From NCBI GenBank assembly GCA_963725865.1, contig CAVSAC010000014.1, positions 1 through 64,000 of the forward strand: a DNA stretch of 64,000 nt. The letters are read 5' to 3'. The notes under the pieces are model-generated. The model saw only the letters and a program-made list of their open reading frames with translations, had not been told where the DNA came from and searched no databases. This DNA comes from Candidatus Eiseniibacteriota bacterium. Its GTDB lineage: Bacteria; Eisenbacteria; RBG-16-71-46. The position numbers and the translations under genes were made by a program. Positions 1-64,000 of the stretch are shown in pieces. How positions within the stretch are numbered: position 1 is the first letter of the stretch; every line of letters starts with the position of its first letter.

Positions 1-452
1 ATGACGTGGTTCGCAGCATGATGCAGCGGCTGCGGCCAGCGGCGCTCGACGCGCTCGGGCTGCGCGATGCTGTCGGGGAGCTGGTGAACCAGTGGCGGCG
101 CCGGAATCCGGCCACAGACTGCGAGTTTGAGTCACGGGGCGACCTCGCGGGATTGGGAGAACTGCTCAACATCACCGTCTACCGGCTGGTGCAGGAATGC
201 CTGACCAACGTCACCAAACATTCCAATGCGACGCAAGCGCGCGTCATGCTGGAACGCACTGGGCCTCACGAAGTTTGCGTGACCGTGCACGACAACGGCC
301 GCGGCATGGACCTGCAAGAAAAACGCTCCGGACTGGGGCTCGTCGGTTTGCGCGAGCGGGTCGAGGCGTTGCGCGGCCGACTGGAATTGGCCACAGCGCC
401 GGGCGCCGGCATGCGCGTGACTGCGCGACTCCCCGTAACGCCGGGCAGCTGA
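1..452 (+). CDS. Sensor histidine kinase, NarX/UhpB-type, C-terminal part (5' end outside window)
   Basis: LRPAALDALGL, YRLVQECLTNVTKHS, HDNGRG and GLGLVGLRERVEAL are HATPase_c motifs of HisKA_3 kinases. Confidence 0.92.
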   Translation, partial: DVVRSMMQRLRPAALDALGLRDAVGELVNQWRRRNPATDCEFESRGDLAGLGELLNITVYRLVQECLTNVTKHSNATQARVMLERTGPHEVCVTVHDNGRGMDLQEKRSGLGLVGLRERVEALRGRLELATAPGAGMRVTARLPVTPGS

Positions 453-460
453 GCATACAG

Positions 461-1144
461 ATGGCCACCGTACGTGTCATATTGATCGATGACCACGCTG
501 TGGTGAGAGAAGGTTATCGCCGCCTCCTGGAGCGTACCTCCGATATCGAGGTTGTGGCCGAGGCTAGCAGCGGTGAGGACGCCTACCGCCTGTTCTGCGA
601 CTTGCGGCCAGAGGTAGTGGTGATCGATGTCAATCTCACGGGCATGAGCGGGATCGAAGCTACCCGACGTATCCTGGCGCGCGAACCGCAAGCCCGAGTG
701 CTGGTGTTCAGCATGCACGAAGGTGCGTTGTTCGGTTCGCGAGCGCTGCAGGCGGGAGCGCGCGGCTACGTGACCAAGGCCAGTGCGCCAGAAGTACTGG
801 TCGAGGCCGTGCGAGCCGTTGCAGCGGGGCGCCTGTACATCAGTCACGACGTCGCGCAGCAATTGGCTTTCCAATCTTTGCCCGGCAAGGACACGCCTTT
901 GTGCGAGCTTTCACCGCGCGAGTTCGAGGTGTTCAGGTTGCTGGCGGAAGGAAAGTCGATCACCGATATCGCACGCGTCTTGTCCTTGAGCCAGAAGACG
1001 ATAGCCAACTATCAGTCCATCATCAAGCAGAAGCTGGAGGCGGACACTTCAGCGCAGATAGTTTGGATTGCGATGCGCAGTGGAGTGCTCGGCGGGTCAT
1101 CGGAGCCGGCTGCGCCGGGTGAGCTTCCAGATTCCAGCGGCTGA
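461..1144 (+). CDS. NarL/LuxR-family response regulator (MxaB/ExaE-like)
   Basis: ATG 461; receiver IDDHAVVREG...VIDVNL...TKASAP; LuxR HTH LSPREFEVFRLLAEG...LSQKTI. Starts 8 bp after the kinase. Confidence 0.93.
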   Translation: MATVRVILIDDHAVVREGYRRLLERTSDIEVVAEASSGEDAYRLFCDLRPEVVVIDVNLTGMSGIEATRRILAREPQARVLVFSMHEGALFGSRALQAGARGYVTKASAPEVLVEAVRAVAAGRLYISHDVAQQLAFQSLPGKDTPLCELSPREFEVFRLLAEGKSITDIARVLSLSQKTIANYQSIIKQKLEADTSAQIVWIAMRSGVLGGSSEPAAPGELPDSSG

Positions 1145-1208
1145 TTTCTCTCACGGCCCGCATCCTGCCGGTGTTCGGTACTATTGTTCCGCCGAGTAGC
1201 GATGCAAT

Positions 1209-1515
1209 GTAATGTTGATTCCAGTAACCTCCTTGAATTCGAGGTCGGCAGCCGCCGACTTTCTTTTTGGTCCCTTGCGATGCTGGAGTCGGCTAGTCCG
1301 AAAGCCGGGAAAACCTCCCGGACAGCGATTGGCAGCCCTCCCGTACAGTGCCGTCGACCCTTCCGTATCGTGCGCAGGGTGTCTCTCTCGGGCACGATGG
1401 TTCATTAAGTCGTCTGGAGCGGCCGGACCCTTGCCCCGGTGACAGCGGTTTCAAGGTGGTTGTCCACAACCGTTCTGCCGAGTGGGCTCGCCGCGTCGCA
1501 GAATTAGGAGCCAGG
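1209..1515 (+). repeat. Degenerate, internally deleted copy of 21714-22225 (promoter plus 5' fragment of the beta-hydroxyacid dehydrogenase gene)
   Basis: Shared blocks attcgagg-cggc-gccgccg, cgggaaaacctcccg, tggcagccctcccgt-cagtg, gtgtctctctcggg; translated GFKVVVHNRSAEWARRVAELGAR vs GFKVAVYNRTPERARRVAELGAR. Confidence 0.85.
1306..1320. promoter_or_regulatory. Candidate operator CGGGA-N5-TCCCG
   Basis: cCGGGA aaacc TCCCGg; the same palindrome recurs in other island intergenic regions. Confidence 0.6.
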
Positions 1516-1526
1516 ATAGACAGGCG

Positions 1527-1925
1527 ATGGATGCACTGATCGCTCAGCTGCTTCAGCTTGCCGTCGCGTGGACGGGCTACCCGGAGCCGATCCCAATCCC
1601 AACGGTCCAAATCGTTTCGGCACAGCAGATGCCGTGCCCGTGCATGGGTCTCTTTGAATACGGCACGCGAATCCAAGGCTATGGTTCGACTTTCGAAGGA
1701 CATGCTCGCCTTCTTCTTCGCCAAGACGTCGATCTGTCGACGCCGTATGGCGCGAGCATTCTCCTGCATGAGCTAGTGCACGCCCTGCAAGCACAACAGG
1801 GCGCTGCGCAGTACGGCAGTCCAACATGGCACCGCAGAGAACGCGAAGCTTATCAGGTGCAGTTTCGCTTCCTGCGCGCATCAGGCATGATGCTCAGACA
1901 GCACAGAGAATCCAGCAGCGACTGA
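1527..1925 (+). CDS. Hypothetical HExxH (HELVH) metallopeptidase-like protein
   Basis: ATG 1527; SILLHELVHALQ...REREAYQVQ; paralogous to 2198-2599. Confidence 0.7.
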   Translation: MDALIAQLLQLAVAWTGYPEPIPIPTVQIVSAQQMPCPCMGLFEYGTRIQGYGSTFEGHARLLLRQDVDLSTPYGASILLHELVHALQAQQGAAQYGSPTWHRREREAYQVQFRFLRASGMMLRQHRESSSD

Positions 1926-2197
1926 CTAGGTCCCACCAAAAGCGGAGCATCGGCAGGACGTCGGAATTTGGTGAGCACTGTCTCACGGCTGCCGCGCGCT
2001 CTGCTGGCCTGCCGTTGCGTAAGTTTCGCCCGCCCGCTCCAGCTTGAGAATGGCAGCGGGACCCGTTCCCGCCTGTGGCGAGAGCCGCTCCATGTTGCTC
2101 CATGTCGGACTCGCATAAGCTCCATGACGTCGTTGCATCGCGATGGTCGGCGCTCTGCAACCAATGAACCAATGGATGACATCGAAGGAGCGCCAAA

Positions 2198-2599
2198 TTG
2201 GACATTGAGATTCTTGCAGAGGCCTTTCGCGTCATCCACATGCTCTCGGGTTACCCGGTCCCAGACCAGTTTCCAGAGGTGCACCTGGTTCCTCGTCACG
2301 AGCTGCACGCGCGCATATGCCCGACAGGGTGTGGGGTAAAGGCGTTTTACCTGGGAGGGCAGGGTGTGTTCATGGACGAGACACTGGACGTGCGCAATGA
2401 TGCCGAAGCACGCTCGGTGCTGGTTCATGAGCTCGTGCACCACGTTCAGAAGATTCTTGGACGCTTCGATTCCTTGCCTGCCTGTCAGGCATGGTACGCG
2501 AGAGAACGCGAGGCCTATCAGATTCAAAACGATTACCTGCGCGAGCAAGGTTCGGCGACCCGTGTGTATATGGCCGGCCGTGTAAATAATTGCGTCTGA
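2198..2599 (+). CDS. Hypothetical HExxH (HELVH) metallopeptidase-like protein
   Basis: TTG start after gaaggag; SVLVHELVHHVQ...REREAYQIQ. Confidence 0.72.
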   Translation: MDIEILAEAFRVIHMLSGYPVPDQFPEVHLVPRHELHARICPTGCGVKAFYLGGQGVFMDETLDVRNDAEARSVLVHELVHHVQKILGRFDSLPACQAWYAREREAYQIQNDYLREQGSATRVYMAGRVNNCV

Positions 2600-2633
2600 G
2601 CAACCGCGCAGGACTGACTGTGGAAGCTTTCCG

Positions 2634-2975
2634 GTGAGCAGCATCTTTCGCGTCGCGGGCCTCGCATGCGCTTCATTTCTACTTGTGTGCACCTCGATTC
2701 ACAACGAGGTGCGCGCAGATGCTCTGCAGGTCGAAACTCGTCCCGCCATGGCGTGGCCGCAGCAGCCGGTCCTCTCGTGCGGTGCTCGGGTCGAATACGC
2801 GAGGCAGTTTCTGGTCCTGATGCAACAGGGGTTGCCGGAAGAGCGCATCCATTTCGCCAGCGACTGGGAGCCGGCCGAGGAACTCGCCGAAATCCTGGAG
2901 ATTCGGCGGCGGGTATATCACGATCGCGACGCGCTGATTGAAATTGTCGTATGTACCGCAGGCAGCGATACCTGA
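2634..2975 (+). CDS. Hypothetical secreted protein
   Basis: Signal-peptide-like N-terminus ending VRA; co-oriented with upstream ORF; no recognised motif. Confidence 0.5.
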   Translation: MSSIFRVAGLACASFLLVCTSIHNEVRADALQVETRPAMAWPQQPVLSCGARVEYARQFLVLMQQGLPEERIHFASDWEPAEELAEILEIRRRVYHDRDALIEIVVCTAGSDT

Positions 2976-2993
2976 TACGGCATCACCGTCCGC

Positions 2994-3519
2994 TCAGTGA
3001 ACGTCCGGGCGCGGATCGGGGACGAAACCGTCGCGATTTGGCATGCGAATCGCGGGCAGCGAGATGTCGTCCAAGACACCATCTGCCGGCAGGATCGAGT
3101 TCAGGTACAGCAGGTAGGCAACTAGGGCGTAGACTTCGTCGTCGCTCAAGGACTGCGGCGCATTGAATGGCATCGTGCGACGAACGTAATCGAAGAGTGT
3201 CGTCGCGTAAGGCCAGTAGCTGCCAATGGTCTTGACTGGCTGCTCGGAAAGGAGCGTGCCTTGGCCGCCAGCAAGGCGGTCCTCCGGCTTACCTTCGCCA
3301 TTCGCGCCGTGACAGGCGGAACAGCGCTGGGCATAGATGAGAGCGCCCGTTGCAACTGAACCGCGGCCAGGCGGCAGGCCAGCACCATCGGGTGCAACGT
3401 CGATATCCCACGCACGCACTATTTCCAGGGAGGCGGGAGTCCCGATCCCATAGCCTTCCGGCTTGCGCAACCGGAGTCGCGACCAGCATCAGAGCGAGTA
3501 CGCTACTACGCGTGAACAT
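2994..3519 (-). CDS. soxD: SoxD/SorB-like monoheme cytochrome c (frameshift near 3465)
   Basis: WDIDVAPDGAGLPPGRGS, CSACH, TIGSYWPYATTLFDYVRRTMP, MPNRDGF; overlaps the 3' end of soxC. Confidence 0.8.
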
Positions 3520-4757
3520 TCCCCACGCCCCCATCAAGGTCGACGCGCCAGCTCTGGATGCCGTTGTAGTGGTAGTAGGATTTCACGCCGCGCGCCGCGA
3601 TCAACGCATCGCGCCGCGGTTGCACATAGCCGGTATCGTCGCACGGCGCGGCTCTGCAGAATCGCGGGCGTGCCGTCCCAGCGCCACGGGAGGCGGAAGG
3701 CCGTGAGGCATTTCGAGAGCACGGGCTCTTGCAGCTGCGCTTGACGCCAACTGCGGCCACCATCGATGGATACATCCACTCGCGATATGCGTCCGCGCCC
3801 GCTCCAGGCGAGGCCTTGTATCTCGACGAATCCGGGACCTGGCACGTGCTGTCCACCCGACGGACGCAAGATCACCGATTTGGCTTCCATCAAATGGGTG
3901 AATTGACGCGCAGTCCCGTCTGGCATCAGGTCTGTGTACTTCGAAGTTTCTTCTCGGGTCATGAACGGCGCCTTGCCGAGTTTGATGCGTCGCAGCCACT
4001 TCACGCTCATGTTGCCTTCGAAACCCGGCAGCAATAGACGCAGCGGATACCCCTGTTCGGACCGCAGCATTTCGCCATTCTGCGCGTAGACCAGTAGAGC
4101 ATCGTCTAGCGCCTTGTCCATCGGGACGCTGCGAGTCATCGCCGCGGCGTCCGCACCCTCCGCCAGCAGCCATTGCGCGCGCGGATCGATGCCAGCCTCC
4201 TGCAGCACGATGGCGAGGGGGACCCCGGTCCATTCGCAGCAAGATAGTAGGCCGTGCGTGACTTGTACCGTCTTACCCAGACCCCCCCATTCCCCAGCGG
4301 TGTTTCCCGAGCATTCGAGGAAGTGCATCCTCGATACAGACGGAAAGCGCATCAGGTCCGCCATACTGAAAGTTAGCGGCCGCTCGACCAGTCCGTGGAC
4401 CAATAGGCGATGGTGCTCGGGCGCAATGTCCGGCACGCCGCCGTGATGGCGCTCGAATACGAGCCCATTCGGAGTAATGATTCCTCGCATGGCCTGGAGC
4501 GGGGTGAGGCTGGCAGCCGTAGTGGTGTTGACCCTCCCTGGAATCGGAATCCTCACGACCCCCGATTCGTGGGACGAGGGCTCGCCATAGGGCGGACTCA
4601 GGATTGGTCGCCCTTGCGCCTTCGTCCACTGGGGTATGAGATCGGGCAGCGCCGACTCGGCGGCCCCGTCGGCGGTGCGCGCTGCGCTCGGAGCCAGGCT
4701 GGCGGCAGCCAGGCCGGCGGATTGCCGCAGGAAGCGGCGGCGGTCGGAGGCATCCAT
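3506..4757 (-). CDS. soxC: Molybdopterin sulfite/sulfane dehydrogenase SoxC (Tat-exported; frameshift near 3645)
   Basis: Tat signal DRRRFLRQ; TPLQ, FERHHGG, FLECSGN, EQGYPLRL, REETSKYTD, GLAWSGRG, YHYNGIQSW. Confidence 0.9.
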
Positions 4758-5165
4758 GAGTGTCGGCTCGCTAGGGGGTGTCAAGCCGATGCGTGCAAGG
4801 CTCCCTCGGTCTAGAGCGATGCGCATCATGCTCGCAAAGGCGACAGTGATGGTGCCAGGAATTGCGGACCAGGCCAAGGCTGAGACGCGGCATCGAGCGC
4901 GGGGGCGGTTTCCTGGTTCAGGCCTATTCTGGCGGATCGTGTCGCGAGCCGTCTCCTGGTCGACTTCGGCCCACGAGGCTGTGCACGATGACAACAACGG
5001 CCAGAACGACGGCTACTAGGTAGGCAATGACCAGCGGCAGGAACAGTGGGCCGCCAACCAGGTCGAGGAGAATATTTCGCAACGTGCCGGGCATGCGGAG
5101 ATAGCAATGCCTCTACTGAATTTGAACTCCCATGTGCAGGCTGAAGTTGCGCCGCCGACTGTACC

Positions 5166-5366
5166 AGGGAAAAAATCCCGACAGCACCGTGAGCAAAGCT
5201 CGACGAGAGCCGGGTGGCAAAGGATTCGCGGCGTTTTGGCCGTCGTGGTCCGGCAGGCGCTGCTGTAGCGCGAAACTCAATGCCACATGCTGTTCACCGT
5301 TCGAAACGTGGTGCGCGACCGCAGGCCCACAGGAAATACTCCCTAGTCCCAAAGGAAGCATTCCCT
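5166..5366. promoter_or_regulatory. Three GGA-N5-TCCC sites in the divergent soxC/dehydrogenase promoter
   Basis: AGGGA aaaaa TCCCG 5166-5180; CAGGA aatac TCCCT 5330-5344; AAGGA agcat TCCCT 5352-5366 (last two 22 bp apart). Confidence 0.55.
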
Positions 5367-5532
5367 TATCCCGCGCGGGTCCGCAGCAAGATACTTTCCG
5401 CCTGTCACGATCTCGCCGCCACGCGCGGCCCGATTCGCCGGACCACCAGGTCATCAGGCCTCCGGGTAGATCGCGGCGCAATCGAGCTGACGACGCTCAA
5501 GTCAACGACACAAGGGACACAAGGGAGGACAA

Positions 5533-6837
5533 GTGTTCAAGAACTCATGCATGGGGTTGGCCGCGCTGGCCACGTTTCGGCGCGATCCACAGATGGCATT
5601 GGCCCTGGACGTGAAGCTGGAGGTGGTGGCGGAGGGGTTGACCCATCCGCTGACCATGGTCTCGCCGCCCGGAGACGACCGCAAGTTCATCGTCGAGCAG
5701 ACCGGGACGATCAAGATCCTCGGACGCCGACGGCAAGCTGCTCGACGAGGACTTTCTCAACATCAAGCACAAGCTGCCGCCGCTGAAGTGGGAGTTCGAC
5801 GAAGAGGGCCTGCTCGGCATCGCGTTCCCGCCCGACTTCAAGAAGAGCGGCAAGTTCTACATCGCCTACACCGCGCCAGCTGCGCGGCGACGCGGATCTC
5901 GGCAAGCAGCTCTGGTACGCGCACACCAACGTCGTCGCGGAGATGCGCGTGTCCAAGGACGATCCGAACAAGGCCGACCTCAGCTCTGCGAGCGCATCGT
6001 CCTGCAGATCGACTGGCCGCAGTTCAACCACAACGGTCATCTGGATCGGCTTCGGTCCGGACGGCATGCTGTACGTCTCGACCGGCGACGGCGGCTACGC
6101 CAACGACTGGGGCATCGGCCACAACGTGACGCTGGGCAACGGCCAGGACACGGCTTCGCTGAACGGCAAGATCCTGCGCATCGATCCGACCACGGCGATC
6201 CGCTACACCGTTCCGAAGGACAACCCGTTCGTCGGCAACAGCAACTACGCGCCGGAAATCTGGGCGATCGGCTTCCGCAACCCGTGGCGCTGCTCGTTCG
6301 ACCAGGGCGGCACCCAGGAGCTGTTCTGCGCCGACGTCGGCCAGAACAGCTACGAAGAGGTGGACATCGTCGTCAAGGGCGCGCAACTACGGCTGGCGCG
6401 CGCATGGAAGGCGCGCACTGCTTCGACTACGTCAACCCGAACACCCATCCGGCGACCTGCGACAAGGCCGGGATGACCGATCCGATCATCGAGTACAAGA
6501 ACTGCAGCAACCCGACGTTCGCGGCGAAGGGTGACTGCGAGGGCATCTCGATCACCGGCGGCTACGTCTACCGCGGACCGAACAAGGCCGTGGGACGGCA
6601 TGTACTTCTTCGGCGACTGGAGCAAGTCCTTCCAGGTGGCCGAGGGCGTGCTGTTCGCCGGCAAGCGCTCCGGCAGCACTGGACCAAGGAGAACGGTGAA
6701 GGTGACCAACATCCCGGGCTTCAAGGACTATCATCCTCGGCTTCGGCCAGGACAATCAGGGCAACGTGTACGTCATGGGTACGCGCATCCGCGGTCCCAA
6801 CGGCGAGCAGGACAAGATCTACAAGATCGTGCCCTGA
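5533..6837 (+). CDS. PQQ-dependent sugar dehydrogenase family (glucose/sorbosone dehydrogenase beta-propeller), several frameshifts
   Basis: GTG after gggagga; VAEGLTHP, QFNHNG, FGPDGMLYVSTGDGG, GKILRID, PEIWAIGFRNPWRCSFD, DVGQNSYEEVD, SITGGYVYRG. Confidence 0.88.
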
Positions 6838-6944
6838 AGCCGGTCAACCGCGGGCGGCTTGCCCGCGTTCACGCTGTAACAGCCGGGACACGGACGCGCC
6901 GCGCCGTGTCCCGGCCCATTTCAGAACAGCCGGATCGGAACACC

Positions 6945-7359
6945 ATGGAGAATTCAGCAGTGCGCATCGCGGGGATGCTGTTTGTCATACTGCTCGTCGG
7001 GCTGCCGGTGCGTGCGGAGGATACCCTGTGCAGAACGCAGCCGGATGCGAGCGCGTCGCCACCTGCCGGACGCCAACGCGCCGCTACGCCGGCACCGTTC
7101 CCGAAGGAGCTGCTGGGCAACCCCGAGTACATCGAGCTCGGCAAGGAGGTCTTCGACAAGATCTGCAAGTTCTGTCACGGCAAGACCGCCTACCCGGGCA
7201 AGGCGCCCAAGCTCAATCCCGTCGCGCTATACGCCGGAGTTCGTGTACGACCGGGTCACCAACGGCTTTCGCGGCATGGCGAGCTTCAAGGAGCAGTTCT
7301 CCGACAAGGAGCGTCAGGCCGTCACGGTGTACATCATGAGCAAGGAGTTCTCGAACTAG
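6945..7359 (+). CDS. Monoheme cytochrome c (frameshift near 7222)
   Basis: Signal peptide, GKEVFDKICKFCHG, distal Met in GFRGMASF. Confidence 0.85.
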
Positions 7360-7435
7360 AGATCTTCTTGCGCGGCGCGCGCCGCACGCACACGGCACGT
7401 CGCCCGTCGCGGCGGGCGATGCACGGGAGAATGGA

Positions 7436-8543
7436 GTGACAGGGACAGGTGAGCTGGTGCAGCTGCCACCCGCAGCGAGCGCGCCGGCCACGGTCCTGCG
7501 CGATCCCGGCGCCAAGCTCAAGCACATCGAGGCGTGCCTGACGCAGCCGGTCGAGTACCGCAAGCGCACCGGGTTCGAGGCGTTCGATCTGGTCAACCAG
7601 GCGCTGCCCGAGGTGTCGCTGGGCGCGCTCGATCTGTCCGCATCGCTGGCGGGCAAGACCTTGCGTGCGCCGTTGATGATCGCGCCGATGACCGGCGGGA
7701 CCGAGCAAGGCCTGGCGATCAACCGCCGCCTGGCCGCGGCCGCCGAGCACTTCGGGCTGGCGATGAGTGTGGGGAGTCAGCGCGTGGCGCTCGAGCGGCC
7801 CGAGCTCGCGCGGTTCTTCCTGGTGCGCGACGTCGCTCCCAGCATCGCGTTGTTCGCGAACATGGGCGCGGGCCAGCTGGTGCGCGGCTGGGGCGCGACC
7901 GAGGCACGCCGCGCGATCGAGATGATCGGTGCCGATGCGCTGTTCGTGCATCTGAACCCGATCCAGGAAGCGATCCAGGGTGGCGATCGGGACTTCCGCG
8001 GGCTCGCCTCGCGGCTGTCGCAGCTGTGCAGGGACCTGGGCCGCGAGGGTATTCCCGTGTTCGCTCGCGAAGTGTGCTTCGGCCTGAGTCCCGAAGCGGC
8101 GCGCCGGCTGATCGACTGCGGCGTGTCGGGCCTGGATTGCTCCGGCGCCGGCGGAACCTCGTGGGCGAAGGTCGAAGCCTTCTGCGCGCCCACGCAGCGC
8201 CGGCGCGAGCTGGGCATGCGGTTCGGCGAATGGGGCATCCCGACCAGTCGCTCCATCCGCAACGTGCGCAGCGTCTCGCCGCACGATCTGCCTGATCGCT
8301 TCGGGCGGGCTGCGCAGCGGCATCGACCTGGCCAAGGCCTTGGCGCTGGGAGCCGACGTCGGCGCCATGGCGCGTCCGTTCCTGCTCGCGGCGCACGACG
8401 GAGAGGCCGCGCTGCACCAGCTCATCGAGGACGTCCTGGAGGAACTGCGCATCTGCATGTTCGGGACCGGTGCGGGGGACGTCCACGCGCTGCGGGGAAA
8501 GGTGGAGCCCATAGTCACCTCGCCGCAGGAGCCTTTCGCATGA
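7436..8543 (+). CDS. fni: Type 2 isopentenyl-diphosphate delta-isomerase (frameshift near 8290)
   Basis: KLKHIEAC, APLMIAPMTGG, VGSQR, HLNPIQEAIQGGDRDF, REVCFG, GAGGTSWAKVE, WGIPT, ALGADVGAMARPFL. Confidence 0.92.
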
Positions 8544-8580
8544 TCCCGACGCACGTGTTCAGATCAAGACTCGTCAGACC

Positions 8581-9831
8581 ATGAAACGCGTATCCACGAC
8601 CAATAGCTCGCCCGCCGCGCAGCCTGGAGAGTCGGCGCGCCGTACCACCAGCGCTTCACGGTGGAGTACGACTATCCCGTGCATTTCACCCGCGATCTGT
8701 TCTCCCGCGACAACCCGGTGTTCCTGTCGGCGCTGACCCGCAGGGAACCGGACAAGCGCCATCGCTTCGTCGCCTTCATCGACGCGGATGTGGCGGCGAG
8801 CTGGCCCGCGCTGGCGACGGATATCCGAGCGCTACGCCGAGCACCATGGCGAACGGCTGAGTCTGCTCGCCCCGCCGGAGATCATCGTGGGCGGCGAGCA
8901 GGTCAAGCACGACCCGGAGCTGGTCGTGCGCCTGCAGCGCCGGCTCCTCGATCTGGGCGTCGATCGGCACTCGTACGTGGTGGGCGTGGGCGGCGGCGCG
9001 TTCCTCGATATGGTGGGCTTCGTAGCGGCCACTACGCACCGCGGCGTGCGCCACGTGCGCGTGCCGACCACGGTGCTGGCTCAGAACGACTCGGGCGTGG
9101 GGGTGAAGAACGGAGTCAACACCTTTGGAGTCAAGAACTTCGTCGGCGCGTTCGCCCCGCCGTTTCGCAGTGCTCAATGACGCAGCCTTCCTGCGCACCT
9201 TGCATCCGCGCGACCGCATCGCCGGAATCGCCGAGGCGGTGAAAGTCGCGCTGATCCGCGACAAGGCCTTCTTCGAGTGGCTCGAGATTGCCAGGTGGGA
9301 GCACTGCATGCGGGCGCCCCTGAGGCGATGGCGCGCATGATCCGGCGCTGCGCCGAGCTGCACATGCGCCAGATCGCTCACGGCGGGGATCCGTTCGAAA
9401 CCGGCAGCGCGCGCCCGCTGGACTATGGCCACTGGTCCGCCCACAAGCTGGAGGCCTTGACCAGCCATGAGCTGCGCCACGGCGAGGCTGTCGCCATCGG
9501 CATCGCGCTGGACAGCCGCTACGCGGTGCAGATCGGCATGCTCGCGGAGGGGCTGGATGAGCGCATCTTCTGGATGCTCAAGCGGCTGGGCTTCTATCTC
9601 TGGCATCCGGCCATCGAGCGGCGCGACGCAGACGGTCGCTGGCTGCTGCTGGATGGGCTGCGCGAGTTCCGCGAGCATCTCGGCGGCGAGCTGACCATCA
9701 CGCTGCTGCGCGATATCGGCGTCGGCGAGGAAGTGCACTGGATGGACGAAGAAGAGATAGTCCAGGCTATCGCGTGGCTGCGCAACCAGGATGCCGAGCA
9801 ACGATGCTCGATGGCGGGTGCGGCCATTTAA
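8581..9831 (+). CDS. eboD: EboD-type 3-dehydroquinate synthase-like sugar-phosphate cyclase, copy 1 (frameshifts)
   Basis: [93 protein letters not shown]. Confidence 0.88.
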
Positions 9832-11009
9832 CCTATTGCAGCAACATCCATCCTGGGGAGACCTGGGCCGAGGTGCGGCAAAATCTCGAGTTGCATCTGC
9901 CGCCGATCCGAGCGCAACTGGCGCCGGGCGAACCCTTCGGCATTGGCCTGCGTCTGTCGGCCCAAGCCGCGCAGGCACTTGTGCGCCCTGCCGCGTTGGC
10001 CGATTTCAAAGATTTTCTCTTGCGTGAGCGCTTCTACGTGTTCACATTGAACGGTTTCCCCCATGGCACATTTCACCGTAAGCGAGTCAAGGAAGAGGTG
10101 TATCTTCCCGACTGGGGCAACATCAGGCGTATGCAATACACGGACCTGCTCGCGGACCTGCTGGCAGAGCTACTGCCGGACGAGTGCGGTCTGATCGGCA
10201 GCATCAGCACCGTGCCCGGTGCATTGAAGTCGAATGCGAGCACGCCCGAATCAGTGCAGCGCATCGTTGACCTGATGGTGAGGCATGCAGCCCACCTCGT
10301 GCAGTTGAGAGCGCGCACGGGGAAGCGCATCACACTCGCAATCGAACCAGAGCCCTGCTGCATGCTCGAAACAGTGGGGGAGAGCGTCGCGTTCTTTCGC
10401 GATCATCTGTTCTCCGGCGCCGCGGCGAAGCGACTTTCACAACTCACAGGGCTCAGCCAGCGCAACGCGCAGGAAGCTTTGCACGAACACCTCGGGCTGT
10501 GCCTCAACCTGTGCCACGCTGCGGTGGAGTTCGAAGATCCAGAAGCGTGCGTCAGGCAGCTCGCCGACGCGAACATAGGCGTCTACAAGCTGCACGTCAC
10601 CGCGGGGCTGAGGCTGCCGAAGCTATCCTTAGAGGCGCTTGCGGGCGTGAGGCAGTTCGACGACCCGGTCTACCTACATCAGGTCGTGGAGTTGGGTCCG
10701 GCTGGAATCCGGCGCTACGTCGACCTGCCCGAAGCCCTTAGCAGCCGTAATATGCGAGTGGGCCGAATGGACGCGAGTGGCGCGTACATTGCCATGTTCC
10801 TGTCGTCATCGACGACATGGGCGCGTTCTCATCGACACAGGCGTTCATCCGCGAAATACTGCGCTTGCATCGCACCCGACCTGTCTCCGCGCATCTCGAG
10901 GTAGAGACCTACACCTGGGCCGTATTGCCGCCGCACCTGCGCACCGGAGACATCGATCTGGCCGATCCCGCGGGAGCTGGCCTGGGTGCGCAACGAACTG
11001 GCCGCGTGA
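9804..11009 (+). CDS. eboE: Metabolite traffic protein EboE (xylose isomerase-like TIM barrel), copy 1
   Basis: [62 protein letters not shown]. Confidence 0.9.
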
Positions 11010-11060
11010 CGCTGCCGTCGCGCGCAAGCTCCGGCGCATCTCCAACCGGCCCAACGCGGC
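11006..11060 (+). pseudogene. 5' remnant of an eboC prenyltransferase
   Basis: aagctccggcgcatctccaaccggccc (KLRRISNRP) matches the eboC start aagctcgggcgcatctccaacctgccc (KLGRISNLP) near 30193; similarity then stops. Confidence 0.65.
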
Positions 11061-11099
11061 CGGTATGGCGCGTGCTGTCGCGATGGTGTTCCTGAACCC

Positions 11100-11366
11100 C
11101 TATTTCAACAGACGCAGGAGCGCCTGGCCTGCTTTCGTCTTGAGTTCTGCAACTTAAACGGTGCCGTCGTTGTCAGCATCCGCGGCTTTGAAACGCTCTT
11201 CGACGATGGTCAAGTATTCGTCTTTCGTCAGGGTCCCGTCCTTGTCCGGATCCCAGGCTTTCATTTTCTCGACGATCGGGTCTGTCGCGGCCTGGGCTAG
11301 GCCAATAGTCACGATGCCGGTAAGGGCGAGCATCAAAGCGGTTATAGCGAGCTTTAGTAGTTTCAT
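11100..11366 (-). pseudogene. Internally deleted lanmodulin-like copy (2 EF hands; TAA in the last loop)
   Basis: Near-identical to 16471-16888 but DPDKDGTL joins directly to TKDEYL; TCA (Ser) reads TAA at 11154-11156. Confidence 0.8.
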
Positions 11367-11583
11367 CCATGTTCTCCCGAGTTGGGTTTGGGGTAGCGTC
11401 TTGGGTTTGGGGTGGCGCGCAGTGCGCCAACATGGTGGAAGCCGTGCGCTGCATGCGCGCGCGAACCTCAGCACGCGCGCGACCTACTAGCCCAGGTATT
11501 TCATGGAGGCGCCCCCGAAATATCACGCATGCGGTTGTCGTGAGCGGTAGGGAGAAGGCCATCGCCACTCGCGCCAGCAGGCC

Positions 11584-12003
11584 TCAATGTGCACTCGAGC
11601 TCCGCTGCCCAGGTGCATCGCCGTCAACATGCCGCAGCGACACGATTGCGGCGATGACCGTCCACATCTCCTCCTCCGACAAGGTCCCCGTCCACGCCGG
11701 CATGAGCTTGCCGCCACGCTTGCGGCCGAACTTGATCGTGGCGATGACTGGAATCGGTCGAGAGGTCCGGACGGTTGCGTAACGGGGGCCCCTTGTATCC
11801 GCGCCCGGCGCTACCATGGCAATAGCCGCCGCAGGTGCTGTTGAGCGTTTCCATCCCTTTCTCGATGACGCGCGGATCGCGCAGATCTACGCCGGCGCTC
11901 TTCGTGGTGGCGGGATGTCGGTGTCGCTATCGGCTCCACTGCCGGCGATCGGGAGCGCGAGCGCGACAACCAGCGAGAGAAGGTTCAGAGGAAGTTTGCT
12001 CAT
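11584..12003 (-). CDS. Cytochrome c with CX3CH motif (frameshifts)
   Basis: Signal MSKLPLNLLSLVVALALP; GMETLNSTCGGYCHG...GPPLR...KLMPAWTGTLSEEEMWTVIA. Confidence 0.75.
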
Positions 12004-12053
12004 CGAAGGATGAAGACGAAAGGGGCGTTCGCCCCCTTCGTCCAAGTTTGCGG

Positions 12054-13784
12054 CTATCGCGCGACCTTGAATGCGAACAGCGCCGCTCCAGAGGGGAATT
12101 CGGCGATCTCGGATAGATCTGCGAAGTCACCGCCTGTAGCGCCGACCCGATCCCGCTGGGTACCAGGATGTACTGTTCGCCGCCGGCCATGTAGCTGATG
12201 ATGCCCCCGCGCGAGCCTGAGCCCATGTTGAACTTCCACAGCTCCTTGCCACTGTCGGCGCTGTAGGCGTACACATAGCCCTTCATGTCACCGCTGAAGA
12301 CCAGCCCGCCCTTGGTGGGACAGGATGGTAGAGATGCGCGGATATTTGTCGGTCACCGACCACTTTTTCTTGCCGGTAAGCGGATCCCAGGGCATCGATG
12401 CCCCGTAAGCCTGGTCACCGGGAGGATGAACCCATTGCAGGTCAGCCCCCGCATACCAGGAGGGAATAGGCTTCATCCTGGGGCGCTCGGGCCGTACTTT
12501 GGCCTGCTCGCACATCTCCTGCCGCGAATTGAACCAGACTCCAGTGTCGGGATTGTACGAGCCCGCGTTCCAGCTTCGCCCACCGCCCATCGACGGGCAG
12601 AACACATTGTTCGGCAGGGTGATGGGACGGCGACCGATCAGCTCCCCGGTCTTGGGGTCGACGGTCTTGACGAAACTGACATGCTTGTTGATCGTCCATA
12701 CATTCTCGATCTTACCGTTGGTGCGGTCGTAGATGTAGACGAACCCGCTCTTGGCCTGATGCAACATCAGCTTCTTGTCGCCCTGATTGATGAGCACGAA
12801 CTCACCCAGCGTGCTGTCGAAGTCCCAATCGTCGTGCGGGTGCTCCTGGAAGTACCACACCAGCTCGCCGCTATCGGGGCGCAGCGCCAGCACCGAGGAG
12901 CTGTATAGGTTGTCACCCGGTCGCGCCCCGACCCCAGGGCACGGAGATACCCCTTCGGACCGTCCAGCGGCGGTGCCCAGGTCGAACCACGGCGAGGGAT
13001 TGGAGGTGCCGTAGTAGATCAGATCGAGCTCGGGATCGTAGCTGCCGACGTGCCACGCGCCCACGCCCGCGTACTTCGCGCTCGACTCGCCGAAGTCGGT
13101 CATGCCCCAGTGCTCCTCGCCCTCTAGGACCGGATCGAAATACCAGACCTTTTGCCCGGACTTTTGATCCACGCCGAAGATGCCGCCGCTGCGAGCGGGA
13201 ATACCGCCCTGCGTGGAGCCGTAGATCACCTTGTCCTTTACCGCCAACGGCGGTGAGGTGAACATGCAGCCGCACTCCATGGTGTCGACCAGCTGCGTCT
13301 CCCACACCGGTTTGCCGGTTTTCTGATCCAGCGCGATGGCACGCCCGTCGATCGTGCCGATGAAGACCTTTCCGTTGGCTACGGCGACGCCGCGCGCGGT
13401 GGGTGCAGTGGGAAGCTGCTCTACGCCGTCTTTGATCTTCGGATAGTAGTGCCAGATCACGTCGCCGGTCCGGCCGTCGACGGCGAAAATGCGGTTGAAG
13501 TTAGCCGAGTAGTAGATGATTCCGTCGAGGGCCACCGGAGTGGACTGCAACCCCTGCGTAATCTCGCCGGGCTGGTGCGTCCAGGCCACGCTCAGCCTGT
13601 GCACATTGCTCTTGTTGATCTGGTCCAGCGGACTGTAGCGGTGAGCATCGTAGGTGCGATGGTAGCTCGGCCAATCTCCGGCAACCGCGTTTTGGATGGT
13701 CTTGACTTCAGCTGCAATGCCGGTGCCAGAGAAACAGAAAGCGAGGACGACGACAGCCTCGCCGGCGACTGTGAGCCTGCGCAT
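12054..13784 (-). CDS. PQQ-dependent alcohol dehydrogenase family protein with lanthanide-type D-x-D motif (frameshifts near 12320 and 12110)
   Basis: DWPSYHRTY, RYSPLDQIN, QSTP, YDPELDLIYYGTSNPSP, RPGDNLYSSS, WYFQEHPHDDWDFD, KSGFVY, FCPSMGGGRSW. Confidence 0.9.
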
Positions 13785-13914
13785 AAATCTCCTCCTCTAA
13801 TTTGATTTTCGTTATGAACGCAGCGGCCGGCTTCGTGATGCGCAACCAAATACTCAACTAAGAACTAAGGCCCTTGCCGCGAGAGCAAAGTAGACCGCGC
13901 TGCGCGAATTCGAC

Positions 13915-13951
13915 AGGGAATGAATCCCTGCGACGCCGGGATCTACTCTCG
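13915..13951. promoter_or_regulatory. Tandem GGGA-N5-TCCC sites upstream of the PQQ dehydrogenase
   Basis: cAGGGA atgaa TCCCTg 13915-13929 and CGGGA tctac TCTCG 13937-13951; 22-bp period. Confidence 0.62.
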
Positions 13952-14004
13952 GAGCCCACCTGGAAGCTTGACTTCCCAACCGGCAGCAACGATCGCCGCG
14001 CGCA

Positions 14005-14115
14005 GCTTGGCGTGGCGAGCACGCCATGGAAACGAATCAGATGCAGCCTCGGAGGCGGGACGAGCGCGGCCAAGCGCTGCATGAGCTCCAGCGGCGACAT
14101 CACGATGGGTGGTCC
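14005..14115 (-). mobile_element. IS91-family transposase C-terminal remnant
   Basis: IVMSPLELMQRLAALVPPPRLHLIRFHGVLA resembles the conserved C-terminal block of IS91/ISCR transposases. Confidence 0.75.
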
Positions 14116-14476
14116 CGTCGCGATAGGGGCTCTTGAGCTGCAGCGCGACTCGGCCGCGCGATTGCGCTTCAGCCGACCGTTGGCTGAAATGGAAGTCTTC
14201 CCGCGAAGCGTCCGTTCCGACCTATGGAACTCTGATCGGGACATTGCCGCGCCGAGCGAGCGTGGACGTTTCGTGCACGACGCGCGCAACCCGGCCCGGT
14301 TTGTCCCAGACCCAAGACCGGCTATCCCAGACACAGGACTTCGGTGTCCCGTACTTCCAATGGCGTAAGCATCCGGGCGTCGCGGCATGGCTCCGAGTAT
14401 GTCGCAGCGCTGCGCTGCTGCGAAGGGGCCGACGCCGCGGCTTCGGCAGACCCGCGGCGCTTCCTGCGGACGCCGG

Positions 14477-14980
14477 CTAGAGCGTCACGTCGCCGTTTGC
14501 CGGCGACAGCTCCTGGGCGATCTCGCCCTTGTCGGTGGCTACCTGGAGCTTGAGCTTCTCCAGCCCCGGCAACTGATCCGACAACCGGATGCCGAGCTTG
14601 TCGATGCGGGCCGACGTCGCCCCGTCGCAGCGGAACCGGTACATGGCCTGGATGTTCCCGTCGGCGGTGGTGGGCTTGCCCTGGGTGTCGACCGCGAAGG
14701 CATTGGCGTTTTCCACCTGGCACTTGGCCTTGTCCGGAAACACGAAGAGCTTGGTCGCTTCCTTCAGACGCGCCACGACTTCAGCCGAGGTCAGGGGCTG
14801 CTTGCTCCCGCCCGAGGTATCGCCGCGGGTCATGGGCAGGCGTAGTTGCATGCTGACGTCCGGGCCGGAAACGTCGACGGTCAAGGTGCCGGTCTTGTAT
14901 AGCGCCGCGGCGGTGCCGTCGGCATGGGCGGGCAGGGTGCAGGCGAGCAGGGTCAGGGCAATGGAGGTTTTCGAATACAT
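14477..14980 (-). CDS. DUF2796/ZrgA-like secreted protein lacking the usual His clusters
   Basis: Signal peptide; GTLTVDV, KLFVFPDKAKC, IQAMYRFRC, PGLEKLKLQV...ELSP pattern recalls ZrgA/DUF2796. Confidence 0.65.
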   Translation of the reverse strand: MYSKTSIALTLLACTLPAHADGTAAALYKTGTLTVDVSGPDVSMQLRLPMTRGDTSGGSKQPLTSAEVVARLKEATKLFVFPDKAKCQVENANAFAVDTQGKPTTADGNIQAMYRFRCDGATSARIDKLGIRLSDQLPGLEKLKLQVATDKGEIAQELSPANGDVTL

Positions 14981-15082
14981 CGTGTTCTCGATCAGAAGAA
15001 TTTGAGACGGCGCGAGTTTAGCGCAACCGGTCCCGACGGATAGCTTGTTACACCGCGACTTCTTTGCATCTGACGAGGAAGA

Positions 15083-15530
15083 TTATGCGGTGATTTTGGA
15101 GTAGATGCTTGGAAAGTGCTGGTCGCGCAAATAGAGGGAAGTGCCCATCACGTGATGTCCATGGAGCGTGACACGCCAGCGGCGGGTATGCGGAATCTTG
15201 GCGATCAGGCCGTGGGCGTGGAAGCGGCGGAAGGTGCGGACTGACCTTGGCACTTTGCTTTCGCGGGTCGTGTCCGCAGGCTCGTAGATGAGCAGTCAAT
15301 GCAAACTGTGTGCGGATGTCGCGGTTGGTGAAACCGCGCAAGCAGTGCTCGCCGGCCATGAGGGTTTGGAACAATTCGGCATCGTGACGTGACAGCGGAT
15401 TGAAGCCGGCACAGCGACGCCCGGCGGCATCCTTCTTTGGCGTGGTGAGGCGCTCCAGAGCGCGTTTGGCGTTGGTTGGATCCTCGACCGCGGCCAGCCT
15501 CCAGATAACGGGCGTTGGCTTGGAGCGAGA
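15083..15530 (-). pseudogene. C-terminal fragment of a putative transposase-associated winged-helix protein
   Basis: GFNPLSRHDAELF...GFTNRDIR...(frameshift) RRFHAHGLIAKIPHTRRWRVT; no N-terminus. Confidence 0.5.
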
Positions 15531-15724
15531 CCTCCACGATAGCGGTAGGATATCGGTGGAGTATTTGCTTTGCGCGCTCACCCAGCAGTATTAACAGCCA
15601 TGGAGAATATCTTGCAGCTGCGGATTGACTCGCTTGGCGTATTTGGTGCGGATCGCAGGCCAATTCAAATTCGCGAAGCGATCCGCAAACCGCTGCGCTC
15701 GGGCGATGTCTTCGATCCGCACAT

Positions 15725-16337
15725 GTGAGTAGCAAGGAATCATTCATCGCGCTGCGCGACTCACTGCGATCGGACCCGGCCCCGCTGGCCGCGATCATTC
15801 TCGGCTACATCGAAGCCGGCGAGCGAGGGGAATCACTGGATCCAAAGGAAAACAGCGCGCCCATCGAAGACGAGACGGATCATCTCTACCACTACGTTGT
15901 CCCCCATCTCAACCTCATACGTCGTGGCGCCGTTGCTGGGCGTTCTCGGAACGACTGTCGGGATCATGGCAACATTCCAACAGTTCGCCACATCCGGTCG
16001 GCGTGACATGTCGGCACTGGTCGCCGCGATCGACAAATCGTTGATCACTACGATGTGGGGACTGATCATCGCGGTTCCGGCCTACTTCTGCTTCGCGCTA
16101 CTGCAAAGCAAGGTGTACCGCTACGAACGCCGAATACTTCCGGGCGTCATGAAACTGAATCGACACCTGGCGGCTTACGTGATTGCACCGCGGAGCTGCC
16201 CAAGTCTGAGCCTGCATCGATCAATCGCTAGATGGTTCGCTCAAACGCCTCGGCGGCCTGCAGGCCGCCGAGGGAAATGCTTCACCGCCGCTTGCGGATT
16301 TCGGCTGCGACGATCGCGCGACTTCCGCTTCAACTGA
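15725..16337 (+). pseudogene. MotA/TolQ/ExbB proton-channel family fragment
   Basis: VAPLLGVLGTTVGIMATF...SLITTMWGLIIAVPAY; N-terminus missing, frameshift, no exbD partner. Confidence 0.75.
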
Positions 16338-16470
16338 ACTCCGACGACAGCCAGGGCGGTCAGCAGCAGAAGACGGCACTCCGGGACGAACTGGCTGCAA
16401 GGTCGTAACGTGGGTTGTGGTCGGGTCGCAGCGCCCTCTGCACGCTGTCTGGAAGATGTTCCGTAGACCG

Positions 16471-16888
16471 TTATTTCAACAGACGCAGGAGCGACTGCCC
16501 CGCCTTCGTCTTGAGTTCTGCCACTGAAACGGTGCCGTCGTTGTCAGCATCCGCGGCTTTGAAACGCGCTTTGACGATGGTCAGGAACTCCTCCTTGGTC
16601 AGGGTGCCGTCGTTGTCAGGATCGGCTTTTTTGAAAGTCTTGTCGTCGACCTTCGTTGAGCTCATTTCCTTCTTGTCGAGTGTGCTGTCGTTGTCCACCT
16701 CGAGGCTATCGAACTTGGCGGCGGCGGCTCTCTCTACCTCGGCCATATCCAGGGTGCCGTCCTTGTCGGGATCCCAGGTTTTTCATTTTCTCGACGATCG
16801 GGTCGGTCGCGGCCTGGGCTAGGCCAATAGTCACGATGCCGGTAAGGGCGAGCATCAAAGCGGTTATAGCGAGCTTGCGTAGTTTCAT
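16471..16888 (-). CDS. lanM: Lanmodulin-like periplasmic four-EF-hand protein (1-nt frameshift in a T run near 16780)
   Basis: Sec signal ending AQA; loops DPDKDGTLDMAE, EVDNDSTLDKKE, DPDNDGTLTKEE, DADNDGTVSVAE with short linkers; C-terminus AGQSLLRLLK. Confidence 0.85.
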
Positions 16889-17110
16889 CGAAGTTCCCTT
16901 TATCTGATCTAGGAGTCAATTAGACACTCCAGGCTTACGTTGTTCTGTGCGCTGGGGCACCTATGATGACAGAGCGGAAAAATTCGTAAAATCTCGAATC
17001 TTGACCTTCGCCGTCTGTAGCTTGCAGTCACGTTGCAAGGCAACTCAAGCCGAATCGTTGCGCCGACGAGTCCCCAGGGACCTGCTTGCCGTATATCCAA
17101 GCGCTCGAGA

Positions 17111-17147
17111 CGGGAGTTTTTCCCGGTGATTTCGGGAGAAATTCCCG
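17111..17147. promoter_or_regulatory. Tandem perfect CGGGA-N5-TCCCG sites upstream of lanM
   Basis: CGGGA gtttt TCCCG 17111-17125 and CGGGA gaaat TCCCG 17133-17147; 22-bp period. Confidence 0.68.
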
Positions 17148-17314
17148 GGTAGAGGTCGCGCGGCCGTCGCCACTCGCTGCGAAGCGTTGATCCGTCGACA
17201 GAACGAGAGCGTCTATCGAGGATACTCAATGGTCTGGGTGACTGGTAGCCGGACCCGGGACTCGACTTAACTTATCCGCTCTTTGGCAGTAGCTCGGCAG
17301 CCTACGATCTGGGT

Positions 17315-18646
17315 CAGTGCTGTCCGGACGTTGAACGCCAGGAACGCGATAACGGCTTGATCTGAAATGAACAACTCATGAATTTTCTTGGTCTCGATTT
17401 GAAGTTCGCCGCCTCGATTTGCGATCCTGCGAGGGACTCACTCGCAGGGGGCATCGATGAACTCGGGCAAGCTGGTGTTCGCACAGATCACGCAGCATCT
17501 GCCGCTGACAACGTTTCGGCGTTGCGTGGCGCGCTACGGCGGAGAGCACAAGGTCAAGAGCTTCTCGTGCCTCGACCAGTATCTGTGCATGGCCTTCGCT
17601 CAGCTGACCTATCGGGAGAGCTTGCGCGACATCGAGGCGTGCCTGCGCGCGCAGGCGGACAAGCTCTACCACATGGGCATTCGGAGCCGGGTCTCGCGCA
17701 GCACGCTGGCCGATGCCAACGAAGTGCGCGACTGGCGCATCTACGCCGAGTTCGCCCAGTCGCTCATCGGCATCGCCCGGCGTCTGTATGCGCGAGGACT
17801 CCTTCGGCGGTCGAGCTGAAGGAGACGGTCTACGCGCTGGATGCGACCACGATCGACCTGTGCCTGTCGGTGTTCCCGTGGGCCCCGTTTCGCTCGACCA
17901 AGGCGGCCGTCAAGCTGCACACGCTGCTGGATCTGCGCGGCAACATCCCCTCGTTCATGCATATCAGCGATGGCAAGTTGCACGACGTCAACGTCCTGGA
18001 CCTGCTGCTGCCCGAGCCGGGCGCCTTCTACATCATGGACCGCGGCTACATCGACTTCGAGCGGCTCTATCGCCTGCACGCAGGCCGGCAGCTTCTTCGT
18101 CACGCGCGCCAAGTCCAATCTCAAAGCTCAACGTCGCTATTCCGCATCCGGTCGATCGAAGCACGGGGTTGATCTGCGATCAGACCGATCGTGCTCACCG
18201 GCTTCTATTCCCGCCAGGACTTCGACACGCCGCTGCGGCGCATCAAGTTCAACGACCCCGAAACCGGCAAGCGACTGGTGTTCCTGACCAACAACTTCGC
18301 CCTGCCAGCGATCGACCATCGCCGAGCTCTACCGCTGCCGCTGGCAGGTCGAGTTGTTCTTCAAGTGGATCAAGCAGCATCTTCGGATCAAGGCCTTCTT
18401 CGGCACCAGCGAGAACGCGGTCAAGACCCAGATCTGGATCGCCGTCGTCGGTCTACGTGCTCGTGGCCATCGTCAAGAAGCGACTCAACCTCTCGGCAAG
18501 CCTGTATGAAATGCTACAGATCCTGAGCCTAACCATGTTCGAGCGAGTCCCACTGGATCAGCTACTTGCTCACGTCGTGACCGACGATATCCAGGCCATC
18601 TCCGATAATCAACTGAAATTGTTCGACTAACGTCCGGACACTACTG
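17315..18646 (+). mobile_element. IS4-family insertion sequence
   Basis: Terminal inverted repeats CAGTGCTGTCCGGACGTT and AACGTCCGGACACTACTG (16/18 match) bracket a DDE transposase; no exact target duplication seen. Confidence 0.9.
17457..18630 (+). CDS. IS4-family DDE transposase (frameshifted as read)
   Basis: MNSGKLVFAQ...RESLRDIEACL...YALDATTIDL...AVKLHTLLDL...YIMDRGY...FLTNNF...WQVELFFKWIKQHL. Confidence 0.9.
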
Positions 18647-18830
18647 ATATCGGGTGTGACCCATCCCTTCGTTCTATCCATAGGGACGCCGAGGCAGACC
18701 ACAAAGGGGGTTCACACTGATCACATGCACGGAAGGGACTACCCGACCAGCTCGCATCGGTCTGAGTCACGGCTGAAACAACGATAGATAAGAAGACTCG
18801 CGCCGATCGTCTACAGCGGGCTTGACCCTA

Positions 18831-19287
18831 TCAGTGCTTCTTCAGGCTGCGCACGTAGGCGATGATCTTCAGGATGTCGTCCTGGCTCATGCGTTTTCCG
18901 AACGCCTGCATGGCACCGCCGGCGCCGCCGAAGACGACCTCGAACATCCCGGCGTCGGTGGCGACCCGCTCGTAGGTGAAGAATCGCCCACCAGGCTCGG
19001 ACCCATGCGGCCGCTGCCGTCCGGCATGTGGCAGCTCTGGCACCAGGTTTCGTAGAGCTTCTTGCCAGCGGCGAGTGCGCCGGGGTCCCCAAGATACGGG
19101 TTGCGGCCGGATGCGTGAAACGCTTGCACCGCTCGGTGAACTCCTCGCCTGGCTTGGGGCTAACGTCGAGCGCGCTGCCATCGAACGCATTGTGGAACCG
19201 GATTGCGGTTGGGCGAGCCCGCCGAGAAGCACGGACATCGTCGCGTTACCGGCGAGGACCACGCGACCGTCTAGCGTTGCAGTACAA
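18831..19287 (-). CDS. Cytochrome cL (MxaG/XoxG)-like monoheme cytochrome (frameshifts; start approximate)
   Basis: VQAFHASGRNPYLGDPGALAAGKKLYETWCQSCH...MGPSL...MFEVVFGGAGGAMQAF...DDILKIIAYVRSL. Confidence 0.78.
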
Positions 19288-19466
19288 GACAGGCCGTGAA
19301 GGGACGTCGGGAGGTTCTGCGGCTGTCGGCGCAGGTGCCGACCTCGCGTCGGACCAGCAGGCGTGACGGCGGCGGATCCTGCGGCAAGGACGTGCGACTC
19401 CAGCGCGCGACGCGTCGGACCTGAGGGTCAGGCGATCGTCGCACGACGCTGAATCGTGGCTGCAGT

Positions 19467-20915
19467 CTACCGGGCGCGGGTCTTGGCGGTCTCCGCTCCC
19501 GCGGGGACTGGTCCGCCGCCACTACGCGCCACAGCGCGCCGGTCGGGTTCGCCGTCGGACCCTTGTCGTCCAGGTAGAAGCAATAGCAGTTCACCGCCAG
19601 GACCGAGCCGTCCTGATCGTTGTTGCCGCCGGTGAACTGCAGCGCGGTGTGGAGCAGCTCCTGCATCTGCCACTTGCTTGCCGTCCCAGCCCACGCCCCA
19701 GACGCGGCCCGAGCACCAGTCGCCGGCGAGGAACACGCCGTTCATGCCCGGCGTAGTTGGCCACGCCCAGGCCGGTCACCGAGCAACCCCAGCCGTCCTT
19801 CAGCTTGGGTGCACCCGGGTACGGTTCCTGGTGCGGATATTCCGCGACCGGCAGCACGCCCACGATCGGGCAGCGTGGTGTCGGCGCCGAGAATCGGATG
19901 GCATTTCGAGGCCTGATTGTGCTTCCAGCCGTAGTTCTCGCCGCCCTTGCTGGAGCGCGGCTGCCAGTCGATCTCTTCCCAGTGGTTCTGGCCGACGTCG
20001 CCGATCCACAGGTCGCCGGTCTTCGGGTCGAATGAGAACTGCCAGGGATTGCGCAAGACCGTACGCCCAGATCTCGGGCCGCGAGCCGATCTTGATCTTC
20101 GAGAAGCCTTCTTCGGTGATGCCGAACAGGTTCATCATCCGATCCTTGCCGGCCTCGAGGAAAGGGTTGTCGCGCGGGATGCTGTACGCCGCCTGATCGC
20201 CCTTGGTGTCGACGTTGATGCGCAGCATCTTGCCCCACAACTTGCCCAGGTTCTGGCCTGCGTCCAGCGGGTCACCTTCCCACCCGGCATCGCCCTTGGC
20301 GATGTACAGGTAGCCGTCAGGGCCGAACGCGATCTTGCCGCCGTAGTGGTTGTAGTAAGGCTGCGGGATGTTCATGATGACCTTGACGGTCTTGTTGAAC
20401 TGTTCGCTGCGTGACCTGATTAGGGCTGGCGGGATCGACCGTGAAGCGAACGATCAGGTTGGCGCCGTTGAACGGTACCGATGCGAACGAAACAAAAACG
20501 TAGCCGTTGTCCTTGAACTTCGGATGGAACGCGACCGACCACAGGCCCTGCTCGACGAACGCGGTCTGCACTTCGGTGCCGAGCGGGTTGGTCTTGGTCA
20601 GGTCGAGAAACGGCTCCGGCAGAACCTCGCCGCCTGGCGGTCACGACTCGGATCGCGACCGACCCGCTCGACCACGAACAGCCGGCCGGTGCCATCGAAG
20701 GCAGACGCCACACCGACGGGATCGTTGAAGCCGTCGGCCAGCTTGACGAGCGCGATCTTGGGGTTGCCTGGCAGGTTACCTCCTGGACGCGCCACATGAT
20801 CTGGGGTCTTCGGGACAACCTGGCCGGCCGCTGGCAGCGCTAACGCGACCAGCCCTGCCGAGGCAAGCAATGCCATTGCAAATCTGAACAGGTGCTCCTC
20901 CCTCCAATTGAACAT
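19467..20915 (-). CDS. PQQ-dependent sugar dehydrogenase family beta-propeller (multiple frameshifts; start approximate)
   Basis: DGTGRLFVVER, EQGLWSVAFHP, QPYYNHYGG, FGPDGYLYI, PEIWAYGLRNPWQFSFD, DVGQNHWEEID, GENYGW, GCSVTG. Confidence 0.88.
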
Positions 20916-21117
20916 TGATTGTGAGTTCGTGTTGGTTCGATGACTTCGCGTATCAAGATCATGTGGGCGGCGATTTCCAATCCCGACCTGTTGCCGCCAC
21001 GCGTACGGTCGGGTATGTATTGCGCTGCACGAATTCGAGGCATGCAGGGTTGTACGCAAACCACGCTTAAGCGGCGATACATCATGTAAACGGTAGGTTC
21101 ATAGGCTTGCCCGGGAC

Positions 21118-21831
21118 AGGGAAATCTTCCCGCCGGCGCCGGGCAAAGGCGCGGGCGACACTTCGGAAAATGGAAGGGATCAGCTGCGGATATCTGGAAG
21201 TGGGTGTCCAAAGACCATTGCCATCGGGCCGGGGAAGCGAAGCATGATTGAAGATAGATAACGCGTTCCTCGCGGACGCAGTGTGTGATCCCTGCTTGTG
21301 GCAGCCCTGGAGTTCGGGAGCGCATCGCCGGAACGACACTCATGCGGCTCGCCGGCACCGCGCCGCCTTGGCAGCGCAGCGGGCTACGCGTGACTGCCGG
21401 CCAAGCGTTCACGTCTTCGCGGATGGCAGGATTCAGTAGTCTCCACGCGAGGCTGGGCTGTATGGCGGCCCGCGTTTTCATCCGTGGGCGCGTGTTGCGC
21501 CGGGCGGACGCATCGTCAACTATCAGTCCGTCATCAATCAGAAGGCGGAGGCCGATCCTTCCGCCCAGATGGTTTGGATTGCGATACGCGGCGGACCGCT
21601 CGGTGAGGCCTCCGAACCAGGTGCGCCGGGAGGGTTTCCCGACTCCGGGGGATGAGTTCTCACTGTCTGAATCCTGTCGGTCTTAGGTACGCTTATTCTG
21701 CTGAGCTTTACTTGTGACGTTTACTTCAGCAACCTCCCAGATTCGAGGCCGGCGGCCGCCGGCCTCTCTTTTTTTGGTGCGACCCTCAATTCGCTGCAGT
21801 CCGCTGGACCGCAGGGCGGGAAAACCTCCCG
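21118..21831. promoter_or_regulatory. Three GGGA-N5-TCCCG sites in a long divergent intergenic region
   Basis: AGGGA aatct TCCCG 21118-21132; CGGGA gggtt TCCCG 21627-21641; CGGGA aaacc TCCCG 21817-21831. Confidence 0.6.
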
Positions 21832-22084
21832 AGTATCGGATGGCAGCCCTCCCGTGCAGTGCTGCCACCCCTAACGTATCGTTCGCACGGTGTCTCTCTC
21901 GGGGGCACAATCTTTCATAAGGCCCTCTCACAAGGTCCTTTGGTCGGCCGGGCCCTTGGCGGGTTCGGCCGTTTTTTCGCACTGTCGGCCGCGACGGCTC
22001 TGGTAACATCGGCAGCCTTGGCGTTAACCGAGCTCCTCCCGCCCCCGCGGGATGGGGCGCCGGGCCTGCCAAAGGGGGCCGGAG

Positions 22085-22975
22085 ATGGGAGAGGAAACCG
22101 GGTTCGTAGGTCTCGGACTCATGGGCGAGCCAATGGCGACCAACCTGGTCAAAGCCGGGTTCAAGGTCGCCGTCTACAACCGGACTCCCGAACGCGCTCG
22201 GCGCGTGGCCGAACTCGGGGCAAGGGTGGCGGGCCGTCCCTTCGATGCTGCCGAGGCAGGTGGCGTCGTTGTGACGATGGTCGCCGACGATAGGGCTCTC
22301 GAGCAACTGACAACGGGCGCGGACGGCTTCGGAGAGCGGTTAGGGCCAGGCGGCATCCACCTGTCGATGTCGACGATCTCGCCCGAGACCTCCAAGCGGC
22401 TGGCGGCCTGGCATGCAGCGCGTGGCAGTCAGTACGTGGCAGCGCCGGTGTTCGGCCGCCCACCCGCTGCTGCGGCTGCGAAGATGTGGATCGCGCAGTC
22501 CGGGCCGCAGGCGGCCAAGGAGCGCGTGCGTCCACTACTATCGGCCATGGGGCAGGGGCTGTTCGACTTCGGTGAGGAACCCGGCGCCGCCAACGTGGTC
22601 AAGCTCGCCGGAAACTTTCTCATCGGATGTGTCATCGAGGGCCTCGCCGAAGCGCAAACGATGGCGCAGAAGAACGGCGTGGAGCGCAAGGCCTTGTCGG
22701 ACTTTCTGACCCAGACGATCTTCGGGTGCGGGGTATACCAGAACTACAGCCCGGTCATCGCCGCCGGGCATTGCGATCAGATCGGGTTCTTGTTGCGCCT
22801 GGGGCTGAAGGACATGAGGCTCGTGCTGGATACGGCGGACCGCAGCAACACGCCCATGCCGTTCGCGGGCATCTTGCGTGATCGGTTCGTGTCCGCTGTC
22901 GCCAAGGGGCGCGGTGACTCGGATTGGACCGCCATTGGGCTCGGCGTCTCCGAGGATGCGGGGCTCGACCCTTAG
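22085..22975 (+). CDS. NAD(P)-dependent beta-hydroxyacid dehydrogenase family oxidoreductase
   Basis: GFVGLGLMG, YNRT, HLSMSTISP, APVFGRP, ANVVKLAGN, LGLKDMRL. Confidence 0.92.
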   Translation: MGEETGFVGLGLMGEPMATNLVKAGFKVAVYNRTPERARRVAELGARVAGRPFDAAEAGGVVVTMVADDRALEQLTTGADGFGERLGPGGIHLSMSTISPETSKRLAAWHAARGSQYVAAPVFGRPPAAAAAKMWIAQSGPQAAKERVRPLLSAMGQGLFDFGEEPGAANVVKLAGNFLIGCVIEGLAEAQTMAQKNGVERKALSDFLTQTIFGCGVYQNYSPVIAAGHCDQIGFLLRLGLKDMRLVLDTADRSNTPMPFAGILRDRFVSAVAKGRGDSDWTAIGLGVSEDAGLDP

Positions 22976-23073
22976 CGCCTCTCTACGGCACTCGCGACCT
23001 GTTGTGCCTTTGCTGACCCGGGATGGGCAGGGATGCGGGCTGGGGAGATGATTCCGAGCGAAAGGGATGTTGC

Positions 23074-23772
23074 ATGAAACCGATGGAGTCCGAGTTCCAC
23101 TCGCGCAGGAGGTTCATGCGGGCCGCTGCTGCGGCAGCGCTGGTGCCGGGCGGTATCGGGTGGCTGGCGAGCGAGGTGTTGGCGCAGGGCAAGGCCGTGG
23201 ACGAGGGTATCCGCAGGTTCCGAGGGGAAGTCCTCGTCAACGGCCAGCCGGTCAAGCGCGGCAGCATCGTCAAGCCTGGCGACACCGTGACGACCGGGCC
23301 CAATAGCTATGCTACCTTCGTGGTCGGCCAGGACGCCTTTCTCGTGCGTGGCAACACGAAGCTCGAGCTCGGTGGGCTTGCGGGCATAGTCAACCTAGCG
23401 CGCGTCATAACGGGGAAGCTGTTGTCCGTCTATGCAAAGGGTACGCCCCGGGAAATCCAAGGCGTCACCGCGACCATCGGCATCCGGGGCACGGGCGCGT
23501 ACATCGAGTCGAGCGCGGACCGTACGTATTTCTGCTTGTGTTACGGCGAGGCCGAGATCGTGCCTATCGTCAAGCCCGAGGCAAAGGAAACGGTGCGGAC
23601 CACCCACCACGAGCAGCCCCGCTTCATTTTTGGCAAGGGCGCCGACAAAGTCATGGAGAGGGCGCCCGTGATCGACCACAAAGACGCCGAATTGATCTTG
23701 CTCGAGTCCCTGGTCGGGCGTGTACCGCCGTTCGTCGAGATGGACGAGTACAGGTCCGGAGTGCGGTACTAG
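23074..23772 (+). CDS. Tat-exported FecR-domain protein
   Basis: SRRRFMR twin-arginine signal; GDTVTTG, TATIGIRGTG, YFCLCYG, THHEQP. Confidence 0.8.
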   Translation: MKPMESEFHSRRRFMRAAAAAALVPGGIGWLASEVLAQGKAVDEGIRRFRGEVLVNGQPVKRGSIVKPGDTVTTGPNSYATFVVGQDAFLVRGNTKLELGGLAGIVNLARVITGKLLSVYAKGTPREIQGVTATIGIRGTGAYIESSADRTYFCLCYGEAEIVPIVKPEAKETVRTTHHEQPRFIFGKGADKVMERAPVIDHKDAELILLESLVGRVPPFVEMDEYRSGVRY

Positions 23773-24174
23773 GACCGCAATCCAGCCGGCGTTGGGATTT
23801 CGACATGCACCGTAAACGCCTGCGCCTGTCGCACTCTCATGTGATAATCGTCCAATCCGAGGCCGAGCCCGCGTTTCTCGTATGGGTATCCCGTCCGGGG
23901 CCGCCGCGTGAGAAGTGCGGACCAGAAGAGCTTGCATCCCCACCGCCTCGACGGCAGGAGGTGGGAATGCGCCTCGGGCGCCACGGGAAGGAGAGAGGTT
24001 GAACCAAGGTTTCAGTGCCAGGTCGGCTCGCCGGAGCGGGGGTTTCGATCGTGTTGCGGACGAAGACCTCGCGCAGGTCGCGCAAGCGCCCAACTTGTCG
24101 GGCTTGTATGGAGGCGTCGAGCCCGTGCAGCCCGCACTACTTCATCCCGGCCACCGGTGGGGAGTCGTCGCCGC

Positions 24175-25590
24175 ATGAGCCTCACCCGCACGCTCGTGCT
24201 GAACGTCGTCGGGCTCACCCCGGCCTTGCTCGCAGCACGCGCCGAATCTGAACCGGCTCGCGCGCAGCGGCGGCATGCGGCCGCTGACCACCGTCACGCC
24301 CGGCGGTCACGACCACCGTGCAGTCCACGTTCGTGACCGGGGCGCTGCCGCGCGAGCACGGCATCGTCGCCAACGGCTGGTATTTCCGCGATCTCTCGGA
24401 GGTCTGGCTGTGGCGCCAGTCGAACCGCCTGGTGCGGCGGCGAGAAGATCTGGGATGCGGCGCGGCGCCGCGATCCCGCGTTCACCTGCGCCAAGCTGTT
24501 CTGGTGGTACAACATGTATTCGACCGCGGACATCGCGGTGACGCCGCGGCCGATGTATCCGGCCGACGGGCGCAAGCTGCCCGACATCTACACCAACCCG
24601 GCCGAGCTGCGCGACGAGCTGCAGCAGCGGCTCGGGCCAGTTCCCGCTGTTCCGCTTCTGGGGACCGGCCGCCGACATCGTCTCCAGCCACTGGATCGGC
24701 CGCTGCGCGCTGGACGTGTTCGAGCGCCAGCGGCCCGACGCTGACGCTGGTCTACCTGCCGCATCTCGACTACAACCTGCAGCGGCTCGGGCCCGGACCA
24801 TCCGCGCATCGCGCAGGACGTGGCCGAGGTCGACGAGGTCTGCGGCGAGCTGATCGAGGCGGCGCAGCGCGCCGGCGCGCGCGTGATCGTGCTCTCCGAG
24901 TACGGCATCACGCCGGTCTCGAAGCCGGTGCACATCAACCGCGCGCTGCGCCAGGCCGGCTACATCCAGGTGCGCGAGGAGCTCGGCCGCGAGCTGCTCG
25001 ATGCCGGCGCATCGCGCGCGTTCGCGGTCGCCGATCACCAGATCGCGCACGTCTACGTCGCCGAGCCAGCGCTGGTTCCGCGAGGTCAAGGCGCTGCTCG
25101 AAGCGCTGCCCGGCGTCGAGCGCGTGCTCGACGAGACGGCAAGCGCGCAGTGCCGGGCTCGATCATCCGCGCTCCGGCGAGCTGGTCGCGATCTCGCGCG
25201 CCGACAGCTGGTTCACCTACTACTACTGGCTCGACGACGCGCGCGCGCCCGACTTCGCGCGCACCGTCGACATCCATCGCAAGCCCGGCTACGACCCGGT
25301 CGAGCTGTTCCTCGACCCGCAGCTGCCGCTCGCCAAGGCGCGCATCGCCTGGCGGCTGGCGCAGAAGATCCTCGGCTTCCGCTACCTGATGGACGTGATC
25401 TCGCTCGACGCGACGCTGGTGAAGGGCTCGCACGGCCGGCCGACCGACCGCCCCGAGGACGGGCCGCTCTTCATCAGCTCCGAGCCCGGGTCGCTGGCGG
25501 AGGGGCCGGTCGCCGGCGACCGCCGTCAAGGATCTGATTCTCGATCACGTGTTCGCTTCCGGCGCGCAGCCGGCCAGGAGGGCGGCATGA
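24175..25590 (+). CDS. eboF: EboF alkaline phosphatase/nucleotide pyrophosphatase family protein (many frameshifts)
   Basis: [81 protein letters not shown]. Confidence 0.87.
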
Positions 25591-26456
25591 GCCCCGCGCG
25601 ACTTGCTGGACCGCTGGCTCGCGCGCCAGCTGCCCGCCGAGGCCACGGCCTGGCTGGAGAAGTCGGCGGCGCAGCTGCAGATCCTCCGGCACAGGACAGC
25701 GATCTGTACATGGCCGTCAGCCTGGTGACGCGCAAGATCGGCAAGGCCGACCTGCGCCTGAGCGATGCGGATCTGCGCGACGCGAACGCCGCGCGCGGCC
25801 GGGCTGGGACCCGCGCGGCTGGAGCGCCGACCAGGCCGCGCGCGTGCTGCTGGTTCTGGCGCTGGAGGGCGATCCCGCCGCGCCTCGCCCGCTGCCTCGA
25901 TCAGCTCTGCAACACGGCCGACGTGAGCGAGCTGGCGGCGTTCTATCGCGGCCTGCCGCTGTATCCGGATCCAGCCGCGCTACGTGGCGCGCGCGACCGA
26001 AGGCCTGCGCACGAACATGAAGAACGTGTTCGAAGCCGATCGCGCATCGCAATCCGTATCCGAGCGAGCAGTTTCCGGAAGCGGCGTGGAACCAGATGGT
26101 GCTCAAGGCGCTGTTCGTGGGCAGCGCGCTGTGGCCGATCGTCGGGACTCGACCGGCGCGGCCAACCCCGCGCTCGCGCGCATGCTGTGCGACTATGCGC
26201 ACGAGCGCTGGGCCGCCGGCCGGCCGGTGAGCCCCGAGCTGTGGCGCTGCGTCGGCCCGCATGCCACCGGCGCGATGCTGCAGGACCTGGAGCGCGTGCT
26301 GAAGAAGGGAACCGAGCCGGAGCGCAAAGCGGCGGCGCTGTCGCTGCGCGGTTCGCCCGATCCGGCTGCCGCGCGCTGCTGAGCGCGATCCGGTGCTCGT
26401 CGGCGAGCGAGCCGCGGGAGCTTGACCTGGGAGCGGCTCGTGCAGCGCGGGCCTGA
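25587..26456 (+). CDS. eboA: EboA family protein (frameshifts)
   Basis: ATGA overlap with ebo[53 protein letters not shown]. Confidence 0.87.
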
Positions 26457-26490
26457 GCGACGGACGCAACGATTCGCATGGAGGAGAACG

Positions 26491-27416
26491 ATGCAATTCA
26501 TCGACCCGCACATTCACATGAGCGCGCGCACCACCGACGACTACGAGCGCATGGCCGCGGCGGGCATCGTCGCGGTCATCGAGCCGGCGTTCTGGCTCGG
26601 CCAGCCGCGCACCAACGCCGGCAGCTACCTCGACTATCTGTCCAGCCTGGTCGGCTGGGAGCGCTTCCGCGCCGCGCAGTTCGGCATCCGCCACTACTGC
26701 GCCATCGGGCTCAACGCCAAGGAGGCGAACAACGAGGCGCTGGCCGAGGAGGTGATCGAGCTGCTGCCGCGCTACCTGCTGAAGGAAGGCGTGGTGGCGC
26801 TGGGCGAGATCGGCTTCGACGACCAGACCGCCAGCGAGGAGAAGTACTACCGCGCCCAGCTCGAGATGGCCAAGGAGCTCGACATGGTCGTGATGGTGCA
26901 TACGCCGCACCGCGACAAGAAGACCGGCACCATCCGCAGCATGGAGATCGCGCTGGAGCACGGCATCAAGCCCGAGCGCGTGATCATCGACCACAACAAC
27001 GAAGAGACGGTCGAGGACGTGCTCGAGCGCGGCTTCTGGGCCGCGTTCACGCTCTATCCGCACACCAAGATGGGCAACGAGCGCATGGTGGAGATCGCGC
27101 GGCGCTACGGCTCCGAGCGCATCTTCATCGACTCGAGCTCCGACTGGGGCGTGTCCGATCCGCTGGCCGTGCCGAAGACCGCGCAGCTCATGCTCGAGCG
27201 CGGGATCAAGGCCGAGGACGTCGAACGATCGCCTACGGCAACGCGCTCGCGGCGTACGGTCAGACCGGCCAGATGAAAGAGGAGGACTGGCTCGACCCCG
27301 CGCCGATCGACCAGCGCACGCTGTTCGAGGGCAACTCCGTGCTGCGCGGGCAACAGCCGCGCGTGGGCGAGACGCCGCAGACGCCTGGGCGGTTCGAGGA
27401 TGTGGTATTCAAGTAA
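26491..27416 (+). CDS. eboB: EboB TatD-family hydrolase (frameshift near 27225)
   Basis: FIDPHIHMSARTTDDY, EPAFWLGQPRT, GWERFRA, GEIG, HTPHRDK, DHNNE, DWGVSDPLAVPKT, GNSVLRG. Confidence 0.9.
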
Positions 27417-27502
27417 GCGGTGCGACTGAGCAGTGTGACCGAGCGTTGACTGGCGAGGTCTGGCTGCCGGGTATCGAATCGACTCCAGGCAGACACCGAT
27501 CA

Positions 27503-27656
27503 CCCCCTCTCCCCTGGTGGGAGAGGGCGGGGAGGGGGAGAGCCGGTGAGGCTGGAGAGGGGCAGAGCACACTCCTCGCTGCTAAAGTCCACCAGACCGC
27601 GTGAATCGTCAAACCACAACTACTACAACGAGCGTAGGGGCATTGCATAACGCCCC
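27503..27656. repeat. REP-like palindromes between eboB and eboD
   Basis: ccctctccc-ctggt-gggagaggg (27505-27527) and GTAG-headed gtaggggcattgcataacgcccc (27634-27656). Confidence 0.5.
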
Positions 27657-27684
27657 GGATATCCTGGCGCGAACAGACACAACC

Positions 27685-28915
27685 ATGAAACCGACCACAA
27701 CTGCCACAGCTGGAGCCAACATCGAACCCGGCGAGTTCGGCGCGGTGTACCACCAGCGCTTCGCGGTGGAGTACGACTATCCGGTCCACTTCACGCAGGA
27801 CCTGTTCGCGCGCGACAATCCGGTGTTCGTCTCCGCGCTTGCGCGCAAGGAACCCAACAAGCGCCATCGCTTCGTCGTCTTCATCGATGCCGACGTGGCG
27901 GCGAGCTGGCCCGCCCTGGCGCACGACATCGCTGCCTACGCCGAGCATCACGCCGACGCGCCTGCAGCTGCTCGCGCTCCGCCGAGATCATCGTCGGCGG
28001 CGAGCAGGTCAAGCACGACCCCGAGCTGGTGACCCGCCTGCAGCACCGCCTGCTCGAGCTCGGCGTCGACCGCCACTGCCTACGTCGTCGCCGTCGGCGG
28101 CGGCGCGTTCCTCGACATGGTCGGCTTCGTCGCGGCGACCACGCATCGCGGCGTGCGCCACGTGCGCGTGCCGACCACGGTGCTGGCGCAGAACGATTCG
28201 GGCGTCGGCGTGAAGAACGGCGTCAACGCGTTCGGCGTCAAGAACTTCGTCGGCACGTTCGCGCCGCCGTTCGCGGTGCTCAACGACGCGAACTTCCTGC
28301 GCACGCTGCACCCGCGCGATCGCATCGCCGGCATGGCCGAGGCGGTCAAGGTCGCGCTGATCCGCGACGCGCGTGTTCTTCGAGTGGCTCGAGTCGCAGG
28401 TCGAGGCGCTGCGCGCCTGCGCGCCGCGAGGCGATGGCGCGCATGATCCGGCGCTGCGCCGAGCTGCACATGCGCCAGATCGCGCACGGCGGCGATCCGT
28501 TCGAGACCGGCAGCGCGCGGCCGCTCGACTACGGTCACTGGTCGGCGCACAAGCTCGAAGCGCTGACCGCTCACGAGCTGCGCCACGGCGAGGCGGTGGC
28601 GATCGGCCTCGCGCTCGACAGCCGCTACTCGGTGCAGATCGGCATGCTCGCCGCCGGGCGAGGAAGAGCGCATCTTCCGCGCTGCTCAAGCGCCTCGGCT
28701 TCTACCTGTGGCATCCCGGCGCTGGAGCGGCGCGGCGCGACGGGCGCTGGCTGGTCCTCGACGGGCTTGCGCGAGTTCCGCGAGCATCTCGGCGGCGAGC
28801 TGACCATCACGCTGCTGCGCGAGATCGGCCGGGGCGAAGAAGTGCACGTCATGGACGAGGACGAGATCCTGCGGGCCATCGCGCTGGCTGCGTCAGCCGC
28901 GAGGCCGCGCAATGA
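27685..28915 (+). CDS. eboD: EboD-type sugar-phosphate cyclase, copy 2 (frameshifts)
   Basis: Same motifs as 8581-9831, with long near-identical nucleotide stretches. Confidence 0.88.
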
Positions 28916-30155
28916 ATCTTCGCAGCGGCGGCGAGCTTCGCTCGGCGCTTGCCACCTCACCTATTGCAGCAACATCCACCCGGGCGAGACCTGGGCCGAG
29001 GTGCGTGCGCAACCTCGGGCGCTACGTGCCGGCGGTGCGCGGCACGGCTGGCGCTCGACCGGCCGTTCGGAATCGGCCTGCGCTTGTCGGCGCGAGGCGG
29101 CGCAGGCGCTCGCGCAACCCGAAGCGATGCGCGAGCTCAAGGACTTTCTGGCGCGCGAGCAGCTCTACGTCTTCACGCTCAACGGCTTTCCCTACGGCAC
29201 GTTCCACGGCACGCGCGTCAAGGAAGACGTCTACCTGCCCGACTGGCGCGACGAGCAAGCGCCTGCAGTACACCGACCAGCTCGCCGACCTGCTGGCCGA
29301 GCTGCTGCCGGATCGAGAGCGGCTCGATCGGCAGCGTCAGCACCGTGCCGGGCGCGTTCAAGCCGAACGCGCGCACGCCCGAGGCCGTCGCAGCGCATGG
29401 TCGACACTGATGGTGCGCCACGCCGCCCACCTGGTGCAGTTGCGGGCGCGCACCGGCAAGCACATCACGCTCGGCGCTCGAGCCCGAGCCGTGCTGCTTC
29501 CTCGAGACGGTCGAGGAGAGCGTGGCGTTCTTCCGCGATCACCTGTTCGCCGACGCCGGCGGTCGCAGCGACTGTGCGAGCTCACCGGGCTCGACGCAGC
29601 GCAGCAGCGCAGCAGGCGCTGCGCGATCACCTGGGGCTGTGCCTCGATCTGTGCCATGCGGCGGTCGAGTTCGAGGATCCCGCAGGGCTGTCGTCGCGCA
29701 GCTCGCAGCAGGCGGGCATCGGCGTGTACAAGCTGCAGATCAGCGCAGGGCTGCGGCTGCCCGAGCTGTCGGCGGCTGCGCTCGCCGGCGTGCGCCAGTT
29801 CGACGACCCGGTGTATCTGCATCAGGTGGTCGAATCGGGGCCCGGCGGGCTGGTCCGCTACGTCGACCTGCCCGAGGCGCTGCGCGCGCCGGCAAGGGCG
29901 CGCGCTGGACGGAGGGAGTGGCGCGTGCACTGCCACGTGCCGATCTTCCTCGACGACCTGGGTGCGTTCTCGTCGACCCAGGCGTTCATCCGCGAGATGC
30001 TGCAGGCTGCATCGCGCCGAGCCCATCTCGACGCATCTCGAGGTCGAGACCTACACCTGGAACGTGCTGCCGCCGCACGCTGCGCACCGGACGACATGGA
30101 TCAGCGCCATCGCGCGCGAGCTGGCCTGGGTGCGCGAAGAGCTGGACGGCGCTGA
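28912..30155 (+). CDS. eboE: EboE, copy 2 (many frameshifts)
   Basis: [63 protein letters not shown]. Confidence 0.88.
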
Positions 30156-30159
30156 GACG

Positions 30160-31053
30160 GTGCAGTTGACCGCGGCGGTGTCGGTCGCCGTCAAGCTCGG
30201 GCGCATCTCCAACCTGCCCACGGTCTGGACCAACACGCTGGTCGGCGTGACGCTGGCCGGGCGGCTCGCTGACTCGACCCGCGCGTGCCGCTGCTGCTCG
30301 TGGCCTTGTCGCTCTTCTACGTGGGCGGCATGTACCTGAACGATGCCTTCGACCGCGAGTTCGACGCGCGCTCGCGTCCCGACCGCCCGATCCCCGCGGG
30401 TCAGGTCAGCGCGTGCGACGGTATTCGCTGCCGGCTTCGGCATGCTCGGCGCCGGGCTGGTCCTGCTGGCGATCGCTGGGTTCGGCTTCCCTGGACGGCA
30501 CCGGCTGGCGGCGCCGTGCTGTCCGGCGCCGCGCTAGGCGCGGCGATCGTGCTCGTACAACGCGTACCACAAGAACAACCCGCTGAGCCCGGTGCTGATG
30601 GGCACTGTGCCGGGTGCTGGTCTACGTCACCGCCGCGACGGCGATCGTCGCTGATCGCCCGACGCGAACCTGCTGCTCGCTGCGCTCGTGCTGCTGAGCT
30701 ATCTGATCGGGCTGACCTACACCGCCAAGCGCGAGCACCTCAACGAGCTGGGCAGCCTGTGGCCGCTGGCCGCGCTTGCCGTACCGGTCGGCTTCGGCGT
30801 CTCTCTGGCGCTGGACGTGCCGCTCGTGTGGCCCTTCCTGCTGCTGTTCGCCGGCTGGATCCTGTACGCGCTGTGGCTGCTGCGGCGCCGCGCGCGGGGC
30901 GATGTGCCGCGCGCCGTGGTCAGCCTCATCGCCGGCATCTCGCTGCTCGACGCGGTGATCCTCGCCGGAGCAGCCGCATGGCCGCTAGGTGTGACGGCAG
31001 TGGCCGCTTTCGCGCTGACCCTGGCGATGCAGCGCTGGGTCGCGGGGACCTGA
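30160..31053 (+). CDS. eboC: EboC-type UbiA-family prenyltransferase (frameshifts)
   Basis: KLGRISNLPTVWTN, YVGGMYLNDAFDREFDARSRPDRPIPAG, YNAYHK, LIAGISLLDA; multiple TM helices. Confidence 0.88.
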
Positions 31054-31101
31054 GTACAACCAACGAGTGCGTTAATAACTATAAGAGCTTTGAGGAGGCG
31101 G

Positions 31102-31539
31102 ATGGGATATCGAATTGCAACTGTTGGGATGTTGTTGGCCATGGTACTGCCGATGACCATGGCGCCGATGATGACCGTAGCACAAACCGCCCCCGAGACC
31201 GGCAAGGAAATTTTCGAACAGATGTGCGCCGGATGCCACGGCACCTATGGTAACGGCCAGGAAGGGACGAAGAGCGGGTTCGTGCCCCGTATCGGCACGC
31301 TCGCCAACAAGGAATACATGGCTTCGGTGCCGGACGACTATCTCAAGATGATCATCAAGAAGGGCGGCGCCTACATGGGCAAGATCGCGGCCATGCCCGC
31401 CTGGGAGCACAAATTCAACGACGAGCAGGTCGCCGACCTCGTCGCCCATATCCGCACGTTCACGGGAACGGCGGAAAAAAAATACGGGATAAGAAAGATC
31501 CGGCCGGTCGAACGGCCAGGGTATGCAGGTACGTCGTAA
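31102..31539 (+). CDS. Monoheme cytochrome c
   Basis: RBS gaggagg; signal peptide; GKEIFEQMCAGCHG; AMPAWEHKF. Confidence 0.9.
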   Translation: MGYRIATVGMLLAMVLPMTMAPMMTVAQTAPETGKEIFEQMCAGCHGTYGNGQEGTKSGFVPRIGTLANKEYMASVPDDYLKMIIKKGGAYMGKIAAMPAWEHKFNDEQVADLVAHIRTFTGTAEKKYGIRKIRPVERPGYAGTS

Positions 31540-31604
31540 CGCAGTTGAAGTGGAATTCTGACGAAGCAAGTGCAGTGGAATTCTAACCAGGAGGAGGAGA
31601 AGAA

Positions 31605-33266
31605 ATGAAAATTCTAATATATGCGGCAATAGTCGCATTGGCGGTGGGGTCCGTATCCGGTTCCGCTTTCGCCCAGGATCGCGCAAAGGCGGAGCCGGGC
31701 GGTCCGGCCGGAAAATGGTCTACGCGCACGCCGGTCACGCCGGACCCGAGCAAGATCAAGGTTCCGCCGGGGTACAAGGTCGGCGGTGTTCGCCTCCGGC
31801 CTCGATACGATCACGTCCATCACGGTCGACAAGAACGACAACGTCTGGGTCGCCATTTCGGGCAACACCTTCGGCTTTCCGCCGGAAGGCATCGACAAGC
31901 CGCACGTGAAGATCTTCGACAAGTCCGGCAAGCTGATCAAGGACAACGTCGGTCTGGGCATGTTCAAGTCCTTTGCCCTGAACGAGATCGGCTATTGCGC
32001 GGAAAACGGCCGCACCTACGTCGGCGACTACAGCTACGGCATCTGGGAAATCGACGGCGTGAACGGCACGCCCAAGCTGATCATGAACGAGGTGCCGATC
32101 GGTGACCACGCGCTCGGCGGCATCACCTGCCGGGACGGTTGGCTGTACTACGCGGTGGGCGCCCCGACCAATTCCGGCTTTTCCGATCCGGACATCCATG
32201 GCTGGACGGATGCGATCGATCCCTACTGGGAAAAGCGCACGACCGCCGGAGTGCCCGCGCTGCCGCGCGATCCGCCCTGCCGGGATATCGTGCTGACGGG
32301 GCTCAACATCCGCGACAAGCGAGGGCAACCTCACGGGCGCGTACCTGCCCAAAGGCACGCCTTCCAAGCCGGGTCAGGTGATCAAGGCGCAAAAGCCGTG
32401 CGGCGGCGCCATTCACCGGGCGAAGCTGAAACCCGACAGCAGCTACACCGCGCGACGACTGGGAAGTGTATGCGATGGGATTGCGCAATTCGTCCGGTGT
32501 CGCCTTCGGTCCCAAGGGCTCGCGGTTCGAGAACGCCCTGGCCGTCAGCGACAACGGGCATAACGACAAGGGCAATCGCCGCGTCGCCAACGGCGCCGAG
32601 AAGCTCTTCATCTTCACCGAGAAGGGTCAGGACGCGGGCTTTCCGGACAAGGAAGGCATGAACTTCGTGAACATCAAGCGCTACGGGCCTGACGTCTATC
32701 GCGGCAACAAGTTCGACAGCACGCGGCCGAATCCCCAGCTGTACATCGGGGACAAGCCGTTCATTCCGAAGCTGCCGCCCTACCGGTTCATCGACCATTC
32801 GATCGGCGTTCGCGGCACTCCGCTGATCGTCGCCAATCCCAACCCCAACGGCTACATCAACCCGGTGATGGAATGGGACACCAACAACCCGATGGACGGG
32901 TTGGCCTGGGCGCCGAAGGCCTTCGGTGCGCCGGGGGACACGATCTTCACCGCGGTGTTCGGCATCATCGACAACGGTCCGGAAAGCCTGCGCCCGATGT
33001 GGCCGGCGATCGTGAAGATCGAGTTCCTCAACCCGACCGGCGTCAAGTGGTCGATCTTCGCCGAAAACATCGATCCGGGCCCCAACGCCTACCAGAAGAA
33101 GGAAAACCGGGGCGGGTTCGAGCGCACCAACGACGTCGAGTTCAGCATCGACGGCAAGACCATGTACGTTGCGGACTACGGCGAGCTCTACGTGAACTAC
33201 CAGATGGAATCGCCGTTCTACACGACGCCGAAGTCCGCGGTCGTCTGGACCATCACGAAGGAGTAG
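31605..33266 (+). CDS. Secreted beta-propeller protein, divergent glucose/sorbosone dehydrogenase-like (frameshifts)
   Basis: Strong RBS, signal ending AFA; IKVPPGYKV, GWLYYAVGAPTNSG, MGLRNSSGVAFGP, GGFERTNDVEFS, MYVADYG. Confidence 0.75.
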
Positions 33267-33278
33267 GTCAGGTCAGTC

Positions 33279-33318
33279 TTCCCATCCCGGCGGCTGCGGC
33301 CGCCGGGATGGGAATTTT
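33279..33318 (+). terminator. Intrinsic terminator
   Basis: 16-bp stem ttcccatcccggcggc-tgcg-gccgccgggatgggaa followed by tttt. Confidence 0.75.
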
Positions 33319-33431
33319 CCTGCCGCCCGAGTGTTCTCTGCGACCGATGCGCGAATCCAGGGAAGAGCGACAGCGAACCCCATCGAGCGACATCGCGGGA
33401 CGCGTTCTGTTCAGAAATGCCCATCCGGCGC

Positions 33432-33931
33432 TCACAGCGTAAGCTCGTAACTACCGGTCGTACGGAGCGCTTCTCGCGCAATTCCAGAAGAATCGGGTCT
33501 GACGCCAGCGTCCACACCGTTCACCGTCACGGTGGCCGCGAACGTTCCGTCGTCCAGTTCGCGCAGATCATGCAGCACGATGCGCTTGGCCTGGTGGATC
33601 ATGTTGGCGAGCAAGGCATTGAGGCGGTCGCGCACCGCGATGGAGATGGCGTCGTCGCTCGGGCAGTTCGCGAAACGCCGTCGGGACGCACGCGATACAG
33701 TGATTCCGCCGAAGGATGCGGCGGTTCGATCCAGAACCGGCACCAGCCCGCCGATTCACAGCCGCGAAACTCGGCCTCCACCGGTTCGGCGTGCTCTGGG
33801 TGGGGTGCAGGTGGTTCCGCGCAAATTGTCATTGGCACGGACAACAGGCCGAGCAATGCGGCGCCGGCAGCGAGCAGGTTCGGTGACGCTTCGAGTACGA
33901 AGGGCATGGATGGAGTTATATCAGATTTCAC
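33432..33931 (-). CDS. Hypothetical secreted protein (frameshifted)
   Basis: Hydrophobic N-terminus; AEFRGCESAGWCRF...RVRPDGV, then IAVRDRLNALL...ATVTVNGVD in another frame. Confidence 0.5.
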
Positions 33932-34086
33932 TTTCGGGAGGCAGGCACCAATTGTCCGATTGCTCTAGTCCCGCTTGCCCGGTGTCTGCAGAGCAACTGT
34001 GTCTCGAAGCTGACCGCCAGTGCTTGCGGAGCGAGTCCAGTCTGGTCACCGGGCATCGTTAACCCGCGCATGGATTGAGTCCAACG

Positions 34087-34377
34087 ATGGATGACCACGA
34101 CGCAGAATGCAGTGCAGAGGCGGGAGTTTTTAGGCCCGTGGTCGATCGAAATCGCTGCGAAGGCAAGCAAGCTTGTGTGGCGGTTTGCCCGTATCAGGTC
34201 TTTAGCATGGCTACGGTTCCGCGGGAAGGCAGGCGTGGCCTGACACTAGCTGGGAAAGTGAAAGGCTACGTGCATCAGTGGCATCAGGCCTTCGCCACCA
34301 ACGCGCATGCCTGCCATGCGTGCGGCTTGTGCGTGGCGGCCTGTCCGGAGAATGCGATCACACTCGAGCGCACCTGA
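34087..34377 (+). CDS. 4Fe-4S dicluster-type ferredoxin
   Basis: CEGKQACVAVCP and CHACGLCVAACP. Confidence 0.88.
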   Translation: MDDHDAECSAEAGVFRPVVDRNRCEGKQACVAVCPYQVFSMATVPREGRRGLTLAGKVKGYVHQWHQAFATNAHACHACGLCVAACPENAITLERT

Positions 34378-34429
34378 CCTCTCTATCGCGACCGAAGCCG
34401 ACATTCTCTTGATCGCCGGACGCGCCCGG

Positions 34430-34828
34430 CTATTTGGCGCCGGAGGTGGAAAGAGATCGGATGAAGTTGATCAAGTCCCACACGTCGTTGTCGCTCAGTA
34501 TGGTCTTCCACGCCGGCATTAGATTCTTGCCATTGGCAATCCGATAGGCAATCACACCGTCAGGAAATATCGGCGGTGGCGCAAGCTTCGTGAGATCTTT
34601 CGGCCGTGCCGGGAGCGACGCTGCGGCAACTCCATCGCCGAGGCCTCCGGCCCCGTGACAGGCAACACAATTTCGCTCGAAAATACTTTTGCCTCTCGCG
34701 ATCGAGTCCGGCGACCTTGGAATGGGATTCGAGGTAAACGCCGCCTTGAGCAGGTCGGCGTAATAAATGCTCAACCCGATGCAAACGGGGGCTGCGGCGG
34801 CTAAGAGCCATTTGATCTTCACTTGCAT
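34430..34828 (-). CDS. Monoheme cytochrome c
   Basis: NPIPRSPDSIARGKSIFERNCVACHG...GDG...LMPAWK...VWDLINFIRSL. Confidence 0.9.
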   Translation of the reverse strand: MQVKIKWLLAAAAPVCIGLSIYYADLLKAAFTSNPIPRSPDSIARGKSIFERNCVACHGAGGLGDGVAAASLPARPKDLTKLAPPPIFPDGVIAYRIANGKNLMPAWKTILSDNDVWDLINFIRSLSTSGAK

Positions 34829-34949
34829 ACGTCCCGGTGCGAGAAGATCCAACCATACCATATGGTTCCACGGCTCCTAACGAGGCGCGAGATGTGCCGG
34901 CGAGCAACCGGGTCGCGCGGTACAGTGGTGCGGGCCAGATCAGATCCCC

Positions 34950-35784
34950 GATCATCGAGGCGGTGCAGCGGTTGGAGGCACCAGCCAAGCTTGCCGTGCG
35001 AGTAGGGATAGCCACCGGTCTGGTAGTCATCGGCGAGACCCTCGAGGGGGATGCGACCGAGCCGAAGACGGCGGTGGGGGACACCCCTAATATTGCAGCA
35101 CGCCTGCAGGGGCTCGCCCGGCCCAATGCGGTTGTGATCGGTCCGGTGACCAAGAGCTTGGCGCGAGAAGCCTTCGACTATGAAGACTTGGGTAGCCACG
35201 CACTCAAGGGAATCAGCGAGCAAGTACACGCGTGGGGGGTAGTGGGAATCCGCCCGGAGGAGGCAGAGCAGCATTGCGAAGGCGTCAAGCGTGCTCCGTT
35301 GCTGGTGGGGCGGGACGAAGAGATCGGGCTGCTGCGCCGCGCCTGGCAGCAGAGCAAGGCAGGTCACGGCCAGGTGGTGCTGGTCAAGGGCGAGCCGGGC
35401 ATCGGCAAGTCTGCCTTGGTGGAGACGCTTGTGGCGCAGCTGCGCGAGGAGGGCGCGCCTCGAATCACCATCCGCTGTTCCGCCTATCACACCAATAGCG
35501 CGCTCTATCCGGTCATCGAGCATCTCAAGAAAATGGTCGGCTGGCAGGCAGAGGATGCGCCGGAGGTCAACCTGGCGCGACTCGAGCACAAACTCAAGGA
35601 CGACCGTCTGTCCCTGGAAGAGTTGGTGCGACCCTTCGCATCGCTACTATCGCTGCCGCTGCCTGAGGGTCGCTATCCACCGCTGAACCTCAGCGCGCAG
35701 GACTTGAAGCAGCGCATCCTGGACGACCTCGCAGAGTGGCAATTCGAGATCGCCGAGCGCCGGCCGGCGGTGATGGTGTGGTGA
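34950..35784 (+). pseudogene. Internal fragment of an adenylate/guanylate cyclase-AAA ATPase protein
   Basis: VRVGIATGLVV, VGDTPNIAARLQ, LVGRDEE, GEPGIGKS; both ends of the usual multidomain protein are missing. Confidence 0.85.
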
Positions 35785-35928
35785 GTAAGCACAGGATCTG
35801 AACAGCCCGATGGCTGAGTCTTGTAGGGCGGGTACGGTGCAACCGAAGTAAGCCACCTTATCCCGCGGTGTAGATGTCAGCGTGGGTCAACGCACATCGG
35901 CAACGATGCCCGACGTCCTACTCGAGCG

Positions 35929-36905
35929 CTAACGAAGCGCTTCATCGAGCAGCTCGACCCAATGCCGGACCGGCAGCGTCGTCCCGGTCTGGATGTGAGC
36001 GAGGCAGCCGATGTTGGCGGTGGCGATCACCGCCGGCGACCCCGACGACAGGGCCGCGACCTTGTTTTTGAGCAGACGCTGAGACAGGTCCGGCTGCAGG
36101 ATGGAGTAGGTCCCGGCCGAACCGCAGCACAGATGAGAATCGGGCACTGGCGTCAGCGAGTAGCTGGCTGCCATGAGCAGCGATTCGGCGAGTCCGCGGA
36201 TCTGCTGACCGTGCTGGAGCGTGCAGGGCGAGTGGAAGGCGACCGCTGGCAGGCGCGAAGCGGGGGACGAGAAGTGAGAGGCGAGGGCCTCCCGTTCCGC
36301 CGTCAGAATTTCGGCTGCATCCTTGGTTAATGCCGAGATCTTCTTTGCCTTCTCGCGGTAGCGCTCATCTCGTTGGAGCAGGTGGCCGTACTCCCTCACC
36401 ATGACCCCGCACCCGCTCGCCGTCATGACAATGGCCTCCACGCCTTGCTCGACGTAGGGCCACCACGCGTCGACGTTGCGCCGCATGTAGTCCAGCCCCT
36501 CGTCCTGGGCATTGAGATGATAGGAGAGGGCGCCGCAGCACCCGGCCGCAGCGGCGGGCACGAGCGAAATGCCGATCCTGTCCAGGATGCGCGCCAAAGC
36601 CGGATTGATGGTGGGGGCGATGCCAGGCTGCGCGCAGCCCTGCAGGACCAGCATGCGGCGAGCGTGACGCGGGGCCGGCCAGGGTGTGGCGGCAAGGCGC
36701 TTCGGGATCTTGCGCCTGACTGACCGCGGCAGCAGCGGGCGGGTGAGTTGGCCGAGCTTGAGCAGCGGGTTGAACACTGCGGGCTTCGGGATGACGGCGC
36801 GCAGCGTCGCGCGCTTCAAACGCTCCAAGGGGGTGCGGCGTACCTGTTGCTCGACGATATTGCGGCCGATGTCTACCAGCCGTCCGTACTGCACGCCGGA
36901 GGGGC
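35929..36905 (-). pseudogene. glcF: 5'-truncated glycolate oxidase Fe-S subunit
   Basis: Begins at PSGVQYGRLVDIGR; GCCGA, TASGCG, HSPCTLQHG, HLCCGSAGTYS, TANIGC; N-terminal 4Fe-4S motifs and glcDE absent. Confidence 0.85.
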
Positions 36906-37097
36906 TGCCGATTCAGTTCCAGCCCGCAACGCAGGCGCTTCCGTCGCTCTTGGTTGTGACTGCGCCGCGATCGTGGGCATTCTGGCGGGATGGGCGCAAT
37001 TCGCGGGTTGGAGCTCTCGGGTTGTGATGGCGGCAACCCCATCGCCGCGAATTGTCGCCACTCTGGGATCCAGGATGCGGCGGCACTCGCCAAAGCG

Positions 37098-37664
37098 TCA
37101 GCGGCCCGCGGGGCGTGTGTTGTGGTCGGCGACCGGATGCACCAGCTTGTAGCTCGCGAACGTGGCCCACGCCCCGTCGCGCCCTTGCGCCTCGAGCAAC
37201 AGGGACCACGCCCGCGAATCCGGATCGAACGTGAACGTGTCGCGGAAAGCGCCCTCCGTATAAGGGAAATGGATGATCAGCCGCCGTCCGTCGCGCCTGC
37301 CGGTCGCGACCACGCGCGCGCCACCTGCGCCGAATCGATCCAGCCAATGCGATACGTAGTCGCCGGCCTTGGCATCGAAGCCGATGAAGACGTCGGCCTC
37401 GTATTTCGGCGGCACCGCGACATCGGCCATGTGCAGCCGCAGGAAGCCGCCTTGAAGGACGCGCTCGCCGTGCGCGCGATACCGCACCGGCTGACCCCTC
37501 ACCATGCCGACCATATCCCAGTCGCCCTGGAGCCCATCGAGATACGCGTTGTCCGGTGAGGCCATATCCTCAGCGCGCCCGAGCTGACCGACGCTTGCCG
37601 CGACGACGAGGACGCACGCGCAAACCGCAGCGCGACCGGGATGGGAGGACCGGGTGATCGCCAT
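37098..37664 (-). CDS. Hypothetical secreted protein (DUF1579-like)
   Basis: Signal-like segment; LQGDW, RVLQGGFLRLH, YVSHWLDRFG, FRDTF. Confidence 0.65.
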   Translation of the reverse strand: MAITRSSHPGRAAVCACVLVVAASVGQLGRAEDMASPDNAYLDGLQGDWDMVGMVRGQPVRYRAHGERVLQGGFLRLHMADVAVPPKYEADVFIGFDAKAGDYVSHWLDRFGAGGARVVATGRRDGRRLIIHFPYTEGAFRDTFTFDPDSRAWSLLLEAQGRDGAWATFASYKLVHPVADHNTRPAGR

Positions 37665-37780
37665 GGGGCAACTCGCGGAGTCCGGAGGCTTCACTATAGC
37701 GTGGCCATCGGATCCCACGCATTTCCTGCGACGGATCCCCGGCCGGATTTGCCGCGGCTGGCTGCCTGCGTCGTGCTGCG

Positions 37781-40700
37781 CTACGCGACCTGCCTCGCCT
37801 GCGGCGGGCCACGATAGGGAATGCGCGCCGCGAGCCAATTCAGCCGATCCGAGGGCACGCCGAGCTTCGCCAGGATCTGCATCGCGACTTCCTGCAGGTC
37901 CGGCGCGAACATGAAGTGATAGTGGACGTGAACCGGCGGGACGGGCCAGCCATTCGGGGTCGATCTCTCCCTTTCGAGGCGACGAGATGCAGAGGCACGT
38001 TGTAGCAGGCGGGGTAATGCACGACGCGATCGGTGGCCGCCCAGATCGCGATGGCCAGCACCGCCTGATTGGAACCCCAGTATTCGCTTCCTGCCTGCCC
38101 GACGGGTCCCGTCGACGCGTAGACGTCCATCCCGCTGCCGCGATAGGGTCTCAAGCCGGCCTTCACCGACGCGGTGAAGAGCTCGGCCGTGCGCGTGAAT
38201 ATTCCCTTGTCCCGGCGAGCGACGATCAGGCCGCCGTTGTACGACGCGCGGATGCGCTCGCCGTCGATCGTCGCGTGGATGTAGGGTAGCCGATCGATCG
38301 GAATCCCGCCCATTGCGGCGAGAGCGACCCAATAGTCCTCGAAGGGGTCGCCCGGACCCCGGGATGCGCTTCCCTTGGCGTCCACGGGCCTGACGGCAAC
38401 GTCGGCGTCGGTCGGGAGCTCGGGCTCGTCGAGGTAGACCGTATCGCTATCCAGGACGACCATGAAGTCGGAGTCGGAATGCTGTTCGGCCCAGGCTCCG
38501 GCGTACACGCGGTTCGCGGAGCCGTACTCGGTGCACGTGGTGTTGAGGGGCTCGTCGACGTACTCGACGCCGAGATCCGCCAACGCACCGCGCGTGTCGC
38601 GATCGACGGCCAGTCCCGCGCGCGGCGAAAAGGCCAGGATCCGCGCATTGCGGTAGCGCCCGCCGAATTGGCGGATGCTCTCGCACAGCAGCAGCGCCTG
38701 ATCGCGGATCGCGTTGTTCTCGATGCACAGGACGAACGTTGCCGTGGCACCGGATGCGCTGGGCCGACCCTCGAGGCTGTCGGCAGGACGGCGGTCCGGT
38801 GCGCGAGACGTCGGCGCGATCGTTGCGTCCTCGTCGCACCGCGCGAGGATGGTACCGTACAGGGCGCGAATCTCGGCGCTGGCGGGATGGGACGGCAAGG
38901 CGTCGAGCGCCGCGTCGTCCGACCGCTGCCGGCGCAGACCCGGCACCAGGAATCGGTCGACCTCGTCGGCGCGGCCGACTGCGTCGAGCGCGACGCCGAG
39001 ACGCTCGGCGATCCGGCCGACGACGCCGCGCCAGTCGTCGAGCAGGTCGGTGTACCGGACGTACATGACGTCGGGCACCGAGTCCAGGAACTCGGTGCCC
39101 CGCTTCATGTAGTTGAGCCACAGCGCCAGCCCTTCCGGCACCGACATGTCGCCGCGGGCATGCAGCGACTGCGCGACTTCGAGCGGATCGCGAACGGGGA
39201 CGACGTACACTGGCCGATAACCGGCGCCGGTCAGCGCGCGATGCCACAGCGGCGCCAGCACGCACATGCGCGGATCCTTGAGCAGGATCGTCGGCTCGTT
39301 CCCGTACTCCGACGCCAGCAGCGCGCGCGCGTCGCTGTCGAACTCGTCGGTGATCGCGGTGTTGTCGGGCAGCCGAAAGTCGACGTGGTCCCACGCGCCG
39401 CCCAACTGGCGCAGGACGCGGTTGTCGAGGTTGACGACCGCTTCCGGCTCCCAGGATCCCTTCGGATTCATGCGGAGCTTCGCGCGCCGCAAGTTGGGCG
39501 GAAGGTACGCGCCGCAAAGATTGAGCACGCGGGCCAGCGCCGAGCTGCCGCTGCGGTGCATGCCGAGCACGACCACGGCCGTCTGGCGCAGCCCCGGCGC
39601 CGTGGCGGCCGCGCGCTCCCGCGCCGGCGTACGCGGTTGCATTGCCCGCGGGCTCGCATCCTGGTCGCACCGCGCGAGGCATGCCCGATGCAGCGTGCGG
39701 ATCTCGGCGTTGGCCGGATGGGACGGCAAGGCGTCGAGCGCCGCGTCGTCCGACCGCTGCCGGCGCAGACCCGGCACCAGGAATCGGTCGACCTCGTCGG
39801 CGCGGCCGACTGCGTCGAGCGCGACGCCGAGACGCTCGGCGATCCGGCCGACGACGCCGCGCCAGTCGTCGAGCAGGTCGGTGTACCGGACGTACATGAC
39901 GTCGGGCACCGAGTCCAGGAACTCGGTGCCCCGCTTCATGTAGTTGAGCCACAGCGCCAGCCCTTCCGGCACCGACATGTCGCCGCGGGCATGCAGCGAC
40001 TGCGCGACTTCGAGCGGATCGCGAACGGGGACGACGTACACCGGCCGATAACCCGCGCCGGTCAGTGCGCGATGCCACAGCGGCGCCAGCACGCACATGC
40101 GCGGATCCTTGAGCAGGATCGTCGGCTCGTTCCCGTACTCCGACGCCAGCAGCGCGCGCGCGTCGCTGTCGAACTCCTCGGCGATCGCGGTGTTGTCGGG
40201 CAGTTGAAAGTCGACGCGGTTCCAGGCGCCACCCAATTGGCGCAGGACCCGATCGTTGAGGTCGACGATTGCTTCCGGCTCCCAGTATCCGGCGGGATTC
40301 TGCGTGGCGCTCGGCGGCAGCACCTGCGGCGGCAGGTACGCGCCGCAAAGATTGAGCACGCGGGCCAGCGCCGAGCTGCCGCTGCGGTGCATGCCGAGCA
40401 CGACCACGGCCGTCTTGCGCAGCCCAGGGGCCGTCACGGCCGGTCCCGCCGCCGACGGTGCAGGCGAGTGGCTCGCCCGCAGGTCTTCGGCGAGGCGGCG
40501 CATCGTCGGAACGGGCACGATCGTCCCCCGTCCCGCCGCCAGAACGCGCGTCAGCAGCAGTGCCCGGTTGCCAGGCCATTGCGGAGCGAGGGGGTTGGTG
40601 CAGGGTTCTGCGCCGGAAAGTGCGGTCGCGATGAATGCGGACAACGTCCGGTCGGCTTCCTCGGCATTCCGCCGTCGCGCTTCGGGGATCGTCCCGTCGC

Positions 40701-41763
40701 CACCGCCACGATGGAAATAGAGGGGGCGGCGCACGACTCTGGGCTCCGCCAGCCCGGCAGCCCGCAGGCAGAAATCCCATTCGTACTGGACGGGCAGGTC
40801 CCGAAATCCGCCGACCGAGCGAAAGAAGTCGCGCTCGACGAAGAGGTTGCCGGCGGTCACGGCAACGTTGGATTGCAGCAAGTCGAAGCTGTTCGTCGTG
40901 CTTCCCGGCAGACTGGCCTGGAGTTGCCCCGTGCCTGCCGCAGGAGGTGCGTTCCCGGCGCCGGCGGACTCCCGATCTGCGGAGACCCCGGAAACAAGCG
41001 AGTAGCCCCACAGGACGCCGGTACGGGCGATCCCGTCCACCAGCGCCGCGACGCGACCCGGCGCGTAGTCGTCGTCGCCGTCCAGGAACGCGACGAACTT
41101 TCCACGCGCAAGTGAAGCCCCCTCGTTGTAAGTGGCTGGCGCGCCCTGGCTTGTCCGCGCGACGAAGCGCGTCGGGATCGAAACGCCGGAAAGGCACTCG
41201 CGAACGACTTCGACGGTACGATCGCGCGATCCGTCGTCGATGACGACGAGCTCGATGTTCGAATAGCTTTGCGCGACGACCGAGGAGATCGCTTGCGCAA
41301 CGCGTTGCGCGTGGTCGTGAGCACGCACGACCACGGTCACCAGCGGGCAGTCGCCGGTCTGTGCCTGGCTGTGCGATCGTTCCCATGCCAGGAACTCCGG
41401 CACGAGTTCCGTCTGCCGGTCGTTGGCTTCGCGCGCCAGCAGTTTGGCGATCGCCAGGCCCAGATTGTGGCGCACCTCGGGGACGGCCCAATCCGTCCTC
41501 TCCGCGGCGTCGAGCAGGATGTCGAGCGCGTCGCGATACCGCATTCGCTCCAGCAGGACCACGCCGAGCATGTGGCGGGCGTCGACGTCGTCCGGGTTCT
41601 CGTCCAGGGCGCGCCGATAGAGGGATTCGGCGTGCCGAAGCGAGCCGGTCCGGTGCGCCGCCAGGGCCAGGGAGCGCGTCGGCACGCTCGCCTGCCCGTT
41701 CGCACCGCAGCAGTGTTTGAACCTCTTTCCGCTGCCGCAGGGGCAGGGTGCATTGCGATTCAT
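37781..41763 (-). CDS. Multidomain SEC-C / TPR / GT2 glycosyltransferase / two sulfotransferase-like domains / C-terminal GT-A-like domain (frameshift near 37970)
   Basis: CPCGSGKRFKHCC; HMLGV TPR; VIDDGS...FLDGDD; twice VLGMHRSGSSA...LKDPR...VRDPLEVAQSL; VLDSDTVYL...YNGG. Confidence 0.88.
38833..40441. repeat. 831-bp in-frame tandem duplication of the sulfotransferase domain
   Basis: Matching blocks at 38833/39664, 38890/39721 and 39511/40342 all differ by 831 nt. Confidence 0.95.
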
Positions 41764-41781
41764 AGCGAGCAAATACGAGAC

Positions 41782-42375
41782 CTAGAACCGATATCCGAAG
41801 TGGCGGATATCGCGCGCGAATCGACTGGCGACGATGTCCCGGGTCTCGTCCGTGTAGTAGTCGCGGTAGCCCGAATGAGCGGAACCGTTGGCGCGAGGGA
41901 GATCGTACGCAAGCGCGAGCCTGTTCTTCACGATTGCATAGTCATCCGCCAGCGTCTCGTAGCGACCGACGAAATCCACCATGAGATTCCCGTCGGGGTC
42001 GGCGACAAAATCAACCTGGTTGCGGGTGGTCCTTTCGCCCAACCCCGTCGTGGTCCGGGTGATGAAATCCGTGAACGTCGGAGCATTGTCGATGACGTAC
42101 CGCTGGAACTCGTTGGGCGCGGGCCCTTGCAGGCACATGAAATACCACGATACCAGCCGATCCCAGGGATTTCGCACAAACGCGAACCGGTAATAGGCGT
42201 TCCAGATTTCCGGCCCCACGATCGCCCGCATCTCGCGGGCCGTCAGATGAATTCTGCCGTTGTGCGAATCGCCGGCGATCGACGGGTCCTCCCTTCGCAA
42301 CGCCAATTCGATGGACGTTCCTGCGGTTCTCTGAATATGGACGAAGATGGCCTTCGTCTTGTGGGAAATGATCAT
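41782..42375 (-). CDS. Sulfotransferase family 2 protein
   Basis: IFVHIQRTAGTSI, FAFVRNPWDRLVSWY, DFVGRYE, DIRHFGY. Confidence 0.92.
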   Translation of the reverse strand: MIISHKTKAIFVHIQRTAGTSIELALRREDPSIAGDSHNGRIHLTAREMRAIVGPEIWNAYYRFAFVRNPWDRLVSWYFMCLQGPAPNEFQRYVIDNAPTFTDFITRTTTGLGERTTRNQVDFVADPDGNLMVDFVGRYETLADDYAIVKNRLALAYDLPRANGSAHSGYRDYYTDETRDIVASRFARDIRHFGYRF

Positions 42376-42499
42376 CGGCAGCGCCTGTCGCGGCGCCGGC
42401 CCGCGCGGATCGGCGCTCCTTTCCTGGTTTCCGTTCGCATTCTAAAGCAATGAGGCGATTTCCCACGCCTTGGTCGAGCGCGCCGACCGACAGGATCGC

Positions 42500-42514
42500 G
42501 CGACATTCCGCCGC
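42500..42514. promoter_or_regulatory. RegA/PrrA-like box
   Basis: GCGAC attcc GCCGC fits GCGRC-N5-GNCGC. Confidence 0.5.
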
Positions 42515-42638
42515 GCTTCAATTGGCCTATCAACGCGATTGCCTCTCAGTCACGGATCTCCGCCTAACCGCGAAGTGTCGCTGTGTTGCGACGCAGCGTT
42601 GTATCCGCAATCGGCCGCGGGTCCGAATGCCGCAAATA

Positions 42639-42652
42639 TTGACCGTCGTCAA
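42639..42652. promoter_or_regulatory. FNR/CRP-family box
   Basis: TTGAC cgtc GTCAA, about 140 bp upstream of the mtoD-like gene. Confidence 0.7.
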
Positions 42653-42789
42653 CACCATGGATCCAAGTCGGGCAGACAGTTTGCCGGGTCGACGCAGCGC
42701 CGTATGCGACCGTATCCATCGAACCAGGTTCCTGTCCTCGGCGGCATTCGCCCGTGCTGAACCGGATATCTTCCTAGGAGAACCAACCA

Positions 42790-43136
42790 TGATGCCAATC
42801 CGCAACTCCGCATTCGTCCTGGGGCTGTCGGCGGCAAGCCTGCTCGCGTTTCCGTCCGTCGCGTCCGCCGTCGATGCCGGCGCCGCGCAATCGCTCGCCC
42901 GCCAGAACAAGTGCTTCAACTGCCATGCCGTCGACAAGAAGAAGGAAGCCCCGGCGTGGAAGGAGGTCGCGGCGAAGTACAAGGGCAAGCCCGATGCGGA
43001 GGCGAAGCTCGTCACGCATCTCACGACCGGACCCAAGGTGAAATTCGACGACGGTCACCAGGAGGATCACCCGATCCTCAAGACCAAGAACCAGGACGAC
43101 ATCAAGAATCTCGTTGCATGGATCTTGTCGCTCTAG
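42790..43136 (+). CDS. mtoD: MtoD-like monoheme cytochrome c (predicted bis-His)
   Basis: AVDAGAAQSLARQNKCFNCHAVDK...KYKGKPDAEAKL...KFDDGHQEDH...KNLVAWILSL; no Met in the mature chain; closely resembles Sideroxydans MtoD. Confidence 0.85.
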
Positions 43137-43190
43137 ATGTACCTGGCTTGGCGGTAAGCCGCTTGCCACTGCCACGGCGCGAGGACTGTC

Positions 43191-43858
43191 GTGAACATCA
43201 ATTCACATAAGTCATGGCACTCGTCAGTTCGCGCGGTCGGGATAAGGGACGCGATCGTAGGCGCCGTGGCGCTCGCGTTCTGGCTTTTTCCCGCTGTTGC
43301 ATGGGCCCAGCAACACGACCGCACCGGGAAGGACATCGTCGAGACGTCGTGCATTGCGTGCCACGGCACGGGCGCAAACGGGGCGCCGAAGATCGGCGAC
43401 AAGAAAGCGTGGGAGAAGCGCGCGGCGCAGGGACTGACTGGCCTTGACCAAGAACGCGCTGTCCGGGCTCCGGCAGATGCCCTCCCACGGCGGCAATCCC
43501 GAATCTCAGCGACACGGAAATCGAGCGTGCCATCACCTACATGGTCAATCAGTCCGGTGGCCACTGGACCGAGCCGATCAGCAGGACGGAGCGGACGGCC
43601 GATCGCACCGGCGAGCAGATCTACCAGGCGCAGTGCCACAAGTGCCACGAGACGGGCGTCGGCGGGGCACCGAAGATCGGCGACCGTGCCGCCTGGATAC
43701 CACGGGTCAAGCAGGGCCTCGATGTCGTGGTCCGGTCGGCAATCAAGGGGCATGGGGCCATGCCGCCACGCGGCGGCATGGCCGATCTCACCGACGCCGA
43801 GATGCGGAGTGCGGTCGTCTACATGTTCAACTACGGTACGACGCCGGCGAAGAAGTGA
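43191..43858 (+). CDS. Diheme cytochrome c5-like protein (frameshifts)
   Basis: CIACHGTGANGAPKIGD...MPSHGG and CHKCHETGVGGAPKIGD...MPPRGG. Confidence 0.88.
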
Positions 43859-43968
43859 CGTACGTCGCCGCGATTCGGTTTCTGAACCTGATTCGTGTCC
43901 GCGGCCGGACGGGGGGTCGGTCGGATCGAGACTCCCTGAAGTCCAGGGCTGAAGAGTGAGTGGGTGCC

Positions 43969-44400
43969 ATGCTCGATGAGCCCGTCAAGAGCGTCATGCA
44001 GCGCGGGAAAGTACTCAAAGCCTCCCCGGCGACCTCCGTCAGCGAAGCCGCCGTGCTCATGGCAAAGAAGAACGTCGGCGCAGTCATGGTCATCGAGAAC
44101 GAGTGCCTCGTCGGCATCTTCACCGAACGCGACGCGGTGTTTCGCGTCATGGCGCGCGGGCTGGACGCCCGGACGACGCAGCTCGCCGACGTGATGACCT
44201 CCGCACCGCATACGATCGAACCGAACAAGCCCTTCGGATACGCGTTGACGATAATGTACGAGAACGGCTTTCGCCACCTGCCCGTCATCGAGAACGGCAA
44301 GCCCATCGGAATCGTCTCCGCTCGCAGCGCGATGGATCCGGACCTCGAGGATTTCGTGTCCGAGGCGCGGCGGCGAACCTATTATCGGAAAGGACGATAG
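43969..44400 (+). CDS. CBS-domain protein
   Basis: VGAVMV, LVGIFTERD, DVMT, FRHLPV, GIVSAR. Confidence 0.9.
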   Translation: MLDEPVKSVMQRGKVLKASPATSVSEAAVLMAKKNVGAVMVIENECLVGIFTERDAVFRVMARGLDARTTQLADVMTSAPHTIEPNKPFGYALTIMYENGFRHLPVIENGKPIGIVSARSAMDPDLEDFVSEARRRTYYRKGR

Positions 44401-44404
44401 GCCC

Positions 44405-45007
44405 ATGGCCGAAGCGACCCCGAAGCAATCCGCTGTGAGCCGGCTGCGCGACTTTCTCTTCCGGCCGTCGAGCCTGTCGCTCGTCTCCGTCGTGGCGATC
44501 GGAATGATTTCGGGCCTCATATTCTGGGGCGGATTCAACACGGGGATGGAGGCTACGAACCAGCTCGGGTTCTGCACGTCGTGCCACGAGATGCGCGACA
44601 CGGTGTTCCAGGAGTACAAGGAAACCATCCACTACAGGAACCGCTCGGGTGTGCGCGCGATCTGTTCCGACTGTCACGTGTCCAAGGATTGGGTGCACAA
44701 GTTCGTGCGCAAGATCCAGGCGAGCCAGGAGCTCTACGGAAAATTCGTGACGGGATCGATTGCGACACCAGAGAAGTTCGAGGCGAAGCGCATGGAGTTG
44801 GCGCAACACGTCTGGGCGACGATGAAGGCCAACGACTCGCACGAATGCCGCAACTGCCACTCCTGGGAAGCCATGGATCCGCACAAGCAGTCGCCGCGGG
44901 CCAGCGCCAAGATGGAGAAGGCGCAGAAGGAAGGCAAGACGTGCATCGACTGCCACAAGGGCATCGCGCATCTGCTGCCGAAGGAATACAACGAGGACGA
45001 GGAGTGA
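44405..45007 (+). CDS. NapC/NirT/CymA-family tetraheme quinol oxidoreductase
   Basis: N-terminal TM; CTSCHEM, CSDCH, CRNCH, CIDCHKGIAH. Confidence 0.95.
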   Translation: MAEATPKQSAVSRLRDFLFRPSSLSLVSVVAIGMISGLIFWGGFNTGMEATNQLGFCTSCHEMRDTVFQEYKETIHYRNRSGVRAICSDCHVSKDWVHKFVRKIQASQELYGKFVTGSIATPEKFEAKRMELAQHVWATMKANDSHECRNCHSWEAMDPHKQSPRASAKMEKAQKEGKTCIDCHKGIAHLLPKEYNEDEE

Positions 45008-45046
45008 CATGCGGCGGGCCGCGGATTCGATCAGCGGGAGAAGGTG

Positions 45047-45181
45047 ATGTCAACGTTCATCTGGACCACGTTCGCCGTGGGTACGATGGTGGGAATATTC
45101 GCGGCGTGCGTAATCGTCGTTGCCGTGGGCGTGCGGGTGCTGGAAGGTGCGCTCGCCAAGCGGCGCAGGGGACGGGCGTGA
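45047..45181 (+). CDS. 44-aa single-transmembrane small protein
   Basis: RBS gggagaagg; MSTFIWTTFAVGTMVGIFAACVIVVAVGVRVLEGALAKRRRGRA; hydrophobic helix then basic tail. Confidence 0.55.
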   Translation: MSTFIWTTFAVGTMVGIFAACVIVVAVGVRVLEGALAKRRRGRA

Positions 45182-45238
45182 GGCCTGCGCCGGCGCCGCC
45201 GCGCTTGGCCACGTCACTCTGTATCTATTGAGGCCATC

Positions 45239-45880
45239 GTGAACCGGGGCTCGCGATCCTGCCGCATCGTTCCGATCGGAGTGCTGGCGCTGATCGCCGG
45301 GATCCTTATGTTTCCCCCCGAGGCCGCGGCGCTCGACGTGATCGCGGCGCAGACGCTCGCGCGCCAGAGCCGGTGCCTCGAATGTCATACGGTCTACCAG
45401 AAGAAGATCGGGCCGGCGTGGAAGGACGTTGCGAGCAAGTACCACGGCGAGCCCGACGCCGAACAGCGGCTCTACAAGCACATCACGACCGGCCGCAAGG
45501 CGAAGTTCGACGACGGTCACCAGGAAGATCACCCGATCGTCAAGACGAGCGATGCGAGCCGGATCAGGAATCTCGTGGACTGGATACTGGCGCTCCCGGT
45601 CGCCGCTCCGGTCGACGTCGAGGCGGCGGAGACGCTCGCCGGCCAGAGCGGCTGCCTCAAATGCCACGGGGTCGGCGTGAAGAGGGTGGGCCCGGCGTGG
45701 AAGGACGTCGCGATCAAGTACTTGGGTAGCCTCGGGGCAGAGGACAAGCTTTACAAGCACGTCACGACCGGGCGCAAGGCCAAATTCGACGATGGCCACG
45801 AAGAAAATCATCCGATCGTCAAGACCCGCGACCCCGATCGGATCAACAACCTCGTGAACTGGATACTGTCGCTCAGGTAG
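45239..45880 (+). CDS. Tandem two-domain MtoD-like diheme cytochrome c
   Basis: CLECH...KFDDGHQEDHP...NLVDWILAL followed by CLKCH...KFDDGHEENHP...NLVNWILSL in one open frame. Confidence 0.88.
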   Translation: MNRGSRSCRIVPIGVLALIAGILMFPPEAAALDVIAAQTLARQSRCLECHTVYQKKIGPAWKDVASKYHGEPDAEQRLYKHITTGRKAKFDDGHQEDHPIVKTSDASRIRNLVDWILALPVAAPVDVEAAETLAGQSGCLKCHGVGVKRVGPAWKDVAIKYLGSLGAEDKLYKHVTTGRKAKFDDGHEENHPIVKTRDPDRINNLVNWILSLR

Positions 45881-46072
45881 TCGCGCGACGCGGCGCTCGG
45901 TAGGACGGACGATGGGCGAATCAGCTGCATGCCCGGCGCCGCGAGCGGGGTACAACCCCCCCGGCCGGGCCGCCCGCAGCCTTGGCCGGCGGTCGGCACC
46001 CGCCGGCCTCTCCCCCCGGGGGCGGGGTTTGTTGGCTTTTTCCAACACGAGTTCCCCGGCAATTCAATTACC

Positions 46073-46086
46073 TTGACCTGGATCAG
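46073..46086. promoter_or_regulatory. FNR-like box
   Basis: TTGAC ctgg ATCAG (8/10 to TTGAT-N4-ATCAA). Confidence 0.55.
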
Positions 46087-46251
46087 ACCGGCGGCCTGAC
46101 GACGGTCAGAAACTCGCCCTTATTTTCCGAAATACCCCCATTGCGCAGCAGGATTCTGGTGGCCGCGCTGCATGGGACGGCACATCGGCGAAATCGCCGC
46201 TTCGAAAGAAGGCCCCCGAAGGTTTCGGGCCGGGCGGGGAAGTTCCCCCGC

Positions 46252-46266
46252 GCGACGAAATGTCGC
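46252..46266. promoter_or_regulatory. RegA/PrrA-like box
   Basis: GCGAC gaaat GTCGC, about 70 bp upstream of mtoA copy 1. Confidence 0.6.
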
Positions 46267-46333
46267 AGCAGGGCGGACACGCAGGGCAACTACCATGGGT
46301 GCGGCATAAGCAGCAAAACAAAGGAGAGTGGAC

Positions 46334-47368
46334 ATGCGATTGAATTCGGCTAAGGCAGGCTGGTGGCTCGCCCTCCTGACCGCCTCGATGTTCGCCGGCC
46401 ACGCGCTGGCTCAGACCAAGTCCGCCAGCGCTGGCCCGGTCGCGCCGGTGTGCGCGAACTGCCACGAGGCGCAGTGGAACGCGATCGACCTCTCGGCGCA
46501 CGGCGCGAAGAACGACGCCAACGGCAGCATGTGCCAGAACTGTCACGGCGACGCCACGGAGCACCTCAAGGATCCGATGAAGGCGAAGCCGCCCAACCCG
46601 TTCGGCAAGGGCCACACGGCCAACGAGCGGACGACGGTCTGCCTCACCTGCCACTCGGGCAACCGCAATCTCGCGTTCTGGAGCTCGGGCAAGCACCAGC
46701 TGAACGAAGTGACGTGCGCCAACTGCCACAGCATCCACGGGCAAAAGCTGCTCCCGAGCTACAACGGGCTCAATCCGCCGGACAAGTCGCCGACGATCAA
46801 CAAGTTCACGACGACGTTCCTGCCCAACCAGGCGGAGATCTGCTGGCAGTGCCACCAGCCGATCCGCGCGGCGAACTTCAAGCCGTCGCATCACCCGATC
46901 ATCGAAGGCAAGGTCAAGTGCTCCGACTGCCACAACCCGCACGGCGCGATCACGCCGGCGATGCTGAAGCAGCCGACGATCAACGACCAGTGCTACTCGT
47001 GCCACGCCGACAAGCGCGGTCCGTACGTGTTCAACCACCCGCCGGTCGAGGAGAACTGCGTGACCTGCCACAACCCGCACGGCTCGGTCCACGCGAGGCT
47101 CCTGAACGAGTCCGCGCCGAACCTGTGCCAGGACTGCCACGACGGGTCGCGGCACCCCGGCACGGTCTACGGCGCCGCCGGCGCCTTCAACTGCCAGCCG
47201 GGCGACACGTCCGCGACGAGCGGGACGCTGAGCTGCCCGCCGAGCAGGACCGGACAGCCCAATCCGGGCGTGAACAACCGCCTCGTGACCCGCGCGTGCA
47301 ACAACTGCCACACCGCGATCCACGGCTCGAACGCGCCGGGTAACCGTGGCAAGTTCTTCACGCGATAA
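46334..47368 (+). CDS. mtoA: DmsE/MtrA/MtoA-family decaheme cytochrome c, copy 1
   Basis: Ten CxxCH (CANCH, CQNCH, CLTCH, CANCH, CWQCH, CSDCH, CYSCH, CVTCH, CQDCH, CNNCH); SHHPIIEGK, KRGP, IHGSN. Confidence 0.93.
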   Translation: MRLNSAKAGWWLALLTASMFAGHALAQTKSASAGPVAPVCANCHEAQWNAIDLSAHGAKNDANGSMCQNCHGDATEHLKDPMKAKPPNPFGKGHTANERTTVCLTCHSGNRNLAFWSSGKHQLNEVTCANCHSIHGQKLLPSYNGLNPPDKSPTINKFTTTFLPNQAEICWQCHQPIRAANFKPSHHPIIEGKVKCSDCHNPHGAITPAMLKQPTINDQCYSCHADKRGPYVFNHPPVEENCVTCHNPHGSVHARLLNESAPNLCQDCHDGSRHPGTVYGAAGAFNCQPGDTSATSGTLSCPPSRTGQPNPGVNNRLVTRACNNCHTAIHGSNAPGNRGKFFTR

Positions 47369-47380
47369 GGGGAGACCAAA

Positions 47381-50212
47381 ATGAGCAAGAAGCTGCTTTC
47401 CGCCCTCATCGCCAGCCTGTTCGCCGCCGCGCCCGCGTTCGGCCAGAGCGCTGACGACCCGATGCGCGTCCAGGGCACCGCCACCCTCGGCGGCATCCAC
47501 AACAACACGAGCGCGACCGACAACGCGCAGCTCGAGCTGTACCAGGACCTCGGCAACGGCGTGATGTCGAACGTCGGCGTCCAGGGGCGCAACAGCACGA
47601 CGTGGTTCCAGGGCTACGGCGAGAACTTCGGCCGCGGCGACCAGTACATGTTCCTGCGCGGCGGCATGTACGACGTGTTCAAGTCGGGGGTGTACCTCAA
47701 CGACATCCCGCGCACGTTCTCGTCGTCCGCCTACACGCCTTTCGTCGGCAGCGGGACCAACCTGCTGACGGCGACATTCCCGCTGGCCGCGCTGCCGACG
47801 AACCCGCCGACGGGCAGCAGCTGGAACTTCTTCCGGCTGGGCTACGACCGCCGCGACGTGGGCGGCTACGCGGAGTGGCAGAAGAACAGCCCGTGGTACT
47901 TCCGGGCCGACGCCAACCAGGTCAAGTTCAGCGGCACCCGGCCCGGCTCCGGCGCCAACGGCACGAGCCCGGGCAACGGCTACACCGACCTCGCGATCCC
48001 GCAGGACTTTACGACGAACAACTGGGGCGTCGAGGGCGGCTACCAGTCGGGCAAGATGACGTTCTCGGTGCGCTGGGACTACAGCCAGTTCGAGAACGGG
48101 AACGAGACCCTGAAGTGGACCAACCCGTTCTTCGTCGGCCCGAGCGTCGGCGGGGTCGCGACGCCCAGCAACCTGCTCGACACGACGTACCTCGCGCCGG
48201 GCAACACGTTCAACAAGTTCACGCTCTCCGGCAACTACCGCGACCTGCCGTGGCAGTCGGTGGTTTCGGCGCGCTACACGTGGGCGAAGACGACGAGCGA
48301 CACGCCGCTCGCGCCTGACGGCGCTCAACACCAACGGCGTCTACGCCAACACGCTGCCGGACGAGACCAACTTCAACGGCGAGAACATCAACCAGTCGTT
48401 CCAGCTGGCGTGGACCGCGATGCCGGCGGCGAATTGGAACACGCGCGCCTACTACTACTGGACGAAGCTCGACAACAAGTCGGACCTGGTCGAGTTCGGC
48501 AACGCGCCGGCGACGCCGCTCGCGTCGGGCCTGGGCTGCGGCAACCTCGTCGTGGCCGGCATACCGACGCAGACGGTCGGCAACTGCGACAACGAGCTCT
48601 ACAACTACACGAAGAACAACGCCGGCTTCGACGCGTGGTGGAAGTTCGCGCCCGGCAACCGGCTGGGCTTCGGCTACGACTACCTCAACATCGACCAGAC
48701 GCGCGTCGACTACGACAAGTCGCACACGAACAAGCTGTGGGCCGAGTACAAGAACACGATGTTCGACACGGTGTCCGGCCGGCTCAAGTACCAGTACCTG
48801 AAGCGCGACTCGACGCTCAACTTCAGCAACGATCCGCTTCCCAACGGCGGCGCGAACAACCCGAACTACCTGCTGCCGTACACGTCCGCGTTCGACCTGC
48901 AGAGCAACACCACGAACCTGGTGAAGCTGACCCTCGACTGGACCCCGATGATGAACGTCGGCCTGTCGTTCGAGGGCAACTGGGCCAAGGTCGATTTCGA
49001 CGACGTGACCTACGGCCGCACCGAGTCCGACCGGCAGGGCTACTTCCTGAGCGGCTACTGGAACGCGTCCGGCAGCGTGAAGCTGAACGCCTTCGGCAGC
49101 TGGGAGCAGGCGAAGTATCCGTCGAACCATCGCTACATCGGCACGGTTGGCGGCGCGGCACGGCCCGAACAACCCGCCGTCCGGCTACTGCACGACCACC
49201 AACCCGAACTGCTACGACCCGTTCGCCGCGCCGGTCGCCAACAGCTCCTACAACTGGAGCTCGCAGACCAAGGACAAGACGTGGATGTTCGGGGTCGGCG
49301 CCGACTGGCAGGCGATGGACGCGCTCAAGCTGACGGGTTCGTACCTGTACATCAACGAACGAGGGCACCGCGACGTTCGGCGTGCAGAACAACATCGCGA
49401 TCTCGCCGACGCCGCTTCCGATCGACAACTTCGACAACAGCAAGCAGCAGTACATCAACCTGAAGGGCATCTGGAGCCTCAACCGGAACTGGTCGTTCAC
49501 CGGCGGCTACTCGTACCTGAAGTACACCCACAACGACATCGCCACCGACGGATACCAGTACGCGCTGCCGATCGTCACGAACAGCGGCGCCGGCGGCGTC
49601 GTCCCGAACAACCCGAAGAGCACGTCGCTCAGCTACCTGAACGGCTACGACGCGTACACGGACGGTCACTCGAACATCTTCTACCTGCACGGTGACCTAC
49701 AAGTTCGACGCGCCGCCGCTGCCGGCTGCCGCCGATGAAGGTCGCGGCAGCGCCGCCGGCGCCGGTCGTGCGGCCGGCCGCCGCCGCCCCCGCCGCCGCC
49801 CCCGCCGCCGCCGCCGCCGGCCCGCAGGTGCAGAAGATCACGCTCGACTCGAAGGTGCTGTTCGACTTCGACAAGGCGGATCTGAAGCCCGAAGGGAAGG
49901 CGGCGATCGACAGCCAGGTCGTCGGCAAGCTCGGCGCAGATCCAGAAGCTCGAAGTCGTCCTGGTGACGGGTCACACCGACCGCCTCGGCTCGGACGCCT
50001 ACAACCAGAAGCTGTCGCAGCGTCGCGCGCGACGCGGTGCGCGACTATCTCGTCAGCAAGGGCGTGGACAAGGACGAAGATCGAGACGATCGGGATGGGC
50101 GAGAAGCAGCCGGTCGTGCAGTGCGATCAGAAGAACCATGAAGGCGCTGATCGAGTGCCTGCAGCCCAACCGCCGCGTGGACGTGCAGGTCAAGGGCGAG
50201 TCGACGAAGTAG
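47381..50212 (+). CDS. mtoB: MtrB/MtoB/PioB-family outer-membrane beta-barrel fused to a C-terminal OmpA domain, copy 1 (frameshifts)
   Basis: Follows the decaheme gene; signal peptide; aromatic-rich strands; last strand VTYKF continues into a Pro/Ala linker, then VLFDFDKA, TGHTDRLGSDAYNQKLS, QPNRRV. Confidence 0.85.
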
Positions 50213-50235
50213 TCACCTCGCAGGCATGCCTCGAG

Positions 50236-50263
50236 AGCCCCGCCTCGCGCGGGGCTTTTTCTT
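50236..50263 (+). terminator. Intrinsic terminator
   Basis: agccccgc-ctcgc-gcggggct followed by ttttctt. Confidence 0.8.
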
Positions 50264-50375
50264 GGGTGGCCGATGCCGGACGGCGACGTTCGCGACGTCG
50301 CGATGCCGATGCGCCGATTCGGCGCGGGAACGCACGGCCTCGATCGACGCGGGAAGGCACGGCCGTGATTTGCCC

Positions 50376-50390
50376 GCGACATTCGGTCGC
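50376..50390. promoter_or_regulatory. RegA/PrrA-like box
   Basis: GCGAC attcg GTCGC. Confidence 0.55.
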
Positions 50391-50482
50391 GTTCCCGATG
50401 CGGAGGGTGTGTAACAGAAAGGATTCCACGGTGTGCGGAATCCACAACACGCCATCGCCGAATCGCGATTTGCCCGGATTGA

Positions 50483-50496
50483 TTGACGTCCGTCAA
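50483..50496. promoter_or_regulatory. FNR/CRP-family box
   Basis: TTGAC gtcc GTCAA upstream of mtoA copy 2. Confidence 0.7.
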
Positions 50497-50708
50497 ATTG
50501 CCGATCGGCCTCCGGGAGCGCAATGGGAACCATAGGGCGAGTGCAATGCCGCGCGCGCATCCCGCGGTCGACGCGCAGCAGGAACTGCTTCGGGGCAGTG
50601 CGGCGCCCGTCACCAGTGCAGGGCCTCTGCGTCGGCAGCAAAACGAAGTTGCCGTTCCGGAATCCGGTCTTCGAATCCTGCATCAACTCCCAACGGAAGA
50701 GGTGGTCC

Positions 50709-51678
50709 ATGCTATCCAAGAACCTCAAGGTCGCAGGCTGGCTGATGGCCGCGCTCGCAGCGTTCCTCGCGCTGCCTGCCGTTGCGCAGGGGCAGAAGGC
50801 CGCGGCTGGCCGTGCCGGTCTGCGTCAACTGCCACGAGAGGCAAACTGCGTCGATCCTGCTGACCGCGCACGGGGCGCAGAACGACGCGAACGGTAGCGC
50901 GTGCCAGAGCCTGCCACGGCGACGCGACGCTCGCACCTGAAGGACCCGTCCAAGGTCAAGCCCGACGAGCGCGCTCGACGTCCAAGACCGCCGACCGCGG
51001 CCGAAAAGTCGGCGGTGTGCCTCAACTGCCACGGCGGCCAGCGGGCAGCTCGAGCACTGGTCCGATCGCCAAGCACCGCAAGGTCGACGTGACGTGCGTC
51101 GAACTGCCACTCGATCCACGGCACGCAGTCGGCGAGCAACAACAAGGAGATCAGGGGTGCGCAGTTCGCGGCCGCGCCGTACACGACGACCGTGCGCCAG
51201 CTCGTCTACAAGCGGTGCATCGAGTGCCACCGCGACGTCCGCGGCGAGATACTCAAGCCCTCGCACCACCCGATCATCGAAGGCAAGGTCTTCTGCCAGG
51301 ACTGCCACGACCCGCACGGTTCGCTGCAGAAGGCGAGCCTGACGAACGAGTCCGTCAGCGACCTGTGCCTCACCTGCCACACCGACAAGCGCGGTCCGTG
51401 GATCCACGAGCATCCCCCGGTCGAGGAGAACTGCGCGATCTGCCACACGCCGCACGGCTCGTCGCACAAGGGCGCTGCTTGCGCAGAAGCCGCCGGCGCT
51501 GTGCGCCGACTGCCACGCGAACGGCCACACGCACGGCATCTACGACGGACGCGGGACGCTGCCCGGGGTGCTGCCGTCGAACATCCGCTTCGAAAGCAGC
51601 GGCTGCGTCAATTGCCATCGGCAGATCCACGGCAGCAACGCGCCGTCATCCGCCTACGGCGAATTCTTCCTCCGCTGA
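50709..51678 (+). CDS. mtoA: DmsE/MtrA/MtoA-family decaheme cytochrome c, copy 2 (frameshifts)
   Basis: Ten heme motifs reconstructable (CVNCH, CQxCH, CLNCH, CxNCH, CIECH, CQDCH, CLTCH, CAICH, CADCH, CVNCH); SHHPIIEGK, IHGSN. Confidence 0.88.
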
Positions 51679-51693
51679 GACCAGGGGACGATC

Positions 51694-54542
51694 ATGAGAG
51701 TCAAACTTATTGCCTTAGTCGTGGCCGGCCTGTTCGCGCAGAGCGCGCAAGCCGACGATAACTTCCTGTGGGGCGGATCCATCGACGTCGGCGGACGCGG
51801 CACGAACGTCGACGGTGCCAACCGCAACGGCGCGTACGGCAACACCGCCCCGCTGTCGACCACCAACCCGCTGACGCCGTTCACCGGCCCGGTCGACGAC
51901 GCGAAGGCGAAGGAGTACCAGGACATCGACAGCGCCGCCGATCGGCGTGTTCGACATCCGTGGCGGCAGCAAGCGCGTACTACCTGCGTGCGTTCGGCGA
52001 GGAGTTGGGACGCGACGACCAGTTCATCAACATCGTCGGCGGCGGCTACGAAGCCTGGAAGGCCTCGGTCTACAGCAACAACATCCCGCACAACTACTCG
52101 TTCAACGCTCTGTCGCCCCTGAGCAACGCGAACGGCGGCCTGCTGCAGGTCGGCCCCGGCCTCCCCTATCCGCCGGCCCAGAACCCGGCACTGTGGAACA
52201 CGTTCCAGTACGGCACCCAGCGCAACACAGTGGGCGGCAACCTCGAGCTCTCGCTCAAGTCGCCGTGGTTCATCCGCGCCGACTACAACGAGGTGCAGAC
52301 GGGCGGCGTCAAGCCGGGGTCCGCTCAGCTCGGGACGGGCTCGGGCAATGGCCTGATCGAGCTCGGCGTGCCGGTCGACTACAAGACGAAGAATGCGCTC
52401 GTCGAGGGCGGCTACAACAGCAAGCAGTACGGGTTCAAGCTCTCCTACATCGACTCGAAGTTCACCAACGGCAACGATTCGATGCAGTGGACGAACTTCT
52501 ACATGCGCAGCGGGCTGGACGCTTCGCTGCTGCCGCCGGACAACGAACTCAAGAAGTGGAACATCAGCGGGTACATCAAGCAGCTGCCGTGGGACTCGGC
52601 GATCATCGCGCGCTTCACGCAGAGCAAGCAGACGAGCAACGTGGGCCTCACGGACCCGCTCTGGACGTCGAGCCTCAAGCCGACGGGCAATACCCCCACC
52701 GGCCAGGCGATCCCGCCCGGCGTGGGTTACCTGCTGACGCAGCCGTTTGACTCCGCGACGAACCAGAACCTGACGAACTTCAACGGCGAGATCAAGACGA
52801 ACACCGCCAACGTCGCGTGGAACGCGAGCCCGATGGCGCAGCTCGACACGCGGGTCTACTACGAGTACTACGACAAGCAGAACAACTCGACGATCCGTCT
52901 CGTACCGGCAGGGCAGCCAGGGCACAAGCTGCGCGACCCCGCCCGTGAACAGCGCGACGTGCTTCCAGATCCCGTCTCTGGTCGAGGAGGGCGGAGAGGC
53001 ATTCTCGTACACGAAGAACAGTGGCCGGGTTCGACGCGAAGTGGTCGTTCGACCGCGCCAACAAGCTGCTGGGCGGGTACGACTGGGAGAGCATCAAGCG
53101 CAACGACTACGAACTAAGCGGACTTGAGGTGCCCAAGTCCGACGGCAACCGCCTCTGGATCGAGTACCGCAACACCGCGTGGGAGAACCTGACCGGCCGG
53201 CTGAAGTACGACTTCCTGCAGCAGCGCTCCGACCTGATCAACACCAATCCGCCGACCAGCGTCTCGGCCTACTACACGGCCTACAACGTCAACAACTTCG
53301 ACCGCAACACGGTCAAGCTGAACGTCGACTGGACGCCGATGCCGATGCTGCTGATCGGCGTGGGCGCGACCTGGCGCGACACCGATTACAAGGACAACTT
53401 CTACGGGCGCACGAAGGACAAGAGCCAGCAGTACGACGCGACCGCGTCGTGGGGTGACGACAAGCTGCGGATCACCGCCATCGGCAACTGGGGCAAGATC
53501 GAGTACAACCAGGGGTACCGGGTGGTCGGCAGCCTCACCGCCACTCCTCCGACCTTCACCGGGGCTCTGCCGAGCGACCCGCAGAACAACGTCAATTACA
53601 ACTGGAGCACGGTCGAACACGCAGGACGGCTGGATGGGCGCCGCGCTGGTCGACTGGGCGGCGTCCGACAAGCTGATGCTGACCGCGTCGTACACCTACC
53701 AGAAGACCGGGGGCGGACTCGACTTCACGTCGGGCAATACGCAGGCCGGCGGCGGCTACCTCGGCGGCCCGCTCGTCAACTACAGCACCGACAACACGAA
53801 GCTGCAGCGGTTCCAGATCAAGGGGACCTACGACTACAACAAGAAGTGGTCGTTCAATGGCGGGTACGCGTACGAGAAGTACGACTACACCGACGGCCAG
53901 ATGGCGGGCTACGGCGAGCTACTACCCGTACTTCCAGAACCTGAACACGGCGGCCGTCGGATCGAACTACTCGTGGTTCAGCGGCGCGTTCGCCAACCCG
54001 AGCTACACGACCAACCTGTTCTGGCTGACGGTGACCTACAAGTTCGACCCGCCACCGCAGGTGTACGTCGCGCCGAGGCTCGCCGAAGCGCCGAAGCCGG
54101 TGGTTGCGCCGCCCGCCGCCGCCGCCCCCGCCCGCGCCGCCGCCTCCGCCGGCCCCGCAGGTGCAGAAGATCACGCTCGACTCGAAGGTGCTGTTCGACT
54201 TCGACAAGGCGGTCCTGACGCCCGAAGGGAAGGCGGCGATCGACAGCCAGGTCGTGACCAAGCTCGCGCAGGTCCAGAAGCTCGAGGTCGTCATCGTGAC
54301 GGGGCACACCGATCGCCTGGGCACGGACGCCTACAACCAGAAGCTGTCGGACGAACGGGCGGCGGCGGTGGGCGAGCTATCTCGCCAGCAAGGGTGTGGA
54401 CAAGGCGAAGATCCAGACCATCGGGATGGGCGAGAAGCAGCCGGTCGTGCAGTGCAATCAGAAGAACCAGAAGGAACTGATCGCGTGCCTGCAGCCCAAT
54501 CGCCGGGTGGACGTGGAGGTCAGGGGCGAAGTCAGGAAGTAA
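51694..54542 (+). CDS. mtoB: MtrB/MtoB-family beta-barrel fused to a C-terminal OmpA domain, copy 2 (frameshifts)
   Basis: KEYQD, PVDY, LPPDNE, barrel end LTVTYKF continuing DPPPQVY into a poly-Pro linker, then VLFDFDKA, TGHTDRLGTDAYNQKLS, QPNRRV. Confidence 0.85.
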
Positions 54543-54565
54543 TCGCCTCGCAGCCGCAGCACGAG

Positions 54566-54594
54566 AGCCCCGCCTCGCGCGGGGCTTTCTCTTT
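54566..54594 (+). terminator. Intrinsic terminator (same hairpin as 50236)
   Basis: agccccgc-ctcgc-gcggggct followed by ttctcttt. Confidence 0.78.
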
Positions 54595-54630
54595 GTGCGC
54601 GGTACGGGCGAATGCGCCTGGCGATCGACC

Positions 54631-55089
54631 TCAGCGGAACGTGGCGGCGCCGGCCAGCGCCACCGCGCGAAGTTGTTCGGCCCGGGCGACGAAGGCGTCG
54701 ACCAGCGTGTTCGCGATCCGCTCGAACACGGGGCCGGCCAGCCGGCCGAGGACCGGGCTTGCGAAGTCGTAGCGCAGCGCGAACTCGATCTTGCACGCGT
54801 CGGCGGCCAACGGCGTCAGGTGCCAATCCCCTTCGAACCGGCGGAAGGGACCCCGCTCGAGTGTGATGGCCATGAATTCCGGCCGGCGCTTCGGGTTGCG
54901 CGTGGTGAAATCGAGACGGATGTTCCGGTAACTGACCCGTATGTCGGCGACGACGACGTGGTCATCGCGCTCGAGGACCCGGGTTCCGGCGCACCACGGC
55001 AGGAATTCCGGATAGCGCTCGGCGGCCTCGATCAGGTCGAACATCGTTTCGGCGGGAAAGCCGACCAGCGCTGACCTGCGGACCTCCAT
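54631..55089 (-). CDS. ratA: RatA/PasT (Coq10-like START domain) protein
   Basis: RSALV, YPEFLPWC, FTTRN, GPFRRFEGDW, VFERIANTLVDAFVARA. Confidence 0.88.
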   Translation of the reverse strand: MEVRRSALVGFPAETMFDLIEAAERYPEFLPWCAGTRVLERDDHVVVADIRVSYRNIRLDFTTRNPKRRPEFMAITLERGPFRRFEGDWHLTPLAADACKIEFALRYDFASPVLGRLAGPVFERIANTLVDAFVARAEQLRAVALAGAATFR

Positions 55090-55153
55090 TGCCCCGCTCC
55101 CACCGCCCTGTTGAAGGATCACGCCCGGACCGACATGTCCCAATCGGGATACC

Positions 55154-55167
55154 TTGACGCAAATCAA
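55154..55167. promoter_or_regulatory. FNR box
   Basis: TTGAC gcaa ATCAA (9/10), about 105 bp upstream of the cytochrome c gene. Confidence 0.72.
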
Positions 55168-55272
55168 CCGCGTGCGCCAACGCCGCCGGACAAAATGTTA
55201 GCATTGCGCGGGCATCGACGGAGCGGTGTCTGATTCGCGCGCGGCGCGGATTCACGGGCAAAGGAGAACGGG

Positions 55273-55566
55273 ATGATCAAGTCGTTGGCGGTAGGAGTTG
55301 TCGCCGCGGCCGTGCTGTCGGCCGGCGGCGTCGCAATGGCAGCGAGCGGCGAGGAGATCGCGAAGAGCAGCGGTTGCCTCAACTGCCACGCGGTCGACAC
55401 GAAGAAGTTGGGGCCGTCGTTCAAGGAGACGGCGGCGAAGTACAAGGGGAAGGCCGACGCCGAAGCGACCCTGACGGCCAAGCTGTCCGGCGCCAAGGGG
55501 CACCCCGAGGTGAAGGCCAAGGGCGCCGACCTCACGACGGTGCTGAAGTGGGTCCTGGCGATGTAG
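55273..55566 (+). CDS. Small c551-like monoheme cytochrome c
   Basis: RBS aaggag; signal; GCLNCHAVDTKKLGPSF; KGHP in place of the usual distal Met. Confidence 0.9.
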   Translation: MIKSLAVGVVAAAVLSAGGVAMAASGEEIAKSSGCLNCHAVDTKKLGPSFKETAAKYKGKADAEATLTAKLSGAKGHPEVKAKGADLTTVLKWVLAM

Positions 55567-55590
55567 GCAGGGGTGCCACATCGTGAAAGG

Positions 55591-55616
55591 AGGCCGGCGC
55601 ATGCCGGCCTTTTTTT
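55591..55616 (+). terminator. Intrinsic terminator
   Basis: aggccggc-gcat-gccggcct followed by a T run. Confidence 0.85.
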
Positions 55617-55699
55617 CGCCGGCGCGGCAGCGGTCGCGCACGGCGATCCTTGACTACGATCAACGGCAGCTGCGACACGATGCCGCAGAATTCGTTCCG

Positions 55700-56267
55700 A
55701 TGGACATGAGAGCCGCAGGCGTACGCGATCGGGATGGACAGCCGCTGTTGCTGCTGGTCGATCAGGATGAAGTGCACGCGGCCTCGCTGTCCCATTCGCT
55801 GGCGTGCCGCGGCTTCGTGATCCGGGTCGCCCGCAGCATCGGCGAGGCGATCGGGGCCGCGAGTTCCAGCCCTCCCCAGTATGCGGTGGTCGACCTCAAG
55901 CTGCCGGATGGCTCGGGACTCAGGCTCGTTTCCGGGCTGCGCGCGCTCGACCCGCGCACGCGGGTCGTGGTGCTGACGGGGCACGGCAGCATCCCGTCCG
56001 CGGTCGAGGCGATCAAGCTCGGCGCGACACATTACCTGACCAAGCCGGCGACCACGGACGACCTCATTGCCGCGTTCGGGCGCGAAGCCGGGGACGACAG
56101 CGTGCCGGTGCGCGAGAAGCCGATGTCGATCGGTCGCCTCGAATGGGAGCACATCCAGTACGTGCTCGCGCGAGAATGGCGGCAACGTGTCCGCGACGGC
56201 ACGCGCGCTGTCGATGCACCGGCGCACGCTGCAGCGCAAGCTCGCGAAACACCCGGTCCGGAACTGA
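55700..56267 (+). CDS. regA: RegA/PrrA/ActR-family response regulator (frameshift near 56172; start approximate)
   Basis: AVVDLKL, LTGHGSIPSAVEAIKLGA, YLTKP, RLEWEHIQ, GNVSATARALSMHRRTLQRKLAK. Confidence 0.9.
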
Positions 56268-56324
56268 CGACGCGCGAATCCGCGCCGCCGCCCGGCCGCG
56301 CGGTCGCCACGCGCGATCGCCCGC

Positions 56325-57473
56325 TCAGGAGTGCAGGTCGGCGGTGATCCGCCGCGCGCGCAGCGTCGTCGCAAAGCCGTTGCGGGCGCGCAAACGAGGA
56401 TCGTTGACGATGCCCCCGATCGTGCCGGCGATCACCATCACGACCCCGGCGAGGGGCAGGACCAGGATAAGGCCGGGAATTCCGGCGACTGCACCGCCGA
56501 CGAATATCAGGACCACCGTCGGCAGCGGATGCATGTGCAGGCTGCGGCCGACCGTCAGCGGCATGAACACGAAATCGTCGAGCAGGCGGACGACCAGGAA
56601 CAGCGCAACCGCCGCATAGACCACCCAGGGATCGGCCGGAAAGTCGGTGGCGGCCACCAGCACCACGATCGCGCAGCCGATGACGGACCCGACGAAAGGC
56701 ACCCATGCGAGCACGGCTGCCATCAGTCCCAGGGCGAACGCGTTCGGAACGCCGATCACCACGAGTCCCAGCGCGAGGCAAATCGTGTCGATTGCCGTCA
56801 GCTTGAGCAAGCCCTGGAAGTAGGCGCGGGCCGTGGCGTCCACGCGGTCGACCATGTACAGGGTCCGTTCGTAATACGCATTCGGAACCGCATCGCAGCA
56901 GAACTTGAGAAACCGCCGGCCGTCGCGCAGGAAGAAGAACGCGAGAAACGGCGCCAGCAGCAGGGCCGGCAGCGAGACGGCGGCGGAGAGCACAGCATCG
57001 GTGAGATGATCCTGCGCGTAGCTCCCGCCGAACGAGGCGATCTTCTTCCCCATCTCGGCGTGGAACTCCACGCGCTTCAGGAACGCGAACTGCGATTCCA
57101 GCATCGTCAGCGTGCGGTCGAGCAACCCCTGGCCCCCGGCGAGGTAGCGGGACAGCGCCTCTTCGCCGCTGACGGTCTGCGCCGCGAGCCAGGGCAGCGT
57201 CGGCACCATCGCCAGGACAGCGGCGAGAAAGAAGACGCCGGCAACGATCGCCGCGGAGGTCTCGCGTTCGACCCCGGCGAGCGTCAGGCGCCGCACCGCC
57301 GGGAACAATGCGTAATAGAGGATGATCGCCAGAAGGAACGGCACGACGAACCAGAGCGCCTGCTTCAGAAGGACCAGGAACAGCGTCGTGCAGACGATGG
57401 TCGCCACCCAGACCAGCGGGCCCGAGGACAGGTAGCGGCTCGGGCTCGGAGTTGCCGCCTTCCCCGGCCTCAC
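56325..57473 (-). CDS. AI-2E family transporter
   Basis: PFLLAIIL, FFFLRDG, WVPFVGS, MPLTVGRSLHMHPL, GIPGLILVLPL. Confidence 0.9.
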   Translation of the reverse strand: MRPGKAATPSPSRYLSSGPLVWVATIVCTTLFLVLLKQALWFVVPFLLAIILYYALFPAVRRLTLAGVERETSAAIVAGVFFLAAVLAMVPTLPWLAAQTVSGEEALSRYLAGGQGLLDRTLTMLESQFAFLKRVEFHAEMGKKIASFGGSYAQDHLTDAVLSAAVSLPALLLAPFLAFFFLRDGRRFLKFCCDAVPNAYYERTLYMVDRVDATARAYFQGLLKLTAIDTICLALGLVVIGVPNAFALGLMAAVLAWVPFVGSVIGCAIVVLVAATDFPADPWVVYAAVALFLVVRLLDDFVFMPLTVGRSLHMHPLPTVVLIFVGGAVAGIPGLILVLPLAGVVMVIAGTIGGIVNDPRLRARNGFATTLRARRITADLHS

Positions 57474-57946
57474 AGCGGCTTTCGTTCGCCCGGCGCCGAG
57501 CGGTCGCGGAGCTGGCGGCCGAGCTGGCGCGCGAGCTGCAGGGCGATCTTCGACGCGATCACCGCGTGCGTGTCGAGGAGGCTCTCGAAGTCGCCGCGTG
57601 CAAGCGATGCCAGCACGCAGTCCTCCGCCGCCCGCGCCTGCGCGGCGCGCGGCGCGTCATCGAGCAGCGCAAGCTCGCCGAAGACCACACCGGATTCGAT
57701 TTCGGTGATCTTTCCGGTTTCCGGCTCCCCCTGCCGGCAGATGAGCACGCGCCCCGCGATGACCACGTAGACGGTCTGCCCTTCCTCGCCCTCGTCGAAG
57801 ATGATCTCGCCCTTGAGATAGCGTCTTTCGTGGAGCATGCCATCGACGACGCGCAGCTCGGACCGCGACAGCGTCGCGAACAGGAAGAGCTGCCGGAGCG
57901 TGCCCAGGCGCGGCGTCTCCTTCCGGTCCAGGAAGAACCCCAGCAT
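57470..57946 (-). CDS. Cyclic nucleotide-binding domain protein
   Basis: GEIIFDEGEEG, FGELALLDDAPRAA; no HTH. Confidence 0.9.
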   Translation of the reverse strand: MLGFFLDRKETPRLGTLRQLFLFATLSRSELRVVDGMLHERRYLKGEIIFDEGEEGQTVYVVIAGRVLICRQGEPETGKITEIESGVVFGELALLDDAPRAAQARAAEDCVLASLARGDFESLLDTHAVIASKIALQLARQLGRQLRDRSAPGERKPL

Positions 57947-58012
57947 CGATGACCCTCCACACGGCCCCCCGGACGCGGGGCAACGCCTGTCACTCTACAA
58001 CAGGTCGTCGGA

Positions 58013-58424
58013 CTACTTGCATTTCGGACGCTGGGGCGCGGCCCCCGGCCCGGCCTCGCGACTCGCCCCGGCCTCCTCGATCCGCTGCAGGTAACGGCGC
58101 CACATCTCGTCCTGGTTCGTGCCCAGCGTGTAGAAATAGTCCCACGAGAAGATGCCGGTATCGTGTCCGTCGGAGAATACCGGGCGCACGGCGTACGTGG
58201 CCGACCGGGTCGAGCTCGACGATCTCGACGTTCTTCTTGCCGACCTGCAGCACTTCCTGTCCCGGGCCGTGGCCGCGGACTTCCGCCGAGGGCGAATACA
58301 CGCGCAGGAACTCGCAGGGCATCCGGAAGCGCTTGCCGTCGGAGAAGGCGATCTCCAGCACGCGCGACTTCTGGTGCAGCAGGATCTCGGTGGGGGTGGG
58401 AGCGTCTTTGGTGAGCCCTGCCAT
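58013..58424 (-). CDS. DUF971 protein (frameshift near 58200)
   Basis: EFLRVYSPSAEVRGHG, YAVRPVFSDGHDTGIFSWDY. Confidence 0.88.
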
Positions 58425-58437
58425 GGAACTTCCTCCT

Positions 58438-58758
58438 TCAATCCCAGCGGTTGTCGCGCACCTGGATCACGTCGCCTTCAACGCGCACGGGAAACGTGTC
58501 GGTCGGTTCGTACGCGGGCGCGGTCAGGGCCTCGCCGGTGCGGATGCAGAAGCGCGCGCCGTGGCGCGGGCAGACGATCACGTCGCCTTCGACCGTGCCA
58601 CCGGTGAGCTGTCCGCCGTCGTGGGTGCAGACGTCCGCGATCGCATAGTACCGTCCGTCGAGGTTGAACACCGCGATCTGCGTGCCGTCGAGGTCCGCGA
58701 CCCGCCATGCGCCCGGCGCGAGCTCGCCCACCCGCGCGACCGTCACCCAGTCGCTCAT
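58438..58758 (-). CDS. Rieske-type ferredoxin
   Basis: CTH...CPRHGARF. Confidence 0.92.
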   Translation of the reverse strand: MSDWVTVARVGELAPGAWRVADLDGTQIAVFNLDGRYYAIADVCTHDGGQLTGGTVEGDVIVCPRHGARFCIRTGEALTAPAYEPTDTFPVRVEGDVIQVRDNRWD

Positions 58759-58869
58759 GGTGTCGATCCGACGCGTCGGGGCTTTCGCCGGTGGGCGCAT
58801 GTTCATCCTAAGTCCACCGGCGAAGGCCCCAGACGCGGCGTGAAGCAAGACCGAAGCACTGGGACGGAT

Positions 58870-59432
58870 TCAGACCGCGACGACTTCGATGTCGGGCTCG
58901 ATCGACCGCACCAGGCTCTCGATGCCGACGAGCGTGCCCGATATCGAGCTCGGGCAGCTGCCGCACGCGCCCTGGTAGTGCACGGTCAGCCTGTTGCCTT
59001 CGAGACCGAGCACGTACAGGTCGCCGCCGTCGCCCTGCAGGTAGGGGCGGATCTGCTCATCGAGCAGCTCGTTGATCATGTCGAGCCGCTCCTGGTCCTC
59101 GGGGCTCAGGTCGGCGATCGCGGGTCGCGGCCGCGGCGGTGAGCCGCGCCGATTGCTCGCCCGCCGCCGGCGCGGCGCGGATCGGGTCGGCGACCGCGGC
59201 GCAGCAGCTCCTGCCAGTCGGCGCCGCCGTCCTGCGTGACCGTGATCCAGTGATCGACGTAGAACACGTTGGTCACATGCTCGATGTCGAACAGCGACGC
59301 GGCCAGCGGATCGTCCTTCGCCTGCTCGGCGTTGTCGTAGGAGCGCGCGATGCCCCAGGTCAGCGGCTCCTTGAGGATGAACTTCTTCGCGTTCGGATTC
59401 GGCGTGTCTTCGATGTCGGCGATTTTCGGCAT
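58870..59432 (-). CDS. Nfu/NifU-family Fe-S carrier
   Basis: TPNPNAKKF, IRPYLQGDGGD, YQGACGSCPSS; frameshifts. Confidence 0.88.
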
Positions 59433-59443
59433 GGCTGCTTCGG

Positions 59444-59934
59444 TCAGGCATCCGCCGATCGGCGCGTGCATCGGATCGTCTTCGGCTTCGGTCGAGGTGC
59501 TCGCGACCGAGTGGAGCGCCGCATGCAGCGTGTGCCAGGGCAGGATCGCGCATTTGACGCGCGTCGGCAGATCGCGCACGCCGGCGAACACCGTGAGCCG
59601 GCCGAGATGGTGCGCCTGCTTGGCGACATCGAGCTTGCCGGTCGCCATGTCGCGGAATTCCTGGATCAGCGTTTCCGCCTCCTGCGCGCGTCTTGCCCTT
59701 GACGTTCGCCGTCATCATCGACGCCGACGCCTTGCAGATCGCGCAGGACTCGCCCTGAAACGCGATGCCGTCGATGCGCTCGCCGTCGAGATTCAGCGCC
59801 ACGCTGAGATGGTCGCCGCACAGCGGATTGTGGCCCTCGGCCTGGTGGCTCGCCTGCGCCAGCGTCGCCGTAGTTGCGCGGCTTCCGGTTGTGGTCGAGG
59901 ATGACTTCCTGATACAGCGCTTTCGGGTCGGCCA

Positions 59935-59935
<1 letters not shown>
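59444..59935 (-). CDS. sufU: SUF-system SufU protein
   Basis: LYQEVILDHNRKPRN, NPLCGD, CAICKASAS, RVKCAILPWH. Confidence 0.88.
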
Positions 59936-61200
<1,265 letters not shown>

Positions 61201-61205
61201 GCGAG

Positions 61206-62537
61206 TCACGCGCCGGGTGCGGCGGTCTGGGTCTGCGCCAGCACCGTCTGCTCGAGCCGGTGCCGGAGCGAGGCGACGGGGATGCGCTCGATGATCTCGG
61301 CGCCGAACGCGTAGGTCAGCAGGTTGCGCGCCGCGGCATCGGACAGGCCGCGGCTCTTGAGATAGAACACTTCCTCGACGTCGAGCTGGCCGACGGTCGC
61401 GCCGTGCGCGCATTTCACGTCGTCGGCGAAGATCTCGAGCTGCGGCTTGGTGTCGACGTGCGCCTTGCCGCTGAGCAGCAGGTTGCGGCTCGATTGCGAC
61501 GAATCGGTGCGCTGCGCGCCGGGGCGCACCATGATCTTGCCGTTGAACACCGCGTGCGCGGCGCCGTCGACGATGCACTTGTGCAGCTGCCGGCTCGACG
61601 CCGTGCGGCATGGCATGGTCGATCGAGCGTGTGGGTGTCGGCGAGCTGGCGCGCCGCCGATCAGCGCCAGCCCGTCGATCGTGCACTCGGCGCCTTCGGC
61701 CGCCTGCAGCACGTTCAGGTTGTAGCGCGAGATGCGCGCGCCCAGCGCGACGCTCACCGACTGGATAGCGGCTCGCGTGCGCCAGCGACACCGCGCAGTT
61801 CGCGATGTGGAACGCCTCGGCGCCCTCGCGCTGCACCCGGACGTGGTCGACGCGCGCATTGCCGGCGAGCGCGATCTCGGTCACCGCGTTGGTGAAATAG
61901 GCTTCGTCCTGCAGCGCGACGAAGTCCTCGATCACCGTGACCGCGCTGCCGGCCTCCGCCACCACCAGGCAGCGCGGGTAGCTCGCCGCGTGCTTGCGCG
62001 TCGCGATGAACAGCAGATGCACCGGCGCCGCGAGCGCCAGTGTCGCGCGGCACGACGATCAGCGCGCCGTCGTGCAGGAATGCGGTGTTGAGCGCGGCGA
62101 ACGCGTTGTCGCTCGAATCCGGCGTGCCGGCCGAGATGCGCGCTGCACGCGCCGCGGCGTGCGCGGTCAGCGCCGCGGCCAGGTTCTCGACGACGATGCC
62201 GCTCCGGCGCGATCGTGAACGAATGCTCCGGCGCGTAGATGCCGTCGACGAATACCAGCCGGGTCGCCGCTTCGTCGGGATGGCCCACTGCTCGACGTCC
62301 GCGGCGCGCAGTGGCGGCTGCGCCGTCGCGCCGGCTGGAACGACAGCTTGGTGAGCGGCGAGATGTCGGTGAAGCGCCAGTCCTCGTCGCGCGTGGTCGG
62401 CACGGTCAGCGCGCCGACGCGGTCGACCGCGTCGCGCGCGCAGCTGATTGAGCCAGCGCCAGCGGGCTCGCCGGCAGCTGCGGCTGCCCGCGCAGCAGGC
62501 TGTCGAGATAGCCGCTGGTCGATGCGCGCGTGTTCAT
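61206..62537 (-). CDS. sufD: Fe-S assembly protein SufD
   Basis: [45 protein letters not shown]; frameshifts. Confidence 0.9.
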
Positions 62538-62541
62538 GCGC

Positions 62542-64000
<1,459 letters not shown>

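Follow-up and report, generated by a model that had tools for sequence, protein, structure and literature searches.

Two ebo gene units and their surroundings

The window, a stretch of 64,000 nucleotides at the start of contig CAVSAC010000014.1 (C14) of a Candidatus Eiseniibacteriota assembly, contains two units of ebo and associated genes (Table 1). Profile searches and tblastn recovered the gene families named in the original prediction, in the same order and co-oriented on the plus strand, and the terminator is present as well.

In unit 1, the PF07995 match of the GSDH-type propeller lies on a 177-aa piece, and comparison with the intact orthologue of the related locus L038 (tblastn) places the pieces of the gene in frames 1, 2, 3 and 1. 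The product of fni, 69% identical to L038 Fni (tblastn), matches TIGR02151 with 264 and 71 bits in two frames, at profile positions 3-257 and 257-331. Insertions are located at 8831, 9166 and 9288 in eboD, and at 10756 and 10964 in eboE. The unit lacks eboF, A, B and C; an eboC remnant had been proposed behind it, but tblastn with three EboC proteins against 10900-12400 returned only matches with E > 1.

Unit 2 has all six families of the Pseudomonadota-type cluster eboFABDEC (Yurchenko et al. 2016, PMC5133447), in the order F-A-B-D-E-C, and its ebo genes share 80-87% DNA identity and up to 92% protein identity with operons of Burkholderiales MAGs. In contrast to that cluster, the window additionally holds a GSDH-type propeller with cytochrome c, IDI-2, a second propeller of sGDH fold with cytochrome c, and a second, partial ebo set (eboD-eboE only), and the copy in the window is frameshifted throughout. 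The pieces of eboF lie in frames 1, 2 and 3 (tblastn) and carry window-specific indels. EboB is 92% identical to EboB of L008 and L038 over 247 aa, after which the frame changes, and one of the five NF035939 fragments of eboE contains a TGA. The eboC gene covers residues 1-294 of L038 EboC at 53% identity (tblastn), with NF035940 matched in one ORF at profile positions 42-83 only. The cytochrome c is 59% identical to that of L008, and the 570-aa-type gene matches L038 in pieces at 74-90% identity (tblastn).

The region between the units holds a PQQ-ADH-type gene that comprises the N-terminal 339 of 595 profile positions (90% DNA identity to L098), a third GSDH-like gene with 81% DNA identity to L097 and L098, and an IS4-like transposase with 80% DNA identity to G041:C1:117345-118613. 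The transposase remnants resemble a real island, which counts against reading the stretch as an assembly mis-join.

Table 1. Features of the window, with coordinates, strand and supporting detail.
Feature	Position	Strand	Details
Unit 1, GSDH-type six-bladed propeller dehydrogenase gene	5521..6831	+	at least 4 frame pieces
Unit 1, class I cytochrome c	7095..7359	+	CKFCH; one frameshift; tblastn pieces in frames 3, 1
Unit 1, fni (IDI-2, type 2 IPP isomerase)	7499..8507	+	one frameshift
Unit 1, eboD (sugar-phosphate cyclase)	8634..9798	+	NF004852 in four frame pieces; 3 insertions
Unit 1, eboE (TIM barrel)	9804..11000	+	NF035939, 328 bits plus 76 bits in a second frame; 2 insertions
PQQ-ADH-type eight-bladed propeller gene	12288..13784	-	PF01011, 219 bits
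IS91-type (Y2) transposase remnant, between units	13861..14388	-	PF04986
IS4-like transposase (DUF4372 + DDE_Tnp_1)	17378..18630	+	split over frames
Third GSDH-like gene, fragmented, cytochrome c fragment downstream	18890..20631	-	PF07995 and PF13442 fragments; tblastn
Unit 2, eboF (phosphodiesterase/pyrophosphatase family)	24175..25517	+	PF01663 over two ORFs; several frameshifts
Unit 2, eboA	25758..26442	+	NF035937/NF035938 pieces, four ORFs; tblastn frames 3, 2, 1; several frameshifts
Unit 2, eboB (TatD-like hydrolase)	26488..27413	+	one deletion (27224) near 3' end
Unit 2, eboD	27721..28868	+	NF004852 pieces, three ORFs; many insertions
Unit 2, eboE	28944..30144	+	five NF035939 fragments in 28956-30135; many insertions
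Unit 2, eboC (UbiA-like prenyltransferase)	30160..31050	+	several insertions
Unit 2, class I cytochrome c	31090..31539	+	intact; signal peptide; CAGCH; PF13442/PF00034
Unit 2, divergent sGDH-superfamily propeller (570-aa type)	31521..33266	+	2 insertions (31785, 32448)
Intrinsic terminator hairpin	33279..33314	+	strong; 16 pairs, then T run

Sequence damage and origin of the stretch

Of the 14 genes, 13 are interrupted by changes of reading frame, the cytochrome c of unit 2 being the sole whole gene; these frameshifts had been missed in the original prediction, as had the foreign character of the whole stretch within its assembly. Over 10,644 alignment columns (~10.6 kb), 69 indels are specific to the window, 63 of them insertions and 6 deletions, and none has a length divisible by three. 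No such indels occur in L009 and L011, relatives sequenced with short reads, in the three alignments of ebo genes where both are present. Frames are also broken in non-ebo genes of the window (MtrB/PioB, SufS, SufB/D, a response regulator), and one- and two-base insertions disrupt almost every gene in the first ~117 kb of C14. The genome's other GSDH genes are whole, and sufB is intact (730 bits) at C14:1.50 Mb, with a second copy, in pieces, in the window.

After frame correction, the window genes contain no stop in 2,087 codons. For eboF-A-B, random placement would be expected to give only 2.3 stops, and 190 of 2000 simulated sets were free of them; taken alone, the absence of stops is a weak argument against real pseudogenes. 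The 450 window-specific substitutions (107 GC to AT, 131 AT to GC, 212 others) show no GC-to-AT bias. They fall disproportionately on the first and second codon positions (241 of 434), and transitions are rarer among them than in the references; real relaxed selection would yield both features likewise.

The first 32 kb of C14 have the lowest GC content (0.641, mean 0.718) and the lowest cover by intact ORFs (0.12, against 0.78) of the contig, and nowhere else in the 5.2-Mb assembly do low GC and low ORF cover coincide. Along C14 the GC content climbs gradually, without a single step, which speaks against a mis-join. Both window 1-20 kb and C14:84-104 kb are 72-82% identical in DNA to five Burkholderiales MAGs, and the matches of the latter are scattered over many different contigs of these MAGs, hence it contains core genes. 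Relatives of the host match neither region beyond one conserved gene, and none of 40 such relatives has eboE, whereas C14:124-144 kb matches them at up to 92%. The switch from Burkholderiales-like to host-like sequence falls between 116.4 and 119.1 kb of C14, and synteny with the host's own genus begins only at ~119 kb.

On the best reading, the first ~117 kb of C14, Burkholderiales-like, of lower GC and with a second, broken suf operon, are a piece of betaproteobacterial chromosome joined to the contig end of an unrelated high-GC bacterium. We infer a mis-join in the assembly and low coverage of this stretch; its poor consensus, with one- and two-base insertions in almost every gene, indicates that the frameshifts are sequence or assembly errors and not real pseudogenes. 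Alternatively, the host may have acquired a very large block horizontally, which then decayed, so that the frameshifts would be true mutations. In the assembly this block runs on into host DNA, it contains IS91- and IS4-type transposase remnants, and the surplus of changes at the first two codon positions would fit; moreover, the assembly has no pqqC, so the propellers would be useless in the host. However, decay in natural bacterial genomes is deletion-biased, and here insertions outnumber deletions 63 to 6. The missing GC-to-AT bias and nonsense codons, the 90-92% protein identity to relatives that parts of the window genes retain, the core genes common to five Burkholderiales MAGs, the duplicate suf operon and the position at a contig end with a single visible border also argue against such a block, which we regard as unlikely. 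Taken together, the data are probably explained by mis-joined, poorly resolved Burkholderiales-like DNA carrying an ebo cluster with an accessory propeller-cytochrome c module. If the mis-join reading is true, the ebo and propeller genes of the window are uninformative about the host.

The propeller-cytochrome c pair beside ebo genes in relatives

The original prediction had named the linkage between ebo genes and propellers across genomes as a check. Among 80 eboE-seeded loci, 21, from several phyla and classes, have a GSDH orthologue, and all 21 carry a cytochrome c directly downstream of it; 15-1176 bp separate the pair from the closest ebo gene. Restricting the set to loci flanked by 5 kb or more on each side gives 13 of 33. 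A reverse search, seeded with GSDH at orthologue level in metagenomes, gave 25 loci, of which 12 include ebo genes and the remaining 13 are mostly contigs below 6 kb. Across 201 genomes sampled from the order Burkholderiales, seven have both eboE and the GSDH orthologue, two the GSDH only, five eboE only and 187 neither; in all seven with both, they are co-located on one contig and strand, 1-6.3 kb apart.

At L038, eboF-B-D-E-C is followed by GSDH, cytochrome c and fni, while upstream, in divergent orientation, lie genes for the 570-aa propeller and another cytochrome c. Across several phyla the pair stands before eboD, eboE or eboF, or after eboC, with gaps as small as 15-50 bp and, in most loci, on the strand of its ebo neighbour. 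The ebo-linked GSDH copies are 54-68% identical across phyla, compared with 24-38% for other GSDH copies in those loci. The N-termini of the orthologues resemble signal peptides, and one CxxCH is present in each cytochrome. The GSDH-cytochrome c module is accessory to ebo; the orthologue is missing from 59 of the 80 loci and from 5 of the 12 ebo-positive genomes of the order sample.

The predicted linkage hence holds for the GSDH-type propeller, but the 570-aa propeller is rarely adjacent to ebo (5/80 loci) and is co-located in only one of ten genomes in which the two co-occur. The fni gene lies within the cluster in 4/80 loci. That ebo is coupled twice to a propeller is doubtful: each of the 12 ebo-positive genomes has a single eboE, unit 1 is incomplete, and the copy in the window is damaged and probably chimeric. 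In the source organism and its relatives the gene set appears to be a proteobacterial ebo cluster, eboF-A-B-D-E-C, plus a GSDH-type propeller and its own cytochrome c, joined in some Burkholderiales by IDI-2 and by a highly divergent propeller of sGDH fold together with a second cytochrome c.

Propeller families, cofactor and proposed role

The intact GSDH orthologue matches PF07995 (134 bits) and, in the PDB, the sequences of 1c9u, 3a9g and 2g8s. With its six-bladed propeller and secretion signal it resembles sGDH of Acinetobacter and Asd/YliI of E. coli (PF07995); however, its best sequence match is the PQQ-free propeller of HHIP (E 2e-44), closer than sGDH (E 6e-19), and PQQ binding is only predicted. 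Intact orthologues of the 570-aa type have no Pfam or PDB sequence match. The model of the L038 orthologue is a six-bladed propeller (pLDDT 73, pTM 0.77) whose best fold matches are PQQ-dependent glucose/aldose dehydrogenases, the same sGDH-type structures, with long low-confidence insertions (residues 368-422 and others); this bears out the prediction that unit 2 encodes a different propeller. Unlike sGDH and Asd, both propellers are each paired with a dedicated small cytochrome c and set in a secondary-metabolite operon.

Some quinoprotein dehydrogenases are known to have a c-type cytochrome of their own as acceptor; PQQ alcohol dehydrogenase, which uses cytochrome c550 PedF, is one. Here too, a periplasmic propeller gene is directly followed by one for a small class I cytochrome c, and the weak profile matches of the cytochromes include TIGR04494 (c550_PedF). 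The propellers differ in being of the six-bladed sGDH type and not the eight-bladed MDH/ADH type, and electron transfer within the pair is putative.

The original prediction took as established that ebo serves periplasmic export of a scytonemin precursor. In Nostoc punctiforme, ebo is indeed tied to a periplasmic oxidative step of scytonemin synthesis by the Sec-secreted ScyE, according to the available part of Klicki et al. (2018, PMC6282210); the functional link to periplasmic oxidation is similar, the partner proteins and product differ. This chemistry is outdated by a 2026 bioRxiv preprint (10.64898/2026.05.21.724671), which, in its available part, reports that thallusin production depends on ebo genes, that EboC attaches the farnesyl group to hydroxylated quinaldic acids, that the pathway leads to the farnesylated hydroxyquinoline meroterpenoids saccharoquinoline and thallusin, and that ebo genes of bacteria from four phyla yield a diffusible signalling product; the scytonemin effect may, it suggests, be indirect. 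That part does not mention the propeller, cytochrome c and fni partners, and the terms "sorbosone", "cytochrome c", "isopentenyl" and "PQQ" are absent from the main texts of the preprint and of PMC5133447.

In the original prediction, an ebo-made prenylated cyclitol was the substrate, cofactor or cofactor carrier of the propellers, in what could be an undescribed periplasmic redox system; the cofactor reading implies a PQQ-independent system. No pqq genes were seen in the window, in agreement with the lack of pqqC in the whole assembly. The tight, conserved co-location of the pair with ebo, the proximity of the GSDH orthologue to PQQ-free HHIP and the redox-capable hydroxyquinoline that the available part of 10.64898/2026.05.21.724671 implies as product would all suit such a system, as would one linked lineage, the Rokubacteria genome behind L064, which lacks pqqC. 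But pqqC is present in the other 8 of 9 genomes carrying these clusters, so no new cofactor is needed; in addition, 59 of 80 ebo loci do without such a propeller, and the preprint, as far as available, describes a diffusible signal and does not name these partners. We consider a new cofactor very unlikely. It is rather unlikely, too, that the pair is an ordinary periplasmic aldose/sugar dehydrogenase travelling with ebo through shared regulation or an island, with no chemical link to the product. Two of nine genomes with the orthologue lack eboE, the GSDH-seeded contig L105 has 6.6 kb upstream free of ebo genes, and more GSDH and PQQ-ADH genes lie in the wider neighbourhood, all of which such a passenger would explain; the varied positions in or beside ebo operons of several phyla, the short gaps, the mostly shared strand and the high identity of the ebo-linked copies point the other way.

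We propose instead that the accessory genes form a periplasmic oxidative tailoring module. The membrane enzyme EboC would form a prenylated hydroxyquinoline, and the PQQ-type propeller may oxidise either that compound or an intermediate of the pathway in the periplasm; electrons would reach the partner cytochrome c and then the respiratory chain, and IDI-2 may balance IPP and DMAPP for the farnesyl donor. The GSDH-type propeller and its cytochrome c regularly accompany ebo operons, a partnership not described until now, and are predicted to be often co-transcribed with the ebo genes.

Gene content and reading frames of the two ebo units

In agreement with the original prediction, all the gene families it named are present between 5.5 and 33.3 kb, and all are on the plus strand.

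Features of the window with position and strand; the units are the two ebo gene sets
Feature	Position	Strand	Remark
Direct repeat	997-1405 and 21507-21918		74% identical
Unit 1 GSDH-type propeller	5521-6831	+	
Unit 1 cytochrome c	7095-7359	+	CKFCH motif
Unit 1 fni	7499-8507	+	
Unit 1 eboD	8634-9798	+	
Unit 1 eboE	9804-11000	+	
Truncated PQQ-ADH-type gene	between units		
IS91-type and IS4-type transposase remnants	between units		
ZrgA, ExbB and EF-hand genes	between units		
Third GSDH/cytochrome c pair	between units	-	fragmented
Unit 2 eboF	24175-25517	+	
Unit 2 eboA	25758-26442	+	
Unit 2 eboB	26488-27413	+	
Unit 2 eboD	27721-28868	+	
Unit 2 eboE	28944-30144	+	
Unit 2 eboC	30160-31050	+	
Unit 2 cytochrome c	31090-31539	+	CAGCH motif
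Unit 2 570-aa-type protein	31521-33266	+	
Unit 2 terminator hairpin	33279-33314		16 pairs
ORF of 1313 aa	37843-41781	-	intact
Second sulfotransferase gene	41785-42441		adjoins the 1313-aa ORF
Cluster with several cytochromes c	42372-54000		extracellular electron transfer or iron oxidation
NapC/NirT (CymA-like) protein	44255-45004		tetrahaem
Multihaem cytochrome with MtrB/PioB-type porin	46310-47365 with 48114-49460		first of two tandem pairs
Multihaem cytochrome with MtrB/PioB-type porin	51093-51758 with 51762-53941		second of two tandem pairs
Second suf operon (NifU-like, SufS, SufD/B)	59100-64000		in frame pieces; continues to C14:64655

For EboE (NCBIfam NF035939, cut-off 250 bits), a piece from unit 1 scores 328 bits, while unit 2 yields only fragments of at most 133 bits each; the intact proteins of the related operons L008, L009 and L038 reach 462-466 bits. 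Pieces matching NF004852 span profile positions 13-400 in both units and place both EboD genes in the DHQS-like sugar-phosphate cyclase family (570-585 bits in relatives), the enzyme activity itself being taken from the literature. EboC, a UbiA-like prenyltransferase, gives 40 bits over profile positions 42-83 only (NF035940, cut-off 250 bits), and its tblastn alignment spans residues 1-294 (53% identity). Intact EboC of relatives also stays under the cut-off, at 98-106 bits, although EboC is the best match and the gene position is conserved. EboA, EboB and EboF are clustered in unit 2 (NF035937/NF035938 pieces; PF01026, TatD-like; PF01663, phosphodiesterase family), and tblastn found none of the three in unit 1. 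An eboC remnant had also been claimed at the 3' side of unit 1, where tblastn with EboC returned only matches of E > 1, and this claim is dropped.

The fni gene scores 264.2 bits (profile positions 3-257) and 71 bits (257-331) in two frames, each below the TIGR02151 cut-off of 281.3 for the type 2 IPP isomerase equivalog, and the intact Fni of L038 scores 346 bits. The cytochromes are of class I, with CxxCH, PF13442/PF00034 and a signal peptide, and GSDH fragments of 67.5 and 40.7 bits (PF07995) belong to the six-bladed propeller family.

In nearly every gene the family matches fall in two, three or four different frames. Among the 14 genes of the two units, the cytochrome c of unit 2 alone is whole, and all eight ebo genes are split by indels, none of them a multiple of three. 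Each alignment compared the window with three or four operons of relatives, and indels private to the window were scored; the short-read references L009 and L011 were part of the three ebo-gene alignments and absent from the 570-aa alignment. Window-specific indels numbered 23 in eboF-A-B (19 insertions, 4 deletions), 39 in eboD-E-C of unit 2 (37 and 2), 5 in eboD-E of unit 1 (5 and 0) and 2 in the 570-aa gene (2 and 0). This amounts to 69 in 10,644 alignment columns, 63 insertions and 6 deletions, and no length is divisible by three. Among the references in the ebo-gene alignments, private indels are absent from L009 and L011 and number 0-2 in L010, L008 and L038; the 570-aa alignment shows four for L008.

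The MtrB/PioB, SufS, SufB/D and response regulator genes of the window are split as well, the MtrB/PioB-type porins over different frames. Few long genes of the window are whole; the 1313-aa ORF is among them and joins two sulfotransferase regions to a SEC-C motif, TPR and a family 2 glycosyltransferase.

Origin of the first 117 kb of contig C14

The assembly has a GC content of 70-74%. The first 32 kb of C14, the contig holding the window, are its minimum both for GC (0.641) and for GC3-supported long-ORF cover (0.12; mean 0.78), and a genome-wide scan flags C14:1-96 kb alone; C12:1-32 kb has a GC of 0.665 yet a normal ORF cover of 0.79. Within this genome eboE is confined to the window, and it was found in none of 40 relatives of the host, from genus to class level. 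The closest relatives of the window are Burkholderiales/betaproteobacterial MAGs, with 80-87% DNA identity in unit 2 and synteny at 73-82% over window positions 1-20 kb, well past the ebo genes. The stretch C14:84-104 kb matches all five Burkholderiales MAGs at 72-77%, and the scatter of these matches over many separate contigs indicates conserved core genes. Host relatives give only trivial matches to both stretches; in C14:124-144 kb they align for many kilobases, with identities of up to 92%. One of these relatives, G026, is flagged as unpublished, and nothing stated here rests on it. The change from Burkholderiales-like sequence to sequence syntenic with G001, a relative from the host's own genus, falls between C14:116.4 and 119.1 kb. 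At this point the GC drops locally to 0.67 (116-118 kb), and no tRNA is present in C14:104-144 kb.

Elsewhere in the genome, an intact sufB-sufD pair lies at C14:1499452-1502114 (~1.50 Mb) and seven other GSDH genes are whole. With these genes and sufB whole, and ORF integrity normal elsewhere, genome-wide sequencing error is ruled out.

The stretch is either poorly resolved sequence wrongly joined to the host contig, which we consider likely, or a real island that has decayed in the host, which we consider improbable. The excess of insertions speaks for error; natural bacterial decay is deletion-biased. Decay is further opposed by 2,087 frame-corrected codons free of stops, by the lack of a GC-to-AT bias, by undisturbed stretches that reach 92% protein identity, by damage to housekeeping genes, and by the block being unique, at a contig end and made of foreign core genes. 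The stop count is weak as a sole argument: a simulation predicted 2.3 stops, and 190 of 2000 runs had none. In favour of decay, window substitutions are in excess at codon positions 1 and 2 (241 of 434, versus ~30% in the references), the transition share is mildly lower (0.36-0.45 versus 0.47-0.69), and the stretch contains transposase remnants. Mismatches make up 0.20 versus 0.14 of columns near indels; this difference and that in the transition share are both mild and not decisive. No sequencing run was found with more than 0.10 of the words. Four runs gave nothing but short contigs from relatives, most of them at 85-95% identity, without single bases at some called insertions (e.g. 26143 and 26159); as these contigs do not come from the source organism, they cannot separate error from mutation.

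Under either reading, the window gives no evidence of a system that works in the host. The DNA is damaged and probably chimeric, and the first ~117 kb of C14 should not be taken as host DNA, nor their 'pseudogenes' counted as decay; otherwise ebo, Mtr/Pio-type and PQQ-enzyme genes would be wrongly credited to an Eisenbacteria-type organism. The eboD-E block of unit 1 shares 79% DNA identity with that of unit 2, and in the direct repeat the 3' portion of the response-regulator region that precedes unit 1 occurs again ahead of unit 2. Homologous loci from two related organisms or strains may have been merged here in one consensus. The earlier description of ebo as coupled twice to a propeller does not hold.

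The GSDH-cytochrome c pair in intact relatives

The locus L038 has the order eboF-(A)B-D-E-C, GSDH, cytochrome c, fni, and the 570-aa protein lies upstream and divergent, together with another cytochrome c; L096 and L097 are identical to it. In the related locus L098 the order is GSDH-cytochrome c-fni-eboD, as in unit 1. A census seeded with eboE covered the best 80 of 479 loci, mostly from Proteobacteria, and orthologues of the GSDH propeller were called at an identity of at least 50%. Such an orthologue occurs in 21 of these 80 loci, always with a cytochrome c directly downstream (21/21) and with 15-1176 bp between the pair and the nearest ebo gene; for loci flanked on each side by 5 kb or more, the proportion is 13 of 33. 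The 21 loci belong to Burkholderiales, Alphaproteobacteria, Granulosicoccaceae and Rokubacteria/Methylomirabilota records. Less frequent companions in the 80 loci are the 570-aa protein (five) and fni (four). In the reverse search of metagenome contigs, seeded with the GSDH orthologue, 25 of 29 loci were at orthologue level; a cytochrome c comes after the GSDH orthologue in 21, and ebo genes are present in 12 of the 25. Those without ebo are mostly contigs shorter than 6 kb, and one of the loci, L105, has no ebo genes in the 6.6 kb upstream of its GSDH orthologue.

The order to which the L038 genome belongs was sampled with 201 genomes, which as relatives are not independent: seven carry both the GSDH orthologue and eboE, two only the former, five only the latter and 187 neither. 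In all seven with both, the genes are on the same contig and strand, 1-6.3 kb apart. Together, the neighbourhood counts and this co-location bear out the predicted ebo-propeller linkage for the GSDH-cytochrome c pair. The 570-aa protein accompanies eboE in 10 of the 12 ebo-positive genomes, also occurs in seven genomes without eboE and is near ebo in the L038 genome alone, so its link to ebo is much weaker.

In G069 (C15:59661-78947) and G077 a span of less than 20 kb has the GSDH orthologue together with another GSDH and the 570-aa propeller, and eboE was not found in the genome carrying this group; such propellers may be a separate unit, able to exist without ebo. Two ebo loci, L013 and L080, come from separate contigs of a single MAG record, each with 63% identity to the query EboE; they may reflect either a genuine duplication or an artefact of binning. 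A gene for 426-467 aa, convergent on eboC, is conserved at L008:12026-13426, at L009:8361-9638 and in the same place in L010 and L011; it is missing from the window, has no Pfam or NCBIfam match, and its product has a possible signal peptide.

Accessory proteins and a possible role in ebo chemistry

All four accessory proteins have signal-peptide-like N-termini, with one CxxCH per cytochrome. The GSDH orthologue of L038 matches Pfam GSDH (PF07995) with 133.6 bits; in the PDB the HHIP propeller is the best sequence match (E 2e-44), ahead of sGDH and aldose dehydrogenases. For the 570-aa protein neither Pfam nor the PDB gave a sequence match, and the protein atlas gave only feature-based leads. 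A model built from a 39-sequence alignment (pLDDT 73, pTM 0.77) had its best fold matches with PQQ glucose/aldose dehydrogenases and AA12 enzymes (E ~1e-11, target TM 0.55-0.69), among them 2ism (E 6.5e-12) and 1cq1 (E 1.6e-11).

The ebo product had been proposed as a new cofactor or cofactor carrier for the propellers. The proposal is not borne out: pqqC is present in 8 of 9 genomes with the cluster. In the assembly holding the window, pqqC was not found. One genome with the order GSDH-cytochrome c-eboD-E-C at its locus L064 (G049, 6.7 Mb, a Rokubacteria record) lacks pqqC throughout, and judging from gene content either PQQ would be scavenged or the propeller would be PQQ-independent.

The ebo operon was defined by Yurchenko 2016 (PMC5133447), where, in the accessible text, inserted non-ebo genes are left unanalysed and the terms for the accessory genes found here do not occur. 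Klicki 2018 (PMC6282210), in the part available, ties ebo to periplasmic export and the ScyE oxidative step. According to passages of a 2026 review (PMC12904256), the ebo product is still called unknown and three extra EDB genes are of unknown function; these might be the accessory genes described here. The available text of a preprint (bioRxiv 10.64898/2026.05.21.724671) reports, for strains of other phyla, that thallusin requires ebo genes and that EboC farnesylates hydroxylated quinaldic acids. It assigns no enzyme to the oxidative rearrangement of saccharoquinoline to thallusin or to the late oxidative chemistry, limits its genome screen to ebo and ino genes, puts the number of ebo clusters at 3,403, and nowhere in that text mentions sorbosone, cytochrome c, isopentenyl, PQQ or periplasm. 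Within the searchable texts no paper linking ebo to a sorbosone dehydrogenase was found.

In the intact relatives the known ebo cluster has a new form, extended by a secreted sGDH-type dehydrogenase, the cytochrome c that belongs to it and in some cases IDI-2. The ebo pathway has only recently been tied to an algal morphogen, and the pair is co-located with ebo in soil and water Proteobacteria and Rokubacteria. From its predicted families and location, the module is a candidate for tailoring the ebo product by oxidation in the periplasm. A more specific role is improbable: the pair could be a dedicated periplasmic oxidase of the ebo product in Proteobacteria and Rokubacteria, which would convert a saccharoquinoline-type hydroxyquinoline meroterpenoid to a ring-opened thallusin type or a quinone and pass the electrons to respiration. 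If the pair were such a dedicated oxidase, a quinoprotein would be acting as a natural-product tailoring enzyme. As an accessory module, found in about one quarter to one half of the clusters sampled, it would account for lineage-specific chemistry and not for the core pathway.

What the first reader, a model, noticed from the sequence alone, without database searches (positions are those of the whole stretch)
16471..16888. Lanmodulin homologue with an unusual EF-loop pattern in a probable betaproteobacterium
Seen: a secreted protein with four closely spaced EF loops, two with the D-P-D-x-D-G-T signature. EF2 is degenerate (EVDNDSTLDKKE) and EF4 begins with Asp (DADNDGTVSVAE). Established: Methylorubrum LanM has DPDKDGT/DPDNDGT loops, an Asn-initiated weak EF4, and is known mainly from Alphaproteobacteria. 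Inference: a lanthanide chelator with different site usage or selectivity, about 2.7 kb from a D-x-D PQQ dehydrogenase and about 2 kb from an XoxG-like cytochrome.
Basis: partly seen in the sequence, partly recalled or inferred. Interest (0 to 1): 0.75.

Follow-up and report, generated by a model that had tools for sequence, protein, structure and literature searches.

The report
Betaproteobacterial lanmodulin on a misassembled contig
This gene encodes a lanmodulin-family protein, predicted to bind rare-earth ions, from a betaproteobacterial branch that appears untested; the loop residues flagged as odd are common in the family, the one-base break is likely a sequencing error, and the DNA was likely joined by mistake to an unrelated genome.

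Summary
The gene (16471-16888, minus strand) is real. Read through one extra base, it passes the curated lanmodulin cut-off (141.9 vs 135 bits), and its model matches Mex-LanM (TM 0.93, 1.1 A). The flagged residues are ordinary. EF2 keeps all acidic ligand positions, and Glu at its first position marks the published La-rejecting C5/C7 lanmodulins. Asp-initiated EF4 is the majority state (54 of 76 GTDB loci). What is distinctive is the branch: 51 sequences with a 14-residue EF2-EF3 linker (usually 13) and a Glu1/Thr9/Ser9 combination (44 of 51 vs 1 of 185). Its named members are betaproteobacterial MAGs, and its motifs are absent from the 621-ortholog screen. Selectivity is untested. The genome bin is Ca. 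Eisenbacteria, but the first ~117 kb of this contig is betaproteobacterial, error-rich DNA with duplicated housekeeping genes, most likely a chimera. The nearby D-x-D dehydrogenase lacks the Glu ligand and Cys-Cys pair, so it is not XoxF/ExaF. A decayed second lanM lies at 11100-11366. The scan noted lanmodulins before on other genomes. Verdict: new member of a known family, a modest biotechnology lead.

The parts
16471..16888 (-). lanM copy 1: lanmodulin, 138 aa when read through one extra base
   Evidence: NCBIfam NF053806 141.9 bits > 135; fold matches 8FNS
16808..16888 (-). Predicted Sec signal peptide (about codons 1-27)
   Evidence: sequence pattern and hydropathy; inferred, no predictor run
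16779..16783 (-). Five-base homopolymer with one extra base (frameshift), likely a sequencing error
   Evidence: copy 2 and six related loci are in frame at this place
16738..16773 (-). EF1 (Asp1, Pro2, Asp3, Asp5, Thr7, Asp9, Glu12): canonical; preceded by a clade-typical Trp
16666..16701 (-). EF2 (Glu1, Asp3, Asp5, Ser6, Thr7, Asp9, Glu12): ligand positions intact
   Evidence: PMC13128445
16624..16665 (-). EF2-EF3 linker of 14 residues (13 in most lanmodulins): the clade's main structural mark
16588..16623 (-). EF3 (Asp-Pro start, Thr9, Lys10); Lys98 is the predicted partner of Asp60 (Mex K93-D56 salt bridge)
   Evidence: PMC13738343
16516..16551 (-). EF4 (Asp1, Ser9): predicted weak site
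   Evidence: PMC10232371
11100..11366 (-). lanM copy 2: in-frame loss of 50 codons between the EF1 and EF3 repeats plus a stop at EF4 position 9; likely pseudogene
   Evidence: no other two-loop form among the 120 best of 660 hits
11930..13784 (-). Eight-bladed PQQ dehydrogenase-like gene (frameshifted): has the Asn ligand and D-x-D, lacks the Glu ligand and Cys-Cys pair; neighbour, link unproven
11587..11990 (-). Small c-type cytochrome gene (in pieces) between the dehydrogenase and copy 2
17378..18630 (+). DDE transposase gene (in pieces) between copy 1 and the cytochrome
   Evidence: Pfam DDE_Tnp_1
18831..19262 (-). Cytochrome cL-like gene (frameshifted), weak MoxG match
   Evidence: TIGR03872 E 6e-12, below cut-off
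19271..20960 (-). Six-bladed glucose/sorbosone-type PQQ dehydrogenase gene (in pieces), upstream of the cytochrome; ends approximate
   Evidence: Pfam GSDH

Best explanation
The gene encodes a lanmodulin of a betaproteobacterial branch that is predicted to be exported to the periplasm and to fold around light lanthanide ions much as Methylorubrum lanmodulin does, likely buffering or sorting them for lanthanide-dependent PQQ dehydrogenases, and its frameshift is likely a sequencing error in foreign DNA likely mis-joined to an Eisenbacteria contig. Shown here: family membership, loop residues, spacing, the branch and its named members, and the foreign composition of the contig end. Inferred from Mex-LanM: two ions bind cooperatively (EF1 and EF2 in the 2026 model), the helix bundle orders, the Asp60-Lys98 bridge pre-orders EF3 as a labile third site, and EF4 is weak. 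It is likely monomeric, because the Hans-type Glu9/Arg100 network is absent. Inferred from M. aquaticum genetics: a homeostatic role rather than an essential one.
For: NCBIfam lanmodulin equivalog passed, 141.9 vs 135 bits. The four best PDB sequence hits (E 3e-27 to 2e-15) are two lanmodulin entries, the Hans entry and a La-bound Ancylobacter protein; calmodulins follow at 7e-9 or weaker. The AlphaFold model of the unbroken mature part (pLDDT 94.3) matches 8FNS at TM 0.93, rmsd 1.1 A, against TM about 0.37 for calmodulin; Z is 18.5 over 102 residues, best non-LanM 7.7. The ligand set of Mex-LanM (positions 1, 3, 5, 7, 12, with Asp9 in the second sphere; PMC10232371) is present in EF1 and EF2. 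The salt-bridge pair is kept (Asp in 50 of 51, Lys in 51 of 51 clade rows). The two named clade-bearing MAGs hold 8 and 10 PQQ alcohol-dehydrogenase matches, several with both D-x-D and Glu. For an error: homopolymer site, copy 2 and six related loci in frame there, and median in-phase coding runs of 123-135 aa in the first 117 kb against 246-338 aa in four control stretches. For a chimera: see the full report.
Against: No binding measurement exists for any member of this branch. Some EF-hand orthologs in the published library bound no lanthanide well (clusters C2/C3). No XoxF/ExaF passes the family cut-off anywhere in this assembly, and no TonB receptor of the lanM-neighbour type was found in it; most of the donor genome is missing, so the client enzymes are unseen. 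The branch is patchy (2 of 37 and 3 of 28 genomes in two families) and often sits beside insertion sequences and stress-type genes rather than a lanthanide locus. No read set covers the frameshift closely. The error-rate proxies depend on GC and may overstate errors in lower-GC DNA. A sister copy is decayed, so this locus can lose function.
Confidence: 0.75

Rival explanations
1. The branch binds lanthanides but with a selectivity or site usage unlike characterised lanmodulins, because its EF2-EF3 junction is rebuilt (one extra linker residue; Ser and Lys where Mex has Lys57 and Arg74; Thr9 in EF3 and Ser9 in EF4). This can hold together with the best explanation.
For: The Glu1(EF2)+Thr/Ser9(EF3)+Ser/Thr9(EF4) combination occurs in 44 of 51 clade rows against 1 of 185 13-linker rows. 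Selectivity tracked phylogeny across 621 orthologs, and the authors name the EF2-EF3 linker and scaffold as likely determinants (PMC13128445). Mex contacts at this junction affect the third site (PMC13738343). Seven clade motifs had zero hits in the screened library.
Against: Each feature alone is common: Thr/Ser9 in EF3 in 161 of 185 and Ser9 in EF4 in 54 of 185 13-linker rows. EF-loop substitutions in Melba-LanM barely changed its profile. The model superposes on Mex-LanM at 1.1 A. The eight known clusters already span a wide range.
Confidence: 0.3
2. The frameshift is genuine, and both lanM copies are decaying pseudogenes on a mobile, transposase-rich island.
For: Copy 2 has a deletion and a nonsense codon. 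Another genome holds a frameshifted second copy (G102). Transposase remnants flank copy 1. No reads test the site.
Against: The single lesion lies in a homopolymer, and the rest of the gene is intact and 84% identical to an intact relative. The region is full of small indels: one 832-base short-read contig differs from the neighbouring dehydrogenase gene by 8 gaps at 37 substitutions. Between the two copies, 12 codons differ silently and 8 otherwise.
Confidence: 0.13
3. The segment is a real, recent horizontal acquisition by an Eisenbacteria cell, which would put lanmodulin outside Proteobacteria.
For: It lies on a 1.71-Mb contig of a bin rated 98.9% complete and 2.4% contaminated. lanM genes are reported on plasmids and thought to be mobile (PMC12482762).
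Against: The piece sits at the contig end, is about 117 kb long, and carries core genes (gmk, spoT, pyrR, pyrB, sufB/D) that the genome already has elsewhere at 38-56% identity. 20 of 20 relatives have one gmk match; this genome has two. 0 of 40 relatives have LanM over the cut-off. GC is 61-69% against about 72%, and the piece is a tetranucleotide outlier. A 1.25-kb repeat shared with another contig end lies near the junction. Cross-phylum chimeras are documented for long-read assemblers (bioRxiv 2025.04.22.649783).
Confidence: 0.06
4. It is an ordinary periplasmic calcium-binding EF-hand protein.
For: Pfam sees only generic EF-hand models. Pro2 is missing in EF2 and EF4, and Asp9 is missing in EF3 and EF4.
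Against: It has lanmodulin spacing and fold and passes the cut-off. It lacks the marks of the flat C2/C3 orthologs: no Pro in any loop, Asn3, weak Thr7. Melba-LanM has Pro only in EF4 and still binds about 2 equivalents.
Confidence: 0.05

Closest known systems
Mex-LanM, Methylorubrum extorquens AM1 lanmodulin (PDB 8FNS, 6MI5; NCBIfam NF053806)
   Same: Fold (TM 0.93, 1.1 A), 51% identity over the mature region, EF1 and EF3 D-P-D-x-D-G-T starts, 12-residue EF1-EF2 and EF3-EF4 spacers, D56/K93-equivalent pair.
   Different: EF2-EF3 linker 14 vs 13 residues; EF2 Glu1/Val2/Ser6; EF3 Thr9; EF4 Asp1/Ala2/Ser9; Phe at the Tyr96 position; Trp before EF1; betaproteobacterial origin.
Melba-LanM (o-36) and the C5/C7 La-rejecting lanmodulins (PMC13128445)
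   Different: Those are alphaproteobacterial and keep Asp9 in EF3 and EF4 (o-36 row). Their La rejection did not depend on the Glu, so it cannot be transferred to this protein by motif.
Hans-LanM, Hansschlegelia quercus (PDB 8DQ2, 8FNR)
   Same: Fold (TM 0.85-0.89), about 40% identity.
   Different: Hans uses Asn1 and Glu9 ligands and an Arg100-EF3 network for metal-dependent dimerisation; here EF3 has Thr9 and the Arg100 position is Lys.
Derxia lacustris LanM (betaproteobacterial; PMC12482762) and an Ideonella EF-hand protein (P0062)
   Same: Betaproteobacterial lanmodulin-like proteins with a 14-residue EF2-EF3 linker.
   Different: Both fall outside the 51-row branch. The Derxia gene lies directly after a PQQ alcohol dehydrogenase. 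I found no biochemical study of either.

Membership tests
Lanmodulin (LanM) | Passes the curated family model | tested here: met
   NF053806 141.9 bits vs cut-off 135, read-through protein; the in-frame mature part alone scores 138.3
Lanmodulin (LanM) | Under 200 aa, four EF hands, at least one pair under 14 residues apart (criteria quoted in PMC13128445) | tested here: met
   138 aa; spacers 12/14/12
Lanmodulin (LanM) | LanM helical-bundle fold with EF1/EF4 and EF2/EF3 pairing | tested here: met
   Predicted model vs 8FNS: TM 0.93; Z 18.5, rmsd 1.1 A, 102 aligned. A prediction, built with an alignment of relatives.
Lanmodulin (LanM) | Carboxylates at loop positions 1, 3, 5, 12, Thr7, and Pro2 in some loops | tested here: met
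   All four loops; Pro2 in EF1 and EF3; Asp9 only in EF1 and EF2
Lanmodulin (LanM) | Export signal / periplasmic location | tested here: inconclusive
   N-terminus looks like a Sec signal by hydropathy; no predictor run; it lies upstream of the frameshift
Lanmodulin (LanM) | Picomolar Ln binding, very large Ln-over-Ca preference, metal-induced folding | not testable with these tools
   Needs purified protein
Lanmodulin (LanM) | Host encodes lanthanide-dependent dehydrogenases | tested here: inconclusive
   None over cut-off in this assembly, but the donor genome is mostly absent; present in two other clade-bearing MAGs by motif
Hans-type dimerising lanmodulin | Asn1 and Glu9 in EF1-3; Arg100-Asp85-Glu91-Asp93 network | tested here: not met
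   Asp/Glu1, Asp/Thr9, Lys at the Arg100 position
C5/C7 (La-rejecting) selectivity class | Measured logD profile with weak La binding | not testable with these tools
   Only the associated Glu1 mark is present; the paper shows it is not causal
XoxF/ExaF lanthanide alcohol dehydrogenase (neighbour gene 11930-13784) | Glu, Asn, Asp and Asp+2 metal ligands and a vicinal Cys-Cys | tested here: not met
   Asn and D-x-D present; Glu replaced by Ile and Cys-Cys absent, while 12 of 12 comparators have both Glu and Cys-Cys; a 77%-identical relative shares both losses. The ligand roles are recalled.
XoxG/MoxG cytochrome cL (neighbour 18831-19262) | TIGR03872 cut-off | tested here: inconclusive
   45.8 vs 147.8 bits on one frame of a frameshifted gene

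The most novel reading that the evidence does not exclude
This gene marks a distinct betaproteobacterial lanmodulin lineage (at least 51 sequences) whose rebuilt EF2-EF3 junction gives a rare-earth selectivity or stoichiometry outside the eight profiles found in the 621-ortholog screen, for example steeper rejection of La, making it a new scaffold for rare-earth separation and evidence for independent tuning of lanthanide handling in uncultured Burkholderiales.
Probability: 0.2. Interest if true: 0.62.

Novelty: new member of a known kind. Interest (0 to 1): 0.34.

Why it matters
Lanmodulins are used for rare-earth separation, and selectivity tracks phylogeny, so a branch missing from the largest screen is a cheap, concrete candidate set; intact members (for example P0002, P0006 and the L014 gene) can be made directly. 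It also widens lanmodulin beyond the Alphaproteobacteria by more than the single Derxia case I found in print. It does not change how lanmodulins work. The practical caution: this record would wrongly place lanmodulin, and the other genes of the first ~117 kb, in Ca. Eisenbacteria.

Tried and rejected
1) Testing the frameshift with reads: 13 runs were listed, none holding more than 0.10 of the words, and no RNA holder was listed. Four were laid; none covers the site closely. Uninformative. 2) A natural two-loop 'mini-lanmodulin': among the 120 best of 660 hits only the window's own copy has that form, and it ends in a stop inside EF4. Rejected as a family; hits below rank 120 were not seen. 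3) A conserved operon: flanks of clade loci differ. A TonB receptor lies near lanM in L014 and L103, an OmpA-like gene in L014 and L098, and a six-bladed PQQ gene in L014 and the window; transposases or unrelated genes flank L013, L099, L100, L104 and others. No fixed operon. 4) Calling those receptors LutH: the L103 receptor matches receptors in 31 of 159 other lanM loci, but no receptor was recovered from the Methylorubrum loci for a direct comparison. Label untested. 5) Promoter/terminator scan of 16200-17400: none found. 6) The careful tree did not finish; the quick tree has no outgroup and few columns, so deep relations and direction of transfer are not claimed. 7) No complex prediction was run, since no binding partner is claimed. 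8) Literature searches pairing lanmodulin with Betaproteobacteria, Burkholderiales, orthologs or MAGs found no description of this branch; most subscription papers are not searched, and the ortholog list of the 2023 Hans-LanM paper was not checked.

Full report
1. Observation. On the minus strand an ATG at 16888 opens a signal-peptide-like stretch; after codon 36 the frame shifts by one base in a five-base homopolymer (16779-16783), and the rest runs to a stop at 16471. Read through, it gives 138 aa with four EF loops spaced 12, 14 and 12 residues. A genome-wide search found one more copy, at 11100-11366 on the same strand, 85-94% identical in DNA over the shared parts. That copy has lost 50 codons between the near-identical starts of EF1 and EF3 and has a stop at EF4 position 9.

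2. It is a lanmodulin. The protein passes NCBIfam's lanmodulin model (141.9 bits, cut-off 135). Its best PDB sequence matches are Mex-LanM (E 3e-27), Hans-LanM and a La-bound Ancylobacter protein, far ahead of calmodulins. An AlphaFold2 model of the unbroken mature part (103 aa, 108-sequence alignment, pLDDT 94.3) matches Nd-bound Mex-LanM at TM 0.93 and 1.1 A, and calmodulin at TM about 0.37. The second aligner gives Z 18.5 (rmsd 1.1, 102 aligned) against 7.7 for the best non-LanM chain. The tree had no calmodulin outgroup, so the exclusion of ordinary Ca EF-hand proteins rests on profile and fold.

3. The flagged loop pattern is not unusual. In Mex-LanM the ion is held by loop positions 1, 3, 5, 12 and the backbone of 7, with Asp9 bonding a bound water (PMC10232371, passages seen). 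EF2 here has Glu1, Asp3, Asp5, Thr7, Asp9 and Glu12, so it is complete. Diep et al. 2026 (PMC13128445; abstract, whole Results, first part of Discussion, and term searches in one supplementary table seen) report Glu at EF2 position 1 as the conserved mark of the La-rejecting clusters C5 and C7, found that substituting it in Melba-LanM kept the selectivity, and list Asn at EF4 position 1 as an exception seen in C1 and Mex-LanM. Melba-LanM's own row shows Glu1 in EF2 and Asp1 in EF4. In my data, 76 of 80 GTDB loci could be parsed into four loops; 29 of 76 have Glu1 in EF2 and 54 of 76 have Asp1 in EF4. These are the best-scoring hits of a capped scan, not a random sample. A 2026 study (PMC13738343; abstract, section 10 and first part of Discussion seen) reassigns the tight pair to EF1 and EF2 and shows that a K93-D56 salt bridge is needed for the third site, EF3. 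Both residues are kept here (Asp60, Lys98) and across the clade (50 of 51 and 51 of 51).

4. What is distinctive is the branch. The protein search gave 1398 relatives; of the 120 listed, about 50 are full-length proteins at 58-84% identity, almost all from metagenomes. Of 280 collected sequences, 271 parsed into four loops and 9 were dropped. For the tree I used 143 distinct rows: the 71 with a 14-residue linker and the 72 GTDB rows with 13; the other 13-linker rows were left out. The window protein falls in a 51-row group (SH-aLRT 95, quick tree, 106 columns, midpoint root) in which every row has the 14-residue EF2-EF3 linker. After removing duplicates, the group shows Trp before EF1 in 50 of 51, Glu1 in EF2 in 46, Thr/Ser9 in EF3 in 50 and Ser9 in EF4 in 49. 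The three-loop combination occurs in 44 of 51, against 1 of 185 13-linker rows and 0 of 19 other 14-linker rows. Kin share traits, so this describes one lineage and is not a statistical test. The named members are a Betaproteobacteria MAG (L013; its second, truncated copy L015 was not in the tree) and a Burkholderiales MAG (L014). All three 14-linker GTDB loci are betaproteobacterial, the third being Derxia lacustris, whose LanM is already reported (PMC12482762, passages). In the families of the two MAGs, only 2 of 37 and 3 of 28 genomes pass the cut-off, and the full-length passing genes have the clade's linker. Seven clade motifs, and the names Derxia and Ideonella, gave no hit in the screened library; its four betaproteobacterial rows are unrelated three-loop proteins with near-background binding. 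So the branch appears unassayed. The paper names the EF2-EF3 linker and scaffold as likely sources of selectivity, which is the best reason to test it.

5. Whose gene is it? The bin is 5.2 Mb at about 72% GC, and its EF-Tu lies in a 90%-identity cluster with a Ca. Eisenbacteria protein. The window is the first 64 kb of contig C14. The first 100 kb have 61-69% GC and include five of the eight most deviant 20-kb tetranucleotide windows of 254. Up to about 117 kb the contig carries gmk, spoT, pyrR, pyrB and sufB/D (Pfam), each with a second copy elsewhere in the genome at 38-56% identity. All 20 relatives searched have one gmk match; this genome has two. The SpoT of this piece is 64-65% identical to those of the two clade-bearing betaproteobacterial MAGs and 41% to the bin's other copy; its best plasmid-collection match is Ralstonia, 58%. 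None of 40 relatives has LanM over the cut-off. A 1.25-kb stretch at 119-120 kb is 98.8% identical to the end of contig C19. These are the signs listed for chimeric long-read contigs (bioRxiv 2025.04.22.649783, abstract and chimera section seen). I infer a mis-join at about 117-120 kb. The piece may itself be a patchwork: the ebo cluster and other stretches occur twice at 80-93% identity.

6. Is the frameshift real? It could not be tested directly. Indirectly: the site is a homopolymer; copy 2 and six related loci are in frame there. Codon-phase switches run at 2.0-3.1 per kb in the first 120 kb, against 0.9-1.2 in nine control stretches, 1.4 at 120-140 kb and 2.2 on contig C15. In-phase coding runs are less than half as long as elsewhere. 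A short-read contig about 95% identical to the neighbouring dehydrogenase differs from it by 8 gaps in 832 bases. I put a sequencing error at about 0.85. Copy 2, with a deletion between short repeats and a nonsense substitution, looks like a real pseudogene; duplicates also occur in G041 and G102.

7. Context. It scores 334.6 against a cut-off of 480. A relative at 77% identity shares both losses, and of the 20 nearest dehydrogenase-type representatives that I aligned (of 150 listed), most lack Cys-Cys but keep Glu or Asp. It is a divergent quinoprotein of unknown substrate, not XoxF or ExaF. The cytochrome is cL-like but below the MoxG cut-off, follows a six-bladed PQQ gene, and is separated from lanM by a transposase. 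Six-bladed PQQ enzymes can bind La (bioRxiv 2026.07.10.737718, first two of five parts seen, supplements closed), but I did not test these genes for that motif. The window is rich in PQQ genes, and L014 has a six-bladed PQQ gene directly before lanM, which is suggestive only. Better support comes from the two named clade-bearing MAGs, which encode several dehydrogenases with D-x-D and Glu.

8. How it most likely works. Shown: membership, ligands, fold by prediction, lineage. Inferred from Mex-LanM: export to the periplasm, cooperative binding of two light lanthanide ions, folding of the bundle, a labile third site at EF3 and a weak EF4. An older model placed the tight pair at EF2/EF3 (PMC11600183, passages); both loops of either pair are intact here, apart from Thr9 in EF3. 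The Hans dimer network is absent, so a monomer is expected. In M. aquaticum lanM is La-induced, dispensable for methanol growth, and protects against La deposition (PMC9260416, abstract); a buffering or sorting role fits the patchy, accessory distribution seen here. A survey of weathered-rock metagenomes found LanM in only one Bradyrhizobium genome (PMC10875860, passages).

9. Verdict. A new member of a known family, from a branch that my searches did not find described. Interest 0.34; about 0.2 chance that the branch has a new selectivity profile, which would be worth about 0.6.

Noticed in passing
G000:C14:1 to about 117000 (includes the whole window): Betaproteobacterial, error-rich DNA with its own housekeeping genes joined to a Ca. 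Eisenbacteria contig; every finding in this window should be assigned to an unknown betaproteobacterium, not to the bin.
   Followed up: yes
window 11100-11366 (-): Second lanM copy with 50 codons lost between the EF1 and EF3 repeats and a stop in EF4; no other two-loop form among the top hits.
   Followed up: yes
window 11930-13784 (-): Divergent eight-bladed PQQ dehydrogenase-like protein with D-x-D but no Glu ligand and no Cys-Cys; it has a Cys-x-Cys motif shared with a 77% relative. The nearest full-length representative is only 45% identical. Followed by a small cytochrome c gene.
   Followed up: partly
window about 5530-6700 (+) and 19271-20960 (-): Two six-bladed glucose/sorbosone-type PQQ dehydrogenase genes, each followed by a c-type cytochrome gene; not checked for the recently described La-binding motif.
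   Followed up: no
L200-L222, L226-L232, L235, L236 (families of G042 and G041): A different secreted four-EF-hand family made of two repeated loop pairs (24 of 37 genomes in one family), scoring 44-67 bits on the lanmodulin model and often next to a gene that looks like tRNA nucleotidyltransferase (label recalled). Not lanmodulin by spacing; metal unknown.
   Followed up: partly
window 8623-11001 and 27727-30145; 38825-40442; 49673-54593: Internal duplications at 80-93% identity (ebo cluster with EboE twice, and others), either real paralogues or reads from several strains stitched together.
   Followed up: no
L014:4034-7660 and L103:2130-4892: TonB-dependent receptors near clade lanM genes that resemble receptors in 31 of 159 other lanM loci; in L014 preceded by a FecI/FecR pair. 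Candidate lanthanide importers in betaproteobacteria.
   Followed up: partly
window 14477-14980 (-) and 15725-16337 (+): A ZrgA-like zinc-uptake gene and an ExbB/MotA fragment lie among transposase remnants between the two lanM copies.
   Followed up: no
G000:C14:119116-120365 and C19:201070-202319; contig C15: A 1.25-kb repeat (sugar epimerase gene) shared with the end of C19 near the inferred junction; contig C15 also has deviant composition and a high phase-switch rate and may be foreign too.
   Followed up: no

Follow-up and report, generated by a model that had tools for sequence, protein, structure and literature searches.

Conduits of the MtrAB, MtoAB and PioAB types are the textbook electron route across the outer membrane, and every such barrel characterised to date is, to our knowledge, free-standing. 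Among described tethers, Neisseria RmpM (class 4 protein, PDB 1R1M) is a soluble protein that holds porins through its N-domain, in trans, and Deinococcus SlpA (PDB 7ZGX) is tethered to the wall through an SLH domain. Here we describe two tandem mtoA-mtoB units within a window of 64,000 nucleotides (the whole stretch of DNA that was analysed), in which both barrel genes read on into a hinge and an OmpA-type domain. As in the MtoAB, PioAB and MtrAB systems (MtrCAB, PDB 6R2Q), a decahaem MtoA gene (10 CxxCH) lies directly 5' of a PF11854 barrel gene. The window proteins differ from these systems in adding a hinge and an OmpA C-domain, about 160 further residues, whereas the canonical clade in our comparison stops at the last aromatic strand. 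The Pfam match of the canonical relatives reaches profile position 635 of 635 at the C-terminus, which bears out the premise of the preliminary description that characterised barrels end at that strand.

The window combines one intact and one frame-broken decahaem gene with two barrel genes of different types (Table 1). The spacing between mtoA1 and mtoB1 is 12 bases. The product of mtoA1 is 91.6% identical to MtoA of locus L018 over 346 aa, and mtoA2 is collinear with MtoA2 of locus L054 in two pieces. The conserved neighbourhood shows no gene for an MtrC-like outer cytochrome next to the mtoAB units. The dihaem class I cytochrome c gene adjoins mtoA1 on its 5' side, and its product is a candidate periplasmic electron shuttle. 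A further paralogue of the monohaem class I cytochrome c gene occurs at 42789-43127.

Table 1. Features of the two mtoA-mtoB units and of neighbouring genes, in window positions
Feature	Position	Strand	Remarks
Dihaem class I cytochrome c gene (2 tandem CxxCH domains)	45239..45880	+	PF00034 Cytochrom_C 52.9 bits, 2 stretches
mtoA1, intact periplasmic decahaem cytochrome	46328..47368	+	346 aa, 10 CxxCH
mtoB1 barrel part, MtrB/PioB "type 1", signal peptide to VTYKF	47381..49706	+	PF11854 101.7 + 74 bits
mtoB1 Pro/Ala-rich hinge	49707..49824	+	frame break near 49720-49735
mtoB1 OmpA C-terminal module, peptidoglycan-binding type	49825..50212	+	about 3 frame breaks; stop TAG 50210-50212
Terminator-like GC hairpin and T-run 3' of mtoB1	50233..50260	+	near-identical to the hairpin 3' of mtoB2
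mtoA2, second, divergent decahaem cytochrome gene	50709..51678	+	frame broken
mtoB2 barrel part, MtrB/PioB "type 2", to VTYKF	51694..54045	+	PF11854 115.4 + 68.4 bits; frame broken
mtoB2 Pro/Ala-rich hinge	54046..54157	+	frame break near 54113-54156
mtoB2 OmpA C-terminal module	54158..54542	+	stop TAA 54540-54542; one frame break near 54378-54394
Terminator-like hairpin 3' of mtoB2	54563..54589	+	11 pairs, 8 of them GC
Monohaem class I cytochrome c gene, downstream	55273..55566	+	translation and profile match

Both mtoB genes continue beyond the barrel. The last strand, VTYKF, lies at 49692-49706 in mtoB1 and at 54031-54045 in mtoB2, and in each copy the frame reads on without a stop, as had been noted in the preliminary description. 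The OmpA-type module opens with QVQKITLDSK at 49825 and 54158, with GHTDRLG at 49970 and 54302 and NRRVDV at 50168 and 54498 (copies 1 and 2, respectively). Each gene finishes with a stop and a hairpin, and the end coordinate first given for the region, 54542, matches the stop of copy 2. The modules have no signal peptide of their own, as was also claimed at the outset, since their sole start codons fall within the Pro/Ala hinge. The PF11854 matches to the window pieces (Table 1; cut-off 23) come from a whole-genome profile search. The in-frame pieces of copy 1 share about 87% identity with the MtoB of L018, and this copy has no large deletions; against the module of that same protein, copy 2 is 84-91% identical in one comparison (84% and 93% in another) and copy 1, through frameshifts, 42-57%. 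The shared layout is far beyond chance.

The same layout in two diverged copies had been put forward as an argument against an artefact. This argument is weak: the barrels of mtoB1 and mtoB2 share about 30-37% protein identity, while the DNA between the last strand and the terminator is about 89% identical in the two genes, and the copies are not independent, their OmpA modules having been homogenised by gene conversion. The proof of fusion comes instead from relatives.

The fusion of barrel, hinge and OmpA C-domain is genuine on both paralogues, given its single-ORF layout in 43 intact genes of relatives. The survey covered the 3' ends of 88 mtoB genes, drawn from 74 of 80 loci. Besides the 43 single-frame fusions, 22 ends are followed directly by the module with the frame broken or gapped, 21 are canonical without a module, and two lie at contig ends. 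One end (L047_+443) has a run of N in the OmpA part and the module downstream; it is regarded as fused, although the tree was built with the label "unfused". PF11854 and PF00691 occur in one frame in 26 of the 37 tested ORFs downstream of mtoA, short-read assemblies included, and the intact relatives score 133-231 bits for PF11854 and 67-84 bits for PF00691 (cut-off 27.2). The module is dispensable in some backgrounds: two close relatives, L028 and L051, have none and stop 10-20 residues after the last strand. Conversely, one canonical-clade barrel has gained an OmpA module.

A search for proteins with both domains, which the preliminary description had proposed as a check, shows that 118 of the best 120 listed protein clusters carry MtrB_PioB together with OmpA, and one cluster of the ESM Atlas, with 114 members, takes its name from the two domains. 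The database names of the fused proteins are automatic, and some sources call them "OOP family OmpA-OmpF porin". The earlier statement that no description of this architecture was known holds for the searchable literature, in which we found no description of an MtrB/PioB-OmpA fusion, but not for databases, where the architecture is annotated automatically. The fused layout is common in uncultured soil betaproteobacteria.

The barrel part resembles known conduits in predicted structure. The AlphaFold model of a 938-aa relative, which is 87% identical to copy 1, has a pLDDT of 84.3 and comprises a barrel (29-769) with about 26 long strands, a disordered linker (776-812) and an OmpA fold (812-938). 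The linker has a pLDDT below 50, so that the position of the OmpA domain relative to the barrel is not reliably placed. The best fold match of the barrel is MtrB (6r2q_B; E 3e-36, TM 0.88), and the OmpA part matches the C-terminal domain of Salmonella OmpA (4rha) with TM 0.83-0.88 and 45-50% identity.

The OmpA module bears the sequence signatures of peptidoglycan-binding domains, in line with its initial assignment. It matches the periplasmic domain of E. coli OmpA (E about 2e-35), with the hinge and disulfide loop aligning as well. D863 (GHTD), R878 (LSxxRA), C910 and C921 do not vary across the 92 fused proteins from which the Pro/Ala hinge consensus was derived, and D863 and R878 align with TDR and ERRA of E. 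coli OmpA. Park et al. are said to have found in 2012 that an Asp and an Arg of A. baumannii OmpA contact diaminopimelate; we take D863 and R878 to be the corresponding peptidoglycan (diaminopimelate)-binding pair. Like enterobacterial OmpA (PDB 2MQE, 3NB3, 4ERH, 4RHA), the fused proteins follow a barrel-hinge-domain logic, their hinge and C-domain align with it end to end, and they share the TDR-G-DAYN-LS-RA motif and the C-terminal disulfide loop. However, their membrane part is a 26-strand, presumably cytochrome-holding barrel rather than the 8-strand barrel of OmpA: PF01389, the OmpA 8-strand membrane domain, has no match in any of 26 fused relatives, in which the N-terminal part is PF11854. 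The module also matches RmpM (1r1m, E 2.6e-19), but RmpM-type proteins have no barrel and share the hinge and OmpA_C only; the RmpM tether acts in trans, whereas the putative tether of the fused proteins lies within the barrel polypeptide, in cis. There is likewise a match to the C-domain of OprF (E 7.9e-16), an OprF-type "OmpA-OmpF porin (OOP)", and SlpA (7zgx) is among the fold matches of the relative's model, but these belong to other barrel families without a cytochrome partner.

The module is mobile within its lineage. In all five of the relatives' genomes that were searched, a standalone protein carries a module 70-74% identical to the fused one, the nearest among the matches in those genomes; in the one examined, from L105, a signal peptide and a short N-domain precede a Pro/Ala hinge and OmpA_C. 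Among relatives, barrels have acquired the module, lost it and exchanged it. Its nucleotide identity within a genome is 0.94-1.00 in six of ten genomes, compared with a between-genome mean of 0.80. These identities indicate that gene conversion keeps the module near-identical between tandem paralogues.

We propose that the window encodes two tandem MtoAB-type porin-cytochrome conduits, each with a decahaem MtoA presumably threaded through a 26-strand MtrB/PioB barrel that continues, without a stop, through a Pro/Ala hinge of about 37-50 residues into an OmpA-type C-terminal domain. The added domain would be periplasmic, since barrels with an even number of strands have their C-terminus on the periplasmic side. 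There it most likely binds peptidoglycan non-covalently through the conserved Asp and Arg, as OmpA does, and each conduit would thereby be held to the cell wall in cis. The module probably originated as the hinge and C-terminal domain of a standalone, RmpM-like periplasmic protein of the OmpA family native to the lineage, with recombination moving it between mtoB paralogues. Passages of PMC6988826 describe non-covalent diaminopimelate binding by OmpA, an increase in vesicles on OmpA loss, and depletion of the peptidoglycan-anchored RmpM, PilQ and MtrE from Neisseria vesicles. By analogy with OmpA and RmpM, the fused module could thus tether the conduits, fix their position and exclude them from vesicles. 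Immobilisation, local stabilisation of the envelope and vesicle exclusion might in turn affect electron transfer, and the direction of electron flow is likewise conjectural. We regard this explanation as a whole (wall-anchored MtoAB conduits, an exchanged module of RmpM-like origin, and frame breaks that are assembly errors) as likely.

The reading frames of the window are broken more often than was first described. Indels in the CCG linkers do break the frame, but the breaks are not confined to those linkers: there are about 7-8 per mtoB gene and 2-3 in mtoA2, and mtoA1 is intact. Copy 1 is collinear with a clean fused relative in four frame pieces, the last at 53% identity owing to further shifts, and clean type-2 proteins map to copy 2 in about nine pieces. 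We gauged sequence quality by a GC3-phase model; a measure based on ORF length was dropped, being confounded by its GC3 threshold. The model places switches at 48304, 49145, 49356, 49698, 49929, 50020 and 50136 in copy 1, and at 51941, 52895, 53020, 53611, 53912, 54078 and 54349 in copy 2. Along the contig, each 10 kb carries 7-28 switches within the first 120 kb and 4-12 at 150-300 kb, an approximately threefold higher density over the first ~120 kb. Contigs of relatives, assembled from short reads and mostly 90-95% alike, were compared for indels. Among the 12 of 52 indel rows listed, independent soil and wetland contigs have one base fewer at 49356, 49932, 50030, 50135/6, 51037-51101 and 53914/7, and those sites that fall in copies 1 and 2 coincide with or lie near modelled switch points. 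The modelled switches at 48304, 49145, 49698, 51941, 52895, 53020, 53611, 54078 and 54349 have no row among those 12.

These breaks most likely reflect faulty assembly in a stretch of low quality rather than gene decay. Were both mtoB genes and mtoA2 true pseudogenes decaying by frameshift, the fusion would be alive in relatives and dead here. The switches in these three genes next to an intact mtoA1 would suit such decay, and at most 0.12 of the stretch's sampled words occurred in any public run, too few for a comparison with source-sample reads. However, the excess of switches spans the entire first ~120 kb of the contig, far beyond these genes; collinearity with relatives is full-length, with copy 1 retaining its high in-frame identity; and every listed break is a single base that the relatives' contigs lack. 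We therefore consider decay improbable. It is far less credible still that barrel and OmpA are separate genes, with a stop and an OmpA signal peptide masked by sequencing errors. The frame is indeed broken within both hinges, and L028 and L051 do stop shortly past the last strand, but those two loci have no OmpA gene downstream, neither window copy has a stop after the strand or a signal peptide on the module, and the intact single-ORF fusions of relatives, which come from several assemblers, contradict a hidden stop.

A different possibility is that the fused domain is real and its main role is not wall anchoring but conduit pairing or clustering, docking of a periplasmic partner, or gating of the barrel before MtoA insertion. 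Near-identical modules on very different barrels would suit a shared interaction surface, the OmpA C-domain dimerises, and L028 and L051 manage without the module. Against this, the invariant residues include the Asp and Arg of the presumed diaminopimelate-binding pair, conversion between tandem repeats requires no selection, and the conserved neighbourhood shows no evident partner; we judge a non-anchoring role unlikely. Wall anchoring might also be the working part of a larger arrangement, in which the converted, identical modules fix, and perhaps pair, conduits at immobile envelope sites, keeping MtoA in register with the neighbouring small periplasmic c-type cytochromes and the conduits out of vesicles, as a typical trait of uncultured soil and wetland Burkholderiales. 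This extension is speculative and rather doubtful, though less so than a non-anchoring role.

If wall anchoring is correct, a soil and wetland betaproteobacterial clade would make conduits whose cell-wall anchor is built in, with implications for how large conduit barrels are stabilised and positioned, and for whether conduits can enter outer-membrane vesicles or extensions, in which Shewanella conduits have been reported. Many fused barrels carry no database name other than "OmpA family protein" and would be missed in gene surveys of iron cycling. The close relatives that have lost the module, and the canonical-clade barrel that has gained one, provide natural controls.

The stretch is probably betaproteobacterial DNA that was misjoined to, or acquired by, a genome of 72% GC, and its true host probably differs from the genome under which the contig is filed. 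The assigned genome's own kin have only canonical MtoB genes, which end at the aromatic strand and are unrelated to the window copies.

The MtoAB porin-cytochrome conduits in the window and in its relatives are a real variant that bears a cis-attached putative wall anchor of the OmpA/RmpM type. Two tandem units lie on the + strand at 46.3-54.6 kb, in each of which a large barrel gene follows a gene for a decahaem cytochrome. Pieces of the window barrels score 68-115 bits against Pfam MtrB_PioB (cut-off 23). The preliminary description had both barrel genes running without a stop past their last strand, VTYKF, through a Pro-rich linker and into an OmpA domain; this layout, with a Pro/Ala hinge as the linker and an OmpA-type module behind it, is correct in both copies at the coordinates tabulated here. 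A GC hairpin and T-run lie 3' of each mtoB stop, and the two versions are almost identical.

Coordinates of the conduit units and flanking genes in the window
Feature	Coordinates	Strand	Remarks
Monohaem class I cytochrome c gene	42789-43127		flanks conduit units
Dihaem class I cytochrome c gene	45239-45880		flanks conduit units
mtoA1	46328-47368	+	intact, 346 aa, 10 CxxCH motifs
mtoB1	start 47381	+	signal peptide at start
Last barrel strand VTYKF, mtoB1	49692-49706	+	no stop behind
Module start QVQKITLDSK, mtoB1	49825	+	module includes GHTDRLG and NRRVDV
Module stop TAG, mtoB1	50210-50212	+	
mtoA2	50709-51678	+	cytochrome gene of second unit
mtoB2	start 51694	+	barrel gene of second unit
Last barrel strand VTYKF, mtoB2	54031-54045	+	no stop behind
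Module start QVQKITLDSK, mtoB2	54158	+	module includes GHTDRLG and NRRVDV
Module stop TAA, mtoB2	54540-54542	+	
RatA/SRPBCC gene	54631-55167	-	
Monohaem class I cytochrome c gene	55273-55566		flanks conduit units

The fusion of barrel and OmpA domain is real in relatives. A locus scan with MtoA1 as the query and one genome per species returned 80 loci, nearly all from uncultured betaproteobacterial, Burkholderiales or Casimicrobiaceae MAGs. MtrB_PioB and OmpA share a single open frame (776-1050 residues) in 26 of the 37 Pfam-tested ORFs 3' of mtoA; short-read assemblies contributed several of these 26, and the remaining 11 ORFs have the barrel alone. We also counted all barrel 3' ends within reach, 88 from 74 loci, with six loci left out because they stop too soon. 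Single-frame fusion occurs at 43 of these ends, the module lies directly 3' in a broken or gapped frame at 22, no module is present at 21, and the contig ends at two.

The fused conduit is a widespread variant that is annotated automatically but has apparently gone undescribed. The search for proteins with both MtrB_PioB and OmpA (PF00691) proposed in the preliminary description finds many. The junction region matches 263 proteins in a 5.8-billion-protein collection, and 118 of the 120 best listed have both Pfam domains; the ESM Atlas holds one 114-member cluster with both. Automatic annotation gives them labels such as “OmpA family protein”, “MtrB/PioB family outer membrane beta-barrel protein” or “OOP family OmpA-OmpF porin”. 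The preliminary description knew of no account of this architecture; we found no description of the fusion in the full-text literature searched outside subscription journals and supplements, although databases already annotate such proteins. Among the papers matched, OmpA is present solely as a signal peptide in PMC13390432 and is confined to the reference list in PMC6831781; PMC11366258 does not mention the fusion; bioRxiv preprint 2025.06.06.657845 applies “OmpA-like” only to another protein; the Mtr phylogeny of PMC8805035 lacks “OmpA”, “peptidoglycan” and “fusion”; and PMC10734462 contains neither “OmpA” nor “peptidoglycan”.

Barrel and module each resemble known structures. An AlphaFold model of a clean 938-aa relative of copy 1 (L018; 92-sequence alignment) has a mean pLDDT of 84.3 and a pTM of 0.70. 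Residues 29-769 form a barrel of ~26 long strands and residues 812-938 an alpha/beta domain; the linker between them (776-812) has pLDDT <50. The top Foldseek match is MtrB of the Mtr complex (6r2q_B; E 3e-36, target TM 0.88), and the Salmonella and Klebsiella OmpA C-domains match at TM 0.79-0.88 with 45-50% identity. Sequence comparison aligns the module with the periplasmic domain of E. coli OmpA (E ~2e-35), hinge and disulfide loop included; RmpM (1r1m; E 2.6e-19) and OprF are matched as well. The GHTD Asp, the LSxxRA Arg and the two Cys do not vary across 92 fused proteins. We take this Asp and Arg to be the diaminopimelate contacts, a role assigned in work on A. baumannii OmpA.

MtoB barrels form three well-supported clades. 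The FastTree phylogeny used 60 near-complete barrels from 74 listed ORFs, 14 truncated ORFs being excluded. All eight type 2 barrels are fused (counting L047_+443 as fused), as are 33 of 35 in type 1; 16 of the 17 canonical barrels are unfused, L069 being fused, and L086 is likewise fused by tblastn, though frameshifted. The tree requires five changes as first labelled, or four by inspection once L047_+443 is scored as fused. The two type 1 exceptions, L028:12450-13399 and L051:6460-7600, are nested within their clade and lack the module, keeping the first hinge residues (DAPPLP...) and then a stop. They are losses, and as close relatives without the module they provide natural controls for its function.

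The module was likely donated by a standalone RmpM-like protein. In all five relatives' genomes searched (L101, L102, L105, L106, L107) there is a standalone periplasmic protein carrying a module with 70-74% identity to the fused version. The layout, checked in L105:1222-1950, comprises a signal peptide, a ~60-aa Cys-containing N-domain, a Pro/Ala hinge and OmpA_C, and resembles that of RmpM. At the threshold used, the standalone protein alone was found in the L028 and L051 genomes.

Modules have been exchanged between the barrel types. There are two module subtypes, each present on both barrel types, which indicates module swapping; the second (KMTTLSADELFAFDSAVL... GYTDRLGS...; L021:6987-9338, L027 and L068:11063-13819) is ~52% identical to the common one. 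Across 10 genomes with two complete modules, the modules on the type 1 and type 2 barrels have nucleotide identities of 1.00, 0.995, 0.987, 0.984, 0.979, 0.94, 0.868, 0.861, 0.629 and 0.58, against a mean of 0.80 between genomes; the barrels themselves share only ~30% protein identity. This likeness across paralogues reflects concerted evolution by gene conversion. Therefore, the two window copies, ~89% identical from last strand to terminator inclusive, do not support the fusion independently of each other, and the earlier argument that two diverged copies speak against an artefact is weak.

The broken frames of the window mtoB genes are very likely assembly errors rather than decay. The L018 protein is collinear with copy 1 (~87% identity) through successive frames, and clean type 2 proteins cover residues 1-932 of copy 2 in about nine frame pieces. 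A three-state model that tracks the GC-rich third codon position places seven frame switches in each mtoB. We compared the window with contigs from four soil/wetland runs, which represent relatives mostly 90-95% alike to it. These contigs lack one base at 49356, 49932, 50030, 50135/6, 51037-51101 and 53914/7 (12 of 52 indel rows). The missing-base sites in both copies coincide with or adjoin modelled switch points, though several modelled points have no matching indel among these 12 rows. The largest share of the stretch's sampled words in any one public run was 0.12.

We conclude that the window conduits belong to a Casimicrobiaceae-like betaproteobacterium. DNA at 24-44 kb has far better matches in four betaproteobacterial genomes (up to 2430 bits; 72% over 4.6 kb) than in the genome's own kin (best 113 bits). 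The genome's third MtrB_PioB gene (L001, C14:813617-815515) has an unbroken 726-aa reading frame of canonical length, matched by the profile up to position 635/635, and its barrel is like those of the genome's own kin, unlike the window copies. The first ~100-120 kb of contig C14, at one end of the contig, is probably a foreign island or the product of a chimeric join. GC is 61-70% there but 70-77% past about 120 kb; each of the genome's contigs has an overall GC of 70-74%. Coding-frame switches are about three times commoner in the same stretch (three-state model: 7-28 per 10 kb in the first 120 kb vs. 4-12 at 150-300 kb). A betaproteobacterial stretch taken up by the genome as an island is the less favoured account; because GC and error density shift together at a contig end, we consider it likely that betaproteobacterial DNA was misjoined to C14. 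The window's fused conduit is a noisy, probably misplaced example.

The module most likely acts as a wall anchor. The C-terminus of the MtoB barrel faces the periplasm, given the even-stranded barrel topology of MtrB. The hinge would let the OmpA domain reach peptidoglycan, where non-covalent binding would anchor each conduit. Passages of PMC6988826 report that OmpA loss raises vesicle production, and that Neisseria vesicles are depleted of the peptidoglycan-anchored RmpM, PilQ and MtrE. By analogy, the anchor would stabilise the outer membrane where it surrounds so large a barrel, limit the barrel's movement and exclude it from vesicles.

Small class I cytochromes c flank the conduit units and are candidate periplasmic shuttles. 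Their genes share 71-79% DNA identity over about 95-290 bases; a similar gene lies directly 3' of the unfused mtoB in L028. At L054, a clean locus with the same tandem order, the units are preceded by lactate-utilisation genes and followed by the same SRPBCC gene, with no MtrC-like or CymA-like gene adjacent. Elsewhere in the window, a ~2.4 kb stretch occurs twice (8623-11053 and 27727-30220; 79% DNA identity).
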